Source: Amoebophrya sp. A120
Lineage: Eukaryota; Protista; Dinoflagellata
Reading direction: 5' to 3'
DNA length: 64,000 bases
NCBI GenBank assembly: GCA_905178155.1
Contig: CAJINV010000004.1
Location: 2,626,228 to 2,690,227, forward strand
Part shown: positions 1 through 64,000 of the stretch, one piece after another
Position numbering within the stretch: the first letter of the stretch is position 1
Layout: every line of letters starts with the position of its first letter
The notes under the pieces: generated by a model
Seen by the model: only the letters and a program-made list of their open reading frames with translations
Told to the model about the DNA's origin: nothing
Databases searched by the model: none
Made by a program: the position numbers and the translations under genes

Positions 1-748
1 TTTTGCGGAGAAGAGCTTGTTTCTTTTTGCAGATGTTCGTTTTCCTCCGCAACAAGATTCGGTTCTTTGGCTTCTCCGCCGATCAGGACGCCGATGCGGA
101 TAACGAGGACACGATGATCGTCATCTTCTTCATCATCTATGACAGTGCACAACTACTCCCCCTCCCCCTCATCTGTATAGCATGAACGGCAATACAAGCA
201 TCAGCAAGAATGCCGGTTTTGCATGACAGATTTGCACTGGAGTATAGTCCTACTTGGGCTACCAGAACTTGTCATGCACACAGAGCCAAGAGGCAAAGGG
301 TGGATTGGGTATTTGACATGACAAACGAGGGGGAGGGGGGGTTATGCACTGTCATATCATCCTTGTTCCGACCGCTGGGCGAAGGAGACTTTGCAGGAGC
401 TTTATCCGCGACATCTCTTTCAGCACCGGACAAGCCCACCTGCTCCGCAGCCTCGGCACCAGCATCTCGAGACGCCGTTTTTCCTCCGAGGAACAAGAAG
501 TCCTCGTGTAGTGTCTGACCGCGCAAGGCATCAGAAACTGCTTCGGCGAGAGCGTTTCTGTGGAGAAACTCCGCGAGAACAGGGTAGCTGACATTGCACG
601 TTGGGTCGTTTGAGTCCTGCAGAGCAACGTGGTGCGGATCTCGCAGTGCGACGGATAGAGCATTTTTCTCCTGTTGTACCAGTCCACCTGCAAGCGGTGC
701 TCCGGCCAGCCGCAGTGGGCTCTCGTCTTGTGTGGTGGAGGGAGGCAT
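1..748 (-). CDS. Hypothetical protein, runs off window start; one introner
   Basis: ORF 272..748 continues in frame (..RNKDDEEDDDHRVLV..) to base 1 after removing 138-356 plus one TCATC copy. Confidence 0.65.
138..356. mobile_element. Introner family B, 219 bp
   Basis: TIR TATGACAGTGCA..TGCACTGTCATA; DR TCATC/TCATC; frame restored. Confidence 0.9.
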
Positions 749-1726
749 GGTCTTCAGCTGGATTTGCAGCGTTCGACGGCAGCACCACTACAACCAAGGC
801 AGTTCAGCGAATGGCTAGGTGTGGTCCTTACAAGTGGGCGTGTGCGCCATCTTGCTCTTGCACTTGCTATCGCCGGTAACATCTAAATTGTCTAAGGGAT
901 AGGGATACAGATGAACATTATTTTTACGATGGTTCAATCTCAATCAACAACACGAGGACGCGGCCTTGTGCTCCCACTGACGTTGTGCGAGGTCGTTTGC
1001 CGGTGCCGGGTCCAGCGATATCAGAACTCGTGAGGCAAGTACGAATAGAAGCAGTGCCATAATTCACGAAGGCATGGGTCAACATGTAGTGTGAAAATGT
1101 TACATGAGGTCCTGAAGGAGCCAGCGCCAGCAGAACGAAGCAGACTTTAAGTGCAAGCGACAAGTGAAACGAAAGAATGATGTGCACCACAAAAATTAAA
1201 TGTTGACATTGACATTTGATGCCTCGTTTGGGTATGTTGAAAGTCTCTCTTGACTCCTGCTCCAGAGTCAGACCTAATCCGAAACATCCGACGCACCAGA
1301 CACTATCAAGCGCCATCAGAATCTTCAATACGAACATCGATGCGAAGATCAAGAACACGATGATGTTGATGTGTTTCGCCTTGGATTAAATTCTGCGTTT
1401 GCAGCGACGTCCTCGCCATGGTCAGGTATACACCAGAAAAAGATAAAAACTCATTAAATTATATCCACGACGACTACGTGGACGTACCGTTCTCGTCCAT
1501 CATCGATTTGGATTTTCTTTTCCATACACAAGCGCACAGTTTCTGCATGATACATTCATTATTCGTTGGCCATTCGTCGTGTGTTTCATTTTCATTGATG
1601 CAGAACATGGGAGGTCGAAAAACCCTCCTTTCATGAGGTCAAGAACCATCAATCAATCCACGAGCAGCGCAACAGGACAACTTGCAAGAAGTAGCCGAGT
1701 GCATCAAGTCCACCATAGCTTACAAC

Positions 1727-3965
1727 TCAGCCTGCCCGCAGCGGACTGTTGACGACTACTTCCGGATTGATTCCCGCGTTTTTTGCTTGGATTTCGGCTA
1801 ACACATTTCGCCCCACCTTCGGCTTCTTCCACTTCGCCAAGATTTCGTCCACAATGTGTTGGTTTTCCTGCAGTTCCGCACTGTCAAACGCGGTTTTTCC
1901 GTCGCTTTCCGCCTTCAAGTACGGATCCGCGCCGTGGTTCAGGAGTATCTTGATCGTGGATGTCCGGCCCGCCCGGCAGGCGGCGTTCAGCGCTTCGGTC
2001 AGCGTCTCGGCCCGGCGGTAGGACCCCTGGAGAATGGAGAGAATTTTCACCAGGCAACTGCCATGCCCGTTTTTCGCGGAGACCAAAAGGCCGGACTCGA
2101 GGGATGGGAGCGAAGTTTGGATATCAAGTGTAAAAATGTCTGGGTCTGGAAGAATGCAACTTGTCATGCTAAATCTGAAGCATGCAAAAATCTGTGTTGC
2201 ATGATTGCCAAATGGCGTCCAATTTTGACCAAGTCGGGACGCAGTTTCTCATGCAGGATAGGCATGAGAAAGATCGCACAGAATCTGTCATGCTAGGTCC
2301 TGCATTCCAGACCTCATGGGTCATGAAAAAGCTGCATGACAAATCGCACACTCTTCCAGACCCAGACATTTTTACAGTTGATATTGGAATTCCAGGAGCA
2401 ATTGCAGGGTGGCGGAATCTCCCCGGGTGCAGACAATTTGGACACCTAATAAATCAATATGTATACTTTTGCAGTGCCAGTGGACGCTCGTAATCGTCAT
2501 CGCCGTCGTGTGTCAACGCTTGGTGACATATTAGCATAAGTTTCGCACTACCTTAGTACAGCATTCGATTCAAAAATTCAAGTTTGTCGTACGCGAGCGT
2601 TGGCTGAAAGAAACTCCAGTATTACAATAACAGTATCTACGATCTATTCATACCCTCTTCCGCCGCGGCGCCGCACTGTATGAGTTTCCGTATCACGGCG
2701 TGATTATCGTGTTTCCGGCACGCGGAGGCTAATGCGGTGCCGACGGGCGCCTTCTTCTTGTCGAGTAGATACTCCACAACATCCAGTTTCCCCCGTTCTG
2801 CCGCGGCGGCCAAGGGTGTCAATCCCTTACTGGGGCCGAAAGTGGCGGTGCCGGTCACGGTGAGGTCCTGTCGTGGAAGGAAGTCATTGATTCTGTATCA
2901 TGTACTTGCATGCGTGCACAAAAAAACTTCGCCATGAATTGTTTGCAATCTTCTCGCAAGAACTTCTACAAGGCTTTTGCAGGCGAAGCATGTCCTTGAT
3001 GAAAAATAGCTACAGCCTTGAAGTAGTAGTAAGTACCTTATGCTGCACTAACAGATGGTCGACGTCCTCCAGGCGCCCGCCCTGCGCAGCGTAGACCAGC
3101 ATGTCGCCCAATTCCTGCTCCTGCTCGACACCTAAAGGTCCACGGTTAATTTTCGGTCCCCGCTTTACCAGGCTGACCTCGACCGACGGCGGGTCTGCCG
3201 GGGTCCATGACTCGTCGCCACCAACCAGGAAGTGCACCTTGGCATGTATGAAGCTTAAGCTTTTGCTTAGAAGAAGAAGCAAGGGGTCTCTTTTGGTCGA
3301 CGCAGTAGGCACATGGACCTAGCGGGGGACAATAGCATCTGCTTCTGCATGACATCAATCGCACGGCAAGCCGCGGCTACGGTGTATGTAAAGAAATAAG
3401 TACTTTCTCTTTTCGGTACTCCCGAAGGCACAAGCGGCCTAAATCCGGCTTGACTAGAGACTGTAGGAGTAATCTCGCTGATGAATCGGAGGACCTTGGG
3501 GTGAGATGTTATTTGATTTTGGAATCCAAAACCGAAACGAGAATTAAATGCCCGAGAAATGTAATGCCCATTTTGTTTTTGATTTTTTGCATCACATACA
3601 GGAAAACAAAGCGTAACTGTGACAACTATCATCTATCTGCATGCGTGACGAAAATCATTACTCAAGGCAAAGAATCCTTTGTACACAACGACGCTTTCGT
3701 CCAAATTCAACGGCTTGCAGACACAGTGTGCGGTCCGCGCCCAGGTTGCCTCCCCGAGCTCCAGTTCCTTTCTCGCTTGCGTGACGCCGGGCGGAATGGA
3801 GGGGATGTTCAGCAGAAATTCGTAACTGACCTCGCCGTAGCCGTGCAGCCAGCCTCGCCATTTCGCGCCCTGGCCGAAGAGCTCCGATTCCGAGGCGATG
3901 GAGGAGTCGCTTTGCTCTGCGGAGGGGGCTAAGCCTCCCGGCTCCGAGGAGGAGGAGGCAGACAT
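1727..3965 (-). CDS. Ankyrin-repeat protein (5' exon 3633-3965 tentative)
   Basis: TPLAAAAERGKLDVVEYLL, ALNAACRAGRTSTIKILLNHGADP, GKTAFDSA; GT-AG introns 2446-2653 and ~2868-3036; introner 2122-2383. Confidence 0.85.
2122..2383. mobile_element. Introner family A, 262 bp
   Basis: TIR TATCAAGTGTAAAAATGTCTGGGTCTGGAAG; DR TTGGA/TTGGA; join gives LLLEFQTSLP. Confidence 0.95.
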
Positions 3966-4444
3966 TTTTTTGCTACAACTGTCTGGAAAGACGGACTCTG
4001 TGCGAAATCGGAAAATTTTTCGGACGAAATACTCTCAGCAGAAACACAACATCGCATCTTCTCTGTAGTTCACGACGCCGTGTGGTCTCTCTTCACTCCT
4101 CGAAACTTTACCTGTCCAGGAAAACAGGCTATCCGATCACTTCTCTTTTGACACGGCATGATCGCAACTCTTTCAGGACGCAGACCGAGAGGCAAAATGA
4201 CATATGGATATGCGATGCGCGACAGTAAAAGTGCTCGTATTCCTATACAAAACGAATACGAAACACAAAGAGAAAGAACGACGACCCGAAACACGTGGAA
4301 GACTTGCAACATAAACACGGCCCTGTCTTCACTCGATCTCGATGCAATAGACGCTGCGACACCTTTCGAAAATAAGTGGCGCTAAGCCGTACGAACATGA
4401 CACGGCGCCAGCATCCTTTCTCAATCTAACAACTGCAATGCTGC

Positions 4445-6638
4445 TTACTTCACCAAATAACTGCATCGCCCACTTCCTGGGTCTATCTGAAATCGTCCGC
4501 CTTTCTCCTCGGCCAGCAACTCCTCTAGTAAGTGCTCTGGCAGCTCTATGAGGTTCGGGCCGAGCGGTGGCATATTACTTCCGGAGGACAACGACAACCA
4601 TTGCACCAGCTCGAAGTCTGTCTCCCACGCTTTCGCGGTGGCAAAGCTATGCGGGAGGATTCCGCGGAGCTGTGGAAAAGCAAACTGCCCGTCGCTCGTT
4701 CGTCTCGGTGAAAAACTACAGGGCGAGTCAGGCTCAGCAGGCGCGGGCGGTGCTGGTGAAGTGTTTTTAGGCTGGTTGCGTTCATAATCTTGAAGATTCA
4801 CGCGCGAAGATCCTGACTGATGGCTCTGCTTCACCGGAGACCCTACAACACGGCGTTTTTGTCGCTCGGCCGCTTTTCTTTCTTCCTCCTCCCACATTTT
4901 GGCGAGCCGAAGCACCACGGAAACCCCTCCTGCGACACAGGTATCCGGTTGGAAGAGCTGCACGGGGGGTCGTGGGTAGTTAAAACTAGGGGAATGACGT
5001 CGCGCCGGCGCAGTCATCCACGGCCGAAACGCCTCCACACCGATGAGCGATTCGCAGCCCGCGATGGCGATTTTTTCACAACTTTGCCTGTTTGTATTTT
5101 GATGTTGTTCGTCACGTAGACCGAACGCTACGTAGTCCTCGAGCGCATTCGGCGCAAACGGTTCCTCGCAAAAGCCGATGCCCACAGGTTCGAACACTTG
5201 CCGCATTAACGTTTCCACGAAGAAAACTTGCTCTGATCCGGTTTGCCACTCCTCTTGGAAGCCCATCAAATCCACGAAAAGGTGGATATCCGGACCGACA
5301 ATTCGGCGGGCGCCATGGAACACTTGCCTTGCCCAGGCGAGTTGGACGTCGGGGGGGAAAAGAGCATCAACTGCAGATGCGCCTCCCATCTTGATGGGCG
5401 GAGTAGGAGCCGGCTCATGTTGTCGTTGTCGTTGTCTTGCCGTGTGGTCCACTTGTACTACTGGCACTTCTCCTACGCCTACCTTGTTGTCAAATAGACC
5501 AAACTATGGATTGCAAAAATGTCTGGGTCTGGAAGAATGCAAGATTTGTCATGCATATTTCTCATGACTCATGATGCCTGTAATGCAGGACCTAGCATCG
5601 CAGACTTTTAGAGGGCTTCCTGATGCACCTTCCGCATGAGAAGTGCCCTGTTCGTGTAGCACAAACTGTGCCCCTCTTGCTGGTCATGCAATACAAATCT
5701 TTTTAGAGTCCAAAAACAGCATGACAAGTTGCAATCTTCCAGACCCAGACATTTTTACAGTTGATACAAACGGCGGCCCCACGAAGAGTTTGAACGCTTT
5801 CAAGTGGTAGCAACGCATATGCATTGCAAAAGTATCGTACTCGTATAAATGCAAGTCTTGCATTACAAATCTTGTCCCCAAGGCAAATCTGCATTACAAA
5901 TTTTATTTCTCATGCTGCAGAAATTTGTATTGCATTTATACGAATACGATACTTTTGCAATGCATAACGCATCAACCGCTCCAATTTTGCAGCCAGCAAC
6001 CCTATCGCCTCCTCTGGGTCAAAAGAAAACGGAATTTCCACGGTGCAGTAAGCAACTGGCCCACCTCGTCCTTGATTTTGACGCGAGAAGCCGCGGAATG
6101 GTGTAGCTCCGTTCTCAGAGGACCATGCTGCAGACAACAACTCCGCCAATTCCACTCCCTGAAGCTGAGCTTGCAGCTGCCACAAGGCCGTGTCAATGCC
6201 ACTGATTACGGCTGCGGCGTCCGGGTTGCGGCAGTTATACGAAGAGGAAATGAACAAGCTAGCATCATCTCCTGATGTTGATGAATTATCCTTCGCACTA
6301 GCCACCGGCTCATTGTTTGCCAGCGGGTTGTTCCAGATCGCAGGTCCCGCCGTGCCAGAAATAGCCTCCAGGCTCTTCGCGACCCTTTCCTGTAACGAAT
6401 CGGCTACCTCTTCTTGCCTGGATAAAAAGTCTCCGGCGCCTGATGAACTAGCTCCTTGCCAAATTCTCTCCGCCTCGCCAGCATCGCAATAGGAACAGCC
6501 TACACCAACTTTGTCGCCAAATGTGATTTCGCAGTGACTGACCGGCCGGATGAGCGTCTCTGTCCATCTTACCGGGCGCTGCCGAGTGAAACGAATGGAG
6601 AAATTTTGTGGCGCGACGGGCGGCCGAAGCCTCGCCAT
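4445..6638 (-). CDS. Enolase-superfamily enzyme (mandelate racemase/muconate lactonizing family)
   Basis: ISGIDTALWQL, AFKLFVG, RIVGPDIHLFVD, CEEPF, AGCES, QPDTCVAGG; continuous after removing two introners. Confidence 0.85.
5505..5766. mobile_element. Introner family A, 262 bp
   Basis: TIR TATGGATTGCAAAAATGTCTGGGTCTGGAAG; DR CAAAC/CAAAC. Confidence 0.95.
5818..5966. mobile_element. Introner family C, 149 bp
   Basis: TIR TATGCATTGCAAAAGTATCGTA; DR ACGCA/ACGCA; join LMRCYHL. Confidence 0.95.
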
Positions 6639-7220
6639 GGGATTCTAAATGGCTCTCAAATGCTGGTCGACGATGATGATTTTTACGTGCTGCAGACAAC
6701 TGCTACGTACTCTCTCTTTCGAAACCGTTTCATCGCGCACCAGGATTAGAAATAAACTCGGTTGCTGTGACCGTAAAATGCAAATAACTCATGACGAGAG
6801 CGGAAGGATTAAGAGGACGGACGGACAAACGGACACAAGAAGACACGAAGGAGGAGGACGGGGCTATATCTTATTATCGATCAAAAACTTTTGTGCAAGG
6901 AGGATCGTGTGACCGCGCTCCTTCCACAGTTGTGGCTAATCACCTTATTAAGTATTCGATCAGAAACTTTTGATCGGAAACCAAGTGCGAAAGAACATCA
7001 AAGTTGTACCATGAGTGTGTCCTCATCCTCAAGGGAACAAATTATGCCACTGCGATCTTTATTTTTTACGCAATGAATAAATAGAAGCCGCGTCAACGTC
7101 AAGCTCAAGTCCGAGGATTGCAAACTGCTTTGATATTTCTGTTCGTGAGAGAAATTATCAGAAAGGCCGCGAACAAGGGGAACGCGACATCACCTCTGCG
7201 GACGAGTCATCTTTCTACAT

Positions 7221-9772
7221 CTACACATTCACTCTGGTACGCCGTTTCCGGTTCGCGCGGATCTTGATCTTGGTGAACTTGTGCATGTACCGCGTCCGCG
7301 TGCGCATGCCGTACCGTCGCTGCATGCGGTTGCACATCCTCCGCTGCACGATCAACCCCAGGGGCTGCTTGGGCGACCGGGTTTTCAGGCCGTTCGCGTA
7401 CACCCCCCACCGGGTACAGGGCACCTTCTTCTCGGATTTCGCCTGCGACCCGCCCCCGTGTGGGTGGAACGAGGCCTCCATCGCGTTCCCCCGGACGCTG
7501 GGCCGAATACCCAGCCGCCGGTTCACGCCGGCCTTGCCTTTAAACCTGATAGAAGACGCAGTGCACTCGGCTTTTTAGTTGTACTCATGTGCTGTGGATA
7601 ATCTTTCATTCTTTGAATTGCACATTCAAATGAAGACTTTATTATTTAGGTTCTTATCTATTTCATCACTAGGACTGTCGTCTGCGCATGACAAATTTGA
7701 AGAAGAACTGATAAAATACCTGTGATCGTGCATGATGTTCGACACTTGGCCGATGGTCGCGTAGCACTCGTTGTGAAACTTCCGGATTTCCGTGCTGTTC
7801 AGCTTCAGTGTCGTGTATCTGGGGCAACGGTCAAGCAGGATGGCGAACGCCCCCGCCGCTCGGGCCACCTGGCCTCCGTATGGAATGCAAATATGTCTGG
7901 GTCTGGAAGGATGCAAGGTTTGTCATGCTTGCGTGGCATGACTGACGAGTTTGTGATGCGTGTCCAAGAAGAGACCCTTTTTTATTTTCTTGTCATGCAA
8001 ACACGCAGGAGCTTGTCACGCGGTATTAAGCGCAATACTAAGCCGCGCAAATATTTCTCATGCTTGGCTGCACATAATTACAGAGCATTCACTATTCACA
8101 ACCCAGCATTACAAGTTTCCAGACCTCCCAGACATGTTTGCATTTGATACTCCGCGCCCCGGCTCAATTTCCACGTTGTGCACGATCGAGGACACCGGTA
8201 TTTTCCCGAGTGGCAAGGCGTTACCGGGCAAAATGTTCGCGTTTTCGGAGGCCACCACCTGGTCGCCGGGGCGCAGCGTGTCCTGTGCAAAAGTATCGCA
8301 CTCGTATTGCAGTCATGCATTACAAATCTTTTTGTGAAGGCAAATCCGCAGTACAAATTTTATTTCTCATGCTGAGGAAATTTGTAATGCATTTATACGA
8401 GTGCGATACTTTTGCAATGCATACAGTGCGTGCGGCGCCAAAATGTAAGACAACACCCCGTCGTCGTACTGGATGAGCGCAATGTGCGCGCTCCGGCCCG
8501 GGCAGTACTCGATGCGGAGACAGGTCGCGGGCACGTCCTTGCGGCCGCGTTTGAAGTCCACGATGCGCAGGCGGTACGCACACTCCGCGCCCTGGTGCCG
8601 CACCACCACTTGCCCGGTCACGTTCCGGCCCGCGTGGTTGATGTGCGGGACCGACAACTGCTTCACCACCCGACCCCGAATATCCCACAGAAAAAAGCAG
8701 GCAGGTCATATTTGTAATGCAAAAATAAATATACCGGAAAAATCTGTCATGGGCGGCCCCATAGCATGCTGTTTAGGATGCGCAACACAGATTTTTCTGT
8801 GTGTTTCTTTTTGCATTGCAAAAATGCCCTGCTTGCTTTTTTCTGTGGGATACCGAAACGTGTCTTGCGGGTACTCCTCGAGCAGTTGCAGGAGCTTGCG
8901 CTGTATCCTGTGCAGAAGTATCGTATTCATAGTAATCGCATTCATGCATTACAAATTTCCATCCCAAGGCAAATCAGCATGACAAATTCTGTTTCTGATG
9001 CTCAACTAATTTGTCATGCGATTTATACAAGTACGATACTTTTGCGATGCATACGCTGTTTTGCGAACGTGAAGGGCGTGAAGACTTGCTGCTGGGGCAG
9101 CGGGCAGGCGAGCTTCGGGTACCCGGTCTCAAAGTCGGTGAAGGGGATCCGATTACGCTTCAGAATGGAGTAGCAGTTCGCGAACGTGCGGGTCTGCGAA
9201 AGCAGGTGCTGGTGGGGCTGGATGGAGGTTGGTTGGTCATTTCTGTCTACGAGTACTACGCAAGAACAGCGGGCGGGAGCGGGACTAGTAGAAGTTTGCT
9301 GGTAGTAGAAGTAGTTGCCCTGCTGGCCGCTTCTGTTGCTTTGCAGGCGGATCACTGAAGAAGAGGAGCCCAACGACGAGCTTGTGCAAGTAAAAATTGG
9401 TCGTCCACCAGCACTCCGCGAAGTACTAGATGATCTCCTTGTAGTACTTGAGGCCTCCAAGCGGCCCCCGGTCGAGAATCTTCTCGTCAGAACTGCTACT
9501 GCTACCTGTGCGAGGACCACATACGAAGTCGAGGAGGACGCCGCTCTTGTTGACCCGACTAAAAGGGGCCGGGCCCCCGCGCTTGTTGAGGAGGTTCCTC
9601 GGAGCTGCGACAGGTCAACACGTCGTGGTGGGGCTGCAAGAAGAACATTCGAAGAAGTTCTTACAGCTTGACCGAGGGTTGGGCGGGGAGCACGAGCAAT
9701 GGAGGTCGAGGTCGTTAATCCAGCTACACGACCTCCTCCACAACAGGATGCTGGTAACGACATGTTGGTCAT
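7221..9772 (-). CDS. RPL2: Mitochondrial-type ribosomal protein uL2 with long N-terminal extension
   Basis: AGRNVTGQVVVRHQG, RIEYCPGRSAHIALI, GNALPL, HNVEIEPGRGGQVARAAG, GKAGVNRRLGIRPSVRG, HPHGGG; 4 introners plus GT-AG intron 7546-7719; start codon tentative. Confidence 0.93.
7879..8149. mobile_element. Introner family A, 271 bp
   Basis: DR CTCCG/CTCCG; removal restores conserved uL2 PGRGGQVAR. Confidence 0.95.
8279..8423. mobile_element. Introner family C, 145 bp
   Basis: TIR core GCAAAAGTATCGCACTCGTAT; DR CAGCG/CAGTG; join APHALRPGD. Confidence 0.9.
8681..8852. mobile_element. Introner family D, 172 bp
   Basis: TIR TATCCCACAGAAAAAAGCA; DR CCGAA/CCGAA. Confidence 0.93.
8904..9053. mobile_element. 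Introner family C, 150 bp
   Basis: TATCCTGTGC..GCGATGCATA; DR CGCTG/CGCTG. Confidence 0.9.
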
Positions 9773-10889
9773 TGTCGTAGTCGTCCCGGGTGGTACTAGT
9801 TCGTAGGTGGACCACTCGATGGAGGCGTTGGTGCGTACGAATGCGGTTATTTTTGCGTCGATCAAACAATAGAAGCCATGAGTTGAAAGAACGCTCACTC
9901 AAACCACCTCGTCAGTCTGTCGTTGGATCAAGCGTCGACAATCGACGTCCTACGAGAAGAGCAAGCACTTCTAAGGAGAGCACACGACAGCACGGAGACG
10001 GGACATCAGGACAAGAGGCATCGTTGCTTAAATGTAATTTCAACGAAGTTTTATTTTTCGTATGGTATTTGTATGCAGCATGAGGGCGGCCGCGGTGGTG
10101 GTCCCGCCCCGTGCTTTTCCATTGAGACGAACTCAGCCTCCGCCGTGGTCTTCCAAGGCACCGCTTTTATTGAAATGCGAAATTCTTGAAAACGCCGATC
10201 TGCGAGGAAATCGCTCGTGCCTGGCTGCTTGTTCCAACAACAGATGAGAGACAGGCACAACTACCGAAAAAGGGCTGCTCCGAGATGTAAGTAAGTACTT
10301 ACACGAAAAGAAAGGCTCTGCCCCCTGATGTAGATATAGCGAACATCAAATCTGCCACCGACCTCTATGGGTTATCTGGTGTGCTGCGTGTGGGTTGCTC
10401 CTAGCAACATGCACCTATGCAGCCGTCAATTCTTGATTAGATTTACTGTGCGTGATTTCTTTTTAGACTTCAGATGAGGGAGTAAAACCTGATATATAAT
10501 GCCGGATGGACCATTTCAGCTGCGGTCGTGTTTGAGTTTGACATTGACTACTCTCAATAAAATGCAAAGACCTGCTGCTCCCGCCAACTTTTTTTGCATT
10601 AAGAACCCACCCAGCGGGGAGACAGAAAACAAAATAACTTTGTAGTTGCCTATACGTCTACAAGTCACAGCACACAAGCAGATTAAAACTGCAAAACTAA
10701 TACATATGCTGCGAAGCCTCTGGCTCTGCTTTTTTTGTTGACACAGAGACGCAATTCTTCATGGAACATGAACAAAAGTAGATGCGGATAACGATTTTTC
10801 GCGGGGATTATGATCAGTTGTGTAAAAATGTGATGTAGTGAAGTCGTTTCAGTGTGATTTGACTTGCAGTGTGATATTGAAATAAAATT

Positions 10890-13800
10890 TTACACGTCCT
10901 CCGGGTACGCCACCACTTTGCCTGTCTTATGGCGTTCTCAACTGTTAGTACATTCTCAGCTGCTACATGGACTTGTGATGCAAGAACCGCAATAGTGAAA
11001 GGAACAAGCTGTTGCAACTCTCGCATCACAATAAATTTGGCACTGATAATTTAGGCAAATTGTTTAGCCCTTCGGGAATTTTTTGCCACGCGCCGGAGCT
11101 TCATCAGCTTGATCGTCTGGCGGCTCATGGTAAATTTGCATGACAAATCATGCAACAGTTGAGAAGGTAACCGATTTGAGAACGCCATATGTGTCCAGAG
11201 TCACGGTCTTCATGAATCGGGATGGGTTCGGACATGGTCGGGGCTTGGGCAGATCGCCCTTGGTATCGCAAGAAAAAACTGTTTCACTGTGAACTTGTGA
11301 TGCAGGAAATGGCACACAGAACTCTTTGTCTTGCTACACCTGCAAGGCATTGGATTTTCAAGCGTGTAGTTTTCCCGTGGGAAGAGCGCATGACAAATTT
11401 TCAGTGTCATGTGTAGCAAACTTGTGATGCAGACCGTGCAAAGTCATCACAGTGAAACAGTTTTTTCCTGGGCTACTTGGTTGCCAGTTTGTACTGGAAG
11501 TATCAAATGCAAATATAGATCTGAGTGTGGAACACTGCAGCAAGCTTGTCGCACTAAATCTGAATGATGCAAAAATCTGTGTTCTTGCGTGAGTACAACC
11601 GAAAGCTGTCCGCGTTTGACCAAGTTGAGAGGGAGTTTTTCATGCAGGAAGGGCATGATAGAGACCTCAAAGTAGAATCTGTCATGCTAACTCTTCTTGC
11701 ATTCCAGACCTCATGGGTGCTCATGGAAAACTTGCATGACAAGTGTTCCAACGCGTTCCAGACCCAGACATATTTGCATTTTTTCATAGGAAGACTTCCG
11801 GCGCGAACTGCTCGGACAACTTCAACGACTCGGCGTATGGATGTGTCAGGATTGAAATCGTCAAAGTTGAAATAGTTTGTGATGCGTAAAATGCAACGCA
11901 GACATTGTCTCTATTGCAGAGGATGCAAGGGAGGCAGATTGTAAGCCTGTTGAGGGGTAGAAATAGAACTGCTAAAGTAGCATGACAAATGACGTCGCCC
12001 TTAACCAAACAGCATGACTAACTGGATTTAGGTTCTACCTAAATTTGTCATGCGCCGCTTGGAAATTGGGTTTCCGACTGGTATCCATTTTATGCATGGC
12101 AAATCATTTCAACTTTGTCGATTTCAAACCTGACGCTTCCATACGGTGGCGCCGGAGTTCTCCGAGCTCCCAGGGCCGCCGGTGCCAAGACGTTCCTCGC
12201 GAAGCGTTGCCACGTGGGCGGAAAACTTCGCGTCCGGGTTATCGAAGGGAAACGTCCCCCCTCCCCATATCAAGGCGGAACTTCTGACGCTGGATCTGTG
12301 GACACAAATCAGCTTTGTATTGCAGGAAGGGACGATTGCGGCCAGCTCCCCAATCTAGGTAGGGGCGTTTGGGTCTAGTTGCTCAGCATTGCAAACGGCT
12401 GCTCTTTGGGCCCAATAGCATGGAAAATCGCTTCAAAGGGCGCAAGCTTCTGCGTCTGCCCTTGTCTTCTTGCAAGACAAAGGTGATTCGTGACCGCATC
12501 AAATCAGCAACGCAAATCTTCGGACACATGCCTTTTCAATATGGGGAGGGCGAGTTTTTCCTTTCAATACAGGCCTCCCTCGACCTGGGTCGCCAGGGGG
12601 GTCCCCGCACACAGCTCCCCAATCGTTCTCGGGAACGGAGGAATCTTCTTCCCGGGGGGGCATCTTTCTTGCAACGGGTCGCCTTCATATGCATCTGCCA
12701 CTTCTTCTGGGTCGACGGCACAGCCGCCGTCCGTCAGGTCGACATGTATGAGGTTCCCAAGCGCTACATTCTCAACTGTTACATGAATTCATCGTCCACG
12801 CGATCAAGCTGCTTCGCGTGACAAATTTGCCTAGGGCCAAACAACACCTAAATCTGTGCGGAATTTGTAATGCTACAGGCGCAATCTCCCCCCTTTCACA
12901 CACTTGCTTTCCCATTCTTACGTCACAAATCCATGTAACAATTGCGAATGGAACAGTCGAGAACGCCATAATATGGCACCCGGGGTTGTCGCTCAGCATT
13001 GTAAAGGCTTGCGGGTCGCCGAAGAGGGACTCCCCGAACACGTTCGCCTCGTGCGTGGTGAAGATCACGGTTATACCGTAGACGGCCGCGAAACACATCA
13101 CGTTGCGAACCACAAGGGGGTATCCTGTGCAAAAGTATCGCACTCGTATTGCAGTCATGCATTATGTATTATGGTAAATCCGCATTATCTCATGCTGAGG
13201 AAATTTGTAATGCATTTATACGAGTACGATACTTTTGCAGTTCATAGGGGGTGACTTGTCGGGTCCAGGCCCTTGGTGGCCTCGTCCAGCAGCAGCAACC
13301 GGGGCCGCATCGCCAGGGCGAAGGTGATATCCTGTGCAACAGTAATATCGCAGTCGTAGTAATTGCAGTCATGCATTACAGATCTCCTTTCCAAGGTAAA
13401 ACTGCATGACAAATTCAATTTGCCATGCTGAGAAAATTTGTAATGCAATTTATACTAGTACGATACTACTTTTGCAATGCATAGGTGAGGCGGTACCGCA
13501 CGCGCTCCCCGTCCGAGAGGTTGATGACCGGTAAAGTTGTAGATTGGTATGTCGTCCCGGTCTCTTTGGGGACCGCGTCCAGGATTTCGGTAAAGTTGAA
13601 GAAGGACTCATGGTTCTTTTCGAAGCCCTCGTCCCACGTGGCAGCCTCTGAGTAGTTGCGGTTGGCGGGCCCAAACAGGCCCTTCCCGTGCTGCAACAGC
13701 TTGTCGTACATCAGGGTAACCCTGGCCACCAGCTTGAGGTCCTCGTCCGTCAACTTATTTGGGTTTCCCCCCAACAACTGCTGGCGGATACTCCGGCCTG

Positions 13801-16800
13801 GCAATGGCGTGTTGGAGGTCACCAGCTGGTAGTGCCGCTGCAGGCGGATCATGGCAATGTCCCGGTCGTTTTCGGGGTCCACTGCGCGCTTTTTCTCGCC
13901 CGTGTTTTCCGCGATGGGGACGCCATTCCAGCGGATCGTGCGCTTCCCCAGACTCGGTTCGGGGAACGCTGACACCAACTTCATCAGGACGCTTTTCCCC
14001 TGGCCCGAGGGCGCCGTGAGGTGCGTGATCGACCCGGCAGGGAACTGCAGGGTCTGCCCCCCCGTGCAATTCTTGTTGTTCGCAGCACATCGCACCGGCC
14101 ACAAATATTGCTGTGTGCCTTTTCCGATGTCGCCCGCGTATGACAGTGCGCAACCTGCTCCCTTGTCGCCCCTCATCTGTCATGCAAAACCCCAAATGAT
14201 CCAGTCGCTGCCCTGTCTGTGGCACTGTTTGCATGACTACAGATTCCGGAAGCCCAAACAGTAGTACTACATCAGGCACATAAATTTGTCATGCGGAGGC
14301 TCCACGCGTGCTGGTGTTTGTATTGCTGTTCATGCCAACATACAAATGACGGGTAGGCGGAGCAGTTGTGCACCCTCATACGCCGCTTATGAGGTTCACC
14401 CGCTCCATTTCGAAACTGACCCGATCCCGGGTCCGGATATTGTGAGGAAAAATCCCTGCTCCCCATATCTGTGATGCTCATTCTTTGTGGTCACAAATCA
14501 GCTTGGTCTTGCAGAAGCAGAAGGTACCTGGCTGTATTTTCCAAGCCTGTTCGAGTTGTATGCATAAGGCTACTAGCAGTTCGGCATGGCTGCAAACAGG
14601 TTTGCAGTAGTCGAAAGTGCACGACAGACTGGCTGCAGAATGCGCCACAACAAGGCTCGTCCCACTCCCCTATAGGCAAGACGAAGGCGATTTGTGCCCA
14701 CAAATCAGCATGACAAGTTCCCAACATTTTGATGATATGGGGAGGGGGGATTTTTCACTTTGATACCGGTCCGTCGAAATCCAGAGCGGGTGCGTGGCGT
14801 TCTCGCCCCGCGTGGACAAGTTTGCAAGGAAAAAACTGTGTAAGTGTAACTTTGTCTTGCAGACGTTGCAATACAGCTACACTTGTCTTGCTGGATATGC
14901 GTCAGAGGCTATTTTCCTACATGTTTTCGTGTACTAGCTTACGCATGGCAGGTTTTCTCTGTCATGCAAAACAAATCTGTGATGCTGTCCCTGCAAAAAA
15001 ATTACACTTACACACTTTTTTTCTTGGATAACAAGGAGATCAAATTCATAAACTTTGCCAGCAGTGGGTTGTAGGTCGCGGCCTGGATATTCCCGGTAGC
15101 GCCCATCAGCTCCCCGGTGATCCCCTGAATCGCTTGCGCCCCGGAATTATGGATTGTAAAAATGTCTGGGTCTGGAAAGTTACAACTTGTCATGCTGTCG
15201 TTGGATCCCAAAAAAATCTGTATTGCGTGACCAGCAACAGGGGTCCAGTTTGTGTTACGCGGAGAGGGCATTTGTCATGCGAAATAGGAATCAGGAAGCC
15301 ATCTAAAAATCTGTGATGCTAGATCATGCATTACATGAGTCATGGATCATACAAAATATGCATCACAAATCCCGGAATCTTCCAGACCCAGACATTTTTA
15401 CATTTGATAGGAATAGGCCGCCGTCACGTCTTGTCCCGTCAAAGCGCCGTACATCATGGAAGCCACGAGCATCGGCATGGCCATCACCCCACTGATGGCT
15501 CCCAGCGTCTTTTTCACGAAGAGAAACTTTTGCAGTTTGCGTTCAATTCGCAGAACTTGCTGCTCCGTTTCCTGGTTCAGTTCCACAAGATTCTTTCCGA
15601 TCTGTGCATTCTCGCGATAGTCGTTCAACTTTTCCGGGCTTCCAAGCTGCGCACGATACTCCTGCGCCATCTCTTGCGCCCGACCCAGCTCCCCGCGAAT
15701 TGCCCCAATTTTGTCATCCAGGATGGGCCAATGCACGGTCAGCAGCACCTGCACGACCATCACGACGAGGGGAAACATGGCCGCTGCGGTGCCGCCCGTC
15801 GCCCAGGTGGCCCCGAAGACGAAGAGCATGCTGGCACCGTGCGTGGCGATCGCAGGTATGTAGTCGAACAACATGGAGACCATCCCGGGAATTTGCTGCA
15901 GCGCCACCGCGGCGTCCCCCGTGAGAAGCCGGCTCTCGGGTCCGGTGGCTAGGCTGGAGACTTTTTCAATCAATATCCAAGAAAAAAACACAACCAGAAT
16001 CACATTTAGGCGGTTTTCTTGCATCAGAAACTTGCCCTCTCGCATGACAGATATTTTATTGCATTGCAAAATTATCACAAAGGGAATAAATCGCCCATAG
16101 CTTTTGGCTGTGAAGATGCATTTTTGCGCATGCCAAGAGTTTTCGTATATGCAAAAACGTTGGCCATGTGATCAGAGCCCTCGCCCCACAGACATGCCTG
16201 AAGCTTCTCGGGATGGTCTGAGATGCCTGCTCCTATTGAAATGGCTGACCTAAATGGCCTGAACTGGCCAGATCCCTGACGCGGATCCCCTAACTTACTA
16301 CGAAGGCAAAGCCATCGCGATCGCAGCGAAATGAAGGGAGTCCGCTCGGTCTAGACGTTCAGAATGACCATCCTGAGGGGGGTGACTCCCACCAGGATCG
16401 AGCACCTAGCCGACAGCATTGAGGGAGGTAGTCCCGTGCTGTTTAGCCCCTTGACTCTGACCAGGATCAGGCTCATCCCATGCGATGAATTGGAACAGGA
16501 TGCAACGCACGCAGCCAGAGGCTTTCGCCCTGTCTGCTGTGAGATTGAAGCGCTGGAATTGATTAGAAGAACCCCGCGCGGCGAAGCTTTAGTCACTCAG
16601 TGTGGCAGGTGTGTTCAAAGTCCAACAAGAAATGTGCAAAAGTAATTGTGATAATGTTTTTTCTTGAATTAATCAATTGAAGTTTCACATTAGTCTGAAC
16701 CCAGGTTAGCATGGTCTGGCGCGCCTGGTCGCAAATGATGAAGAGCAAAACGCCCCCCAACAGTGGCAGTGCAACGCTCTGCAGCACCGGCCAGGTCAGC

Positions 16801-19264
16801 ACCGTCCAGCCTGCTGTGCCTGCAACGGCGAAGCCTCCCTTGGCAGCCGCAGAGAACACCAATCCCTGCAGGTGCAGCAAGTTTCGGAGGATCAACACGC
16901 TTCCAAAAGAAGACGCGACCCCCATGGCGACGTACGCCATCAGGTAGCCCAAGTACTTCCGCCCGAAATGCTGGCCAAACGCAGTGCCAGCGAACAGCAT
17001 GCGCACCTTATCCTGAGTAAAAACGTACCCACGCCAGAGTTGTAATGCAGATTTGCAAAGACAGGAAGACTTGTAATGCGCATCCGCATGAGAGCCATTT
17101 CCAATTGTGCTTTGGAATTTCTGATGCTGTGAACAGGATGAGCAGATGAATCTGTGACGCGGCTGCACTTGCTAACCTGCACTATACTGCAGAGTGCAAC
17201 TTGTCATGCGTGACTCACAAAACTCCTAGGTTTGTGTTGCAAAATCCCCATCCTGACTCTGGTATGGGTACGTTTTTACTCAGGATACACCTGGCGGCAC
17301 CGGTGACAACCTCCCTTGAACTTCGCGGCATATCAAATGTAAAAGTGTCTGGGTGGTCTGGAAGATTGCAACTTGTCATGCTAAATCTGCAGCATGCAAA
17401 AATCTGTGTTGCATGATTACCAAAAGTCGTCCAGTTTTGACCAAGTCTGGAGGTAGTTTCTCATGAAGGATAGGCATTAGAAAGGTCTCGCAGAATCTGT
17501 CATGCTAGGTCCTGCATTCCAGACCTCATGGGTCATGGAAAAGCAGCATGACAAATCGCGCATTCTTCCAGACCCAGACATTTTTACATTTGATACGGAA
17601 AATCGCGACTTGATGCTCGCGACACCGCCCTTGAACTTGCGGTACGCGGACACGGTGGCGTTGCGCGCCCGGTCGAAGCTGTTGGCAACCTTCCCCAGCA
17701 AACCGCCTCTGGCTGACGACAATAGTTGTACCCGGCGCTTGATGCCCGTTTTTCGCACCAGAAAGCTCGTGCCTTTAATGTTCGAGGGCACGTGGAGGCG
17801 CGACGACGTCTCAACATCAAGGTCATGATGAACTTCCACGTCGTTTTCTCCATGCGGCCCGCCGTCCGCGAAAGTGTCGCCACCCAAACCGTTCAAAGTC
17901 GTTGGTGTGTTCATCATGGTGTAGCCTTTGTCCGTCGGATCGGGATCCGCATCCGGCAGCATGTCAAATGCAAATATGTCATCGATGGGTTTACTGGGAG
18001 AGTGGAAAACTCGTCATGCGTGCTGTCTTGAATAATTCAATGTAAAATCTGTAACTGTATTACATGACCTATTCTATTACCCCTCAACCTCCACTATCAT
18101 CCACTTTGACTTTACGACCAATCTGTATTGCATGACCAACGCGACAAAGTAAGGACCCGTTTTTTGATTGTCATGCGCATGCGCAGTTCTTAACGCGAAT
18201 TTACGCATGAGGAAGTCGTGCCCGGAACTACATCTGTCATGCTTGGCTGCACGACTCAGGAGTATGTTGATGTTCAATGATCGCCACTCACTTAGCAACA
18301 TCACAAGCTTATACATTATTCCAGACCCAGATGACATCATATTAATTTGCAACGCATACAGCAGGCGCCCTACTTCCAATAAGTCCTCCACCGGTAGAAT
18401 GAATTGCAAAAGTATCGCTATCGTACTCGCATAAATGCATTGCAAATTTCAGCATCATCCTCAGCATGAGAAATAGAATTTGTAATGCTGATTTCCATTC
18501 AAAAAAAGATTTGTAGTGCATGATTGCTGCACGACTACGAGTACGATACTTTTGCACAGGATAGGCAGATCCTCGTCGTCGATGTCCTCGTCCACCTTCG
18601 AGAAGGCCACATCTCGTATCACGCGAAAAAGGTGTTACAGTTCTATACGCATTGTGTTGCGAGCCCAGCATGACAGACAACCTTTGTCATGCCAGAAATT
18701 GCTCCGAGTTTCTGTTTCATTTCATCGAGTTCATTTCCCTCAATATGGTTTGCGCATTGCAAGTTGTCCTTCTCGTCAAGCAGAGAAATGAACTTGTGTT
18801 GCTGAAGTTTTTACAAAATCAAATGTGTAACAACTGTAGCCACGCTTTTTTCTTTTGATATCCCCTACCGTGGTTTTATTGTTACTGAAGCCCGGCAGGG
18901 GTGGGAGCTTTGACGCGGCGGTCCCGTTTGAAGATGTCCATACACGCCGAAGCGTGTCCAAGAACTGCTTAAACCGGCGAACGAATTTTTGCTGCTCCTG
19001 GTGCTGCTCCATCTGCGAGAGGAACGACGTGTTTTCATCATGGTGGTCTCGTCCCGTCGATTCCGAATCATCGAAGCTGGACTGTTGAATCGGCTTTATC
19101 GTTTCATCGTTCCTGGTCAGAGCATGATCCGGCGCAGGAGCTGCTTCGTAGGTCGTGAAGATGGAGGACCCTTTGATGTTGACGGCGACGGAAAAACTGG
19201 CCGAGTTGAGCAGGAGCAGGTGCAGCAGGGCCACAAGAAAGTTGCCCGAGGCACACAGAGCCAT
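10890..19264 (-). CDS. ABC transporter (signal peptide, TM region, one NBD) split by 18 introners
   Basis: Hydrophobic N-terminus; TM exons at ~16.7-17.0 and 15.4-16.0 kb; Walker A APSGQGKS, signature-like LSDGE, Walker B LLLLDEAT, H-loop IFTTH; all 18 joins in frame to TAA at 10890. Confidence 0.88.
10928..11189. mobile_element. Introner family G, 262 bp
   Basis: TIR TATGGCGTTCTCAA; DR TGTCT/TGTGT. Confidence 0.9.
11264..11475. mobile_element. Introner family I, 212 bp
   Basis: TIR core AAAAAACTGTTTCACTGTGA; DR CTTGG/CTTGG. Confidence 0.92.
11501..11788. mobile_element. Introner family A, 288 bp
   Basis: TATCAAATGCAAATAT..ATATTTGCATTTTTTCATA; DR GGAAG/GGAAG. Confidence 0.92.
11836..12143. 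mobile_element. Introner family H, 308 bp
   Basis: ~38-bp imperfect TIR TATGGATGTGTCAGGATTGAAATCGTCAAAGTTGAAAT; DR CGGCG/CGGTG. Confidence 0.9.
12240..12569. mobile_element. Introner family F, 330 bp
   Basis: TIR core CCTCCCCATAT; DR CGGGT/CAGGC (2 mismatches); frame restored. Confidence 0.85.
12747..12970. mobile_element. Introner family G, 224 bp
   Basis: TATGAGGTTC..GAACGCCATA; DR ACATG/ATATG. Confidence 0.85.
13121..13246. mobile_element. Introner family C, 126 bp
   Basis: DR GGGGG/GGGGG; join DPTSHPLVVRN. Confidence 0.93.
13328..13483. mobile_element. Introner family C, 156 bp
   Basis: DR GGTGA/GGTGA; join RLTFALAMRPRLLLLDE. Confidence 0.93.
14139..14380. mobile_element. Introner family B, 242 bp
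   Basis: TATGACAGTGCGCAAC..GTTGTGCACCCTCATA; DR CCGCG/CGCCG; element+5 removal in frame. Confidence 0.85.
14438..14765. mobile_element. Introner family F, 328 bp
   Basis: TATTGTGAGGAAAAATCCC..GGGATTTTTCACTTTGATA; DR CCGGA/CCGGT. Confidence 0.9.
14821..15030. mobile_element. Introner family J, 210 bp
   Basis: TIR core GTGTAAGTGTAA; DR ACAAG/ACAAG. Confidence 0.88.
15148..15409. mobile_element. Introner family A, 262 bp
   Basis: Family A TIR; DR GGAAT/GGAAT. Confidence 0.95.
15974..16671. mobile_element. Oversized introner (J-like ends), 698 bp
   Basis: TATCCAAGAAAAAAACA..TGTTTTTTCTTGAATTA; DR ATCAA/ATCAA; join KLQLIEKVSS. Confidence 0.82.
17009..17287. mobile_element. Introner family E, 279 bp
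   Basis: TIR TATCCTGAGTAAAAACGTACCCA; DR CACCT/CACCT. Confidence 0.95.
17331..17595. mobile_element. Introner family A, 265 bp
   Basis: DR CGGCA/CGGAA; nearly identical to 40093-40354. Confidence 0.95.
17962..18358. mobile_element. Degenerate family A-like introner, 397 bp
   Basis: DR CAGCA/CAGCA; join GRLLPDAD. Confidence 0.85.
18398..18563. mobile_element. Introner family C, 166 bp
   Basis: TIR core GCAAAAGTATCG; DR GGTAG/GGCAG. Confidence 0.88.
18617..18860. mobile_element. Introner family K, 244 bp
   Basis: Imperfect TIR TATCA..GAAAAA..TACAGTT; DR TCTCG/TCCCC; join TTVGDVAFSK. Confidence 0.78.
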
Positions 19265-20766
19265 ATTTTCTCCCGGGTGGCGCTCCAGGGCCGCGGCAAA
19301 GCGGAAGAGGGAATGAACTATCGGCGATAGGCTTTATTTAAAGGGAAAGGCACAATCCTTCCCTGCGCAATCAGCGCTCCAATTCTCGTCCGTTCTTCTG
19401 TCAGTTCAAATCAATCATGGGCACTTCTTCAACTTCTCGACGATGATTTAATATTTCCACATATCGAAAAATACGAATTCGAAGTTTATGAAAGGACAAA
19501 ATGCCGTAACCTGACAGGCACATGATAAGAGGGTGAGACCACAATGAATTCAGTTTTGCACGATCAAAAGGTTGAATTTTCAGAGTCCAAAGTCCGAGCT
19601 TCACCAGCATTCAAGGCACGACCGAAACATGGAAAATAACCGAGGACCGAAAATAAAGATAAACCGAAGGGCGAAATTGCGATCACCAAGCTTCTTGATC
19701 TTGAAATTCAGCAGAGTACCGACTCTCGAAATTCAGAACACCGATCTGCGAAAAGCAGAACACACACCGATCTACGAAAATCAAAACACCGATCTGCGAA
19801 AATCAAAGCCATCACTTGTTATACCGACCTGGCTATTATCAATCAAAAGCACTGCATTGCATACGCTTTAAACTTAAACAAAAAAGCAAGATTTGAAGTC
19901 TTCTCGCTTGATAAAAAACCAGAAAAAGCGTTTTCGCGAGACAGTAGTTGTGTTGTCCATGCTCACAGACCAAAAGAACAGGAACAGCCCTGAGTTCCTA
20001 CGGCCGCGACCCGTCCGGCGGCGGGGCGCCCACCAGCTTACAAAACCCAGTGGCTGTCTTGCAGTCGATGGGAATCGTAAAGTCAGCGCGTTTCATCATT
20101 CTTTTCTCGTAGTTCCTGTCGTTTCATCTATGGCGCCATGAGGTTGTACAGGTGCATTCTCATTCGCAAAGCACAGCCTCTCGTACTCGTAAAAAATCGA
20201 TAAGAAGCATTATTCATTTTCGAAAATTAGCGCTTCGGGCACCCGGAGGTGTATGCTACTGAGTAGTTTAACAAAAAAGTTGCATTTTTGGAAATTCAAC
20301 ACCAAATAAAGGACGATTCTATATCGGATGTCATTCAGGGTTTCGATTTTTCTCGATTTTTTTTGTTTTCTTCGAAACAGATGGATATTCATATTCTAGC
20401 TGAAACGGTTTCTGACTATGACTATGTAGTAATGTGACGATGGTAGATGTAAAGGTTCTCGTTTGGCGAGGTATCGTAAACCATCCTTGTAGTTTTTAAA
20501 CATGCCTGCATGCATTCAGGAAGCAGAGGCAGAGGTCGCGCTTTCATAAAACAAATTACATCATCGCCTTCGCGATACAAAGATGCACGGTCCTGCCTTC
20601 TGCTCCTGATCTGTCAAATCATATTTTTTTTGGGTGATGCTAATCATAGTTAGTAAAAAGGACTGACGAGGAGCTCCTCCTGCCTCTAGACCGCTTGTGA
20701 GTAGAACTTGCTTTGGATTTTGTTGCTTGAACGAGGTGTAGTTTGTGGCCAGCTCGCTCCGTATGA

Positions 20767-23700
20767 TTAAAACACCTCATCTATCAAATGCAAATATGTC
20801 TGGGTCTGGAAACTTCTAATGATGAGGGAGTTAGAATGTGGAGGCCACAAATGATGGCTCAGCATGACAAGTTTCTGAGCTTCTAAGTCTTGCCTATTCC
20901 GCATGACAAACTGCGTTTTTGCATCACAGAAAAATAGGGCCTTTGGGTAACGCGCATGACAGACTTAAGTAGGAGTCTTGCTAGCCTAGCATGACAAACT
21001 TTGTACTTTTCCAGACCCAGACATCTTTGCAATCCATATCATCCCGAACCTTCGCACAGAGGACCCGCGTGTTCAATTTTTCCGAGTCCTCTGTTTGCAG
21101 CAGCACCGGCGGCACTTCCTGCCGGGCGCACTGCGCCGTCACGCTGCCGAACATGCAGCCGGGGGGTGCGTGGCCCAGTCCGCACGCGTAGTCCTCCGAA
21201 CCTCCGAAGGTGTAGGAGTTCCCGGACGCGTATCCGAGCAAAAAAGAAGATTCGTGGGTTGTGTGCCTTTTTGTTTTTTGGCTGACCAGCATCACAAATC
21301 TGTCGGGCATGCGCATGTCGACAGCAGAAACCTGTCATGGGAGGATAGCATGTGAAACCGCACTTGAATTGTTGAGCTGGGCGCGCTCAGATGGCACCCC
21401 GTCCACGATTTTCTCCCGATTTTTTTAGATTTTTTTTTTAAAAAAAAATTTTGAAGTCGATGTTTGCAGGTGCGAAGTGGCCTGCTTTGAGAGCCTGCTT
21501 GTGACTGCCGTCAGTCGTATCTCAGTACTACATCACGCCAACAGTATTTCAACTGCACTTGCCCGCGAGTCATCACCTGTTTTTTTGGTTGAGGTGAACA
21601 TATACAATAGCTGCATCAATACTTAGACATAAAAAGATCGTAGTGCTACTGTGTTCGCGTTTTTTTTTCAAGGAGTGGTAAGAGATATAGAGCTAGCTAG
21701 CACGCAATCCCGTTTTTTTTTTACTGTACATACACAATTATGTATTTCATCGTGATCTGCACGTCGCCCGGGTCCGTCGTCTCGCCACTCCGCATCGCCG
21801 CGTAGCATTCCCGCCTAAGCCGTCAGCTGTCTTTTTACCGCGTCCTCGTTGCGACTTCGGAACCCGCAAAACCCGATTGTGATTCATGATGTAGAGCGGG
21901 TCGATGCGGGGAAAAAAAGCGCAACCTTCCGTAGAAGGGAGGAAGAATCCACATCCATCCGTCGGCAGCAAGCAGCAGATCCAACAACACCACCGCTGTT
22001 TCGTCCGCATCTCGACGTCCACTTTCCAGTCGTCCGCGCCACAACGAAGGGTGGCGTATTCGCAAATCCGCATTCGCTCCACGCCGCCACCACAGCTCGT
22101 CCACGCTGCGATAGGAACCACCTGAGGTTCAAAGTTTGCGAAGGCGGACGGAAGTTCCGCCGTCGTTCCAAATCCGCACTCCAGCCTCCGCTCGTGGCTC
22201 CGTAGCAGCCAACTCCGCATCGCGTCGTCGCATCGCGGATCCACATCGCCGTTCGCAGGCGGAGCAGTCGGGCTCAACGCCGCAATTCCGCTTTCCACAT
22301 CTCGCTGCCACCGCCGGCAAGTCCACATCGCAGCTCCGCATCCACTCCTGCCGCCGCAAATCCGTCTACGCCGCCACGAGAACCACCAAAGGTTCAAGGG
22401 AAGCGAAGGTTGTCGTCGCGAAATCCACATCGCAGGTCCACCGCGCGGCTCCACATCGCAGCTCGCCAACGCCGATCCACATCGCCGCTCCACAGCTCCA
22501 CATCGCAGATCCACACTCGCTCGCTCCACCGCAAATCTCCGCTCACGCGGCGATGGGAACCGATGGGGGTTCAAAAAATTCCAACGCTGCGGTCGCGGCG
22601 TCCACATTCGCAAAATCCACAGTCGCGTCTCCACATCGCAGCCCCGTCGGCACTGAATTCGCGGCGCAGCCCGACGGCCCGATCCGGTGTGCTCGTCAGC
22701 ACAAAGCTCAAACTACATTCTATTGTTGGCGTGATGTAGTAGCAGGCTACTTTACAGCGTATGCTAAGGCACGACTATCTTTTTCTATAGTAAACACTAC
22801 AGCCTCCCGAATTTCTATCCCGCCCGGGGAGGCGGCTTGCATAAAGCACTGCACGCATGCAACTGTCACACCGATCGCGCTTTTCTTTACTCTGTATAGT
22901 CGCACCGATATTACACATGCGCTTCTGGTTCATCACCGACTTTTCATTTGTATGCTGTGATCTACACCGACAACGTTCTCACCGACTTGTGCATTCATGT
23001 CTTGCATCGTGTTTCATCAAAGTTTGTCATGGGCAACAAGTAGAACATTATGTAGAAAAGATGGAAAAAAGCAGCAACTAGCTGGACGTCGACTCTATAA
23101 TTAAACTTTAATTTCCCCCCTCCTTCTGTAGATGGTTCTGCTTGAACTCAAGTAGAACATTTCTACAAAGGAGGAATTTTGCATTTACGTCAACATCTCA
23201 CACATCCACCATAACAGAGTTGTTTTTGATATATTATACAGAAAAACTCTACATATTATTTTTGATTAACAACTCTGCTCCCGCTCCTATTTACGTGTTG
23301 AGCTTTATTTATTATTCCCTCCACCACGTGTGAGACTGTTGGATATGGGCCTCCTGCCAGTAGGAACAGTGAGTTCTTTACGAAAACATTGAAGCCTACA
23401 AATATCATTAAGTCCCCGACAAAGTGACTCACTGACTGACTTACTGGTCCATACTTTTACTATTATGCACTTGTGGCAAGATGAAACTGTGCATTTTCGA
23501 AGTATAAAAAGTACGAAACAATAAATCAATCAAAACCTAGTAAAAGTTGCTTGAGTAGTATCCTCTGGTCGATCAAACCGACGGTGATGAAGCAGCAAAT
23601 ATTGGTATGTAAAGTGCGACTATTGCAAACAACTTTCACGACCAAAATTATCCGTCCAACTACTCATCCTCATCATCGGATCCGCCCGCGACCGCGTTGT

Positions 23701-26700
23701 TGGCAATGGGGGCGTTCACGTTGGCCTGCGCACCACCCGGCACGTGCAACTGGAGGTTGATTCTGCGTCTCTGGGGCGCGGGCTGATTGGCGTTCGCACC
23801 GGCCGGGTCGGCACCGTTCGGGAGCTGGCGGGTGATCTCACGCCAGAGCAATTGCTTCTGGGCGGGAAAGAGAAAACTGAATGGCACCGTCATACTGTTG
23901 TAAGCCTGGACGGACTCCTGGTACGATCCTGATATTATTTTTGGCGTGATGTTGTAGATGCAGTTTCGCATAGTATTATGCTCATTTTTGCTTTGCATAA
24001 ACCAATCTGTCTTGCATGCAGTAGGTCGTACTTCTAATTGCTTACAACCAAGAAATTTTCTGTGCGTATACCGTTCGCCAAAGCGATCCGCAACGGACCC
24101 TCCTCCAACTCCTGCATGCGGCGGACGAACTTCTCAAGCGTCTCACTCAACTTCTCCTGGATGGACGGGCACTCGGTGAACAGGCGCGCTTCCAAATCCT
24201 CCTTCATCGCTAACATGGTGTTGGCGCGGTCGGCATGCTCCTGGTGCGCACCACCGGTGTAGCAGTTGCACATCTCGCGCGTGATCTCGTGCAGGGAACG
24301 CCAGCGGTTGCGGGCGGGAAAGCGGATTCCACCCAAGAAGGCGTGCAAGTCGATCATCTCCTGCTGCGATCCGCGGTTGTCCCAGTCATGCAAGAAGTCA
24401 AAAGCGGTGCCAATGGCCAGGATGCGGCTGTCGAGGTCCCGCAGCTGCCCCTCCACGCGGGTCTGGTCCATGGTCAACAAGTAGCGGCGCAAGGCACCAT
24501 TGTGCTGCTGCGTGAAGTTGCCGGGCAATTTGGTGTAGTGCAGCGAGGTCGTGTTGGTGTAGGCGTCGTTCAAACCGATCAAAGTGGTGATGACCGGGTG
24601 CGGCTGGGGCAGGTTCATCCACTGGCGGATAGTGTTGACCATCTGACGCATCAAGCCCTGGAGATTTGCATTGTAGAAATTACAGACGAAACTATACGAC
24701 AATAAAGCTGGCACTTCAGTATCAAACTTGTTATGCAGGAAGATTCGTTTTTTGATCAACCAATAAAGTTCGCTCTCTCGGCTCGTGATAACTCTCAACT
24801 CAAGCAGCATGAAAAAGTAGTACCAAATCATGGATCTCCGGCTGGGGGGGCACCTCTCCCTGCGCGCGCTTGATCGCTTTCATCACCATCTCCTCAGCAC
24901 AACGCGAAGTGTCGAGCGCGCGGGTCAAGTCAGCCTTGCTACGCTATGAAAAAAACCTTGGAGCAACACACTGACTTCCTTTCAAAAGGTGCGCGACGGG
25001 TGCACTCTTCGACTTTTTTATCACTTCTTCTTGCATTTCCTCCACTGTATTTTGACGTCCTGTTCTCTTGGTACTTTTACAGTGCAGTACTTTCTTTTTT
25101 TCAAGTCCCAACCACGCGAACTCATGAGCATAGCATGCAGAGTAAAATCTGAAAGAGAAAGCAGTGCTTTGAGCCAAGGTTTTATCTTTGCATCGTCGCA
25201 CACGGTGAACTGGGCGCTACCGGTGCGCAAGAAGGTGCCGAGCTGAGTCTCCACCTGGGCCAACAGTTCGGCCACGGCGGCAGCGCGGAGCATCTGTTGT
25301 GGATTTGCAGTATGAAACGCAACATGCGTGCTCATCGTTTCAGGATATGTCTCTTATCAATATTGGATGCTTTGTTCGTCATCTGCGCTACACAGTAGCT
25401 CTGTCATGCATAGAAGCTAAAAACTTTGCTTCGTCAGTTTCCGACTACGCAATACACGACTCAACCGATGAAACGCGCTCACTTTGCAAAAGGCGCAACA
25501 CTATATACGTCCATCGCCTTCTCCCAGAACAACTCCTGGAGCGTCTGTCCGCCGTTGACGGGGGCACCCTGCAGCAACTGGGTGGCGATGGCGTCTTCCA
25601 GCAAAGACACCTGCTGCAGCTCGATCGCATTGCTGATCATCATCATGTTCTCGCGGATCTCGGGCATGTTGTTGTTGCCGGACACGAACGCGCGGGCCTG
25701 CGCGTACGCCCTGTTTTTTATTGTCAGAATGATGTATCTCATGAAATTACAGTTGCGTTTTTCTGTGGCACTGAAGCATGATTTCAATGGACCGACGTAA
25801 GATTACGATGTGAACAGCATCACTTTATCAACAAAAACACACAAATACACCAGTCGCGAAACTGGACCAAGGTCCGGGGCTGGCGGGCCGCGGTCCGCTG
25901 GAAGGCACCACCCTGAAACAAAGCGATGACTCCCGCGCGCTCCACTTCATCACGGGCTTCTGGGTGGCGCATTAAACCGCACAGACGATCGCACACGCCG
26001 AGAGCACGTAACCCGTTGGCCCGCCTCATCGGTCAGGGAGGCAAATCTCCCCTGGAGATGGACCTGAGTCGTGGTTCTTGACCATGATTTCCACTTCAAA
26101 TGGCAGTTTTGTCATGCAGAAATCCATACTTCACAAAAGCATCACGCGACTGCCATGTCGGTCAAGTTTGTGATGCACAAGTTCCAAAATTGATGTAGTA
26201 CTGCCACGCGACGTTCTTGCTCGAGCGTAGTATGATTGAAGTCGGCCCTTCCCAAACGGGCCGCTTCGCGGGCGATGATGTCGGTGCGCGTGAAGAGCAC
26301 GATCTGACGCACCGCCGAGGGCAACGCGGCCATGGACCTGGCGATGACGGCTTCGTGGGCCAGTTCGAGGTTACCGATCTGGGCGTCAGTCAGGGTGGAA
26401 AGGTACTGGACGCGACTCAAAAATTATGCAAGTTGCAACTCTAGCTCAGCACCTCAGCCGCGTCATGCATGCCTGGCTACTTCAAAAATGCAAAAGCGCG
26501 TGACAAACTCATATGATCAGATATGCTATTTCACACGCATTAAGCACGTAGTCGCACAGTTGGTCGAGACCAATTTGCATCATAGTTAGCATGACAAAGC
26601 AGTAGTGTAAGGTGCTGAGCTAGATATTGCTACCATAACAGACGGGTCCGCGTGCGACCTTCCTGACGCCAGAGGGCACCCATGGCAGCGACATGATTCG

Positions 26701-29700
26701 CGTCTTGCTGTAGTGGTAATTTTTTTGAATTTACAGTATGTCTGTTTCACATCGACAAGCGCCTGCTCATCCATGATAAAGGCACTCTATGCATGACAAG
26801 CTCAAAAATGTGTACCGGCAGAGCTGCGTTCTGCAGAAACTCCTGGGCGACCTCTCCAGTGGGGTGACGGGCCAATCTGTTTGCCATCTTGACACGCTTT
26901 TTTTTTCAAAGGAAGAACTCTCCACAAAGGAAGAACTCAAGAAGTAGCTGGCTACGGGTTTTGCGTTGATGAAGATGATGAAAAGCAAGTATTAGATGGC
27001 GCGCGTCAGAAATTCAAAATTGTAAAATGAAAGTATCCAAACAACATCAAGATCATCAAAGCAACCACCTTTTTTTCTTCACCATTACCACTGTCAAAGT
27101 GAGATCTCAGATCTATCCCATAACTTGAACTACAACAACAACAGTCATCTCATTCTAGGCACTACAATGCACTGCTTCATCTCTCACAAAAAAAAACAAA
27201 ACAAAGAGCCGACTTATTTGATGACGTCAGCACGTTTTTACCAAGTACTATGTGTGCTGAAGCTTACGACACGACAGCGCCACCATCGACGCCGAACTCA
27301 CACAAAAAAAAGCCTTGCTTTACTTCTGTATTGTGCGCGCAATTCTACCTCTATGACATACTTGCATGCTGTGCTATATCAACTCGAGAAGTGCCTTCTT
27401 TTTTCATGTATGTTCCACTACTTGCGTGTGCAGTCTGTCATGCTTCTTGTATGTCAATCCAGCGTACTCAATTTATGACATGCACTTCGAAGTCTACTAA
27501 TTTGTCATGCTGTGTATCACAAAGCAGCAGTACTATGCTGCTTCAACTTCCCATGAAGAGCTGCGCTATGTCCCTATGTGTATGCATGATGCTACTACTG
27601 TGTGGCTTTACTGTCACGCACTACGTCCATCTACAGGCACACTGTTTGTATTACAAGTTATGCACTTTCGCACGAAGTAAGGTCGTTCTACGCAGTTAAG
27701 ATTGTGCAAAGTTGTCAACGCTTCTGGCTTATATATAGGTCTTTTGCGCGATGCTAAAGTCTACAGCTGTTCCTATGTAATATTCAATTTGTGCACTATA
27801 TTCTACTACTTGCAATGAAACTACTGTCAGGCACGCCACTACTCTACACGGCTGGCCATCGGTAACTCGGACAAGAAGGCGAAGGTCATGGCGCAGATGG
27901 TCAACGCGTCATGGTGGTGATCTAGGGCTCGCAGGTATCCGTTCGTCCATGGTGACCATCTCCGTTGCCGCATGACCGCGAGGGTGAAGTAGTCGCGGTG
28001 GGCCAAAGTTCGATGACCAGCCGTGAAGTTACTACATACTACTTTACTAGGCTTTTCTTGTTCTAGTAGTGCTCTTTTTGGCACCTTCTACGCATTACAA
28101 ATTGACGCTTTCTTGTCTACTTAAAGCTACATTTTCTGACATCCTTTAAAAGTGACGACTTTTCCTCACAAAAAGTGATCATTTTTTCTGCTCAAAAGTG
28201 AACTCGAAAAATGAGACGCTTTGCAAATTTGACCTCGAAAAAAAAGTCTCCTGATTTTCTAGAAGGTGAACTCGAAAAAGTCTCGCGATAATGGAGAATA
28301 TAAGTAGGACATGAGTCTTTTTTCTAGACTTTTTTTTTGACTATGCAGATGCAAAGGGTGACTTCGAGGAGGAAAAGCGAGAGACTTTTTTTTGTGCTCA
28401 AAAGTGATCACTTTTGAGCTCAAAAAATGGCCACTTTTTGTGAGGAATAGTTGAGATTTCCTCTGAGAGATGAGTTGTACAATAAATCAATGCTTTTTGA
28501 GCCTGAAACTGTGCAGAGTATAAGCGTGCTCAACTACAACTTGAGGTGCCCGACCACCTTCACTGGGCCGGCACTTGGGACGCCGATTCTGCGAGCACAT
28601 CATGCTGTTTACCCGCACCTGCAGCAGCCATCTTTGGCTGCTTTTTGGTCTTGGCCTTGATCCTCTGCTTCTCCACAAGGACGTCGGCGATTTCCAGGTA
28701 TTCTGCGTCGATCTTCTGGAAATCCAACCACGACGTAGTCGACTTTCCGGGCGAGAGGTACTTGTAGGTCTGGTCAGAAATGTGCATCAGAGCGTCGAAC
28801 TCCTTCTGCCTGGTAGCGTCCTTTCCAGCACGTTCGGCGGCAAAAGCACGGATCTCCGAGGTGTAGGCGGCGTACTGGGACTTCAAAGCCTCCAAATCAT
28901 CTTCGGTGGACTGCGGTTCGTACTTGCTGTTGGAGCTGGCTTTTTCGCAGATGAGACGGCACATCACGGCCCACCCGTTTAGGAGGCACTCGACCCAAAG
29001 GGGTCCCTCTTTCTCGCCAAGCACCATGCTCCTCATGGGCCTCTTCGTCGACTGGCACTTCATGTCCAGGTAGGGGTGGACGAGGAGCTTTTTCATGTTG
29101 TTCGCCAGCTTGGTGTCCACGCACTTCATGCTCAGTCGGACAGCATCTCTTCCGGTTCTCTTGCGGTCAAACACCGTCGACGCTTCGATGCATTTCCACC
29201 CTTCGACTCTCGTTGCGAAGAGACGATTAGCAACCTTCTGTCGCTCCAGCTGATGCAGTGCGTATTCCTTGCTCGAGAGGTGCATCTTCGCCGTCGCAGA
29301 AAGGGCAGTCATACCCTGCGTTTCCACCTGCGTTGAAGCCTGCGCTTGCGGTTCCTCCACGACGATCTTGTTCGTCTTTCGCCACGTTTCCGCATGGACG
29401 TCATCCGACTGTAGTGGCATTGCTACCATCTTGTTGTCGTCCAGAACCCAGATCTTGTCGGTCGATTTCGGCGCGGTCAAAGCCAGCATCGTAGGCTGCA
29501 GAAACTTCTCCAAGTTGTCCTGCATTTGGGCTTTCTCGCTATTGCTAGCGGAGGCCCACTCTTCCCTGAGCACCTTGTCCTCCTCCTTTCCCGCCTTGGT
29601 CCGCTGCTGCCGGTGCGACAGGTTGATCCGTTCTCCACAGAACAGGCACGCTTTGCTTCTGCCGTCCTTTACGTCGACTTTCATCGTGTACATCGGCCCG

Positions 29701-32700
29701 AGTGTATCCCGTGAAAAGCATTGAAGCTGCAAGCCAAGCATTACTACTATGCATTAGATATTTGCATGAAATATGTAAAGGCTTTGCGCACAAGAAATCA
29801 AAATTTGTAATGCAAAAATCAACATTTGTGATGCTTGTCATGTAGCTTCAATGTTTTGGCTGCATACATCGCATCCAGGTCGTATTCGGTGCCGCGGTCG
29901 TCGGAGTACAAGTTTATCCAGGTCATTCGCATCCTGCACTGCCACCACTCCTTTCCCGGATCTTTCTGCAGTGCTAATTGCACCGCTTTGAACGATGATG
30001 GAGACAGCACCACGTCTGAAATGAGGAACGTGTGCACTTCCCCCGACGGACGGTGCTTGTACTGCGTTATGAAGAATGGCGACAATAACGACGACACGTC
30101 GTGCACCCCCTGCAGTACCGGCATCGCGATGTTGTCGTCTTCCCCAACTTCGTCTGCGTCTTCTACCAGCAGTTCGTCGTCGACTATCGATCGCAGCAAT
30201 CTTATCCTGCGAAGAAGGCCAAAGTTTTTGTATGCAAGCATGCGAAGCTTTCTGTTTCTTCGCAGGATAAGATTGCTGCGTTTCGATAGCATCATCATCC
30301 GGCTCGGCGAGGTTCAGGTGAGCTAGATCACCGGGCTCGATTCCAGCAGCCTTCTTCTCTTGTCGCAGCGATTTCAGCTTACCGCGCTTCGCCCGGATGA
30401 AACGCGATATCAGCACAGCAGAAGCCGGTTTAACTTTCGCCCGCACCGTCACCTCCGGCGGCTTTTCCACTGTAATCAGCTGGTTGGTTCTGTTGCACAT
30501 AGCGGGTGCAAGTTTTCGATAGTCGCCGTCTTTTGTCAAGTACTTTTGCAGCACTCGTTCCTGCACCCCTTCGTAGTACAATTTCTCGCGGTTCACGACA
30601 GCAAATTCCCGGACTTCTTCCTCCTCTTCTTCGCTTTCTTCGGCATCCTCATACTTCAGCTCCGCCGCTAGTAGCTCCTTCTTCTTATCCATTTCCGCTG
30701 CGATGATGGTGTATTTCGCTTTTTCGTCGTCGTCCTTCCAGGAATTCAATTTGTGACACTTTTCTAGCACGTCCGCCGCTGTCATCTTCACGACTTCTTC
30801 ACCGTCCTCCCACTGGTCTTCCCGTTTCGCATCTATCGGTCGTGTGCAGGCGTAGTGCCGTTTCGCTGCGGGTTCGCCGGTATCGTCGTCTTCTTGATCC
30901 GGTAGCAAGTACGGCCGGCATTCCTCTTCCACCACCGAAGCCATGTTTTGCCAGTCCTTTCTGTTTAGCTGCGCGTCCGGTCGTATGCGTTGAAAATATG
31001 TAACATAGCCTCCTGCAAGTAAAAATCAAAACTGAAAAAGCGCTGCAATTTGCATGCAAAAAGTTACGCTCTCATCATGTCGCTGCACAGATTCGTCATG
31101 CCTTATGTAGTACGTGGCGCCTTTTCAGAAAAAAACCTGCAATGCAAGAAAGCTATGCTACACATTTTCATTTCATAACTCCGGGGATACTCTTGGTTCC
31201 AGTCTTGCGCCGCTTCGTATGCCACTTGTAACGTCCACCCCGTTTCTCGCAGTTTTTGGTGCTGCGGTTGGCAACTTCGAGGTATTCGGTGAGGGATTTC
31301 ATCTTCGCTTCGCGGATGTTCTGCGGCAGATTCCGCATATACCGCTGTACAGAATGAAGCGATATCGACCCGGGATCCCCTTGCGTGTACACGTCGAGCT
31401 TGCACTTGTCCAACTGCTCCAGATCGCACTGCCCGTCGCGATAGAGAAGAATACAGCGGGAGATGATGAGGACGCGTTGTGCATTTATCCGCGCCAGCTC
31501 TATCTGTTTTGCATTTTAATTCTAAGTATGCACTTCAAAAGTCCTCGCGTCATGCTGGAAAATGTGCATGACAAAATGGAAAGGCTGTTTTATTCTATAC
31601 CAGTTCAAGTTGCGCATCCGAAAGCGTCACGCTTCCGATCCCGATGCCGCACATCAAAAACGCCAGATCATCCAGCACTGCCTGTTTGTCGCTGAAGTAG
31701 TTGCACGCGCTGACGAGATCCTCCCGAAAGGTTTGCTTCAATGCCGCCCGTCCTTTTTCCCGAACATTGCTCCGCAGCATGCTACCATCATAACGCTCGA
31801 TGGGGCGTATCAAGTGAAGCAAAAACCAACTCGTCACCAGGAAGAGGAATTGTGTTCCTGATTTTGTTATGAGTTCGTTGAAGATGTAAGTTTGTCATGC
31901 TGGATTGGCAAAAATGCATGATTTTTGCATGAGAAAAAATGTGCATTTGCATGCTTTTCTACCATGCACTCTGTGGAACCGTCGACGCATGGCAATATTA
32001 TGTATTTGTAGTGCCTGTCTTGTTGCGCATGTCCACCGTAAAACCATGCTCCAAGATTTTCTCTTGGCCGAAAGAAATTCTTTCGCCCAGTCCCGTAAAA
32101 ATTCTTCCTAGGAAGAACGCGGTCGCCAGGGAGAGCTGCGTCAGACACGACATCACCGCCAACCATCGTGTCCAGACCGGACATTTGAAGCCGCGGCACA
32201 GACAATGCAGCGCTCGCATGCATTGATGCTTGCTGTTTCGCGGGATGACGAGCAACTTCTGCCGCACACTGCAGTCCCGGAAGAAGTCTTTTTTTTTCGT
32301 GTCCATCGGTAGGCGGTCCAAGAAAGCACACAGCTTCTCGTCTTTGGGTGGTTTCTCTCCTTTGTCCCACGGAGCGAGCCATTGCTCCACCTGGTCGAGG
32401 CCGTTGTGGATCTTCTCCTGCAGCAGCTTGATGCTGTGAACCTGGATGATAAATATAGAAAACAATGTTGATGCGCATAATATTTCATTTGTCATGCGGA
32501 ACGTCATAAAATTTGTCATGCAGAAACGAAGCAAATACTGCGTGGCTATACCTGTAACCAAAGCCTTTTTTGCCAACCAACCGGGTCGAGGTTCATCATC
32601 CCCAGGTATAGCTCCGCAACCTGCTTCGTAACAAGGGCGGTTTGATGGACTTTACAGCGTTGCGTCCAAAGTACAACGTCGGACAAGTACTTGGACGCCA

Positions 32701-35700
32701 TGAACAGGCCCCCGACATAAAACAATGTCGGGATTGTACTACCGCCGGAGTCCGTAACCGGCGACCATACTTTGATGGTGTTCTGCGACCAGTTACTGAA
32801 AAAAACTTCCGGCGAGTGATACGTCCATAACTGGTCTGCCACCTCAAAAGCTTCACTGTACCCCCGGAATGCTGATTTTTGGTTTTGTTGTCGTGGTCCA
32901 AAATCGTAGCTCGATGGGTACATCACAGTATGTGATGGAAGGAAGACGGAGCCCATTTTGTCGATGTTGCCACAGCAAAAAGTTATTGCCACCATGCTGA
33001 TCATGACGTGGGCAAACACTTTTATTTTTCCGCGAGTGCTATTCTCAAATAGCATGTTTTGGCACGTAGTGCCATCTATTTCGACTCGATAATGTACGAG
33101 GGAAAACCTGCTGCTGTCGTTGAAGTAGGTCTGGCTGAACTCGAAACACGTCTCGACCAGCAGTGCGGCTAGTTTCCACAACTTCCTCGGAGCGAGGTAC
33201 GACTGGCTGCGAGTTGAAAGAGGCCGCGTGCTCCTCCTGTTTTTCGTTCTGTTTCGCCGCCGCATCTTCTTCTTGCTTTTTTGTCTTCGGCGCCTGGTTC
33301 TTCTTCACCATTTTCCTACTCCGTGTTGTTACGCCGAAAAACTGGCGCGGAAACACAAACGACGGCGGAAGAACAGGACCGCGCCAATAGATGCGGACGC
33401 AGTTGTTATTATATAGCTTTACTTAGATGGGATTGCGTGCTAGCAAATTAATTATTTTATCTTAGGTATGTGGGTACTGCTTAGTTTAAAAAAAAAACCT
33501 GCCTGCTAGTAGGAGAATAGAATACGCATTTTGTATTTCCAAAAAAAAATACTTGCGTTTCCCCGTTCTCGTGCTGGCACTCTTCCGCAGCCCTTCCCTC
33601 CTGATAGCGCAGCCAAAAAATCTCTCAGCCTTCTCTTCTCACACAAAAAAGCAGCTCGTTTGGTATTTCGAAAAAAACGTCGCTTCTTGCATGACAAAAA
33701 AATTACCGAACACTGCCTGCAATTATTGCAGATGTAGTTGCAGTTCGCAGCCGCTTCTCGGCGCAAGATGTTACTCGCAGCGACACTGCGAGCGCTTTTG
33801 TTTTGTGTGTATCTCCCACCGCCCGGTCGCGCTACCACTTTCCTACCGCTGCCTCTTCTACCCGCGCCGACTGCTTGCCCGGTTCTATTCTGCAGAGGAA
33901 AGTTCTTGTTGCTATTCACGCGAACGCGAACAGGTGCAGTTTCGTTTCCCTTTTTTACAAAATAGCCGACTATACACAAGCCCGCTACAGTTAGAAAGGA
34001 AAATCGATAAGCTCTTTTGCCGTACTACATGATCGTCGTGCTATGCATTTCGAAATGCATAGCACGATGATCATCGACAAAAGACTTTTCGTTTTTCTCT
34101 TCAGCCTTCGAAGTAGCAGCTCTGTAAAAGTCCTCCGCTGTGTGCAGCTGTATCTCAAAACCGAATACACGAGGGTCGACGGTATTATTTGGCTGCGAAA
34201 GTTCGCAGCCAAATAATCGAGTAACAGCTGCACGTTGATCAGTACTATTTTATTTGCGCCGCACATCCGCGTATGGATTGTTGTGTGTCGTGATTACTCA
34301 TCGACACACAAGAATCCAAACCTGGGCGCTATGCTACGAAAATAGTACTGATCGCATCGCGGAAAAAAAACTTGTCGCCGAGAATCGAACCGGCGATCGC
34401 AAAAAGGGTGAAAAGGGACTGAGACAAACAACTCGGCCCCTTACCCGCTCGGCCAAACGGCCGAGCGGACTGCATCGGTCATCGACCTCGGAGACCCTAT
34501 CACAGCCCAATACGGGCTGTGTACGTTGTCGACATTTTTGATCATGCGTTTCCGCATGATAAACTGCTTTGAGCGACACGACGACAGCCAAGTCGTCTGT
34601 CGCGATAGAAGTATAGTGCCGGGTTTCGAACCCGACCTCGCGAAGGGTGAAAAGGGACTGAGACAAACAACTCGGCCCCTTAACCGCTCGGCCAAACGGC
34701 CGAGCGGACTGCATCGGTCATCGACCGCGGAGACCCTATCACAGCCCAACACGGGCTGTGTACTTTGTCGACAACTTTGAGGATGCGTTTCCGCATGGTA
34801 TACTGCTTCGAGCGATACGACGACAGTCGCGTCGTGTGTCGCGATAGCAGTATAGCGTCGGGTTTCGAACCCGACGCTATCGACGGCCAAAAGGAACTGA
34901 CGGAAGCAGCTAGATCGCTATTCCGCATGGTATGGTGGAGGATCGACAAGTCGAATGACCACCATACCATGCGGAATAGCATCGATGCAGCATACCATGC
35001 AGTTTCGACCAAAAAAATGAGATGAGAAGGCGAAACCGCTATAGAAATGCACCTAACGACGTGAGTAGCAACTTTGTTTCCAATGCAAAGTAGACCGTTT
35101 TTTTCCAAAATTTTTCAAAAAAAAAAAATCTCAAAAAATTGAGAGAAAATCAGATGACTTTTTTCATCTGAGGCGCCCAGCTCAAGAATTGACGCTACAA
35201 TGCATGGCCAGCATGACAGACGCAATCACCGGTATACATGTTGCGCGTCAGAAGAAACTTACGCCTACAAAAATCTTTTTTTGATGTTGGATAACGCGTC
35301 ACAGGTGCACGTGGCGGCCCAGAATTCCGGTAAGGGGTTGTCGGAAACAGAGTGGATTAGAACGTCACCTGTGATGCGGAGGAAAAACATTCGCAATCTC
35401 GTTACTTATTTATCTCTCGTGGGAAACAAGCAAGGAGATATTGATACCCTGCGACAGCGACGATGCTATCGTGTATGGGGGTAAGACTTTGTGCTGTCTT
35501 CAGGCAGCGCACAATATGAAATTTTATGTCTAGTCATTGTAATGCTAATGTAAATGAGAGTCTATCAACACGAACATCATATACGCGCGTCCGTCCTGCC
35601 GCAAACCGCTTTCTGGTGGTGTTTCCTGCTGGACTGTCCGGTTTGGTACGCAATGCTGGTGTATCAAATGCAAATGCGTCTGGTTCTGGAACAGTGCAAC

Positions 35701-38700
35701 TTGTCATGCTGCGTTTGGATGCTAAATAAAATCTGTATTGCATGAGCAGCAAGAGGAGTGGTCAAATTTGGCTACGCTACGAGGGCATTTGTCATGCGAT
35801 ATGCGCATCGATGAGCGCTCAAAAAATCTGTGATGCTAGGGCATACATCACAGACATCGCGGATCATGGAAAATGTGCATGACAAACTTGTCTTTTTCCA
35901 GACCCAGACATACTTGCAATCCATATGGTGGCCAGGTCTTCACAACCGTCTATCATGGTCCCACCAGTGCACAGGGACTCGCAGTTTTTCTCGGTGCCAC
36001 TCACGTCGAAGGTCTGCGGAAATGAAGAGTTTTTGGTCGTCTTTGTTGTGGTGGTCACAACTGTGGCCGTCGTGTTACTTATACATCTGGGATGATAATT
36101 AACATTAACATTAAGGATAGCGCGAAGCAAGACAAAACATAAAATTTTCTCAGTCGAATCATACATAAAATACCTGTGTCCCGCACGAACAGGTTCCGCC
36201 GAAGACCGGGTCTCCCTTTATGGAGTTCTCAAACGTTACTGTTACACTCTCAGCTGTTTACAAGATGAATGTGTGATGCAAGAGGGCCATCAAAAGTGGA
36301 AGGGGATCCTGGTCCTGCTGCGCGTCCCGCATTACAAATTCGGCACAGAAGTAAATCTCCATGCACATGCTGTTTACCGCTACTGCAAGAAAAATTTGTC
36401 ATGCCAAGTGGCTCGAGCGTATGGGGGCTGATAGGTCTTTTGCATGACTGCATGTCAATGACAAATCACGTAAATAACGCTGACAATGTTTGTTGTATTA
36501 ACGCTTGAGACCACTTCCATACCCTTGCGTTTTCGTTTCTTGATTTCCGTGTTGTACATCGCGCGGCGGTCTATTCTGGGTAAAAACGTCCCTACCCCAG
36601 AGTTGTCATGCTAATCAAAATGCGACACAGTTTGCCCCCCCCATTGTACCATGGCCGCAGATGGCTTGACACGCAGGGCGGGCGTCATGCAAATCACCCC
36701 AGAGTTGTCATGCAAATCTGCATGCCAAAAACGTTTCTCATGCGGAGCCCCATGCTGAGAAGCGTTCTCTATTAGTGTTTGGCAATTTGTGATGCTAGAA
36801 TCAGCACGATGTGCTGGCTCTGTGATGCTTCTGAACTAGCTCAACAGGATTAACCTACGACGACAAATTTGTCACGCGAAACATCAACCGAAGCTGGTGG
36901 ATTTGTATAGCAGATTTCGCATCTTGACTCTGGTGTGGGGACGTTTTTACTCAGGATACGGTCAGCCTTTTCCTTGTCTTTGTCAACCCCGCCACCGTTA
37001 TGCATTGCAAATATGTAGTCTGGGTCTGGAAACTTGTAATGCATGTCAGTAAACAGGAAGCGCACTGTAATGCACCGCACAGCATGACATATTTTCTCGT
37101 GGCTCTGTGTTGCGTATTCCGCATGAGACTCATTGTTTTTGCATGACAGACAAGAGGAGGTCTTCGTTGCCACGCAATACAGATTTCAGAGTCATGCCAA
37201 ACTCGCATGAGAAATCTCATAATCCTCCACGTCCACACCCAGACATATTTGCAATGCATAACCGTTCTTCCCCTTCACCGACATCCCGAGGAGGGACGAA
37301 AAGTAGCCCTTCACATGACCTGAAGTTGGTGTTCAGTGGTGCGTTGGTAAAAATCCTGTTTGTTCCTGATGTGTCGTCCGTGATATCATAATCAATAGCA
37401 ATAGCGCTCGAAGATGATGGGCACTTTTCAACACCACGACGACTTCTAAGCTGTAGCTGTACCTGTAGTCTAGTGAAGCAACACCAAAAATTACGGCACA
37501 GGTACGGGAGTGATTTGTTTCGAGATATCGGAGTCACGACCACAAGAAAAACAAAAATTCAAAATCCTCGAAAGAATAAGTACGTGGGATCTGCTGGATG
37601 CTTGTTAGCACCAGCGCATGCGCCCCGGACGCGTTGCAGGTGTCGTAGTTGTAGGCGTTTTTACTCTTCAAGGCGGGCTCCAGGGACGAATCCAGTAGCT
37701 TCTCCAACGACGCGCACTTCGCCCCGTTCTGGTAACACAGTATCCACAGCAAATTTCCCGTACGCGTACAAATGCCGTTTCTGCATGACAAAGCTTCCCT
37801 TCGATCCTGTTCAGCATGACAAGTTGTCTGCTCTAAGTTAGTGAAATTTGTGTTGCATGTTGTACCTACTTGTACGGGAAATTTGTATTGCATACACAGC
37901 GCGTCGCAGCACCAGTGGCAAGGCGTGTTTTTCTCGTGGTGCGCTAGGCAATCGTGCTCCGCTTGGAAGTATCATCTGCAAAAGAATCGCACGTATACTA
38001 ATTTTCTTCACAGTTCGGCATGACAGATCTGCATTTGCTTCGGCGTCCCTATCCCTTCACTTCTGAATTCCAAGTTAGCGTTACAAGTTCCATCTCGATT
38101 TTTATTGTTCTTTGTTAATGCAGGATCCACGTTGACGTTCTTGTAGTACGGTGCTTTAGCTTTTGCAGTGCATAGAAACTGTTCGCAGGTCGGCGCGTGT
38201 TATCAAATGCAAAAATGTCTGGGTCTGGAAAAAAGCAGCGCTTATCATGCATATTTAGCATGACCCGCCCTGATGTCTCTGATGCATGTCCTAGCATCAC
38301 AGATTTGTTGAGGGCCTTGTGATGCCTGTACTGCATGAGAAATGCCTTCTCCGTGTAACAAAAAATGGACCTCTTTTGCTAGTCACGCAATACAGATTCT
38401 GTGTAGAATCCAAAGGCAGCATCACAGGTTGCAACCTTCCAGACCCAGACATTTTTGCATTTGATACGTGTTGGAGTAGAACCAAGCCCTGCGGCGCGGA
38501 GCGAAGTCGGCCACCTGCTGCATTCGGAGCTGCTGTGTCCAGGACTGCCGCCTGTGGACCACCTCCGGACGACCGGTCTATAGCCTTGGACAGGTCGCAG
38601 CTGTCATGCCCGAGCCCGTTTTTGCTGCGGCCGTAGTACCCGCTGCTATCGAGAAGGCCCTAGTGAAGATTATGTCGATCGTAGTAAGGCGGGGAGTGAT

Positions 38701-40600
38701 GCTTTCTTTTAGGGCGGCTTGGGTTTGTCTTATTTGTCTTGCAGGAAGTAGATGATAATCAAGTATGGTGCTTCTGTAGCTCTAGAAGCTAGTACTAGTA
38801 CATGATCAACATGACCATAAAGTAAAGTGATAAAATTGCTCATTTACACATAAATCATACCGCCCAGCTGTCGCAGAGGGTTCCGGGCTTGTCGAGGCTG
38901 CAGGTGTGTCCGCAGCACCAGTGGCAGGCGGAGTCCGCCGCGGTCCGGTGTCCGGTGCACGCGTCCTCGGTCGTGAAAGCGTCGCAGGGACTGCCATGCT
39001 CCAACCGCTGCAAGAGACTCATCTGCTCGGGCGAATATCCTGTGCAAAAGTATCGCACTCGTACTAATTGCAGTTATGCATTCCAAATCTAGGTGTTAAG
39101 GGAAATCAGCATTACAAATGTCTGTACAAATTTAATTTTTTTAATTTTGATTAAATTTGTAATGCTGAGCCGATTTGTAATGCAATTTATACTAGTACGT
39201 TAGTACTTTTGCAGTTCATAGCGAACTCCCAGGAGCAAACATGGTTGTCTCCACGACCAAATTTTGTGATCCTGGACCACCACCAGACGAGGCGGGGCTG
39301 TAAGTCGTACTTCTGGCAGATGTAATTCTTGAAGCAGGTGATATTACGTTCCTCGTCGAGAGCTCCCTTGCACCCGCAGCTGCTCCACCACCGCCGGCCG
39401 GAGAGGTTGCGAGAAAGCCAGATGAATAATTCGGCGGAAAAAGTTGTGCTGCACTTCTACCGTCGTTTTGATGTTGTTGTACTATTCTGTTCATCTCAGC
39501 ATCATCTTTAGAGTAATAGGGCGAAAGACTGCTCCCACTGCTGGCGTCGTTCATGATTCTGCTACTTGTTGTTCCACCACCCACCAGGGGCCGCTGCAGC
39601 TCGCTGCTGCTCAGTGACGAGGAACGGCCACCGATTCCCGGGCTTGCGTTCTTGAATTGTGAGGAAGTTCTTGTGCTAGATGTGAAAACACCCTCTCTGG
39701 AGGATGCTGTGGCTTCCGTCTGCGCCAAGGACAGTTCCTGCAGGTTCATATCTTGTTGGTGCTGTAGTTGTCGGTCTGGTGCTGGTCCTGCGAGATTGAA
39801 ATTCAACAACGGCACGGGATTGCCGCTGCTTCTTTCGAGGCCTGCTGCTCCACCTGGGCTTGCACTTTGTCCCGTATCGTGATAAACATCGTTGTAGGAA
39901 AGGTGTGGAAGGAGACCTGTATTTTTGTATACTTATTTATTAATTTGTGTGTTATTTTCTAAAAAAATGCTGTCCGATGCGTGTTTTTACTTTTTTTAGT
40001 TTTGGTATTAAAATATTACCACGACGACACGGCCACGGGCACCACCGCGTAAAAAAAAAGAGATCTTTCGCCAATGGGTATTAGTACTTGCCTATCAAAT
40101 GTAAAAGTGTCTGGGTCTGGAAGATTGCAACTTGTCATGCTAAATCTGCAGCATGCAAAAATCTGTGTTGCATGATTACCAAAAGTCGTCCAGTTTTAAC
40201 CAAGTCTGGAGGTAGTTTCTCATGCAGGATAGGCATTAGAAAGGTCTCGCAGAATCTGCCATGCTAGGTCCTGCATTCCAGAGCTCATGGGTCATGGAAA
40301 AGCAGCATGACAAATCGCGCATTCTTCCAGACCCAGACATTTTTACATTTGATATTGCCTACCTCCAGAAGTAGCAGCTCCCCCACGACCCGCTTCCTCC
40401 CCCGCTAGCTCGCCATTCCTACTGTACGACGAGGAAGAACTACCCCCGCCGCCCCCTCTGCCCGCCTGCTGTTCGGCCGGTAGCAGAGCGTTGTAGGAGA
40501 ACGGCGAAACGCGGGCGCGGGCCGTCGTGCTACTGGTACTCACGACAGCTGCCGCATAGAAAATCCGCATGATGTCGGTTTTGGTACTGCTTGGTTGCAA
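20767..40600 (-). CDS. Cys-rich repeat protein whose 3' exons are separated by a 14-kb introner+transposon intron (5' end uncertain; may be two genes)
   Basis: Two CHWCC units (~38.9, ~37.9 kb); two xxTCxC units (GGTCSCGTQ|TFDVSGTEKNCESLCTGG and AATCTCDA|SGNSYTFGGSEDYACG); join across 21231-35293 in frame; junctions near 37975 and 40000 unresolved. Confidence 0.6.
20782..21038. mobile_element. Introner family A, 257 bp
   Basis: DR TCATC/TCATC; join VRDEVF*. Confidence 0.92.
21750..22660. repeat. Left subterminal array of TCCACATCGC motifs
   Basis: About 6 exact and several variant copies, concentrated in 22240-22640. Confidence 0.8.
23660..28030 (-). CDS. Multi-exon cargo gene of unknown function inside the transposon
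   Basis: Collinear GC-rich coding blocks (~27850-28030, 26200-26415, 25850-26080, 25510-25710, 25200-25275, 24070-24660, 23660-23860) separated by AT-rich spacers; exon joins not all resolved. Confidence 0.6.
28159..28448. repeat. ~290-bp foldback/MITE-like inverted repeat between the two transposon genes
   Basis: TTCCTCACAAAAAGTGATCATTTTTT pairs with AAAAAATGGCCACTTTTTGTGAGGAA; no clear TSD. Confidence 0.65.
28560..33311 (-). CDS. Putative hAT-like DDE transposase with long C-terminal extension
   Basis: Ordered motifs RCKVHQTAL (CxxH), CPVWTRW, STKNCEK; GT-AG intron 32442-32551; two introners; linkage of 28560-31010 to upstream exons is inferred. Confidence 0.62.
29705..29866. mobile_element. 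Introner, 162 bp, DR decayed
   Basis: TATCCCGTGAAAAGCATTGAAGCTGCA pairs with TGTAGCTTCAATGTTTTGGCTGCATA; element+5 removal gives DAMGPMYTM. Confidence 0.75.
30185..30288. mobile_element. Introner, 104 bp, DR decayed
   Basis: ~28-bp TIR TATCGATCGCAGCAATCTTATCCTGCGAAGAA; element+5 removal gives DDDADELLVE. Confidence 0.82.
34404..34875. repeat. Tandem duplication, 239-bp unit, palindrome-rich (right subterminal region)
   Basis: AAGGGTGAAAAGGGACTGAGAC.. at 34404 and 34643. Confidence 0.92.
35662..35925. mobile_element. Introner family A, 264 bp
   Basis: Family A TIR; DR TGGTG/TGGTG. Confidence 0.92.
36219..36521. mobile_element. Introner family G, 303 bp
   Basis: TATGGAGTTCTCAAACGTTA..; DR CCCTT/CCCTT; join KRKGDPVFGG. 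Confidence 0.85.
36572..36958. mobile_element. Introner family E, 387 bp
   Basis: TIR core GTAAAAACGTCCC; DR CGGTC/CGGTC. Confidence 0.92.
36999..37260. mobile_element. Introner family A variant, 262 bp
   Basis: TIR TATGCATTGCAAATATGT; DR ACCGT/ACCGT. Confidence 0.92.
37741..37894. mobile_element. Introner, 154 bp
   Basis: TIR core CAAATTTCCCGTAC; DR CACAG/CACAG. Confidence 0.9.
38201..38466. mobile_element. Introner family A, 266 bp
   Basis: Perfect TIR TATCAAATGCAAAAATGTCTGGGTCTGGAA; DR CGTGT/CGTGT. Confidence 0.95.
39036..39220. mobile_element. Introner family C, 185 bp
   Basis: DR GCGAA/GCGAA; join GSSPEQM. Confidence 0.92.
40093..40354. mobile_element. Introner family A, 262 bp
   Basis: DR TTGCC/TTGCC; near-identical to 17331-17595; flanking frame unresolved. 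Confidence 0.93.
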
Positions 40601-41304
40601 GACAAGCTCGCGGTACTAGGAGAACTCGGAAGTAGTCGTGCGAAGGCGACTGGAGTAGACGTTCTTCGAGGCGTCTGGCAACCGCCCCTCATCCAGCGGT
40701 GATCTTGCTGGGGCGCTTGCCTCTTTTCATCTTCGTTCAACGGTGTTTTTTAGGTGTTACGAAGTCTGCTATGTTGTAATGTACGGCTTCATGGTCGTCG
40801 TACCAATAGGTAGATGCACACACTTCGCCTCAAGATTTATATTTCAATCTCTCTAGTTGTACTTCACCTCTCGACCACAAAGTAGAGAGCTTGGAAGAAG
40901 GCACGCAAATGCCAACCAATCATAAAGAAAACTGTAGTTCAGGAGCGTCGACGTCCTAGAAGCTAGTGCTAGAACGCAATGACATATTATTTAGACAAAA
41001 ACTCATAACAAGGGGGAGGTCAAGTGCTGCTCATCTTCAGATGCTCGCACTTTATTCTGGAGGCGTCTAAACCCCATCGTGCTTCACTCAACATCTCAGG
41101 AAGATCATGAAGAAGACACAAGCAACACGTTTGATTAACCGGGTTGAACAAGAAGCACCGCTTTTAGGACTCAGCATAGCGGTTCCGGTTGTATCAAGTT
41201 CCAGTCTATGGTCAAAAAAAAATACTTAGCTGCGTAAAGGAGCAGCCCTGTACGCTTTTTTTTCGTTCATGCGACAACGAGCATCGATTCTTCTGTCTTG
41301 TTCC

Positions 41305-44300
41305 TCACATAATTCTCAAATCCCTTTCGTCAGTTTGCAGCTGACTGTCCAAATCTGCTTCGGCATCGGCCTGCGTTTGTTGGAATACATTCTGGAAAGA
41401 AGCAGAACTAGAGGACTGATTGTAAAAATTCTTTGGTTTTTTATTCTGCTGTAATGTCGTCGTCGTCCTAGAGCCAGCTGCAGTGCCTTGCTCAGCATTG
41501 TCTACTTTAGGCGTAGTTTCAAAAAGCGTGGCACCCCCGCCCGCTTTCAAAACTTTTTGCCTTTCTTTATCCTTTTTTTCGTACATCTTTTCCATGATTT
41601 CCCCCACTGTCGTATCCACAAAAAAAGACTCATCGCATCCCCATCCAATTTATCATCGCAAACCGTGTGTGAAATCCGATCTCTGTCATGCAAAAAATGG
41701 ATGGGGATGGTTTTTTTTCCGTGGATATGTCGGCGACCTTGGTGGACGATCGTGATGCTGGTTCGGCATAGCGACGCCATCGCCGCCGGAGCCTAAGTCT
41801 GATTCTTTGGTCTTTTCAACATCTTTCGCGGCCGACAATTCTTTGCTGCGCCGCATTTCTAGCATTTTTTCGTACTCCGCCAGCCCGCCTTCCAGACAGC
41901 TCCACTCTGCGCACTTGACGAATTTGCACTATGGTGTTCTCAAGTGTTACATTCTCAACTGTTACATGAATTTTTCATGCAAAAGCACCATCATCATCCG
42001 CAGGATCAAGCTGCTCCGCATGACAAACTTACGAAGGGCTAAACCGCAGCTAAATCTTTGCGGAATTTGTAATGCTACAGGTGCAGCCTTCCTCTTTCAC
42101 TTTTCCCAATCTCGCGTCACAAGTTCATGTAACAGTTGAGAATGTAACAGCTGAGAACGCCATATGCACGGCTTCTCCTTTCGGTCGGCCGGGTTACAGC
42201 GGTACAGGTACTTGCCGAAGTTAGTCCCATTCCACTATTGTGAGGAAAAATCCCTCCTCCCCATATCGAAAAGGCGCGCTTTTCAAAATTTGTGATGCTG
42301 ATTTGTGGAAACAGGTCGAATCTCTCTTGCAAGAGAGCAAAGCCAGGGCGTCCGCTGCATTTCGCAGGCGATTTGTAACGCTGCTACGCTACTAGGGCAG
42401 ACGTCTGCCATGCTAAGTACCTACCCCAAGCCATTCCTTTCCGGGCTTTGTACCTGTCTGCAGTCCTCCACCGCAAGACAAATCCGATTTGTGTACACAA
42501 ATCCTGCATCACAGATTTCCATTTCGATATGGGGAGGGGGGATTTTTCCTTTTGATATCCACTTCTGCACGAACGGCTTCAGGTTGCAGGGCCGGCCGCA
42601 GTCGCAGTTGGGCGTGAGCGCGCTGTACTCCGGCCGCTCCATGCGGAACGTGTAGTTTACTCGGTCGTTGATCAGTTTTTTCGGTTTTTTATCCTGTGCA
42701 AAAGTATCGCACTCGTAGTAATTGCAGTATATGCATTACAAATTTCTTTCTCAGCCTCAGCCTCAAGTTAAACCCGCCTGACAAATTTCATTTCTCATGC
42801 TGAGGAAGTTTGTCATGCGATTTCTACTAGTACGATACTTTTGCAATTCCTATTTTTGCTTCGTTTTTTCGTCCATTTTCGCCGCGAACAGGAAAGGCGT
42901 ATGCATTGCAAAAGTACTTCTATCGCACTCGTATATCAAATTGCAGCTATTCATGGATGCATCAAAAAATTAATAAGTTTCTTAGCTGGATCAGCATTAC
43001 AAATTCAAATTCCACTTTTCTCCTTGAGGATAAAATTTGTCATGCAGAAGTTTATACTTAGTGTTAGTAGATGAAGAAGTACGATGCTTTTGCAATGCTT
43101 AGGGCAGTGGTGCGGACATTTTGGGAATGCTGTGCGTGAACTCCTCCTGGCAGGGCGGCCACATGATCAGCAAGTCGTTGTGGAGCAGCATCAGCGACAG
43201 CTTTTCCTTGGTCTGCCGGTGCTCCAAGACGAATTCCCGCCCCGCCCCGAGCGAGAGCGACGCAATCATCGGACAAGGCCCTAGATGGGTCAGCGAGTCC
43301 TGGTGCGGGCCGACGTTATCTTTTCCGTCCCGGTACCAGTTCCCCAGGGCGTAGCTCGCCCGCCAGGTTTCTGGCAGCGGGTACTTTGGCTGCAGCAGAA
43401 TTTCCATGGGTTCGGCGTGGCCTCCAAGTTGTCCCGAGTAAAAACTACGTCCCCACGACCCCAGAATTGTACTTGTCATGCAAACCAGCATGCTTAAAGT
43501 GTTTTTCATGCGGAGACCCATGCCGAGAGCCATTTTCTGGCGGTGTTTTGAGGTTCGTGATGCTCGAATCAGCATGATGTGCGAGATCTGTCGCGCAGCT
43601 GCTTCCCTAGCTAAGGACGACTCGACTGCGTTCCCACATTTGTCATGCGCACCAAGCTATGGGGTGGGGACGTCTTTGTTTACTGAGGATACAAGTACTT
43701 CTAGACCTACGTCGTCGGACGAACAAGTTGTGCAGCCGGAGACTAGCGAATACCGGCAGTTCTTCATTTTTTCGTTAATGACTGCTTCCAGCGTCTCCGC
43801 CGCGGTGCACATCGTTTTGTCCCAGTCCGGCCGGTGCCAGTTGTAGGTTTTCCTGGGGGTTTTTCCCGCTTGGCCGAACACCCACCAGGTCTTTTCCTCG
43901 AACTTTTTGCCGAGGTCTCCGTGCAAAACCTGCCGTAGCAGCCGGTTCGCGAGGTTTTCCGGGAGAGCATTCCGAATCACGGTCACGTAGTCCGGCAGTT
44001 GGTCGTCGCTCAACGTCCGATAGCCGTGCTGCCGTTTTTCGAGCAAAATCTCCCAATTTTTGTCGTTCGCGTCGATGGCCGCCCAGTACTTGGTGGCGCG
44101 CTGCATCGCCTGCATCTTGCTGCGGAAAGCGTCGGCGGAGGAGGCTGCTGGGGGTGCTGCTGATGATGATGATGATGATGATGAAAAAGCGGCAGATGCA
44201 GTTCTTGTTGTGCTTGACGAGGCGGTGGACGAAGAAGACTTTGAGGTGCCAATATTTATAATTTTTTTCCCGCTTGCCCTTGCGGAGTTGTTTGTTGCAG

Positions 44301-45330
44301 TCTTATTATTTGTTGTTGATGTAGTTGATGTTTTCGTGGTAGCATAATTTTCAGCATTTTTTTTCCCGTCACTTTTATCTCCTTCTGGGAAAAATCCGCC
44401 TGCTTTCGCATTTTTACTGCTGTTGACGCCTTGATGTTCTTGCGGCTCGTTGTTCCTCGTCTCTCCGTTAGAAGAATCCTCCAGTTCGATAACCTCGACC
44501 GCAGTACTAGCAAGAGCAGCAACTGAAGCAGCGGGGGCGTGGTACGACGACCCGGACTTGCTTTTTATCTCCCTCCTGTCCAAGGTACTATCCCTCCGTG
44601 GCGGTCGTTGAAAACGGGCAGGACTGTCTCGGGTTGGCGCGTGGTCCTGTAACCCACCTGCAACTGGTGGCGCAGCAGCAGCAGCAGCAGCAGTGGCAGC
44701 AGCAGAGGATGATCGTGTAGTCCTTTCGCTTGCGCCACCAGGAACAGGATGCACCAGCTCTTCGTCTGCAGCTACATCAGGCATTTGTGCCTTATTTCGT
44801 CTTTGCGGCGTCGGCCTCCAATTTGTTGTCTTGCGCAGGACGTTCGAAAGAATCGTGTTCTTCTTCTTGGGATGAACAAGAACATCAACTGCAGCGGGCT
44901 GCGCACCACTAGCTTGTGGGGGTACTACTCTGTGCTGGTGTCGTCCTAGCTCCTGTGCATGCAGCATTTGGGGTCGTCCTTCTCCTCGCGCAGCTGCCAT
45001 TCCAGAAGTTCTTGTGTTAGCATCCACCTTTGGCTTATTTTCCTGGTGGCTCTTCGTTAAGAATGGGTTGATGTTGGGTACCGCGTGAAGATTGTTCTGC
45101 TTCTGGCCACGAGCAGCCGCGGCGCTGTTCATCTCCCCTGGCGCTTGCTGTCCGTGTCCGACGACCTTCTTCCGCCTCTTCCTGGGCGGTTGATGCACCT
45201 TCTCATCCTCGCTCTCTGTCCAGTCGTCCACAATGGAGTCCTGCGTCGCGGGGCCGCGAACCTCCTGCACCTCGTTCTTGGAGGAAGAATCGACGGCGTT
45301 TTTCGTGCTGCGGTCGTTTAACGTCGTCAT
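41305..45330 (-). CDS. AlkB-family (ALKBH2/3-like) 2OG-Fe(II) dioxygenase with GRF-type zinc finger
   Basis: NWYRDGKDNVGPHQD (HxD), IASLSLGAGREF, THSIPK, RVNYTFR, then PNCDCG..YLYRC..PCKFVKC; 6 introners all in frame. Confidence 0.88.
41613..41727. mobile_element. Introner, 115 bp
   Basis: TATCCACAAAAAAAG..TTTTTTCCGTGGATA; DR TGTCG/TGTCG. Confidence 0.88.
41930..42164. mobile_element. Introner family G, 235 bp
   Basis: TIR with TGTTACATTCTCAACTGTTACATGAA; DR TGCAC/TGCAC. Confidence 0.94.
42236..42557. mobile_element. Introner family F, 322 bp
   Basis: TIR core AGGAAAAATCCC.CCTCCCCATATCGAAA; DR TCCAC/TCCAC. Confidence 0.94.
42690..42852. mobile_element. Introner family C, 163 bp
   Basis: DR TTTTT/TTTTT; join KQKPKKLINDRVNYTFR. 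Confidence 0.9.
42900..43101. mobile_element. Introner family C, 202 bp
   Basis: TIR core GCATTGCAAAAG; DR AGGCG/GGGCA; in frame. Confidence 0.82.
43430..43691. mobile_element. Introner family E, 262 bp
   Basis: DR CAAGT/CAAGT; join LEVLGGHAEP. Confidence 0.88.
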
Positions 45331-46244
45331 TCTGACCTGCTACACCTATCTAGAAAAGGGAAAAGAAGCAGAATTAGAGCTGTAGTTCTAGTTGGGCGGT
45401 TAAAATATAGTATGATCATGCATCATGATGCCGAGTCGGGTGGGACAACAATACTTGCGTGCTCGTGCTATCACGATGTAGTTTTAGTAGCGTACTAGAA
45501 CTTGAAATTGAATTTGATGAAATCACTATAATCATAAAACAACTTTTGTGTATTTTCGGGCCAGCAGGGTTGGGTGGGAGGATGAAACAGCAAGACCAAA
45601 GCTCGCACGTCTATCGACGCTTTGTGGGAGGGCGGGTTTTGTTGCACTGATGATGAGCCTGTGCGAGACTTTCTTCAACGAGGATGAGGACAACACGACC
45701 AGAAACACCGTCTTTCTGTTCGTCGAGTAGGCTAGCGATGGCTAGTACTGTGTGTCTGCGTGTTAATGAATTCCAATTCGATGAGATATTATCATTACGA
45801 AAAGAAACGTCACTGACAAACTAGATCTCGTCCAGCTCTGTGTCGCTCAGGGTTGTCGAGGAAGTTGATGTGTGAGTTTGGTTTAGTTAGAATTCTAGCA
45901 CAGCGAAATCTAGTTTTACAACTCGCGGTCGAGCCTGGGTTTTCTTTGCATCTCGGTACGACGTTTTTCTGGTTTTTTCCAGGAAAAAAAGACAGAACAC
46001 GTGGGAACGAAAGCGAATCGGGGGCAATGCATTGACTGAAAGTCTCGCAGTCGAGAAGGTGTTTCTGCTTCCTTTTTGCGCAAATTGTGTCGCGTTGTTT
46101 TGTTTACTCCACTTGCCTTTCAGCATTTCAAGATTCCGCTTTGTTTGGTGTGGGTGTCGTGTGAAGGTCAGCAGGGTTCTTTTGCTTCTTTATCCTTTCC
46201 TCAAATCAGGACCACCCACACGGCTGCTGCAGTCGCTAGTACCG

Positions 46245-47428
46245 CTAAAGCACCTCCACGATTTTTTCTTGACCCAGAATACCTATTGCGACGATTTTCA
46301 CCTCATCGCCCGCCTCAAACTTTTTCAGCAATTCCTGCGCCACCTCGTCCGGTAGCCCGGTCTCGGTATTTTTCGGCAGATTGAGGTCGTCCTTGGGCTC
46401 GCCGCTGGCGGTCTATGGATTGCAAAAGTGTCTGGGTCTGGAAGATCGCCAGACTTGTCATGCAGGTTTTCCATGACCCATGAGGTCTGGTATGTAGGAC
46501 ATAGCATGACAGATTTTGCGAGACCTTTCTAATGCCTATCCTGCATGAGAGCCTGCCTCTCGATTAGGTCAAAAGTGCACAACTCGTGGCAATCATGCAA
46601 CACAGTTTTTTGCCTGATCCAGATTTAGCATGACAAGTTGCAATCATCCAGAGGACCCAGACATATATGCATTTGATACGGTCAGACAGGATACGATCTC
46701 CCCGTCGATGTTATCCCGCGAAAAAAGTGTTTCACTGTGACGATTTTGCAAAATGCGCATCACAAGTTTGTTACACATGACACTAAAAATTTGTCATGCG
46801 CGCTTCCGCCCAAGGGAAAACGTTCTTGAAAATCCAACGCTTTGCAGGTGTAGCAAGACAAGTCGTTCTGTGTTGCATTTTCTGCATCACAAGTTCACAG
46901 TGAAACAGTTTTTTTTTGCGATAAATGTCCATGACGGTGTACTCTTCTTTCGTCACGGCGGGTACCTGGAGGTGTAAGTAGATAAATGTCCCTTGTTCAT
47001 CGTCGAATAAATAAGCTATCAGTTCTGATGATTTATCATGTAAAAAAACGCTGCACGGAGGTGCAGCGTCGATCATGTCTGTCATCGTCATTCAACACCG
47101 TGCGTTCACAAAATTGTTTTTGTCCTCACGACGGGAGTACAAAGCAAAAGCAAAAGACTTTCTCTTGTTGTGCGAGAGAAAAAGAACATGTTTCCCCCTA
47201 TACCTGGACTTGCGAGGCGGACCCGGCTGTTAAGTTCAGTGTGTCTTCGTACTTTTTCCCCGTGAAAACGTGGGTGCCTACTATGTGTAGTCTGTCGTTC
47301 CCCTTCACCGTCGCTTTGGGTTTCTGGTTCAGCTCCACTATCTTGCAGGGCTGGCCTTTGATCATCACGTAACCCGGTTTTTTCAATGAGGACGCGCTCA
47401 TCGTCGGAATGTCGTCGGCGTCCGGCAT
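46245..47428 (-). CDS. eIF5A-like protein with divergent hypusine loop
   Basis: SSLKKPGYVMIKGQPCKIVE..HIVGTHVFTGKKYED..VPAVTKEEYTVMDIDG..GEPKDDLNLP..GQEKIV; GT-AG intron 46966-47203; 2 introners. Confidence 0.9.
46414..46678. mobile_element. Introner family A, 265 bp
   Basis: DR CGGTC/CGGTC; interior is the reverse orientation of 2122/17331/40093. Confidence 0.93.
46712..46923. mobile_element. Introner family I, 212 bp
   Basis: DR GATGT/AATGT; reverse-complement relative of 11264-11475. Confidence 0.92.
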
Positions 47429-48291
47429 TTTGGTAGCAGTTTTTTGGCAGGGTACGTAGTACGACGCTGGAAATAGTATCTATGAGGGGCGTTGAAGGTG
47501 GCCGTGGGGATAGTAGAAAGGTAGATCGGAGAAAACAAGTGCGGTTGAACTACAGAAAATGTAATTGTCGCCTAAACGTAAACAAACCACATACCATACC
47601 TATCAATGTCCCACCTAGACTTACATTTACAACTGGCTGCTCAGCAAAGTAGTTCCCGGTGACATTTCTTTTGCCAAATGTTGACGTACATACAGCCAAT
47701 AATATGCTAGAGCTTTGACATCCTCGCCACTAATATTGATGACAACTCGTACGCATCTTTGCTATATAGAGTCGATTTTCACGACGTGGAAAAAGACTGA
47801 TCCAGCGATCTACTGCTACCGAATCTTTGACTTTTGATCGCGCTCGCCACTGGTTGATCATTCAACACTTTTATCGGATCTACTTCGTGGTCGGGTTTGT
47901 GCCAAAATCGAGATCAAGTAGTGATAGATTCTACTCAGTCCATCTTTATTTCATAAACAGCATGGCAAATGCGATTCGATCACGAGGAGCGTCAGGACAA
48001 AGGACCTTTTGCGTCAGGGACATACAATTGAAGGCACGAACAGCCCCTGCTAACAAAATACTAATATCATTTTCCTGGTGCTTAATGTAAACGGCTGTGG
48101 TAGAGTTGAGTTTCACTTTCACTTGCATGCTGCACCTCATCAAGAAGATTCATGTCCGCACACTCCTTCACTTCTTTTACGCAAAAAATGTAGACACAGA
48201 CATCAGGATTCACCAAAAATTCATCGTCCGCATCAACATGATCGAGGGTCGTCAGTCACAATGAGGAGCAACACCAGGAAATGAATTGTAT

Positions 48292-51258
48292 CTATGAACT
48301 GGTAAACACACCGTCAATCTCGTGAATGATCCCGTTCCAACAGCGCACGGTTCGCACGATGTTGCAGCTCCGGTTCCCCACGGCGACCTTCCGGTCCAGG
48401 CCGTAAAAGTACTGGTCCTCGAGGCAGTGCTTCACAAACACGTCGAGTTTTTTTATCCTATGTAAAAACGTCCCCACCCCATAGTTGTAATGCAAATGCG
48501 CAATTACAGGAACATTTGTAATGCGCATCTCCATTACGGGCATTTCCGATCGTGTTTTGGACTTTGTAGTGCTGTAAACCGGATGGCAAGCTAGCTTTCT
48601 CATGCGGCTGCCCTTGCTAACAAGCACTACACTGCAGATGGGAACTTGTCATGCACAACGCCCAAAGCTTGGAGATTTGTGTTGCAGATAGAGCAACTTG
48701 ACTATGGGGCGGGGACGTTTTCGCTCAGGATATTTTTCCGGGGATTTTCCAACGTCCGCAGTTCTGCCCCGCCGAACGTGCTCTCGTTGATGCCGTAGGG
48801 GAGATGCCGGCGAAACCGGCCCTCCAGCAGCGCGTACTGCACTTCGCTCGCGGACTGGTTCGCGACCAGCTGGTAGGGGTCGATTTGGGGCTGTTCTGAC
48901 TGCTCGGTCTGTGCGAGTGCACAACTCACCCTCCCCCTCATTTGTAATGCAAAATCCCATCAAATCCAATTGCTGCCTTGTCCTTGTGGCGCTGCTTGCA
49001 TTACAAAGTCTGCAAACCCAAGCGCATGCAGCACTGCACTCAACGCGTGAGCTTGTAATGCGCAGCATCCACAAGTATTGGTCTTTGTGTTGCTGTTCAT
49101 GCCATAGAAATGAGTGGGAGGAGCGGGACTTGTGCACTCTCATACGGTCGTGTGTAGTCCACGTGCCCGCAGGGGTCCGCCGCCTCCACCCGGTGCACCT
49201 ATTTGTCCTGCAGCTGGACCGCCTGGTTCTTCTTGCAGCTCTCCTGGTGCAACAACATCTCCACCTGCCAGCCCCATTTTTTCCCTTGCCATCTGCTCCG
49301 TCTGCTCGCTGATGCTGGCCCGCTGCATGGATTCCGTTAACAGGTTCTTTTGCACCGACGACAGCTCTGTACTGGGGATCTGACCCACGTACTCCGGTAA
49401 CCGGTACCCGGTGCGTGCCGTGCGAAAGTGTATCAAATACAAACACGTCTGGATCTGGAAGATTGATGCGAGATTTGTCATGTTAGTCTGGCATCATGTT
49501 CATGACTCTGCGCCCTGTATTGTGTGGCCACCAAGTAGAGGTCCGCTTGCCGGTAATGCAAATGCGCAGCTTCTCATGCGAAATACGCAGCACAGACGCA
49601 CAAAAAAACTTGTCATGCTTGGCGGCGCATTGCAGAGCACTTATTGCTCCTCACGGACTTGCATCACAAGTTTCCAGACCCAGACACATTTGCATTTGAT
49701 AAAGTGCTTCTCGTAGCAATCCTCTATGTAGCCGTCCATCAGCGCGCGCTCGGGGTAGACGTACGAAACCGGCTCCGAAGAGAGACACTGAAACGTCGCG
49801 TGATCATCGTGGCCACCACTGCGAGAGTCGTCTCCAAAGTAGTTGTTTTTGTTGAGCGCAAGAAGCTGTTCTTTTTGTCCATCGAAGAACGAGCTGGAGT
49901 TGTCTTCGTGCTCCTCCTATCCAGTGCAAACATGTCTGGGCCCGGAGTAAACTCATGATGCTGAGTGGAAAAATCATGAGCAGGATGCCACAAGTGACGG
50001 CTCGGCGTGACAAGATTCTGGGTTCTTGCTAGGTGTCGTCTAATATCCAGCATGACAAACTTCTGCGTTTTTGCATGACAGAAATAAGCCGTGGCTCTTT
50101 GGTACTAACCTACATGATAGACTTGAGAATCAGGTCCGGACCCGGAGCTGACCATGCTAGCAGAGCATGACAAACTTCCATCCTTCCAGACCACCCAAAC
50201 ATATTTCCGATGCATACCTCCTGCATCCGCTTCTCCCGTTTCAGATCCTCTAAATAGTTCAGAAGTGCAAGTTTCTTCCGTGCGGCCTTCTGCGTCTTCG
50301 GGTTCGGGTCAGTTAGCTCGTTTTCGAGTTCCTGATCCTGGGATCGCTGTTCGGCGTAATAATCTCCCCACCAGCGTCGATTTTTGCCTTGTTTGTCGCT
50401 CGGTAAGTTAAAGTTTCTATTCCCCAACGCAGGACCATCGTTGTCAGTCGCAGAAATTGATGCGGCCCCATTCTCCGCCAAGGTCGCGACGGCGTTGTAC
50501 GAGTTCACCAGCTCTGGAATGTCGAACTTTCCCAACACGAGGTGTCGCTTCAGAAATCGCAGCAACAAATCCGGGTTGTCGCGCATGGTCTGCCACGAAT
50601 TTTTCCCAATTTTCGCAATCGCCTCGTTATTGGGCACAAACATCGTGAACGGACCGCTGGTAGAAATCAAATTCAGCAATCTACTCGTGCAGGCAATTCT
50701 ATTTCCTGGTCCTGCGCCTTCGGCGTCACCGATCCCAACTCTTCCGCGAAAGTTTCCGTCGTAGGAGCCGTCTTCACGTGGTTCACCCTCTAATCCCAAA
50801 ATAGGAGAAGAACTGTTATCAAGCCCGTCATGATCATCATGTGAGAAAACTAAATCCTCCAGCCGGCCGTGTTCCAGAAACTTTTTCTCCCGCCTCTGCT
50901 TCGTCCGAAAGTCCACCTCGTTGGTGAGCAGTTTCCCCTTGGACAGCAAATTGTACCAAAGCGAACACCGCTTCACTTTCGCCGTCGCGTTCACAATCGT
51001 GTCGCGCCGGCTGATGTCGTGCACGTGCTGGTAGTAGGCCAGCGCGTTGTGCTTGGCGTTCGGCGTGTTGTGGTGAAAGCCCTTGTAGACCGCACCGCGC
51101 TCCTGCCGTGGCGTGTAGTTTTTCGTGAAGCGCCCATTACACTGCGCCGGACAGACCTTGGCGTTACTGTTCCCCCCGTTACTGTGGTTGTGGCCCATAC
51201 CACGCAAAATCTTCGAGAAACGAAAGATGCCGCCGAAGCAGCCCGTGGCTTCTGACAT
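48292..51258 (-). CDS. Fasciclin (FAS1) domain protein with large insertion in the domain
   Basis: H1 GPFTMFVPNNEAI, LKRHLV, terminal H2 NGIIHEIDGV; 4 introners in frame. Confidence 0.8.
48454..48732. mobile_element. Introner family E, 279 bp
   Basis: DR TTTTT/TTTTT; same length and similar interior as 17009-17287. Confidence 0.92.
48910..49144. mobile_element. Introner family B, 235 bp
   Basis: TIR core GAGTGCACAA; DR CGGTC/CGGTC. Confidence 0.88.
49431..49701. mobile_element. Introner family A, 271 bp
   Basis: DR AAGTG/AAGTG; join EKHFRTAR. Confidence 0.92.
49918..50216. mobile_element. Degenerate family A introner, 299 bp
   Basis: DR CCTCC/CCTCC; join MQEEHED. Confidence 0.85.
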
Positions 51259-51337
51259 ATTTGAGGTTTCTATAGAGAAGCGATTATGTTTATCATTATA
51301 GTTGATTAATATATTTATATAAGGCAAACTTTGGGGC

Positions 51338-51770
51338 CGGAGAGGGTACGGTAGAGGTTGGGGAGAGGTTTCGTAGAGGTTAGACAGAGGGTCGGAGAGG
51401 TAAAGTAGAGGGTCGACAAAAACAAGAGGGTCGGGGAGAGGTAAAGGGAGAGGGTACGGAGAGGGTCGGGAGAGGGTGCGCAGTATAGGGACCCGTATAG
51501 CGGCGCTATACGCGCGCAGAGGGTCGGTAGAGGTTGAGTAGAGGTCAAATAGAGGGTGGGGGGAGAGGGTGTAGAGGGTCGGAGAGGTTCCACAATATAG
51601 GGCGACCCTCTAAGCGACCCTCTACCGCGACCCCCTCCGGGAGCCTCTATTTTACCTCTCGGCGGACCCTCTCGGGACCTCTTGGACCCTCTCCCGGACC
51701 CTCTCCGAACCTCTCCCGGACCCTCTCCGAACCTCTCCCGGACCCTCTCCGGGACCCTCTACCAGAACCG
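51338..51770. repeat. Inverted minisatellite (AGAGGGTCGG array facing CCCTCTCCG array)
   Basis: G-rich repeats 51338-51590, complementary C-rich repeats 51604-51765. Confidence 0.85.
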
Positions 51771-53349
51771 CCCGCACAGTGAAGCTCGCCCGCCTGCGCG
51801 CAGTGCCTGTGTCTTAGAATAAGAATAAACAAAGCTAGGGCCTAAAAGTTAAGGTCTCCTCTGCAAGTTTTTCTTTTTTGACTCCAGGGCATACCAGGGC
51901 GGCAGTTCAAAGTGCATGCGCCGCTCTGCGTCCCCCGGGGGGGGCGCGGCGCCACGCCTTAACGTAGGCGGCCACCTAGGGTGGCCGCAACTTCACACAG
52001 TGCCCGCGCGCGGGCGCCAGGTGTCGCGTCTTTGTAGCGTCGCGAAAGTGGTTGCGACCAAAGTAGCGAAAGTTTTTCTCTGCCCGTTGTCTCCCGGCGC
52101 AAGCATAGCGCATTAGCCTTCGCAAGCACATGCAAGCCCCGCCGCGTGCTCGCTGCCTAACAGGATTCCAGCTCGCCACCTTTTAGATGCGGCATTCCTC
52201 CTGTTCAGGGTGCACACCTGCAACAAACTCCCCCTCCAAGAAAGGCCAACAACCTCCGGCCCCGGGCGCTGCTTTTTTCGGAAACAAAGAACGCAGGCCG
52301 CGGAGGTATCGCTGCGTGTGTGCGCTGCGCTTTCTGGGCCAACCCCGTCAGACCGGCGCGGCCCCGCCTGCTTTTTTGGCTGTGCAGCGGCGCGCCACCC
52401 TTGGCATTGCCTTCCCCGTTGGAACACCTCCCCCGAACAGCCTCCCTCCCCGGCGGCCTCCGCCGGGGGTTGGCTGGTTTATTTGATAAACTAAAAAGAC
52501 TAAAGACGACGGCAAAGCGGGACTATCAATCTGCAGCAAACAAAAACACGCCGAGTTGCCAAAATATAAACGGAAAAACATGAGACGGAGAGGGGAGGAG
52601 CTTCATCTGACGTGGAACGCATACACAACAAAAGGAATACAAAAAGGAAAAGGACAATGTTGGCCGCTGTTGCAAATGAGAAAGCCGAGGAGCTGCAGAA
52701 TGACGCTCACTCTCGACAGCAACCAGGTGATGGTGCCGTAGCAGACGCCCAGAGTGAGATGCGGTTGACGTGACTAAATCTGCAAACTACTAACCGTTGT
52801 GGTAGCTTTCTGCTGCAGTCTTCGTCACCAACGTAGAAACGAGGACGAACAGATACAACTAATAGAGCATCTACATCGGCATCGCACAAGCAGACCATCT
52901 TTTCGGTAGGGACCGATTTCGCACACGACGTAGCAGTAGCACATGTTCTTGCACAGCCACACAATCTGAAAACGATTAGGATTACGTCGAACACGAGGAC
53001 CTAGGAGGAAGAGTTGATGTACTAGATCCGGCGGAAAATAACAATGCGTGTCGCATTGGCAGCGTGAGCGTCGGACTCGGAGCGCCCCACCCAACTTTGT
53101 TCATGACTGAGACTGAAAAGATGTAAACCAATCTGATCGAGGAACAGGTTCTTGTCTCTTCTATTTCAGTAGGCTTCTCTACTTCTTCCGCCGTTCCCTA
53201 AGTCTTGATCTTCTACACTCTCAGCGGGACTTGATCTTCTACACTCTCAGCTATTGACTCGGAGCTGATGACGTGGCTGCTGGTGTAGTGGAGGATTTTC
53301 AATTTTCACGCTTTGTATCTGAAGACTCGGCGGCCGCGCTCGAACCACT

Positions 53350-53482
53350 CAGCCGCAGCCCTAGCGTTAGCCTCAGCCCTAGGCTTAGCCTCAGCCGCAG
53401 CCAGAGCCTCGGCCATAGCGTTAGCCCCAGCCTTAGCCTCGGCCCGAGCTTTAGCCTCTGCCCTAGCCTTAGCAGTAGCCTT
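53350..53482. repeat. Degenerate hexamer repeat (CCTAGC/CTTAGC/CTCAGC); reads AEAKAR-like on minus strand
   Basis: Visible 6/18-bp periodicity. Confidence 0.7.
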
Positions 53483-53609
53483 AATCTTCGGAATTGCGGC
53501 GATCCACATCCCTTGGATTGGGCTAGGGCCGCCTGAGCACACGTAGGTCGTTCCTCCGTGGAACATAGCTTGGACTCCCCGTAAAAAAACCTAGGGGCAT
53601 CATGGGCGA

Positions 53610-54844
53610 TACTACGTTGAAAACTTCAAGAATAAGAAAATGAGCAAAATTTGGTGTTTAGAATTCAAAACGGTAAGGCGCCGGGCGCCCTGTTTTTTGT
53701 TTTTGTTTTGGATAGCGCTTGGCAGGTCGCGAGGCATACTACTTCAAAACTATCAGAAGCAGAGGACGCGACACACTGAGTGTTTTATCGCGGCCGCCTA
53801 CTTCTCGATATGAAAAAAGGGAGAGGCAGGCCTGGCATGGAGCCGGCCAACGAAGACGGGCCGAGGGCTACCAACCTCACGCGCCAAACTAGTTAGCTAG
53901 GTGTGGCCCTTCCTGGAACATTCGTGACCGGGGCCCAATGGGCTCGGGTCGTTGCGTGGTCCGAATGGACGAGGCGCGGCGGCGCCTCCGCAGGCAAGCG
54001 AAAAGCGACCCGAAGTTGCTGAAATATTACAGCAAGCTTCTGCGGGAATGCCCGAGCAAAGACATCGCCAGGGGACTCGATACAGGCGCTCTTTTTTGCA
54101 TTCCGCCCGTGATTCACGCAAAATTTTGCAGTTCCCGATGGGAAAAATTGCAAGAATGAACAGGGTCGACCCCTAGCGAAGACCCTAGATTTTGGCCATT
54201 CCCGAAACGGCTTTTTTCCCACTTCCCGATGGAAAAAATTTCAAGAATGAAAAAGCAGACCCCTCCGGCGACCCCTGGCGCAAGGGGTCGCCCAGAGGAC
54301 TTTATTGCTTACTTTTTGCTCAAAAAACGCACTTTTTGAAGTTCGCCCGATTCGGAAATCGATTTTGGAGCCACGCGGCGCCGCAATTGTGGACGCCCAA
54401 AATGCAGCCCGTCGGCGAGGGGAGTCCCGCCCTGCTAAGGGTCCGGATTGGGCGTGCAAATTGGGCGCACTATTTTAGGCGCCGAAAAACATGGCCCGGC
54501 ATTTGGCAAACTCTAGCAAAAGGGCGCCGCAAATGTAACGACCCCCCATTGCCCAGCTCAGGTCTGCTGCTTGCCGCCGTCAAGAAGAGCCGGCTTTTTG
54601 GATTGAGGGGGCTCTGCCGGTTTCTCTCCAAGTACAAGCGGCGCCTCGTGGCGATGGTTGGCGAAATGATGTCCCGGCCGGATGCAACCCGGCCGAGCCC
54701 AAGGGCGCCGCGTGCTGCTTCTGCGCTGCCGGTCGAGCCGCCGGCGTCGTGTTTCGTCGATCTTGGAACCCCTCCCGGCCACCCTAAAGACTCTAAAGAC
54801 CGAATTTTGCTCGTTTTCTTATTCTTGAAGTTTTCCACTCAGTA
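53610..54844. mobile_element. 1235-bp non-autonomous TIR element with TA ends and 5-bp TSD
   Basis: ~53-bp TIR TACT..GAAAACTTCAAGAATAAGAAAA.GAGCAAAATT.GGT.TTTAGA; TSD GGCGA/GGCGA. Confidence 0.9.
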
Positions 54845-55229
54845 GGCGACATCGGGTTATGATAGTCATCAGACACGTATGCCCATGCGGAGTTCTCATC
54901 GGGATCCGTGAAGTCCGTGCAGTGCCTGAACGTGTTCGCCAGCCGCGAACTCAAACTGGGGGATCTCCGACTGGGGCGCGTCTCCAACATACTTCCTCCC
55001 GACTCTGCGGCTGGCGAATCCGTGGGCAGGATGACGCCGCACTGGTTCTCGCTGCTGCACCCGCAATAGAGAAACTCTGGCAAATTCACCTTTATTTATT
55101 TGTTTTCAGGAGGCCGAATAAAAAATCAACATGCTGAAGAAGAAGAAAAAACTTTACCTTGTGGTTGTGAAGAATGAAAGTACTTTATTAAATTCATGAC
55201 AGTCGTTGTCTATTTGTATTTTTTCTTCC

Positions 55230-56184
55230 ATCATGATCCTGATCATCATGCACAAGTATTCTCCTCATGGAGGAGAGGGAGACATACCGTATGTTTGCAA
55301 CACCACCGTCAGGCTCAAGGTTCCCAGGCAGAAGCAACGCTACAACGGCAATAGGCAGTGAATGTGTGAAAGTACCTTTCCATCCTTGTTCAAATCGAAT
55401 GCATTTACGTCGAACTCCGACCCAAGATCCAGAACGCCATTGCGGTCCTTGTCGAGCGTCTCGAATTCGTCCAGAAGCCCACTCGCGTGTAGGTGTACGA
55501 TAAATGCGTCGGCGTCCTGAAGTTTCCGTTGGAATCTTTTTCCAATGTTAGTTGCGCATAAACATCAAGCGGTCGGGAAACACAAACACTCCAAATTCAA
55601 ACTTCAGTGCATTTTTCATCAGTTTAACTTGAACAAGAATACCATTGCCGTTCATCATCTTCGTACGCAAAATTCATTCCTGGTAATCATCTGGCACTGG
55701 CTCAACGACAATCCGATAAACATTCGTCGCAGTCTCTACTTACGGTGACAAGACGTACCTGGTAGCTCTTCCCAGCAGCACTGGTAGATCGGGGAAGAAA
55801 AGCGGCCGCAGCTTCGAGGAGCAATTTCATCTTGTACGCGCTGACCCCCTGGTGCTCGAGCCGCGCAGTCAGCATGCCCAGACTCTGCGTCACGGACTGT
55901 TTTGCGTGGAACAGCGGAAGGAGCATCCGCAGGTCACTCTCGAGCTGGGCCGGTATTTTCTTAGCCGTCGACGATTCGGATTCCGGCTGATTGTCAGCTT
56001 CGCTGGTCGTGGTCTTGGAGGTGAAGGAGCCGGAGGGCGTCTCAGCATCGGTTTCCGGGGAATACATTTCTTTCTGTTCGTCCTTGTCCTCGACATCCTC
56101 GCTCGGCCCTGAGTCGGCTTCCCCTGTGTAGTCGAGGTCCAGCGAGGACGAGGTGGGCTCCTTCTTGGTACTCTCCTGCTGCAC
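55230..56184 (-). pseudogene. Possible decayed coding sequence
   Basis: Protein-like acidic ORF 55702-56184 followed by stop-interrupted frames; no family recognised. Confidence 0.3.
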
Positions 56185-59100
56185 CTGCGTAATATTTGAA
56201 TTGGAATTTTATTTCAATTCGAGCTTGTTTAATTTTTCTGTGCGATTCATCTGAACACGCAGGGGCCAAGGCTATCGCCTTAGCCCATCTAGAGGGGGGT
56301 GATACCACAATTCTTTATCCAGTACACCAACACTTCTTTGAAGGAGGATATCAATCACCTGTCCATTTGCTTCAGGACGCATCGTTTTAATCTCACCGCG
56401 TCCAGTGATTGAAGATGTAAAGTACGTGTATGCAATTTTCACATTCGACGCTACATCAAAATTGATATTGTACCACTGCGGTTGCACATCCAACCATAGC
56501 TGCGGTAGCCACGGCGGTGCGCGCCGCGATCGGACATGGGCAGGAGGAAGAAACGGGGGGGGGGGGGGTGTTTGTTTGTATTTAGACAGCGACATTTTTT
56601 GGTTGGTCTTTGTCTTAGTGTTGGTAATCTTGTCCTGCTCTGAATCAGGCAATTTATGCAATGAGATCCGATTGGACTTTCCCTTCCGAGAAATTCCTTC
56701 TCTCCCCCAATCACGACTACCGGGCCACTGCAGCTACTACACAAAAAAATGGTGTGGCTCTTGAGTCTTTTTTTACGATTCAGACGGACCCAAACAAAGA
56801 TGAAAAGCCAACTTTACTAGTTGTACGGCCTGCACCACCGCTATAAAATTAAAAGTGCAATGAGGGAAGGGGGGCTGTGGTGCGGCTGGAGGTAGAATAT
56901 GAATACTAGAGGTGTGGCCAAATAATTCCAGATAGGGTGCCTAGTGCTACGGTGATGTAATGATGATGAGGCACGGTACGTTGTTTGAGAGCAAGAAGTC
57001 GGGAAAGTCTTGCAGTGAAACCAAACCACTGGCACAACTTACTTAATTTGAATTTACTAATCTTGATTGGGTCGTCGTCGTTCGCACTGAATAGAGTCCA
57101 AAGATGTGGTTCAGGGTCGCCGTCACGTACTTATTTAGGTATGGTGGAACATAAAGAACAACAACATCAAGAAATCCCAAACACGAACGAACCCACAGAG
57201 CCAATTTATCAGATCCAGACCGCCCACCCTGTCGCTCTGTGTGTTTGTGAAGGAATTTTTCACTCAAAAAGTCAAGGAATTTTTCACTCAGCCCTGTTTC
57301 AATCCACTCATCAATGACGAATACCTCAGCGGTTGATGCTCTTCGTACGAACATCAACAAAAGGTGGGAACAAGTTGATGAGAAGCAATTCGATTCATAA
57401 TTCGAACACCTAGAAGTAGAGGCGCCAGGGTCCCGATGCTAGGTAACAGCACGATCACCAGAATGAAACGCTGTGGCATGTTTATCACAATATCTATACT
57501 TCATGATCATGTCGTTGGTTGAATAAAGCAAAAGTCGCCGAGAGATAAAGTCGGACCACGACCCACGAGGTGCCGCAGCTGCAAATCAATTGTCGCTGTG
57601 TATGCTTCTAGTAGAAGCGTTTTTGGTTTTGAAAATAATTGTGCTATTCTCCTCTAGTGGTCTTCATGCCAAATCAACAGCCGCAGTGCCTTCAGCTCGC
57701 TTGGAATACCTCTGCAACTTGCTGCAATGGTGCCAATTCTAACAGAAGACCTCGTCATCGCAGATTGAGAAGTCGTGCGTGCCGGTCTTTGTCATTCAAT
57801 CAGTCACTGATGTCTGATCCCCTCCACGAACACGTAGAACTCCACTTCCTGCTTCCGGCACCGCGTTTCATTGCCCCTGGCACATCTCGCGTTGCTGGGG
57901 TCCAGGCCTGTCTTCGTGGATCATCCCTTTGCGTCTTCACCGTACAGACTCGCTCGTGAGGGAGGGCGTTTAATATTCTGCGGAACAACTAGCTACATCA
58001 AGCCGCCACCGCCCGCTCCTGTCGTCGTTCTTGTGCTGTCCAGCTGGTACTACGTCTCAAAGTCGCAAGGAAGGCACGTCTTGATGTCCACACTGTGAAA
58101 GAAACCAGCCACCACGTCGTCGCAACCACGGACTCGGCTTTATGATCTGCAAAGGCCGGCAGCTCTCCAACCTAGTGTGGTCTGGCAGCTTGCAGTTCCC
58201 GCGGCTAGTAGTAGTCGTATTAAGAACATCAACCGTGGTTGTAGTCGTTGCTGTTGCTCGTGCAGATCACAGTGCTGCGAGGTGTCGTGTTCTTCGCCAT
58301 CCCATCTTGTTCCAGGAGGTGCACACCTTTGAGTTGTTTAAGGATAATTCAATGCATCATGATCATCGCAGTATCGTTCGGGATGGCGATCTGCATGCAG
58401 GAGGTTTTTGTCGAACTTATACATCAAGGGATCTTTCTACACAACTGCCATGTAGTACTAAACTACAAGAAAGTAGAAGAACGCTCGACAAACGAAGCAG
58501 GCAGTTCTCCATCAAGATCAACTCTACATCAACTCGAGGTGACATCAAATGAAGTAGAGTATCGTATAGATTGCAAACACAATTACCGCGCAAAGTTCTT
58601 TGACGACGTATGTTTCCGAGGTATTTGTTCGTGTGAGGATTTAGTAGTTCTTATCGCTATGTGTCTTTTCTCATCGCAAGTTGTTGTGTGAGGCCCAGGA
58701 ATATGCAAGGAGAAAATCACTCCATCGTATTCAGCATTTTTTCGTCTACTTGCCGGTGCAGTGGGAAAGGAGTTTTTTCACTGGTACGTGTGCATCCAAC
58801 TCCTGAAAATCAAGCATGCATTTTTCCGCCGGTGCCGGTGGTGCAGCATCTGCCCTTTTTTCATGACTTGGGGTTATCACTTTCAGTGTGTCAGGTTCTG
58901 GAGAAGGAACATGATCCTCAGACCAGCAAATTTTTCATGCAAAGCAGCGTCGTGTACGGTGTAGCGTCATCTTCTCCTTGGATATAGTATGGGGACCAGC
59001 ACTTCTTTTCAACAACATCCGCTCGCGCCACACACGACGTCAGTCACGACACAGCACTTCTTGTTTAAGCGGGGGCAGCATGATGATGCGAAGATGAAGT

Positions 59101-59971
59101 GGTCCTAGACAACTTCTTTCTCCACCACACCAGGAACAGGGGCTTCTGTGTTTTTCAATTCATGTGGTTGTTTTTCTATGGTTTAACAAAAGAATCATAT
59201 GTTCAAAATTAGCGAATCCCATCACAGAGGATCTTGCCGAGAATCGAAGAAATTTTCATATGGAGAACCAGACATATTTATGAAGCTGTGACTACCTTTT
59301 TCATGCAAAAAACTTCAAAACGCTAAGCGTAAGGTGAAACCATAAAAACCAGTCTACTCTACTTTCATGCTATGTGCAACTCGGCACCTTCTAAAAGACA
59401 ACTTTACGGATACGGGTATGATATAAGAAAACATCAAACACCTATGATTGCGCTACTGAAATGTGCCTAAATTTGAAACAAATGGAAAAATGCAAATGAC
59501 TGTTACTTGATTTATCGCATCACGGTATCGACGCAGATTGCGCTATCATGGGAAGAGATGCTGAGCTGGCAGCCTGGCTAGACCACTGCTCAGGAGTAGT
59601 ACTGTCCCGTTGTACTGCTGGCCTGGTTTGTTCTGCAGCTTCCTCGTTGAACTATGGCACGAGGGACGGAGTCGGAGTCCGAAGATCTCGTCCTGACACA
59701 ACGGATAGCACGGCACCACGAGCTGCCAGCACTGAAGTACCAGCAAGTGAACGTAGAAGGTTGGCTGTTGAATTCGGTTATCGCACTACAGTTTCATGAT
59801 CTTCAAGAACCTGATGATGCAGCGGCTTGCGTTCGCCCTCCTGCGCCAGACGGAGGATGAAAAGAAAGTAGACGCATCAGGTACATAGATGATGCGCAGC
59901 AGGCGGTGACTTGTTTTCTTTGGTCGTCATACAGGAACTAGGGCAAGATGAACCAGGGAGCGATGAAATCA

Positions 59972-61896
59972 CTAAGGCGCAGGTGGAGGCGGTGGCGGCG
60001 CGGGGGGCTGTGGTGGTACTGTCCCGCTCTGGGGCATACTCATCATTTGCATCATCTGCATCTGCGTGGCCATCATGTGCTGGTAAGCGGCCCCCTGCTG
60101 AGCGGCGCTGCTCACCGGAGACACAGCATTTGCAGCAGCTGGAACTGGTGGTATGGCAGCAGCAACTCCTGTACTAGAAGAAGTTGATGTTCCTGTTGTA
60201 TTTCCTCCCGCTACGCCCTTCATAGTCGCGTTAAAGTTCGGGGGAAGCGGGGCCAAAGACGTTGAGGGGGGACTACGCCGTGGGCTGCGGGACCGAGAGC
60301 GCACGCTGGCGGCTGGTTGAGGGACTACTCCTGTAACAACACGACTTTGTGGTGCGCCAATTCCTCCTGGCACGCCCATACTCGAGGCCGTGGCGGTCGC
60401 GGCGAAGGGAGCGCTGCTCTTGCCTCCAGTCAAGATCGCCGTGGAAGTAGATGATCCACTTCTGTTGTTCGCCGCCGCACTGGCTGTATTTGCAAACATG
60501 TGGTAGGGCAGGTTGGTGACCACCCGGCCAGCGGCTTTGGGGACTGTGCCCTCGGGCGGGGGCCCCGGAATCACGCTGTTTTGCGGGCCCTGGATGGAAA
60601 AGCCCTGCATATGAAATGCAAAAATGTCTGGGTCTGGAAGATTGCAACTTGTCATGCTGTTTTTGGACTCTAAAAAATTTTGTATTGCATGACCAGCAAG
60701 AGGGACACCGTTTGTGCTACACGGGCAGGGCATTTCTCATGCGGAAGGTGCATCAGGAAGCCCTCTAGATGTCTGCGATGCTAGGTCATGCATTACAGGC
60801 ATCATGGGTCATGAGAAATATGCATGACAAATCTCACAACCTTCCAGACCCAGACATTTTTACAATCCATACTGCACGGGAAACGGCAACAGAGGGCGCT
60901 GCTGGTTCATGTGCTGCTGTGGTTGTAGTGGTCCTGCTCCGAACATACCAGGTTGCATCACGAAACTGTTCGGGCCGCCCATCATGCCTGCTCCTCCCCC
61001 CGCTAGTACACCTCCCACGCCCAGTCCTGCGGGCGGCACCGTGAAACCTGCCGCAGTTCGGAGTTCCGACGTGCCGTGCGCGTAGTGGCAGTTGTCCCCC
61101 CACTGACAATAGCCCTTCAAATGTTTCTGGCAGATCTTCGTCTTATACAGGTGCTCGCGGCCCGCGAAACAGGCGGGAATGGGCCGGTTGGCCGGCGGCC
61201 CGGTGAGCGCGTTCATCTGTTGCTCGCGGTCCCGTTCCTCTTTCGTCACCTCGCGGACGTGAGGACCACCACGACGATGATGGCCCCCGGTAGCGGAGGT
61301 TGACGCTGTGCCATTCGCGTAATTCTGCTCGTCGTCACTACTGTCGTCGCCGCTGCCGTTGTCGTCGTTGCCGGTCGCTGCTTCCTCGTCGTCCTCCGAA
61401 TCCATCCAGGCGAACTCCCGTTTTTTCTTCTTCTTTTTCTTCTTCCCGGAGTTCATCCCTTCGCCCTGCTCCTCTTTCGCCTTTTTCTCGAGAAGCTCCT
61501 TGGCCCGCTGTAGCCGCTCCTCCCGCTCCTCCTTCTCGGTCTGTTTCCGGAAATCCTCCAGCTCTTTCTCGGTCAGCTAAAAAGTGATGAAGGAAAGTTT
61601 GTATAAAATTCATTAGAGAGGACAGGGGCCGTGCTGCCAACAGTGGTAGTAAAAATGCAGTTGTATCTTCAAACATCAATGAAACAATCTCTCTATCGCT
61701 AAAACAGGGTACGTAGATATTAAACATAGAATCTTGTTTCATCTACCTGTGGATTTATATCGTCATTGACGGCTTTGTCCTCCTCGTCCTCCTTTACTTG
61801 CTCTCGCCAGTCTTTCGCCTTGCTTTTGACTGTGGCACCTCCAGCACCCACGACGGCTCCCCGCTTTGCGCCAAGCGGGTTCTTGCGGCCAAGCAT
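59972..61896 (-). CDS. CCCH zinc-finger (C3H1) protein with low-complexity tail
   Basis: YKTKICQKHLKGYCQWGDNCHYAHG (C-x8-C-x5-C-x3-H); GT-AG intron 61577-61746; introner 60610-60871. Confidence 0.85.
60610..60871. mobile_element. Introner family A, 262 bp
   Basis: DR CTGCA/CTGCA; reverse-complement relative of 5505-5766. Confidence 0.95.
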
Positions 61897-62804
61897 GGTT
61901 TTGTGGTTTATGGATGACGTCAATATTAGGTTTACAGCTTATTTGCTCATCATGATTATATGATCACGGAATGTAGACAAGCGAGGAAAAAATTATTCAC
62001 TTTGTCTAAACGTGGGTGTGGTCGAGAGGCGAAGAGTATTGGTGCTTCTTGCACCAGCATCCCAATAAAGCAGCTACTGCAACTACTACTTCGGTTTTAC
62101 ATTACGGTGATTGTTTTTCTTGTTCAGTTCCATGTTGGTTTTTCTTGATGCGTCAACATACACATTGAGCTGCCTAACTAGAGCCAATTAAGTACTCTTC
62201 AGTTCTTTGCGTTTGCGTTTCGATCCGAAACAACATGATATTCTGTGCGTGCAATGAATAATTTGTAAGTTTGTTTGAAGTGATGTGAACAAGAGTCAAG
62301 AAAGGATGTCGTGGGCGTCTGCTCGGATTTTCATATTTGTTCGTGGAGGTTCGTTCGTTTCAAATTCTGATCGTCCGACACCTTTACCTTTAGCGGTTTA
62401 TTTGTTCTATCCTTTATGTGTAGTAGAGCTTCTGTGAATAGTACTTGCGGCAGCTGCAGCTGCAACTATCGATCTCGCTCCGTACGTTGTGGTTTTCGGA
62501 GATGAAAGCGGATGAAATATGTTGTCAAATCAACATGTAACTCCTGCGAGATTTTGCGCTTCTTAGGTTGTAGCCGGATAGCTGCGCTTTCAAATCAGTT
62601 TCGTCCACATCAATCACGAATTTGAACACCATGTAGTTGCTTACGCACGTGCACTTCGGACTAGATGCAGATGTTAGAAACTCAAAGTGCTGTAGTCGCA
62701 GGACGACGGTTATTGTTCATTTTGATGGCTTCCCTTGAGTCTGCATTAGCAGAAGCAGAACAATCTTCTAGCGTGCGAAACTAGACACTAGAAGAAATCG
62801 CACT

Positions 62805-63995
62805 TCAGTCGAAAACCAGACCCGGATCTCGAATACGATCGCCTTTATCTTCTTCAAAACCTCGTCCGCCCTCCGCTGCACTCCGGACAGGCCCGCACGG
62901 CACGCTGGTCCGCGGGATTCCAAGCGGACGCGGGATGCTCGCGAGGATCTGGTGGAGGGGGGTGGTATTACTGCCCCTCGTCCCAGCTCTCGCAAGGTCT
63001 CGACGTCCTGGGGTGATCGGATTCCGTCTGGCGTCAAGGCCCGCTGGGTGATGTTGTTCTGCTGCTCGGTTATTTAGTGCTGCGCTCGTCCCGGGGCTCC
63101 ATCTCGAGGGGGCCACATTTTGGTTCTTGGGCTGTCTTTTGTTTTCCTCGCAGCCCCTGTTGCTCAGATGCCTCTGCTCGTGTTCGTCAGAACTTCTCGC
63201 ATGGAACAAAGTGTGAGAGGTCTTGTGATCCTCGAAAGCCTCCACCCCACCTGGAGAGTCGTTCATCTGGCGGCAACTCAACACTGGGACCACGTCGTTG
63301 CGGGACCGCAGCTCCGGATGGAAGTCCCTCGACGGGGACGATGAATACTGCTCCTGCAACATCTGGTGCCTCAGCGGCTGGTGCCTTTGCGTTTGTTCAG
63401 ACAACTTGCTGGCCGCGTGGTTCACTTGCATTAAGCTCGCAACACTTCTACTTGTTTTAGAACTGTCCTCGTCCATCACCGGCGAGCCTAAATCCGGGCG
63501 CACCACTTGCGGCTCTTCGGCTGCCGAAGTCACGTACCCGCGACGCACTGATTGCAGGCTCTTCCTGGTGCTTCTCAAGTCGTTGTAAATGGGGTCGTTC
63601 AGGTACATAGGAGGCTGGTGCAGTTGTTGTTGGGGAGTGTAGTTATTTTTAACCCGGGACATGATCACGCCAGCACGACCGGGAGGTGTCGCAGCGGTTG
63701 TCGAGGAACTAGCTGCTCCTGAAAATTCGCTATTTTGAAGAAACAAATTCTTCGACGCCACTTCTTCTGCAGCGCTACTGCTGTTCATCCGGCAAGCTGC
63801 ACCTTGTTGGGTAGAAGACACAAATTGTAATTCCGGCGGGGGAAGTGAGTAGGAATTATTGTGGGTCCAGCTTATGCTAGCTTCTTGCTGTGGAGGATGC
63901 ATACGCAACGCGCCGTCGTGGGGCCCGTAAGAACCAGGACTCATCCGGCGTTCGTGGTCGTAGGACTCTGTCGGTGAAAAAGGAAGTTCACACAC
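62805..63995 (-). CDS. Low-complexity hypothetical protein, probably 5'-truncated by window end
   Basis: 396-codon S/Q/P-rich ORF on the same strand as all other genes. Confidence 0.55.
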   Translation of the reverse strand: MCELPFSPTESYDHERRMSPGSYGPHDGALRMHPPQQEASISWTHNNSYSLPPPELQFVSSTQQGAACRMNSSSAAEEVASKNLFLQNSEFSGAASSSTTAATPPGRAGVIMSRVKNNYTPQQQLHQPPMYLNDPIYNDLRSTRKSLQSVRRGYVTSAAEEPQVVRPDLGSPVMDEDSSKTSRSVASLMQVNHAASKLSEQTQRHQPLRHQMLQEQYSSSPSRDFHPELRSRNDVVPVLSCRQMNDSPGGVEAFEDHKTSHTLFHARSSDEHEQRHLSNRGCEENKRQPKNQNVAPSRWSPGTSAALNNRAAEQHHPAGLDARRNPITPGRRDLARAGTRGSNTTPLHQILASIPRPLGIPRTSVPCGPVRSAAEGGRGFEEDKGDRIRDPGLVFD

Positions 63996-64000
63996 ATCTT

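Follow-up and report, generated by a model that had tools for sequence, protein, structure and literature searches.

The non-canonical introns of Amoebophrya sp. A120 are a published class (Farhat 2021, PMC7789003). In the accessible text of that study, the A120 introners carry inverted repeats made of TAT, seven loose bases and at least three A, are flanked by direct repeats of 3-5 nt (with a 5-bp example), fall into many families with RNA-seq support, and sit alongside canonical introns, while the mechanism is left open. Their splice position is described there as variable or unknown, the intron analysis was restricted to 40-1,000 nt, and general mobilisation by a transposase was excluded on the ground that none is reported in A120. 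A later study derives A120 families from DNA transposons with terminal inverted repeats, with models of fam21, fam3 and fam135 reaching 14-19 kb (Gozashti 2025, PMC12130899). Among the rows listed, the superfamily is 'Unknown' and fam135, which has hAT5/hAT6 terminus hits, is given as non-LTR; as far as the accessible text goes, no hAT-like transposase is assigned and the coding family is the integrase-like family 38. The short introners are known, and what moves them, where they are cut and how have been left open in print.

Three further systems provide points of comparison, each as described in the accessible parts of the sources. The hAT transposases Kat1 and Hermes show the order D, D, CxxH, W, E and basic patch, and the hAT5 group makes 5-bp duplications (PMC4763223, PMC12730594). 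The non-conventional introns of Euglena lack GT-AG, have paired ends with a longer unpaired 3′ side and a suspected MITE origin, and follow the signature N3CDG..CHGN5-6|R (PMC12501133). The introns of Fritillaria are MITE-derived, also lack GT-AG and are removed by an adapted U2 spliceosome (PMC11282704, PMC13326754). Here, we describe a window of 64,000 nt from the same A120 strain, in which the elements show four features that the accessible text of Farhat 2021 does not contain: a probable fixed register, end conservation that depends on the strand, a 9-mer repeated at 31-33 bp, and a candidate long parent.

Short elements in the window

The window holds 53 short elements whose ends are of the TAT type and which are flanked by a 5-nt repeat (104-1,235 nt, median 262 nt, 13,989 nt in sum; Table 1), in agreement with the roughly 50 of the first-pass annotation, and one additional element of 14,063 nt that had been overlooked. 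A search for pairs that have TA at both ends, lie between perfect copies of a 5-nt repeat and can match 11 or more of their 15 terminal bases by complementarity finds 25 in the window, against a mean of 0.03 (maximum 1) over 30 dinucleotide shuffles. The flanking repeat is perfect at length 5 in 37 of 52 elements, at length 4 in three and at length 6 in none, and the 5-nt length holds in 103 of 120 elements of a related assembly. The earlier description of the elements as TA-ended with a 5-bp direct repeat is right about the repeat length and too strict otherwise: in transcript sense, the 5′ TA is present in 53/53 and the 3′ TA in 47/53 (six elements lack it), and the repeat is imperfect in 16/53.

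The short elements sort into 18 groups (seven multi-copy families and 11 singletons), with families present in both orientations. These had been read as unrelated families without a shared inverted repeat beyond TA(T), which has to be given up, since the end consensus TAT(C/G)N6AAAAA and an internal 9-mer are common to families. At least three A occupy positions 11-15 in 95 of 106 element ends. The published definition of A120 introner elements (TAT, about 7 nt and at least three A as an inverted repeat, a direct repeat of 3-5 nt, and families) covers the elements, and their membership in a class known from Amoebophrya, as first noted, stands (Farhat 2021, PMC7789003). The 9-mer, GCAT(G/C/T)ACA(A/G), is found in 49 of 52 elements at a density of 8.64 per kb, versus 0.38 outside, and 35 of 77 pairs of copies are spaced 31-33 bp apart, versus 4.0 simulated. 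In the literature searched, we found no report of this 9-mer, of lariats or of a hAT transposase for these introns. An Rfam search of window positions 1-41000 gave no match.

Table 1. Coordinates of the elements, introns and genes in the window
Feature	Position	Strand	Remarks
Elements	138-356, 2122-2383	-	perfect repeats; X2 contigs stop at the expected base, one side
Elements	5505-5766, 5818-5966	-	X2 contig gap of 45 nt equals the exon remaining after both removals
uL2 gene	7546..9053	-	elements 8904-9053, 8681-8852, 8279-8423, 7879-8149; GT-AG intron 7546-7719
Element	10928-11189	-	3′ end of ABC gene; annotated model reads into element
ABC-domain gene (P0001)	11264..18860	-	17 elements; 17/17 junctions are element+5 in annotated protein; PF00005
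P0001 elements	18617-18860, 18398-18563, 17962-18358, 17331-17595, 17009-17287, 15974-16671	-	
P0001 elements	15148-15409, 14821-15030, 14438-14765, 14139-14380, 13328-13483, 13121-13246	-	
P0001 elements	12747-12970, 12240-12569, 11836-12143, 11501-11788, 11264-11475	-	
Element	20782-21038	-	close to stop of host gene (P0004); annotated model reads into element
Host gene P0004 (722 aa)	20984..40570	-	8 short elements, 14-kb element, 5 GT-AG introns
P0004 elements	39036-39220, 38201-38466, 37970-38174, 37741-37894, 36999-37260, 36572-36958, 36219-36521, 35662-35925	-	
14,063-bp element	21231..35293	.	TATCC ends; perfect repeat ACGCG at 21226-21230 / 35294-35298
Other open frames (putative cargo) in 14-kb element	23660..26700	-	no Pfam match at threshold
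Transposase-like gene	28557..33265	-	7 exons, 1,288 aa without stop, within 14-kb element
Its canonical introns	GT-AG 32551-32442, GC-AG 32014-31858, GT-AG 31600-31504	-	
Elements acting as its introns	30984-31177, 30185-30288, 29705-29866	-	
Element	40093-40354	-	inside GT-AG intron 40362-39917, 8 nt past donor; no exon interrupted
Elements, putative AlkB gene of the first-pass annotation	41613-41727, 41930-42164, 42236-42557, 42690-42852, 42900-43101, 43430-43691	-	
Elements, putative eIF5A gene of the first-pass annotation	46414-46678, 46712-46923	-	open frame longest at +5
Elements	48454-48732, 48910-49144, 49431-49701, 49918-50216	-	open-frame test
Element, 1,235 nt	53610-54844	.	TAC ends, perfect 5-nt repeat, without 9-mer; no support as intron
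Element	60610-60871	-	largest family, perfect repeat

Removal of the element plus five nucleotides

The elements are almost certainly removed, together with 5 nt, at the RNA level. Retention breaks the reading frame in 51 of 52 elements, including those of uL2 and the ABC domain, and the proposal that removal of element plus 5 nt (+5) restores it is borne out by three kinds of sequence. It matches the lengths of contigs from run X2, of RNA type by our guess, for 6 of 53 elements (7879 and 8279 as a joint sum, 138 and 2122 from one side each); it matches annotated A120 proteins at 25 short elements; and homolog proteins fit it at three, the case at 30185 being weak. The annotated proteins P0001 and P0004 are from A120 and 100% identical to the window, and exact mapping of P0004 places 8/8 short elements at +5. 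Two gaps in the X2 contig of the uL2 gene (record 5) measure 46 and 280 nt, as do the exons that remain after removal, and the product matches PF00181, so that the restoration of conserved motifs claimed for uL2 and the ABC nucleotide-binding domain is confirmed by contigs or annotated protein together with PF00181 and PF00005. Raw reads of the RNA runs X8 and X9 gave no mapping to exons and matched element fragments only.

For 13 further elements, +5 is supported by open frames alone. Across 52 elements, +5 was the sole best removal in 31, ranked equal first in 10 and was outdone in 11, seven of which are settled by homologs or annotated proteins; the open frame in the putative AlkB gene is longest at +5 for 6/6 elements, and +5 is the best removal in 84 of 95 elements of the related assembly. 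Identical repeat copies are not required: junctions with only 2/5 repeat matches are still at +5 by homolog fit. Element 8279-8423 ends in ACA with the repeat CACTG/CGCTG, and the copies at 46712 differ at position 5; in the related assembly, L079 and L015 also have mismatches at position 5, which are silent, and the exons at L120 are short. The claim that the elements act as introns has to be narrowed, as 40093 lies within a GT-AG intron, 53610 is unsupported, and the annotated gene models run on into elements 10928 and 20782. The element+5 rule allows genes to be annotated without GT-AG in this parasite group.

Position of the cuts and relation to canonical introns

The 5′ cut probably falls one base before TA and the 3′ cut four bases past the element. 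Elements 12747 and 12240 of P0001 allow a cut at only 0 or 1 base before TA, and the annotated proteins retain the upstream repeat copy at positions 1-4. A reversal of strand transfer, with the cut at the element's 3′ end, is ruled out, since the upstream copy is kept. Register 1 is likely over register 0 on two weak homolog columns, which score 204 versus 200 at 30984 and 128 versus 123 at 29705, where registers outside the repeat reached 129, above register 1. At 30185, a removal of 127 nt scored 286 versus 282.

In the likely register, the donors take the form N-U-A-U-G/C, with U at +2 and A at +3 in all 53; GT-AG results in 1/53 and an acceptor AG in 2/53. A canonical register of any kind is offered in 3 of 52 elements and absent from 49. 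The G before TA was considered as a sign of donor selection and rejected, because it is found in 23/53 there and in 20/53 at the other end; it reflects target choice. Genes with elements also contain nine canonical introns (GT-AG or GC-AG), as the first-pass annotation had seen, with A at +3 in 9/9 donors and GTAT in 6/9. Changes at the element ends depend on transcript sense: in the window, positions 1-2 are changed in no case at the 5′ side versus six at the 3′ side, and position 3 in five versus one. This asymmetry was spotted post hoc in the window; in the related assembly, 4/4 true end changes go in the same direction (pooled Fisher p 0.0014; related assembly alone p 0.06, with L016 lacking a clear strand and L080 excluded as a miscalled end). 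Because end conservation differs by strand, we favour a modified spliceosome over a separate route, and spliceosomal chemistry has a somewhat better than even chance of being what removes the elements. Inspection of the elements by eye showed no branch consensus of the U2 type. In the accessible text of Farhat 2021 (PMC7789003), A120 has U2, U4, U5 and U6, with neither U1 nor snRNP27 reported, and loss of SNRNP27K is described as accompanying donors with U at +4 (PMC10581693).

The first-pass annotation had instead proposed a second, structure-guided route, in which, as has been suggested for Euglena, an endonuclease and a ligase outside the spliceosome would cut at the foot of the terminal hairpin; we regard this as possible and rather doubtful. 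The structural part of the claim stands, as the ends are able to pair in 50/50 elements folded (median z -6.4). In favour of the route, neither GT nor AG is required, elements are spliced in both orientations, and U1 was not found in A120. Euglena introns, thought to use other factors, share the longer unpaired 3′ side (PMC12501133, accessible text). However, the outermost bases pair worst (0.50-0.72 at positions 1-7), with terminal positions 4-7 mismatched in 20-28 of 53 elements, and the transcript-dependent conservation of the ends resembles canonical donors and fits a relaxed spliceosome at least equally well, even if a sequence-reading nuclease could still account for it. Moreover, with a repeat of the form NNAGG this geometry produces GT-AG ends. 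Element 49918 has such ends if cut in the likely register, and the GT-AG intron 7546-7719 itself reads ACAGG-TA..TA-TCAGG and holds the internal 9-mer. By eye, the end consensus of the elements does not follow the Euglena signature; their ends are the inverted repeats of a transposon, and the duplication is strictly 5 nt long. Unlike in Fritillaria, where the ends are fixed as AG-AC/AT and U1 is kept (PMC11282704, PMC13326754, accessible text), the +1 base and the acceptor are free in the window.

The 14-kb element and its transposase-like gene

The 14-kb element is, in our view, fairly likely to be a parent that brings its own transposase. It shares the end type of the short elements and has a subterminal inverted repeat of ~90 bp (21366-21455 / about 35103-35191) and 9-mer copies near both ends, and annotated P0004 joins 35294 to 21225, which by annotation makes the element plus 5 nt one intron of 14,068 nt. 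In the related assembly, the short introners L020, L029 and L090 match both of its ends in order and are, by these alignments, evidently internal deletions of it; such derivatives make up 3/181 elements there and 0/53 in the window. We found no mention of the 14-kb element in the accessible text of Farhat 2021 or Gozashti 2025.

The exon chain of its transposase-like gene was built from the homologs P0002 (AT5) and P0003 (A25), one representative in each strain; no annotated A120 protein was found for it. By eye and pattern, candidate residues are D64, D172, C204xxH207, W328-W331 (WTRW) and E552, followed by a basic patch. CxxH, WTRW and ER are kept in the A25 homolog, and WTRW and ER in the AT5 homolog, while both aspartates fall outside the alignable part of the homologs. 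Searches of Pfam, PHROG, PDB and Atlas and by fold gave no match for the protein, exons and homologs gave no hAT dimerisation or BED hit in Pfam at E up to 5, and no BED finger was seen. Structure models are of low confidence (pLDDT 32 and 48), and their best VIA structure matches are generic three-helix bundles (Z 8.6). The 1,288-aa protein is a candidate hAT-like transposase, too divergent to be filed as a hAT member. It resembles hAT and hAT5 elements (PMC4763223, PMC12730594, as far as described there) in motif order, subterminal repeats, 5-bp duplication and short derivatives, and differs in the missing profile or fold match and visible BED finger, in ~700 extra C-terminal residues, and in that the whole element is an intron.

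The protein might instead be cargo or a captured host gene, with the true transposase elsewhere, for example in family 38 of A120 with its integrase-like frames (Gozashti 2025), which we think unlikely. In its favour, the protein lacks profile, structure and Atlas matches; the element holds further open frames; and homologs occur in A25 and in AT5, a strain cited with 99.98% canonical introns (Farhat 2021, PMC7789003, accessible text). Against this, the frame of 1,288 aa is intact, with DDE-type motifs in hAT order, and lies inside the parent of short introners.

A model of insertion and removal

As a whole, we find it moderately probable that the elements are small non-coding DNA transposons, moved by the transposase of a long element and excised by a spliceosome independent of GT/AG. 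At the DNA step, a hAT-like DDE transposase would bind the TAT(C/G)N6AAAAA ends and the 9-mer repeats, three helical turns apart, and insert the element in either orientation, making a 5-bp duplication; short families would arise as internal deletions of long elements, as seen for one family. At the RNA step, the two ends are predicted to pair, the 5′ cut one base before TA would give a donor N-U-A-U-G/C, and the 3′ cut would fall four bases past the element, seven from a near-invariant A, needing neither AG nor matching repeats. The mRNA would then return to its pre-insertion length.

More tentatively, an unclassified 14-kb DDE transposon lineage might drive the introners and be spliced out whole. 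One end code might serve both DNA (transposase sites and helically phased repeats) and RNA (N-U-A-U-G/C as a donor that works without U1, together with a ruler placing the acceptor seven bases from the invariant adenosine without AG), so that any insertion of up to 14 kb, in either orientation, would become a seamless intron. The questions of mover and cut become testable through the candidate parent and transposase on the one hand, and the proposed fixed register and its predicted branch adenosine on the other, and scarless removal in either orientation would explain the rise of non-canonical introns to 60%.

Elements in DNA and RNA

Hairpins combined with direct repeats are a setting for template switching. 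Joined forms produced by reverse transcriptase jumping across the hairpin, or by ciliate-like DNA excision, are nevertheless very improbable: hairpin and direct repeat are present and the RNA evidence comes from contigs of a run whose type is guessed, yet retention would break nearly all frames tested and junctions with poorly matching repeats keep to +5. The question of RNA splicing versus DNA excision, raised with the first-pass annotation, is answered in favour of RNA by the contigs: DNA-type contigs of one run (X5) span the exon/element ends, so that in this run the elements are kept in DNA, unlike in the elimination from somatic DNA known from ciliates, and they are missing from the X2 contigs. 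The uL2-gene X2 contig that lacks the elements also lacks the GT-AG intron.

Element census and removal from transcripts

Element finding, which started from TA..TA pairs bordered by a 5-nt repeat and continued with relaxed scans and protein mapping, yielded 53 short elements in the window (104–1,235 nt, 13,989 nt in total). Strict pairs numbered 25, against a mean of 0.03 in 30 shuffles. The repeat is located outside the TA and, among 52 elements, is perfect in 37, with one mismatch in 8, two in 5 and three in 2; the 53rd, 30185 (elements are named by their start), has three mismatches. All genes examined are on the minus strand, and two exons match proteins named Amoebophrya sp. A120 at 100%. 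The elements seen in the first-pass annotation are sound, and their class is already known, because Farhat et al. 2021 (PMC7789003) describe RNA-supported non-canonical introns for A120, with inverted repeats of TAT, seven loose bases and at least three A, and introners with direct repeats of 3–5 nt in 1,954 families.

The same annotation proposed that each element leaves together with one repeat's 5 nt (element+5), a rule upheld by several lines of evidence. Contigs from X2, a run presumed to be RNA, contain gaps of 45 nt (contig 3) and of 46 and 280 nt (contig 5), corresponding to the exons that remain after element+5 loss at six elements and removal of the GT-AG intron 7546-7719. Contigs from X5, a DNA-type run, span exon/element ends, and therefore the elements stay in DNA. 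Mapping of annotated proteins places junctions at element+5 in 17/17 cases for P0001 (ABC-domain gene) and 8/8 for P0004 (722-aa product), and retention breaks the reading frame in 51/52 elements. Homologs back removal of 30984 and 29705, and weakly of 30185; for thirteen elements, open frames are the sole support. Four elements are not simple cases: 40093 sits within a GT-AG intron, at 10928 and at 20782 the annotated model continues into the element, and 53610 lacks support as an intron. In a related assembly (JACKZZ01), 181 elements were called in 145 loci, picked via the end of one family and thus biased toward it; the repeat is perfect in 103/120 elements with strong ends, and +5 is the best removal in 84/95.

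Shared ends and a phased motif

Compared all against all, the first 48 elements fell into 15 groups and the final set into 18. These had been regarded as unrelated families sharing nothing beyond a terminal TA(T), a view contradicted by a common end consensus, TAT(C/G)N6AAAAA (at least three A at positions 11-15 in 95/106 ends), and by an internal motif. This motif, GCAT(G/C/T)ACA(A/G), occurs 8.64 times per kb within elements versus 0.38 outside, on both strands, in 49/52 elements and 15/17 groups. With a looser pattern, copies in the same orientation are spaced 31-33 bp apart in 35/77 pairs (simulated mean 4.0, maximum 12), across 8 groups in the window, and in 167/397 pairs in JACKZZ01. Both orientations are clear for five of seven families. 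Because the spacing equals three helix turns and both orientations occur, we infer that the motif may be a DNA-binding site rather than a splice signal. Window-wide, the outer 9 nt of the ends form modules, six of which occur in more than one group; they are frequently unlike at the two ends of one element, as if ends had been exchanged.

Cut register and removal machinery

Imperfect repeats reveal which copy survives. At 8279, the presumed RNA contig retains the upstream copy at repeat position 2, while the annotation retains it up to position 4, with 12747 and 12240 compatible with a cut either directly at the TA or one base ahead of it. At position 5, homolog scores weakly favour the downstream base in 30984 (A 204 vs V 200) and 29705 (I 128 vs M 123). 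The intron form is likely N-TAT(G/C)...AYA-NNNN. As the repeats at these last two junctions match at only 2/5 positions, the 3′ cut would be set by distance, not by repeat matching. In the likely register, an NNAGG repeat gives GT-AG (49918). Intron 7546-7719, itself GT-AG, has the appearance of an aged element, and the element motif in five canonical introns (see table) suggests that some of these are aged elements. The nine predominant A120 splice classes in Table S4 of Farhat 2021 (PMC7789003) all begin with NT, which agrees with this register but may stem from the mapper.

In transcript sense, TA is present at 53/53 5′ ends versus 47/53 3′ ends, while position 3 varies at five 5′ ends and at one 3′ end (Fisher p 0.015, noticed after the fact). 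In JACKZZ01, using a strand caller trained on exons of the window, the 95 elements with an assigned strand gave five called changes; with L080 excluded as a miscalled end, 4/4 behave as predicted. Two weaker cases point the same way; L016 gives no clear direction (pooled p 0.0014; outside assembly by itself 0.06). Because a transposase is blind to transcript direction, the +2 U, the +3 A and the -7 A are likely read by RNA machinery.

We lean slightly toward removal by a relaxed spliceosome. Canonical donors in the window carry A at +3 in 9/9 and GTAT in 6/9; U2, U4, U5 and U6 are reported for A120, with U1 and snRNP27 listed as not found (Farhat 2021; PMC7789003), and SNRNP27K loss accompanies +4 U donors (PMC10581693). 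Against this, the elements lack AG and a clear branch consensus, their hairpins are strong (ends paired in 50/50 folded elements, z below -2 in 46/50), and Euglena non-conventional introns provide a precedent (PMC12501133). A separate route, proposed initially as structure-guided and here taken as a nuclease and ligase, is the less probable of the two; end conservation follows the transcript and resembles canonical donors.

A 14-kb candidate parent element

The 14,068-nt intron of P0004 corresponds to an element of 14,063 bp whose ends read TATCC. This element is flanked by a perfect ACGCG repeat, carries a subterminal inverted repeat and is excised as element+5 in the annotation. Three of the 181 JACKZZ01 introners match its ends: L020 and L029 at both, in order (L029 with 82% over 67 nt and 74% over 95 nt), and L090 at a single end at the threshold used; among the window's short elements, 0/53 match. 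Within it, a gene of seven exons, interrupted by three elements and three canonical introns, encodes 1,288 stop-free residues, with representatives found in AT5 and A25 only. Its candidate motifs, chosen by eye after known hAT motifs, are D64, D172, CxxH, WTRW, E552 and a basic patch, an order shared with the hAT transposases Kat1 and Hermes; hAT5 elements make 5-bp duplications, the length of the repeat here (PMC4763223, PMC12730594). Searches of Pfam, PHROGs, PDB sequences, Atlas and folds gave no supporting match, and models were poor. The 14-kb element would work like a hAT parent element and is a candidate member of that group. Farhat 2021 (PMC7789003) ruled out general transposase mobilisation, given no transposase in A120; Gozashti 2025 (PMC12130899) describes long family models, with superfamily unknown in the rows examined and one model with hAT5/hAT6 terminus matches. 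The literature searched, including these two papers and part of the supplements, contained no mention of the candidate parent, fixed register, asymmetry or phased motif.

Table. Positions of the long intron and of additional features in the window
Position	Strand	Feature	Setting
35293 to 21226		14,068-nt annotated intron	P0004
34404-34875		Tandem duplication, 233 nt per copy, copies 92% alike	Near right end of 14-kb element
34917-34980		Hairpin	After the tandem copies
22200-22670		Clustered short TCCACATCGC-type repeats	Near left end of 14-kb element
28158-28451		44-nt inverted repeat, inner palindromes, without TA ends	Directly downstream of transposase-like gene
23660-26700	-	More frames, interrupted by motif-bearing stretches without clear TA ends	14-kb element
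7546-7719, 35369-35584, 32442-32551, 31858-32014, 31504-31600		Canonical introns with element motif	
53610-54844		TAC-ended, 44-nt inverted repeat, perfect 5-nt repeat, motif absent; may belong to a different transposon group	
58702-58984		Stretch ending in TAT, poor repeat	Outside any called gene
15974-16671		698-nt spliced element, interior long and unique	
51330-51760		Purine-rich repeats opposite pyrimidine-rich complement	Upstream of a gene

Follow-up and report, generated by a model that had tools for sequence, protein, structure and literature searches.

Introners of the dinoflagellate Amoebophrya sp. A120 have been described as elements of about 240 nt with TAT + 7 nt + AAA ends, inverted repeats, short direct repeats and non-canonical splice sites (Farhat et al., 2021, PMC7789003). 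The window studied here, a stretch of 64,000 nucleotides of contig CAJINV010000004.1, raises the question why introner families with different terminal inverted repeats (TIRs) share a short internal motif, and at which level this motif acts. In those parts of the two sources available to us, the published introners agree with those of the window in ends, inverted repeats, direct repeats of 3-5 nt and non-canonical removal (PMC7789003), and in family lengths, which are similar (supplement of PMC12130899). The introners themselves are already published, while the internal motif appears to be new. The available parts of PMC7789003 describe terminal motifs only, with neither a shared internal motif nor its spacing, and report no transposase in A120. 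We found no report of the motif in the literature texts covered: its strings matched only three unrelated papers, and none of the searched supplement texts contained them.

A preliminary description of this DNA had pointed to the motif in both orientations, and it is real: the strict form GCAT[G/C/T]ACAAA has 68 copies in the window (32 plus, 36 minus), compared with a mean of 0.76 and a maximum of 4 in dinucleotide shuffles. No copies of GCATAACAAA occur in the window. Eight of the eleven positions cited earlier carry strict copies (2334, 5891, 7686, 11388, 31566, 31891, 32488, and 32512 for 32513), at 2161 and 14708 the core is present but its tail contains a G, and 8818 is without the motif, the copy of the same element lying at 8711. 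Fixed patterns were used for the motif work, because matrices refined by EM without constraints moved towards A-rich or palindromic forms. The fuller form, GCA(T>A)(G/T/C)A(C>G)A(A/G)(A/G)T, is wider than the strict 10-mer, and the core is distributed as follows.

138..60871, both strands: core GCAT[G/T/C]ACA, 145 copies, 68 of them strict 10-mers

TIR elements, 13.1 kb in total, hold 126 of the 145 cores. The comparison proposed in the preliminary description gave, per kb, 9.4 cores in TIR introners, 7.5 in GT-AG introns of nested-transposon genes (6/8 introns positive), 2.8 in host GT-AG introns (3/12 candidates positive, one of the three doubtful), 0.04 in exons (1 in 22.8 kb) and 0.16 in other DNA, the intron/exon boundaries being mostly our own annotation, with RNA-like contigs supporting at least 15 joints (one contig) and one further joint. 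The occurrence in canonical introns claimed earlier thus holds for a subset of them. The scarcity in exons holds too, but as chance level and not as depletion, and the same is true of other DNA. A motif-generating repair process, of the kind associated with cyanobacterial HIP1, was rejected because the motif is only at chance level outside introns.

The distribution also bears on the possibility that the motif is a site for a host chromatin or transcription protein with no tie to a transposase. Elements that had acquired it would then have been tolerated within genes, through read-through and a lack of silencing, and would have spread. Against this stand the chance-level count in the remaining non-coding DNA, about 24.6 kb (4 cores vs 2.3 by chance), which is unlike a general host site, and the fixed register to element ends. 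In its favour are the free orientation of the motif, its helical phasing and its retention in resident introns; in addition, an element of 1.2 kb that has TAC..GTA ends and a 5-bp target site duplication (TSD) lacks the core, so similar ends are possible without the motif. We regard this explanation as distinctly unlikely.

The introners of the window fall into the following families.

2122..2383: family A introner, 262 bp, TAT..ATA ends, 5-bp TSD; further A-type copies start at 5505, 7879, 11501, 15148, 17331, 17962, 20782, 35662, 36999, 38201, 40093, 46414, 49431, 49918 and 60610
5818..5966: family B introner, about 150 bp, direct motif pair 5860 and 5891 (31 bp); others at 8279, 8904, 13121, 13328, 18399, 37970, 39036, 42690 and 42900
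8681 and 41613: family C introners, motif present too
10928..11189: family D introner; others at 12747, 36219 and 41930
11264..11475: family E introner; related elements at 14821, 15974, 18617 and 46712
11836..12143: family F introner, direct pair at 11980 and in the 12012 region, consensus spacing 32 bp
12240..12569: family G introner, about 322 bp; others at 14438 and 42236
17009..17287: family H introner, 279 bp; others at 36572, 43430 and 48454
138..356: family I introner; others at 14139 and 48910
37741: family M introner, motif present too

Together with related metagenome contigs, 374 introners were available, collected with an element finder that reports one element per 173 kb of shuffled DNA. 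At least one core is present in 358 of them, and the wider motif has a median of five copies per element. The motif occurs across at least ten groups without other detectable homology: 370/374 elements connect at E 1e-3 when it is left unmasked, masking breaks the set into 32-46 components, and the flanks of the copies cannot be aligned between groups. To this extent the families are unrelated, as had been proposed; they nevertheless all have TAT-N7-AAA ends and 5-bp target duplications, and are therefore likely, judging from their sequences, to form one transposon superfamily. The end matrix from the 374 elements consists of TAT, seven variable bases and three or more A; of the 322 contig elements 309 begin with TAT, a type of end that the finder favours, TIRs are present, and the TSD is a perfect 5 bp in 286/374. 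In the inferred splice register, 1 of 52 introners is GT-AG. The 64-kb window and 396 kb of contigs yielded neither an autonomous TAT..ATA element nor a protein binding the motif, which counts against the reading favoured below, and none of the 120 loci from a paired-motif scan of viral contigs has introner homology.

Same-direction copies lie 31-33 bp apart in 8/10 groups, a spacing that is a new finding here. It is seen in half or more of the elements in 7/10 groups and in 29% of family B; the family-weighted peaks at 31, 32 and 33 bp (3.3, 3.3 and 1.2, null about 0.3) exceed all 300 permutations. First copies are 32-33 or 40-44 nt from the element ends, in fixed register. The layout is thus of a subterminal type, a short motif in both orientations inside both ends and in register with them, and midway between direct copies there is often a degenerate inverted copy. 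Spacer length is kept within 1 nt more often than in control windows (0.89 vs 0.76), while spacer sequence is hardly shared between groups (identity 0.35 vs 0.30 in shuffles). We give hardly any credence to the view that the motif is a leftover without function, inherited from one ancestral module that was duplicated inside families and across them. The end consensus and TSD length common to all families and the slight excess in spacer identity would agree with it, but the unalignable flanks, the conserved spacer length, the position-specific substitutions (position 5 is G, C, T and rarely A: 586, 301, 203 and 16) and the near invariance of C2 would not, and the selection signal described below contradicts it.

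Orientation is independent of transcript direction: 23 of 28 family H elements have all copies in one orientation (the consensus has six, arranged as three 31-33 bp pairs), and some introns carry copies in one orientation only, others only in the opposite one. The single-stranded splicing-factor site considered in the preliminary description is disfavoured because such single-orientation introns exist both ways. Action in RNA more generally, through paired hairpin arms or a splicing-factor or branch-point site, draws some support from predicted folding. The predicted folds of element interiors are more stable than those of shuffled sequence (mean z -2.3), pairing is more frequent at motif bases (0.74) than in the rest of the interior (0.59), 67/197 motif sites pair with another motif, and the degenerate inverted copies midway in pairs could make local hairpins; there is also a slight strand excess (115 vs 82, counts that are not independent). 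The motif is, however, not strand-specific on the transcript, inverted copies do not covary at position 5 (0.367 vs 0.384), C2 to T changes are absent although G-U pairing would tolerate them, and the fixed distance is not limited to the 3′ end. Freedom of orientation together with absent covariation argues for a double-stranded DNA site over an RNA signal, which we consider very improbable. A DNA-level site of the transposase or chromatin type, also among the earlier suggestions, fits the evidence of our analysis.

Sequence comparison indicates that the motif is under purifying selection. All 10 of the 10 family alignments show higher conservation in the motif than in the remaining internal columns, and C2 variants number 6 per 985 exact copies, which equals chance, where neutral decay of 1-2.6% predicts 16-32. 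In 82 disjoint close pairs C2 differs in 2/272 cases, compared with 48/393 for GCA outside the motif. TIR-less GT-AG introns have kept eight cores, where 20-30% decay predicts 0.8-2.1, and the core count ratio is 0.96 (0.87-1.06) in 63 TSD-mismatched elements, if TSD mismatch is assumed to be an age clock. The near invariance of C2 and the retention in TIR-less introns make it likely that the array is maintained after insertion. With this selection, the fixed spacing and the masking tests for common ancestry, the family-independent cis element proposed earlier has held up.

An alternative is that the motif is a transposition signal only, a set of subterminal sites for a transposase or accessory protein that later decays neutrally, the motif-bearing GT-AG introns being internal introner remnants. 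All DNA-level evidence (spacing, orientation freedom, presence across families) agrees with it, as do the confinement to TIR elements and the anchoring to their ends. In close pairs the motif is overall as constrained as the TIRs: the five "fixed" positions differ by 3.5% (55/1563) and near-invariant TIR positions by 2.5% (57/2292), with p = 0.08 for C2 vs TIR. Motif and TIR identity also fall together in a motif-masked HMM test (0.92, 0.81, 0.58), which is confounded by masking and cross-family hits. Decay at C2 that is not above chance speaks against this alternative, which is possible, if on the doubtful side; the introns described next bear on it in both directions. Constraint after insertion hinges mainly on the one position C2, and the HMM and TIR comparisons gave it no support.

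The host genes and GT-AG introns concerned are these.

10893..19444, minus strand: host gene; RNA-like contig X3 skips its introners precisely, each as element plus 5 nt
7546..7719, minus strand: uL2 gene, GT-AG intron with inferred boundaries; a single strict motif (7686), inverted arms lacking
35369..35584, minus strand: GT-AG intron, two cores (35370, 35538), joint in RNA-like contig X7

Exons of the gene at 10893..19444 contain no core. Contig X3, whose RNA run type is a guess, supports at least 15 joints; removing introners restores long ORFs, and the 2026 raw RNA runs gave 36, 1 and 0 mapped reads. The uL2 label was confirmed. The core is missing from 9/12 host GT-AG candidates, so the motif is not a general splicing need, the GT-AG introns used being mostly without RNA support. 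Further motif-bearing introns lie in a transposon nested within an introner.

21231..35293: split introner with 5-bp TSD, interrupted by the nested 13.8-kb transposon, motifs kept in both halves
21372..35185: nested TIR transposon, 13,814 bp, 6-bp TSD, ends unlike introners
28560..33304, minus strand: putative DDE transposase gene, five introns (approximate), ORF over 1000 aa
32442..32551, minus strand: its GT-AG intron with two strict motifs (32488, 32512), no inverted arms
31858..32014, minus strand: its GC-AG intron, strict motif 31891
31504..31600, minus strand: its GT-AG intron, strict motif 31566, 20 nt identical to family A interior
30980..31178 and 29701..29867, minus strand: its remaining introns
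30984..31177, 29705..29866 and 26425..26637: old introners in nested genes, arms kept, TSD decayed
26064..26201, minus strand: inferred GT-AG intron of a second nested gene, two strict motifs, without RNA cover
25294..25508 and 26708..26815: similar inferred introns of the second gene, one core each

Contig X7 joins 21225 to 35294 (a loose end matched by eye). The RNA-like contigs do not cover the nested element, which says nothing on its expression. The transposase introns were placed by block-by-block alignment to the intronless homolog P0006. The earlier suggestion that canonical introns are decayed introners applies to some of them: three introns of nested-transposon genes retain TAT..ATA inverted arms and are plainly old introners, and intron 35369..35584 has one end, the acceptor side, that scores like an introner end. 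These three introns, and the 20 nt common to intron 31504..31600 and family A, favour a transposition signal only. The remaining motif-bearing GT-AG introns are armless, so decay alone does not explain their intact strict motifs, kept at near-introner density.

The transposase label given to gene 28560..33304 is likely right, as its predicted structure suggests an RNase H-like fold. VIA-align returned generic RNase H-like folds only (best Z 7.7), and the best Foldseek match was Hermes (E 4.9e-4, TM 0.28, rmsd 8.7). The predicted protein has conserved CxxH and TRW-like words, which we take to be hAT-associated, and a hAT-like identity is a lead. Pfam, word-based homolog searches, a PDB sequence search and Atlas gave no names for the nested proteins; FAM200-ZBED5 was a weak lead, at 0.80. 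The nested transposon has 15 cores, mostly in introns of its genes, with 0 and 1 in its terminal 1.5 kb. The one transposase of the window thus lies in an element whose ends differ from those of the introners, whose TSD has 6 bp and whose terminal regions nearly lack the motif, which speaks against the reading favoured below.

Known transposons offer partial parallels, as described in the available parts of the papers cited. The Hermes BED domain binds hAT subterminal repeats cooperatively as quasi-palindromic pairs (PMC10368747). These repeats resemble our motif in being short and in recurring, in either orientation, within both element ends. Hermes sites are 4 bp long and irregularly placed, whereas the motif here, a predicted binding site, is 8-11 bp, has a fixed 31-33 bp period, and spans many TIR families and spliced introns. 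Lemi1, the partner transposase of the Emigrant MITE, binds TIRs and, cooperatively, subterminal repeated motifs (PMC1636448); this MITE-type arrangement is shared, but Emigrant is pogo-like, a single family and not an intron. The canonical 8-bp hAT TSD is absent; the 5 bp of the introners and 6 bp of the nested element equal the TSDs of the hAT5 and hAT6 groups (PMC12730594), although TSD length alone is no classifier.

The reading that we favour, and hold tentatively, is that the internal motif is an array of predicted sites for one sequence-specific double-stranded DNA-binding protein, of subterminal transposase-type origin and still maintained. A spacing of three helical turns would place direct copies on one DNA face. 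The array probably originated as subterminal repeats for transposase binding that were shared across one superfamily with TAT..ATA ends and 5-bp TSDs, so that families with different TIRs could be served by one machine. With less assurance, it may have been kept post-insertion because the bound protein assists the host in handling the inserted DNA as an intron; it might, for instance, mark or loop this DNA so that a U1-less spliceosome cuts at fixed positions from the ends. In a bolder version, which we think rather unlikely, Amoebophrya would define its non-canonical introns, which number tens of thousands, at the level of DNA: a protein that could be a domesticated transposase domain would bind helically phased GCAT[G/T/C]ACA arrays and steer this spliceosome to fixed end distances, and any array-bearing transposon would be a perfect intron in either orientation.

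In the parts available to us, Farhat et al. (PMC7789003) leave open how more than 60% non-canonical introns are removed without a detected U1, and what moves introners. If a host role is true, the array would be a DNA-level intron mark, for which our literature searches found no precedent. The motif unifies many strain-specific introner families into one functional class and is a marker for old introner-derived GT-AG introns. Being shared, selected and helically spaced, it can serve directly as bait in a search for the responsible protein, and may offer a handle on both the spread and the removal of introners.

About 50 short inserts in the window have inverted TAT..ATA ends and are flanked by target site duplications (TSDs) of 5 bp, and long minus-strand ORFs are regained once each insert and one duplicate copy are removed. 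The introners of one gene are exactly skipped in the RNA-like contig X3 (15 joints shown, 16 not shown). Introners themselves are already known, and Farhat et al. (PMC7789003) give those of Amoebophrya A120 the same TAT-N7-AAA end consensus as the window inserts. One window protein has a homolog carrying an Amoebophrya A25 protein name. Both points make an A120-like source likely for this DNA. The splice joints of all window introners fit an intron made of one base, the element and four bases; G occupies the first intron position in 23 of 52 window introners, versus 25% for the remaining TSD positions (p = 0.003), a hint that some preference for a GT donor persists, and acceptors are almost never AG. 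Variable positions in the terminal inverted repeat (TIR) arms of introner groups A, B, H and G match their mirror positions at about the chance rate, with a few exceptions and with B lower, which suggests that the ends are constrained by sequence rather than by a hairpin.

The motif inside these elements is real: its strict form, GCAT(G/C/T)ACAAA, occurs in 68 copies in the window (0.76 expected), and 126 of the 145 copies of the core GCAT(G/T/C)ACA lie within TIR elements. The abundance in introners and scarcity in exons noted in the preliminary description were borne out, with 9.4 cores per kb in TIR elements versus 0.04 in exons and 0.16 elsewhere. Its extension to canonical introns held for a subset: the eight GT-AG-type introns of the nested-transposon genes, six of them with the core, contain 7.5 per kb (a slightly high figure as two boundaries have since been revised with the same core counts), and nine of the 12 host GT-AG candidates lack the core. 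Overall, these 12 contain 2.8 per kb; without the doubtful candidate 3319-3684, which holds three cores, the count is 3 versus 0.16. The motif-free element in the first line below is a natural control.

Elements of the window discussed in the text
53610-54844, 1235 bp: element whose TAC..GTA ends agree with the N7-AAA pattern, perfect 5-bp TSD, no core motif
21372-35185, 13.8 kb: nested TIR transposon within an introner, 6-bp TSD
about 23660-26887, minus strand: second gene of the nested transposon, no Pfam match

The 698-bp introner at 15974-16671 contains an apparent motif-free insertion of ~450 bp and is nonetheless skipped in X3. A repeated element at 51305-52097, 89% identical to a contig of the metagenome assembly JACKZZ01 (L074:9065-9866), contains long inverted tracts of purines and of pyrimidines and carries no motif.

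A scan with the family A end gave 143 metagenome loci among the matches listed; the 20 from other assemblies, where the motif is at background level, were excluded, and the 123 from JACKZZ01 yielded 396 kb of merged sequence with 322 elements, 308 of them containing the core. These elements hold 966 of the 1228 cores on the contigs; about half of the remainder fall in sequence homologous to the families but lacking intact ends, and 94 could be given no assignment. When window and metagenome introners were compared, 370 of 374 were connected at E 1e-3. Masking the motif split them into 32-46 components, conservatively lumped into ten groups, in agreement with the earlier proposal of a family-independent element. 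Motif columns are conserved above other internal columns in all ten of the largest family alignments; position 5 is G, C or T and rarely A, and the C at position 2 (C2) is almost invariant. Since the end consensus and TSD length are common to all groups, they likely form one superfamily.

As family A was over-represented by design of the scan, spacing statistics were weighted by group. Same-orientation copies peak at 31-33 bp, exceeding 300 of 300 permutations, and this spacing is found in at least half of the elements in seven groups, in 29% of B (where an 18-bp class is more common), in 12% of D and in none of C. Sites that fall outside the detected elements show this peak as well (60 pairs). 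Measured from the element ends, the first copy is found at 32-33 or 40-44 nt. The sequence of the spacer varies from group to group (identity 0.35, against 0.30 after shuffling), spacer length is retained better than in control windows (0.89 vs 0.76), and a degenerate inverted copy frequently sits midway. With 10.5 bp per turn of the standard DNA helix, 31-33 bp can be read as three turns.

On the transcribed strand, all motifs of certain introns point one way and all those of certain others point the other way; single-orientation elements make up 23 of 28 in group H, and a search for covariation between inverted copies found none. Introner interiors are predicted to fold better than shuffled sequence, and for 67 of 197 sites the predicted pairing partner is another motif, which counts against a DNA-only reading. 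Summed over the DNA-level readings, a double-stranded DNA site is nevertheless very probably the better fit. The array would act like the subterminal repeats of hAT elements (PMC10368747) or MITEs (PMC1636448), with protein binding predicted. Neither the internal motif nor its spacing was described in the literature and supplement texts searched; both are likely unreported, though figures and other datasets may show them.

Contig X7, also RNA-like, joins the sequences on either side of the whole 14 kb occupied by this introner and the transposon within it, but its source may be an allele without the insertion. The larger nested gene has five introns, backed by an intronless homolog, and its first exon is predicted to fold into an RNase H-like core (pLDDT 66), for which the best Foldseek hit, Hermes, was weak and VIA-align gave generic matches only; the gene likely encodes a transposase, perhaps hAT-like. 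Because the transposon ends lack the motif, it is at most a candidate partner of the introners. Some groups of hAT elements have TSDs of 5 bp and others of 6 bp (PMC12730594), which makes a hAT-type mover plausible. Farhat et al. (PMC7789003) reported no transposase in A120. There is a homolog in A25. The nested transposon has a ~240-bp tandem duplication near its right end (34390-34880) and, upstream of the 3′ end of the transposase gene, an inverted repeat of non-introner type (28158-28451, 44-nt arms).

The motif could serve transposition alone or also have a host role after insertion. Single C2 variants are at chance level (6 per 985), where TSD-based decay predicts 16-32, and members of close pairs disagree at C2 in 2 of 272 cases, against 48 of 393 when that trinucleotide lies outside the motif. 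C2 was, however, selected as the most extreme of ten motif positions, and its comparison with TIR positions gave p = 0.08; overall, the constraint on fixed motif positions does not exceed that on invariant TIR positions (3.5% vs 2.5%). Armless GT-AG introns hold eight cores, where decay sufficient to remove the arms predicts 0.8-2.1, and TSD-mismatched elements keep core counts at 0.96 while internal control words, confounded by subfamily structure, fall to 0.71. Yet motif and TIR co-decay in a masked-HMM test, and the coreless host candidates also speak against a host role; a private-change test had no power on motif constraint. Taken together, maintenance of the motif after insertion, with a host role beyond transposition, is only modestly favoured over a transposition signal alone.

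What the first reader, a model, noticed from the sequence alone, without database searches (positions are those of the whole stretch)
5505..60871. The same introner occurs in both orientations relative to transcription
Seen: all hosts are on the minus strand, yet 5505-5766 vs 60610-60871, 11264-11475 vs 46712-46923, 10928-11189 vs 41930-42164, and 46414-46678 vs 2122/17331/40093 are reverse-complement relatives, and both orientations restore frames. Inference: recognition is strand-symmetric (TIR stem or symmetric motifs), which fits poorly with a polar donor/branchpoint/acceptor layout and fits DNA-level transposition.
Basis: partly seen in the sequence, partly recalled or inferred. Interest (0 to 1): 0.78.

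Follow-up and report, generated by a model that had tools for sequence, protein, structure and literature searches.

The report
Reversible transposon introns, fixed cut rule
In a marine parasite, small hairpin-shaped jumping elements sit inside genes in either direction and are cut out of the RNA either way, likely at fixed distances from the hairpin rather than at the usual GT-AG signals, which makes an unexplained kind of splicing testable.

Summary
All six named inverted pairings align in their interiors (z 9-30), and every host that could be called reads on the minus strand. The window is Amoebophrya sp. A120; these are its published TAT…ATA introner elements with 5-bp target duplications. 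RNA-derived contigs lack element plus one duplication at 8 of 9 elements in one stretch and fit it for 7 more, both orientations of the main family included. In a second assembly all 16 families with at least 4 members occur both ways (86 of 242 in the minor orientation). Corrections: 40093 lies inside a GT-AG intron, and 10928 is not shown to be spliced. That puts T at +2, as in GT, with +1 and the final dinucleotide at background frequency. Bidirectional introners are known from Polarella and Aureococcus; I found neither bidirectionality nor this register in print for Amoebophrya. A relaxed spliceosome is the likeliest catalyst, but this is inferred.

The parts
5505..5766 (.). Family-0 element, orientation A, TSD CAAAC
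   Evidence: removed with 5818 in X1 record 2; 592-aa MR/MLE frame
60610..60871 (.). Family-0 element, orientation B, 92.7% to the reverse complement of 5505, TSD CTGCA
   Evidence: removed in annotated protein P0002; no RNA laid here
2122..2383 (.). Family-0 element, orientation B
   Evidence: X1 record 1 length fits L+5 removal
46414..46678 (.). Family-0 element, orientation A, in eIF5A gene
   Evidence: joint skips 270 = L+5 in 4 of 4 runs
17331..17595 (.). Family-0 element, orientation B, imperfect TSD
   Evidence: removed in P0001; excludes the mirrored register
40093..40354 (.). Family-0 element, orientation B, nested 8 nt inside the donor of a GT-AG intron
   Evidence: joint skips 446
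39917..40362 (-). Canonical GT-AG intron that contains element 40093
   Evidence: (X3, X4)
11501..11788 (.). Family-0 element, orientation B
   Evidence: removed in P0001
15148..15409 (.). Family-0 element, orientation B
   Evidence: removed in P0001
35662..35925 (.). Family-0 element, orientation B
   Evidence: host call weak
38201..38466 (.). Family-0 element, orientation A
   Evidence: open frame only
11264..11475 (.). Family-13 element, orientation A
   Evidence: removed in P0001
46712..46923 (.). Family-13 element, orientation B; TSD mismatch shows the last TSD base of the mRNA comes from the downstream copy
   Evidence: joint 46707-46925 in 4 of 4 runs
10928..11189 (.). Inverted relative of 41930 and 12747 at the 3' end of the ABC gene; removal not shown
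   Evidence: P0001 reads into it
41930..42164 (.). Family-9 element
   Evidence: joint skips 240 = L+5 in 4 of 4 runs
12747..12970 (.). Relative of 41930, same orientation; TSD mismatch fixes the 4th mRNA base to the upstream copy
12240..12569 (.). Inverted relative of 42236; two TSD mismatches
42236..42557 (.). Element, inverted relative of 12240
   Evidence: joint skips 327 = L+5 in 4 of 4 runs
42900..43101 (.). Element with TSD mismatches at both outer positions; mRNA carries a hybrid of the two copies
   Evidence: joint 42895-43103 in 4 of 4 runs
5818..5966 (.). Family-1 element, orientation A
8279..8423 (.). Family-1 element, orientation A; RNA uses the upstream TSD copy at the mismatch
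   Evidence: record 3 starts at 8424 with 0 other letters
8904..9053 (.). Family-1 element, orientation A
13121..13483 (.). Two family-1 elements, orientation A (13121-13246, 13328-13483)
   Evidence: removed in P0001
18398..18563 (.). Family-1 element, orientation B
   Evidence: removed in P0001; inverted to 5818, z 11.3
42690..42852 (.). Family-1 element, orientation A
   Evidence: joint skips 168 = L+5 in 3 of 4 runs; X2 shows one extra T in a T run
7879..8149 (.). Element with family-0-like TIRs and another interior; inverted to 20782
8681..8852 (.). Element without a relative in the data
41613..41727 (.). 115-nt element
   Evidence: joint skips 120 in 4 of 4 runs
43430..43691 (.). Element related to 17009 and 48454; 3' end mutated to ACA
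   Evidence: joint skips 267 in 4 of 4 runs
11151..19264 (-). ABC-ATPase-domain gene (P0001, 1098 aa): 18 exons, all 17 introns are elements (also 11836-12143, 14139-14380, 14438-14765, 14821-15030, 15974-16671, 17009-17287, 17962-18358, 18617-18860)
41308..45339 (-). 2OG-Fe(II) oxygenase gene, 901-aa frame after removing 6 elements
46248..47479 (-). eIF5A gene with two elements and one GT-AG intron (46966-47203)
48295..51609 (-). Fasciclin-domain gene, 737-aa frame after removing 48454-48732, 48910-49144, 49431-49701, 49918-50216
   Evidence: no RNA laid
4448..9898 (-). MR/MLE-like gene and ribosomal L2 gene, hosts of six elements
59975..61896 (-). CCCH zinc-finger gene (P0002), host of 60610
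138..356 (.). Element, inverted to 14139 and 48910
20782..21038 (.). Element, inverted to 7879 and 49431
36219..39220 (.). Further elements 36219-36521, 36572-36958, 36999-37260, 37741-37894, 37970-38174, 39036-39220
   Evidence: open-frame support only
29705..31177 (.). Two old elements (29705-29866, 30984-31177) with poor TSDs; 29705 does not fit L+5

Best explanation
These elements carry terminal inverted repeats and 5-bp target duplications, sit in genes in both orientations and are removed from the RNA in both; they are likely non-autonomous DNA transposons, likely cut 1 nt before and 4 nt after the predicted hairpin, and the catalyst is likely a relaxed U2/U6 spliceosome. Step 1, inferred (about 0.9): an unidentified transposase inserts them with a 5-nt stagger at almost any site, either way round. 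Step 2, shown in RNA-derived contigs: element plus 5 nt is removed and the original message is restored. Step 3, partly shown (about 0.8): the intron is N-TAT…ATA-NNNN in transcript direction. RNA alone limits the cut to three registers, and the annotated protein narrows it to this one. Step 4, inferred (about 0.55): because both ends are alike, either one supplies T+2/A+3 as in the host's GTA donors, and the terminal stem, rather than an AG, would set the 3' cut.
For: L+5 skips at 8 of 9 elements in 39300-47800. Contig lengths fit L+5 for 7 elements in 1-20000. X5 contigs run through GT-AG introns and into element ends, so the DNA keeps them. Family 0 is removed in orientation A (5505, 46414) and B (2122 by RNA; 11501, 15148, 17331, 60610 by annotation). 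16 of 16 families with n>=4 occur in both orientations, with 0 inconsistent edges. Register: last TSD base from the downstream copy at 46712 and 42900 (RNA), first from the upstream copy at 42900 and second at 8279 (RNA), third at 14139 and fourth at 12240 and 12747 (P0001). 6 of 6 elements able to exclude the mirrored register do so. 6 of 6 canonical introns begin GTA. Changes to TAT at positions 1/2/3 are 0/0/4 at 5' ends against 1/5/0 at 3' ends in the window, and 1/3/9 against 5/5/2 in 287 independent elements (Fisher p 0.015). Polarella class 12 uses the same register on a 5-nt NNAGG duplication. A120 keeps U2, U4, U5, U6, U2AF and PRP8.
Against: No lariat, knock-down or other direct evidence for the spliceosome. 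AG at the 3' end is at background (18 of 287, 20.7 expected). G at +1 is at background in the loci (88 of 287, background 0.30), although it was 23 of 51 in the window. U1 snRNA was not found in A120. The predicted stem would bury any branch point and pyrimidine tract. G·U does not exceed A·C in the stems (208 vs 220), so an RNA-level role of the stem has no sequence support. Positions 3 and 4 of the register rest on one annotated protein. No family has register data in both orientations. A codon test of the register in the loci was uninformative. All RNA comes from one sample. 29705 does not fit L+5. No transposase was found.
Confidence: 0.6

Rival explanations
1. Same transposons and same register, but removal is non-spliceosomal: an endonuclease and ligase (tRNA-splicing or IRE1-like, or whatever removes euglenid nonconventional introns) measure 1 and 4 nt from the base of the stem.
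For: No G+1 or AG preference. A terminal stem is predicted in both orientations for 11 of 11 folded elements (15-24 of 25 terminal positions paired). U1 not found. Euglenid introns have TIR stems at fixed offsets and noncanonical ends.
Against: The register puts T at +2 and A at +3, as in the host's GTA donors, and these two are spared at 5' ends only. It equals a spliceosomal register in Polarella. No G·U excess in the stem.
Confidence: 0.3
2. The elements are excised from DNA, like ciliate internal eliminated sequences, and the transcripts come from excised templates.
For: TA-bounded ends with TIRs. The kind of runs X1-X4 is only guessed as RNA. X5's joint table was truncated, so rare excision joints could be hidden.
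Against: X1-X4 also skip GT-AG introns. The displayed X5 contigs keep element ends at about 45x depth. The cut follows transcript direction in 6 of 6 informative cases.
Confidence: 0.03
3. The elements spread through an RNA intermediate (reverse splicing), not by DNA transposition.
For: No transposase found here. Farhat et al. found none in A120. Mild orientation bias.
Against: Both orientations in 16 of 16 families. 229 of 287 duplications are perfect 5-mers. One copy is nested in an ordinary intron. A shared subterminal motif is symmetric, with a commonest gap of 31 bp.
Confidence: 0.06

Closest known systems
Amoebophrya A120 introner elements (Farhat et al. 2021, PMC7789003; Gozashti et al. 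2025, PMC12130899)
   Same: Same organism. IR starting TAT, about 7 variable nt, then an A run; 3-5 nt direct repeats; noncanonical ends; classed as TIR DNA, family unknown.
   Different: Those texts give no orientation tally and call the splice position variable or unknown. Here: both orientations, a constant 5-bp duplication and one register. All 9 of their top A120 motifs have an NT donor, which fits but may reflect aligner preference.
Polarella glacialis introner-like elements (Roy et al., bioRxiv 2020.10.14.339549)
   Same: Dinoflagellate TIR/TSD introners; several classes make introns in either orientation, with bias. Class 12 (5-nt TSD NNAGG) takes +1 from the last TSD base and the 3' site from the TSD.
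   Different: They need G at +1 and AG from the element or the target. Here both are at background, so any target seems usable.
Aureococcus anophagefferens / Micromonas introners (Huff et al. 2016; seen only second-hand)
   Same: MITE-like, insert in both orientations, precise removal.
   Different: Canonical splice dinucleotides, one carried and one co-opted.
Fritillaria borealis noncanonical introns
   Same: TIR-derived non-GT/AG introns removed by the U2 spliceosome.
   Different: Specific AG-AC/AG-AT ends; U1 conserved there.
Euglenid nonconventional introns
   Same: TIR stem brings the ends together, TSD-like repeats, noncanonical ends.
   Different: CAG/CTG pairing at +4 to +6 and -8 to -6, pyrimidine|purine junctions; no T+2 rule reported in the passage read.
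IS3EU/GingerRoot DNA transposons
   Same: TA..TA termini; an integrase-like ORF is reported in one A120 TIR family.
   Different: TSD usually 6 bp there and 5 bp here; no transposase linked.

Membership tests
Amoebophrya A120 introner elements | Host is Amoebophrya A120 | tested here: met
   100% identity to two A120 proteins
Amoebophrya A120 introner elements | IR motif TAT + about 7 nt + AAA at both ends | tested here: met
   pooled end profile, 96 ends against section 11
Amoebophrya A120 introner elements | 3-5 nt direct repeat at the boundary | tested here: met
   35 of 51 perfect 5-mers in the window, 229 of 287 in the loci
Amoebophrya A120 introner elements | Repeated, and removed from RNA | tested here: met
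MITE / non-autonomous TIR DNA transposon | TIRs, fixed TSD, dispersed copies, no coding capacity | tested here: met
MITE / non-autonomous TIR DNA transposon | Cognate transposase | tested here: inconclusive
   no long element with a recognisable ORF in the window or 414 kb of loci; no genome held
MITE / non-autonomous TIR DNA transposon | Empty site in a relative | tested here: inconclusive
   the loci do not overlap the window's exons
U2 spliceosomal intron | GT(GC)-AG ends | tested here: not met
   GT..AG in 6 of 287 and 1 of 50; AG at background
U2 spliceosomal intron | T at +2, A at +3 as in host donors | tested here: met
   51 of 51 in the window and 283 of 287 in the loci under the inferred register
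U2 spliceosomal intron | Branch point and lariat; dependence on U2/U6 | not testable with these tools
   no raw reads of this strain (X9 and X10 do not cover its exons)
IS3EU/GingerRoot | TA..TA termini | tested here: met
IS3EU/GingerRoot | 6-bp TSD | tested here: not met
   RNA removes L+5; flanks beyond 5 nt do not repeat
IS3EU/GingerRoot | IS3-type DDE transposase | tested here: inconclusive
   none found

The most novel reading that the evidence does not exclude
Amoebophrya A120 has a general transposon-erasing splicing route. Any TAT…ATA hairpin, in either direction and at any 5-bp target, is cut out at -1/+4 with only U+2/A+3 read and no AG, either by a U1-independent spliceosome that measures from the stem or by a new endonuclease-ligase. 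It would act on tens of thousands of introns and make exonic transposition nearly free.
Probability: 0.5. Interest if true: 0.85.

Novelty: new variant of a known kind. Interest (0 to 1): 0.52.

Why it matters
How A120 removes about 30,000 noncanonical introner introns is stated as open, with borders 'unknown' (PMC7789003). One register plus orientation independence turns apparently arbitrary splice sites into a single rule. It predicts exact lariat and junction positions and separates spliceosomal from non-spliceosomal models. A structure-defined, AG-free 3' site would be a real departure in splicing, and a scarless element that works both ways explains genes with 17 such introns. The elements and bidirectional introners as such are already known, which limits the score.

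Tried and rejected
G at +1: 22 of 48 in the window (p 0.018), not replicated in the loci (88 of 287); rejected. Drift of the intronic TSD copy towards CGAG: suggested by the window, absent in the loci. G·U excess in stems: none (119/150, 208/220, 246/251). Codon-score test of the register on mismatched TSDs in the loci: no signal. The motif GCAT-N-ACAA as branch point: it resembles the UnAC consensus (recalled), but it is as frequent at 5' as at 3' ends (353 vs 335), so it is not supported. ORF-length contrast between L+5 and L+4/L+6 removal is uninformative near frame ends. No RNA holder was listed on record. X9 and X10 matched only element fragments. In one search the DNA run swamped the joint table, so only 7 of 26 elements in 1-20000 were covered by displayed RNA records. 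No genome held. No annotated protein found for the 28563-31515 gene among proteins of 666-2000 aa. ORFs in 53610-54844: 0 of 4 with a Pfam match; the representative search on one of them never left the queue. Rfam: 0 matches. Earlier findings: none. Huff et al. 2016 is not held.
Full report
OBSERVATION. To exclude the TIRs as the cause I trimmed 55 nt from each end. The interiors still align inverted, and far more weakly in direct orientation: 5505/60610 92.8% (z 29.8 inverted, 3.3 direct), 11264/46712 85.3% (z 20.3), 10928/41930 61.2% (z 9.0), 46414 against 2122, 17331 and 40093 81-86% (z 22.5-26.6). I curated 52 elements in the window. 51 are of the TAT…ATA type (115-698 nt), and 35 of these 51 have a perfect 5-bp duplication. 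One is a 1235-nt TAC…GTA element.

HOST. Two exons match Amoebophrya sp. A120 proteins at 100%. Removing each element plus 5 nt opens minus-strand frames of 592, 504, 901, 737 and 445 aa across 2, 4, 6, 4 and 1 elements. Pfam finds MR/MLE, ribosomal L2, ABC, 2OG-Fe(II), eIF5A, fasciclin, CCCH and ankyrin domains on minus frames; 38 exon frames were scanned, most without a match. L2_C continues from profile position 25 to 27 across element 7879. The six GT-AG introns I located are all minus and all begin GTA.

REMOVAL. Runs X1-X4 are one sample and only guessed to be RNA, but they skip GT-AG introns. In 39300-47800 they skip exactly element + 5 nt at 8 of 9 elements: in 4 of 4 runs for seven, and in 3 of 4 for 42690, where X2 has one extra T. 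The ninth, 40093, is skipped inside a 446-nt GT-AG intron. In 1-20000 the displayed X1 records cover 7 of 26 elements, and the four gap lengths (45, 60, 280, 46 nt) equal the L+5 prediction. Some gaps hold two removed parts, so these confirm sums. Run X5 behaves as DNA at about 45x: its displayed contigs cross GT-AG introns and enter element ends; its joint table was truncated. The annotated protein P0001 removes 17 of the 18 elements in 10928-18860, but reads into 10928 and stops there. P0002 removes 60610. For family 0, orientation A is removed at 5505 and 46414 (RNA), and orientation B at 2122 (RNA) and 11501, 15148, 17331, 60610 (annotation). No orientation is systematically unspliced in what I could see. 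Efficiency per orientation could not be measured from contigs.

WIDER TALLY. A detector symmetric for the two ends found 41 of 52 curated window elements, 0 extra, and 0 in two scrambled controls. A codon-based strand caller was right for 36, wrong for 0 and silent for 2 of 38 elements in leave-one-gene-out. It called 287 of 350 unique locus elements; the 63 uncalled were dropped. Pooled with 51 window elements, 264 of 338 fell into 25 families and 74 were singletons. All 16 families with at least 4 members occur in both orientations relative to transcription (family 0 48:32, family 1 28:14), with no inconsistent edge. The minor orientation holds 86 of 242, a mild bias (P 0.009 against 50:50), and 11 of 21 same-locus same-family groups contain both orientations. 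Window family 0 leans the other way (3:7), so the direction of bias is not settled.

REGISTER. Call the duplication abcde in transcript direction. RNA shows e taken from the downstream copy at 46712 and 42900, a from the upstream copy at 42900, and b from the upstream copy at 8279. P0001 adds b (11836, 17331), c (14139) and d (12240, 12747) from the upstream copy. RNA alone leaves three registers; with the annotation only one remains: exon abcd | e-TAT…ATA-abcd | e exon. The mirror image, expected for about half the elements if the cut were tied to the element, is excluded in 6 of 6 elements that can exclude it, five of them by annotation. No family has such data in both orientations. In this register T falls at +2 and A at +3, as in the host's GTA donors. 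Changes in the terminal TAT are distributed differently at the two ends: 0/0/4 (5') against 1/5/0 (3') in the window, where I first noticed it, and 1/3/9 against 5/5/2 in the 287 locus elements (Fisher p 0.015). I inspected only the four 5' exceptions; two have doubtful boundaries. Position +1 and the last two bases are free: donors GT 88, AT 74, CT 63, TT 61, AA 1 of 287; AG 18 against 20.7 expected. An enrichment of G at +1 in the window did not replicate. One element, 29705, lacks a matching duplication and does not fit L+5.

OTHER ANATOMY. All 11 elements folded form long hairpins with paired termini on either strand, but G·U pairs are not favoured over A·C, so selection on the RNA stem is not shown. 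A motif TTGT[CGA]A[TC]GC is shared by otherwise unrelated families: 98 of 114 window hits lie in elements covering 20% of the bases (49-element set). It peaks 30-50 nt inside each end, equally on both strands, with a commonest gap of 31 nt. I infer a DNA-binding site, perhaps for the transposase. The detector required a similar motif, so its frequency in the loci is partly circular.

MECHANISM. Transposition is symmetric and splicing is polar. The two are reconciled because identical ends give either strand the same 5' T-A and the same stem. I favour a relaxed U2/U6 spliceosome (about 0.55) for three reasons: the register matches the host's donors; it is the register by which Polarella class 12 elements make ordinary introns on an NNAGG target; and A120 retains most spliceosome parts while apparently lacking U1. 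An endonuclease-ligase measuring from the stem (about 0.3) remains open. This step is inference only.

LITERATURE SEEN. PMC7789003: abstract, passages, sections 10-12 and 16, supplement parts 2-3; figures not visible, and Figs 3 and S19-S25 may bear on the register. PMC12130899: section 6, passages, 20 of 58 A120 rows of supplement 8; files 13-14 not searched. PMC9860276, PMC11282704, PMC10228655, PMC10045372 and bioRxiv 2020.10.14.339549: passages. bioRxiv 2025.08.15.670264: one passage and the introduction. Huff 2016: not held, second-hand only. Searches turned up no statement on orientation or a fixed register for Amoebophrya elements. Some listed papers were not opened, and subscription papers and bioRxiv supplements were not searchable. 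Gozashti 2022 allowed opposite-orientation matches in its method.

VERDICT. A real feature of known elements. Bidirectionality is expected for TIR introners and known elsewhere. The added value is its combination with a single register that is nearly free of sequence requirements. New variant of a known kind; interest 0.52.

Noticed in passing
window 53610-54844: 1235-nt element with TAC…GTA ends, about 40-nt TIRs and a perfect 5-bp duplication (GGCGA); no shared motif, no Pfam match, no relative in the loci. Gozashti lists A120 TIR families of about 1190 bp. Possible larger relative of the system.
   Followed up: partly
window 11151-19264: One gene with 17 introns, all of them elements and none GT-AG.
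   Followed up: yes
window 39917-40362: An element inserted 8 nt after the GT of an ordinary intron; whether it is removed first is unknown.
   Followed up: partly
window 29705-29866: Element-like ends without a matching duplication; the long minus frame needs net removal of L, L+3 or L+6, not L+5.
   Followed up: partly
window 7683-7698, 21289, 26100-28100, 31500-33700, 35537: The TTGTCATGC-type motif also occurs outside catalogued elements, once about 25 nt inside the donor of a GT-AG intron; may mark decayed elements.
   Followed up: no
3' ends of elements (window and loci): The A seven bases before the inferred 3' cut changes rarely (2 of 338, against 13 at the mirrored 5' position); a branch-point candidate.
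   Followed up: partly
L057:3001-3972: 972-nt element with perfect family-0 ends and a 5-bp duplication; longest open frame 86 aa.
   Followed up: partly
window 2120-2204, 8270-8304, 8692-8790: Raw RNA runs X9 and X10 (same species label, no cover of these exons) hold hundreds of reads 90-95% like element ends with other flanks: related elements in another lineage, retained in RNA.
   Followed up: no
window 10651-10876: Weak TAT…ATA candidate with a two-mismatch duplication downstream of the ABC gene.
   Followed up: no
window 34377-34900, 21367-21455 / 35103-35190, 51337-51752: A tandem duplication of about 240-nt period, an inverted dispersed repeat of about 90 nt, and a GGAGAGGGT-rich inverted repeat region, unrelated to the elements.
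   Followed up: no

Follow-up and report, generated by a model that had tools for sequence, protein, structure and literature searches.

A 13.8-kb transposon nested in an introner of Amoebophrya sp. A120 and its apparent removal as part of one non-canonical intron

According to the available text of PMC7789003, introners of Amoebophrya sp. A120 follow a common rule for their ends (TAT, about seven variable nucleotides and at least three A), and the non-canonical introns of this genome have a mean length of 240 nt. The same text reports no transposase in A120 and argues that, since A120 lacks transposases, transposase-driven spread of introners is ruled out; it leaves two questions open, namely how non-canonical introns are removed in a genome where no U1 snRNA has been detected, and which agent mobilises the introners. 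The locus considered here, in a window of 64 kb (the whole stretch of A120 DNA analysed), shares with these introners the ends of TAT, ~7 nt and an A-run, a short terminal inverted repeat (IR), a 5-nt direct repeat (DR) and non-canonical borders, and its empty introner, 243 nt long, matches their mean length. In contrast, the unit apparently removed at this locus measures 14,068 nt, whereas the available text describes an analysis of 40–1000-bp introns with mapping capped at 10,000 nt; therefore this intron could not be among the published set.

The nesting of a transposon in an introner in a host exon is real. The host exon, read on the reverse strand, is split by a 243-bp A120-type introner, which in turn is split by a 13,814-bp element with terminal inverted repeats (TIRs) at 21372–21455 and 35103–35185 (78.8% identity across 85 aligned columns, the outermost 13 nt being an exact match). 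The element is flanked by exact copies of the 6-bp target-site duplication (TSD) GAATTG at 21366–21371 and 35186–35191. The introner consists of a 3′ half at 21231–21371 (141 nt, including one GAATTG copy) and a 5′ half at 35192–35293 (102 nt), both on the reverse strand, with termini TATCC..GGATA, and is bordered by the outer direct repeat ACGCG at 21226–21230 and 35294–35298, which is also readable as the 6-nt palindrome ACGCGT (on the left, together with 21231). With one ACGCG copy retained, the exon parts upstream (35294–35368, reverse strand, DVLIHS...TCDA, holding the right repeat copy) and downstream of the nest (21039–21225, reverse strand, SGNSYTF...VRD, covered by record 2 of sequencing run X3) are joined in frame: FWAATCTCDASGNSYTFGG. 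All of these elements, i.e., the repeats with their duplication, the introner halves with their ends and border repeat, and the in-frame exon join, had been claimed in an earlier note on this DNA and were confirmed by arm alignment and coordinates, except that its 85-bp TIR is better described as a near-exact 21-nt core followed by a degenerate A/T-rich arm. The note had also seen the join complete a Cys repeat; this repeat is visible by eye, but the two exon pieces have no Pfam family.

Among 100 windows simulated with an order-3 Markov model, two held a 13-nt exact IR combined with an exact 6-nt DR; there are seven such pairs in the real window, and the six besides the nest join copies of introner-repeat families, as judged by coordinates. 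The outer ends follow a looser pattern, present in four out of 100 simulations and at two places in the real window, the second being a poly-T pair of unrelated introners. At the nest, the TIR/TSD pattern and the outer introner-end pattern are concentric. No other full-length copy of either introner half was found in the window, and a suspected second large nest (7880 to 11785) proved to be separate ordinary introners. The TIR pattern had no matches in viral contigs and one in metagenome contigs, which we consider a chance match, as similarity did not extend beyond the pattern; these scans thus gave no second copy of the TIR.

The termini of the outer element, TATCCGAGCAAAAAA and TATCCAACATCAAAAAAA, show the A120-type arrangement, with weak pairing, and ACGCG on each side lies within the 3–5-nt range of A120-type border direct repeats; its junction, backed by one contig of one probable RNA run, is non-canonical, with none of the seven registers of 21225–35294 ending in an AG acceptor. 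The inner element has TIRs, as do hAT transposons. Mavericks/Polintons carry protein-primed polymerase, integrase and capsid genes as their hallmarks. This assignment was rejected, since Pfam detected none of these genes among the 19 ORFs scanned and the larger gene of the element (gene A) has introns. The IS3EU superfamily fits by the 6-bp TSD, but not by the termini, which are TTGAG..CTCAA instead of TAYGG..CCRTA. MULE/Pack-MULE was rejected as well, since the TSD is 6 bp long and not 8–10 bp, the length that accompanies long TIRs in MULEs according to the available part of PMC5225508. The TSD, known from this one insertion, fits hAT6 rather than the classical 8 bp; hAT families with 6-bp TSDs exist, namely hAT6, hAT5 having 5-bp TSDs (PMC12730594, available text).

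In run X3, whose identity as RNA is probable (a guess), one contig joins 21225 to 35294 and skips all 14,068 nt; this joint has a depth of 5.3, a short side of 24 letters and six shared letters. Thus, cDNA lacking all 14,068 nt exists, as observed in one contig of one probable RNA run. The earlier note had suggested looking for a spanning junction from about 35294 to about 21225 and proposed that the introner acts as a safe haven for the transposon; the junction is now seen in this contig, and the safe-haven reading gains direct support, as host exons are joined across 14,068 nt. Depth is likewise 5.3 at the joints 35366→35583 and 35656→35926, two neighbouring introns also being absent. Record 6 of X3 is 386 nt long with depth 5.3, and position 35926 falls at its position 172; assuming that the three joints belong to this one record, the preceding 171 letters are fully accounted for (24 + 73 + 74), and the 243-nt introner would not fit. 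Junction support comes from a single contig in one out of four runs, with 15 out of 22 joints listed; raw-read runs X8–X10 contributed 5, 2 and 70 partial reads, none on exons, and provide no test of the junction.

The remaining contigs of X3 bear on the state of the sample. Record 2 ends at 21231, and 21202 is the first position of record 3 as well as of the joined piece, a shared start that has the pattern of an assembly-graph branch between spliced and unspliced forms. Record 3 (21202–21769) is unspliced and crosses the left TIR junction, and therefore the X3 sample carries the insertion; its depth is 6.93, compared with 5.3 for the spliced contig. No depth was seen in any of the 17 bins between 23348 and 34635, a result that speaks against X3 being derived from DNA, and within the intron depth fades inward from the 3′ end (6.93, 3.9, 0), with 0.05 over the 5′ introner half and none over gene A. 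Further upstream host exons lie at 35583–37735 on the reverse strand (joints 35366–35583 and 35656–35926 seen in X3, others modelled), and in the host gene model the frame stays open over nine exons, as far as the last intron. Because of the exon-joining contig and the stop-free modelled frame, both disruption of the host gene and misassembly, raised in the earlier note, are disfavoured, the latter for the left junction.

On balance, given a 13.8-kb element that sits in a 243-bp introner, we find it moderately probable that the entire composite of 14,068 nt is spliced out by the host as one non-canonical intron, with predicted help from pairing of the TIRs. The introner would have come first and the transposon second. 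The composite would leave one pre-mRNA in cis: the TIRs would pair, the insert would fold out as a loop, and the short introner shape would be rebuilt, so that the Amoebophrya splicing machinery would meet an ordinary substrate. Splicing would be incomplete, a part of the RNA retaining the intron.

In folding predictions, the outer introner ends pair at −13.4 kcal/mol, the weakest among 20 introns compared, and with exon flanks at −26.3, the second weakest, although 16 of the 19 comparison introns had been selected by scanning for IRs, so that the contrast in pairing strength is exaggerated; moreover, better decoy partners for these ends exist within the 14 kb. The TIR duplex reaches −84.6 kcal/mol, the next-best partner giving −45.4, and the net end-to-end interaction is −41.3 with the TIRs vs. 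−15.2 without them and −12.7 ± 2.7 after shuffling of one TIR (60 shuffles). Hence the pairing of ends 14 kb apart, as the earlier note put it, likely requires help, which the stem of the inner TIRs could supply most simply; according to the predictions, these TIRs would clamp the introner halves back together. Since TIRs pair by definition, these figures indicate that such a clamp could form, but not that the cell uses it.

Alternatively, a part of the population may lack the transposon, either through excision or because it never inserted there, the joined mRNA then being produced by normal removal of the 243-bp introner, with the gene disrupted or poorly spliced in carriers. The reconstructed empty introner is indeed predicted to fold with paired ends, as a normal introner does, the spliced and unspliced contigs of X3 are similar in depth, and the modelled frame of gene A is open. 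However, record 3 carries the inserted left junction, the 21371→35192 joint is absent among the 15 of 22 joints listed, and the near-absence of depth over the 5′ introner half and its absence over gene A also count against an empty allele, which we thus regard as unlikely. Reverse transcriptase skips favour short repeats adjoining stable stems, and the locus has both; an RNA that keeps the 14 kb could yield a false junction if the enzyme jumped over the hairpin from one 6-nt direct repeat to the other. Such junctions, restricted to cDNA, have been documented (PMC8240250, in the part available), and intron-retaining RNA is seen at the 3′ end, fading inward. Against this, the joined contig comes close to the unspliced one in depth, no depth is seen at the 5′ end or in the interior of the intron, the jump puts the exons back in frame, and many DR/IR introns of this genome must truly leave for the genes to be read (PMC7789003, available text), which together make a skip quite improbable.

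Still less probable is twintron-like removal in two steps, in which the TIR element would be spliced out first, using its own 6-bp repeat, and the 243-nt introner thus restored would follow. The inner element does have introner-like anatomy of IR plus DR, and its stem is stronger than any other in the region, but its ends are TTG..CAA as opposed to the TAT..ATA of A120-type introners (PMC7789003, available text), and among the 15 of 22 joints listed there is no intermediate, which could, however, be short-lived. Trans-splicing, in which a 5′ transcript that stops soon after entering the element and another that starts near the left end of the element would pair via the TIRs and introner halves and be joined in trans, agrees with RNA-like intron depth being confined to the 1.6 kb adjoining the downstream exon and with a −158.5 kcal/mol dimer predicted for the two ends as separate strands, but the same fade would presumably arise from the 3′ bias of poly(A) libraries, the 5′ partner has no depth within the element, and promoter evidence is absent, so that it seems just as improbable as the two-step route.

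The inner element carries two genes. Gene A (28560–33265, reverse strand; seven exons, 1,299 open codons) is likely an unannotated hAT-like DDE transposase, judging by its sequence motifs and homologs. The motif residues D64, D172, C204xxH207, W328TRW331 and E552, with roles assigned by eye, are conserved in the order D–D–CxxH–W–E described for hAT and MULE enzymes in the available parts of PMC5225508 and PMC4763223; MULE enzymes thus share these motifs. E552 is conserved in three out of three homologs, while SLHSVQR was dropped as the catalytic E region, the homologs having no E there. Nine homologs were found at E ≤ 0.001, five of them named Amoebophrya proteins; relatives come from Amoebophrya A25 and AT5.2, and gene A is collinear with the A25 protein P0006 in seven segments of 27–53% identity. 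An alignment search returned P0004 as the sole match, and word-indexed protein searches with two gene A exons gave no hits among longer proteins. Gene A had no significant Pfam or PDB match (the PDB profile search gave two non-significant rows), its full-length homologs had none in Pfam or NCBIfam, and no hAT domain family, e.g., the C-terminal one, was detected by Pfam in its exons or in the full-length P0004 and P0006. Two single-sequence folds (pLDDT 39.6 and 33.3) were too poor for structure search, and of two exons compared with the atlas, one had no usable match and the other a best score of 0.77, below the useful range. This copy may be inactive, because it has no depth in X3 and the homologous N-terminus is for the most part encoded in a different frame. 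The label of cargo in the earlier note therefore needs partial correction, since gene A, the larger gene, is by its motifs and homologs likely the element's own transposase.

Gene A itself contains non-canonical IR introns at 30187–30286 and 29703–29866 (reverse strand; precise borders of the latter are ambiguous). Gene B (23660–26888, reverse strand) is a multi-exon set of ORFs with GC3 of 0.73–0.81 in three pieces; searches of Pfam, NCBIfam, PDB and viral contigs yielded no significant match for its pieces, and a gene B exon, P0002 and P0009 had no relatives in viral contigs, a further point against a Maverick/Polinton. The element also contains a second nested IR element of 1,212 bp (21528–22739, TA at each flank, internal low-complexity repeats), a small IR element between genes B and A (28158–28451, 44-nt arms, 89%, no duplication found) and, in its subterminal part (33999–34980), palindromes and a tandem repeat of 2 × 239 bp.

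A much broader reading would be that gene A represents an overlooked Amoebophrya-wide hAT-like family (A25, AT5.2, A120), that a sister family with 5-bp duplications mobilises introners, and that TIR elements generally hide in introners, their own ends folding them out at any length, with splicing reading the structure of the ends and ignoring length; this we consider doubtful. Transposons within introns are common. The present case is useful through its length and missing splice signals, not through a transposon in an intron as such. A natural 58-fold expansion of an introner with the exons still joined offers a ready test of the mechanism: it speaks against one that depends on a hairpin being short and compact, and in favour of one that recognises paired ends. 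In turn, if Pfam has missed a family of transposases, the argument of PMC7789003, as given in its available text, against transposase-driven spread of introners would have to be reconsidered.

No description of the nest or of the gene A protein family was found among the papers listed by literature searches, and the words "nested," "cargo," and "safe haven" do not occur in the main text of PMC12130899. However, its Dataset file 8, in 32 out of 58 rows and with the unlabelled columns read as alignment positions, gives coordinates of up to 13,922 (fam21) and 7,143 (fam16) for some A120 introner families, typically 150–300 bp long, and fam3 reaches 16,127, and fam135, whose termini carry automated hAT5/hAT6 tags, 18,837. 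These rows hint at other multi-kb introner members, i.e., long nested ones, and contain no transcript test or CxxH-type transposase. With hAT6/hAT5, as described in the available part of PMC12730594, the inner element has in common the TIRs, the 6-bp duplication and the D–D–CxxH–W–E order of gene A, but it differs in the lack of a hAT HMM match, a 1,299-aa protein with a long C-terminus, six introns, a second gene and a length of 13.8 kb.

Nonconventional introns of Euglena, for which a MITE origin has been proposed, likewise have no GT–AG borders and show terminal base pairing and short direct repeats (PMC11170887, PMC12501133, available portions). They belong to an unrelated lineage, have the consensus CAG..CTG, and in E. 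gracilis reach reported maxima of 4,682 and 5,931 nt, compared with 14,068 nt for the nest intron. In the dinoflagellate Amphidinium carterae, genes also lie within introns (25.2% of genes), which are up to 87,555 nt long (PMC12584245, available text). Unlike the nest, these introns have nearly universal AG acceptors and are thus explained by ordinary spliceosomal recognition.

The nest of a 13,814-bp TIR element inside a 243-bp introner inside a minus-strand host exon, proposed in the earlier note, is a real feature and was borne out, coordinates included. The TIR arms (21372–21455 and 35103–35185) are 78.8% identical over 85 aligned columns, with the initial 13 nt identical, and both are bordered on their outer sides by GAATTG, beyond which lie 141 and 102 nt of introner with the termini TATCC..GGATA and the direct repeat ACGCG. 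In order-3 Markov simulations, the inner pattern (TIR and duplication) arose by chance in two out of 100 windows, and the outer one (introner ends and repeat) in four out of 100; at this locus the two are concentric, and taking both out restores the reading frame. The window is rich in short elements with TAT..ATA termini and mostly 5-nt repeats, which fit the A120-type introners in the available text of PMC7789003. Together with the Amoebophrya names borne by five out of nine homologs of gene A in the inner element, they point to Amoebophrya as the likely source. In the nest, a likely autonomous-type TIR element has lengthened an introner to 14 kb.

The host exons are still joined across the nest in a single contig. 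Four sequencing runs were aligned over 18700–38600: X3, consisting of contigs and assumed to be RNA, and X8–X10, whose 5, 2, and 70 partial reads leave the exons uncovered and hence have no bearing on the junction. X10 carries related introner sequence at 36921–36958 and 37757–37822 with different flanks, so its organism has these repeat families in common, not this locus. Among the X3 joints listed (15 out of 22), the one from 21225 to 35294 omits 14,068 nt, and thus the RNA junction that the earlier note had sought at about these positions is present, in one contig of this presumed RNA run. The alignment output flags the bases between joined pieces as "not known"; as window position 35926 falls at position 172 of the 386-nt contig record 6 and the three earlier pieces total 171 nt, no letters are inserted, provided that the three joints belong to one record. 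Record 2 (depth 16.6) stops at 21231, and its end overlaps by 30 nt the start of both the spliced piece and the unspliced record 3 (21202–21769, depth 6.93); record 4 spans 22617–22828 (depth 3.9), and X3 depth is zero in all 17 bins over 23348–34635 and in both genes of the element, A and B. Because of records 2 and 3, the joints, and the empty interior bins, we conclude that X3 behaves like RNA, has the inserted left junction, and contains both joined and intron-retaining forms. It is unlikely that the joined mRNA comes from an empty allele lacking the big element; read support independent of the joint covers the left junction (record 3), not the right one.

The joint has a depth of 5.3, equal to that of joints 35366–35583 and 35656–35926, and an AG acceptor is absent from all seven possible junction registers. 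Cases of junctions seen only in cDNA are on record (PMC8240250, in the part available), and a false junction made by reverse transcriptase skipping between the direct repeats seems slightly more doubtful than an empty allele. The modelled host frame is stop-free through nine exons, up to the last intron; with the X3 joint 20776–21039 it terminates a few codons further on.

Predicted pairing of the outer 30-nt ends (−13.4 kcal/mol) is the weakest among the 20 introns compared, and with 10 nt of exon (−26.3) the second weakest, 16 out of 19 comparators coming from an IR scan and being biased to strong pairing. The outer direct repeat (21226–21231 and 35294–35299) is a palindrome, hence the exon flanks are predicted to pair, nearly doubling the end-pairing energy. 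Within the 14 kb, the 3′ end has better partners, down to −31.8 once flanks are included. The duplex of the two TIRs reaches −84.6, and the 5′ TIR pairs with its next-best partner at −45.4. Co-folding of the two ends yields 115 intermolecular pairs, nested in one stem that starts at the exon repeats and extends to the TIRs. The net end-to-end interaction is −41.3 with TIRs, −15.2 without them, and −12.7 ± 2.7 when one TIR is shuffled (60 shuffles). The simplest reading is a TIR clamp: the TIRs would close the insert into a loop, which would keep the shape of the 243-nt introner whole for the host machinery; this is an energy prediction, and any TIR pair would give such scores. We moderately favor removal of the 14,068-nt composite in cis, aided by this clamp. 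Two-step removal (first the big element, then the restored introner) appears very improbable, and equally so trans-splicing of separate transcripts.

Gene A (33265 to 28560, minus strand) has seven exons and 1,299 codons with a single, terminal stop, the exon model being supported by collinear tblastn segments to the Amoebophrya A25 protein P0006 (27–53% identity); five out of nine homologs are Amoebophrya-named. Three of its introns are GT–AG, one is GC–AG, and two are IR-type non-canonical (30187–30286 and 29703–29866), so that the nesting is four levels deep, with an introner in a transposon gene in an introner in the host gene. Residues conserved across the homologs are, in order, D64, D172 (TDSGG), C204xxH207, W328TRW331, and E552, the same order as in hAT and MULE transposases, where CxxH and W lie after the second D and before the E (available parts of PMC5225508, PMC4763223); hAT families making 5- and 6-bp duplications are hAT5 and hAT6 (PMC12730594, likewise in part). 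Judging by these residues, the gene A product would work like a hAT-type transposase. We do not assign it to hAT6, since there were no significant matches in Pfam (gene A exons and homologs) or the PDB profile search (gene A), none in NCBIfam (P0004, P0006), and no usable fold. The N-terminus homologous to P0007 shows 40% in another frame vs. 20% in the gene A frame (about equal for P0001), which suggests a frameshift close to the gene start; an in-frame ATG is present at 33265.

Gene B (about 26888–23660, minus strand, provisional exon set) has coding-like GC3 and may be a cargo or accessory gene; its pieces had no significant match in Pfam, NCBIfam, PDB, or viral contigs, and it is interrupted at 24947–25193 by an IR element whose arms are 27 nt long and whose ends are degenerate. 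The 82-codon minus-strand ORF between the two genes (27842–28087), with no Pfam or NCBIfam match, contains RALDHHHDAL, which we take to resemble the RuvC-III motif. Also nested in the big element is a 1,212-bp element (21528–22739) with inverted ends of 19–21 nt and TA on each flank; its end motif recurs in a third, weaker form at 23936–23956. A small element at 28158–28451 (44-nt arms, 89%; internal 23-nt repeats) is partly similar to the right TIR, and no duplication was found for it. Adjoining that TIR, a cluster of long palindromes with a 2 × 239-bp tandem repeat (33999–34980) possibly represents transposase-binding subterminal repeats. Elsewhere in the window, the host-gene introner 36572–36958 measures 387 nt, against 279 nt for its relatives at 17009 and 48454, with the roughly 108 additional nt near one end, and the 18-bp tandem array at 53351–53506 is likely an Ala-rich coding repeat.

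Literature searches returned no description of this nest or of the gene A protein family. According to the available text of PMC7789003, that analysis was restricted to introns of 40–1000 bp, with mapping to 10,000 nt, and yielded two putative transposases in A25 and zero in A120. Nonconventional introns of Euglena gracilis reach 4,682 and 5,931 nt (PMC11170887; see also PMC12501133, both in part), and the accessible part of PMC11282704 holds nothing further on long introns. In Amphidinium, long introns commonly contain nested genes (PMC12584245, as excerpted), but those introns have AG acceptors, unlike any register here. The word "nested" is absent from the main text of PMC12130899; among 32 out of 58 A120 rows of its Dataset file 8, several coordinates are multi-kb (13,922; 16,127; 18,837). 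The columns are unlabelled, and, taken as alignment positions, these values make long nested introner members probably already implicit in the public A120 annotation, which is the strongest point against novelty.
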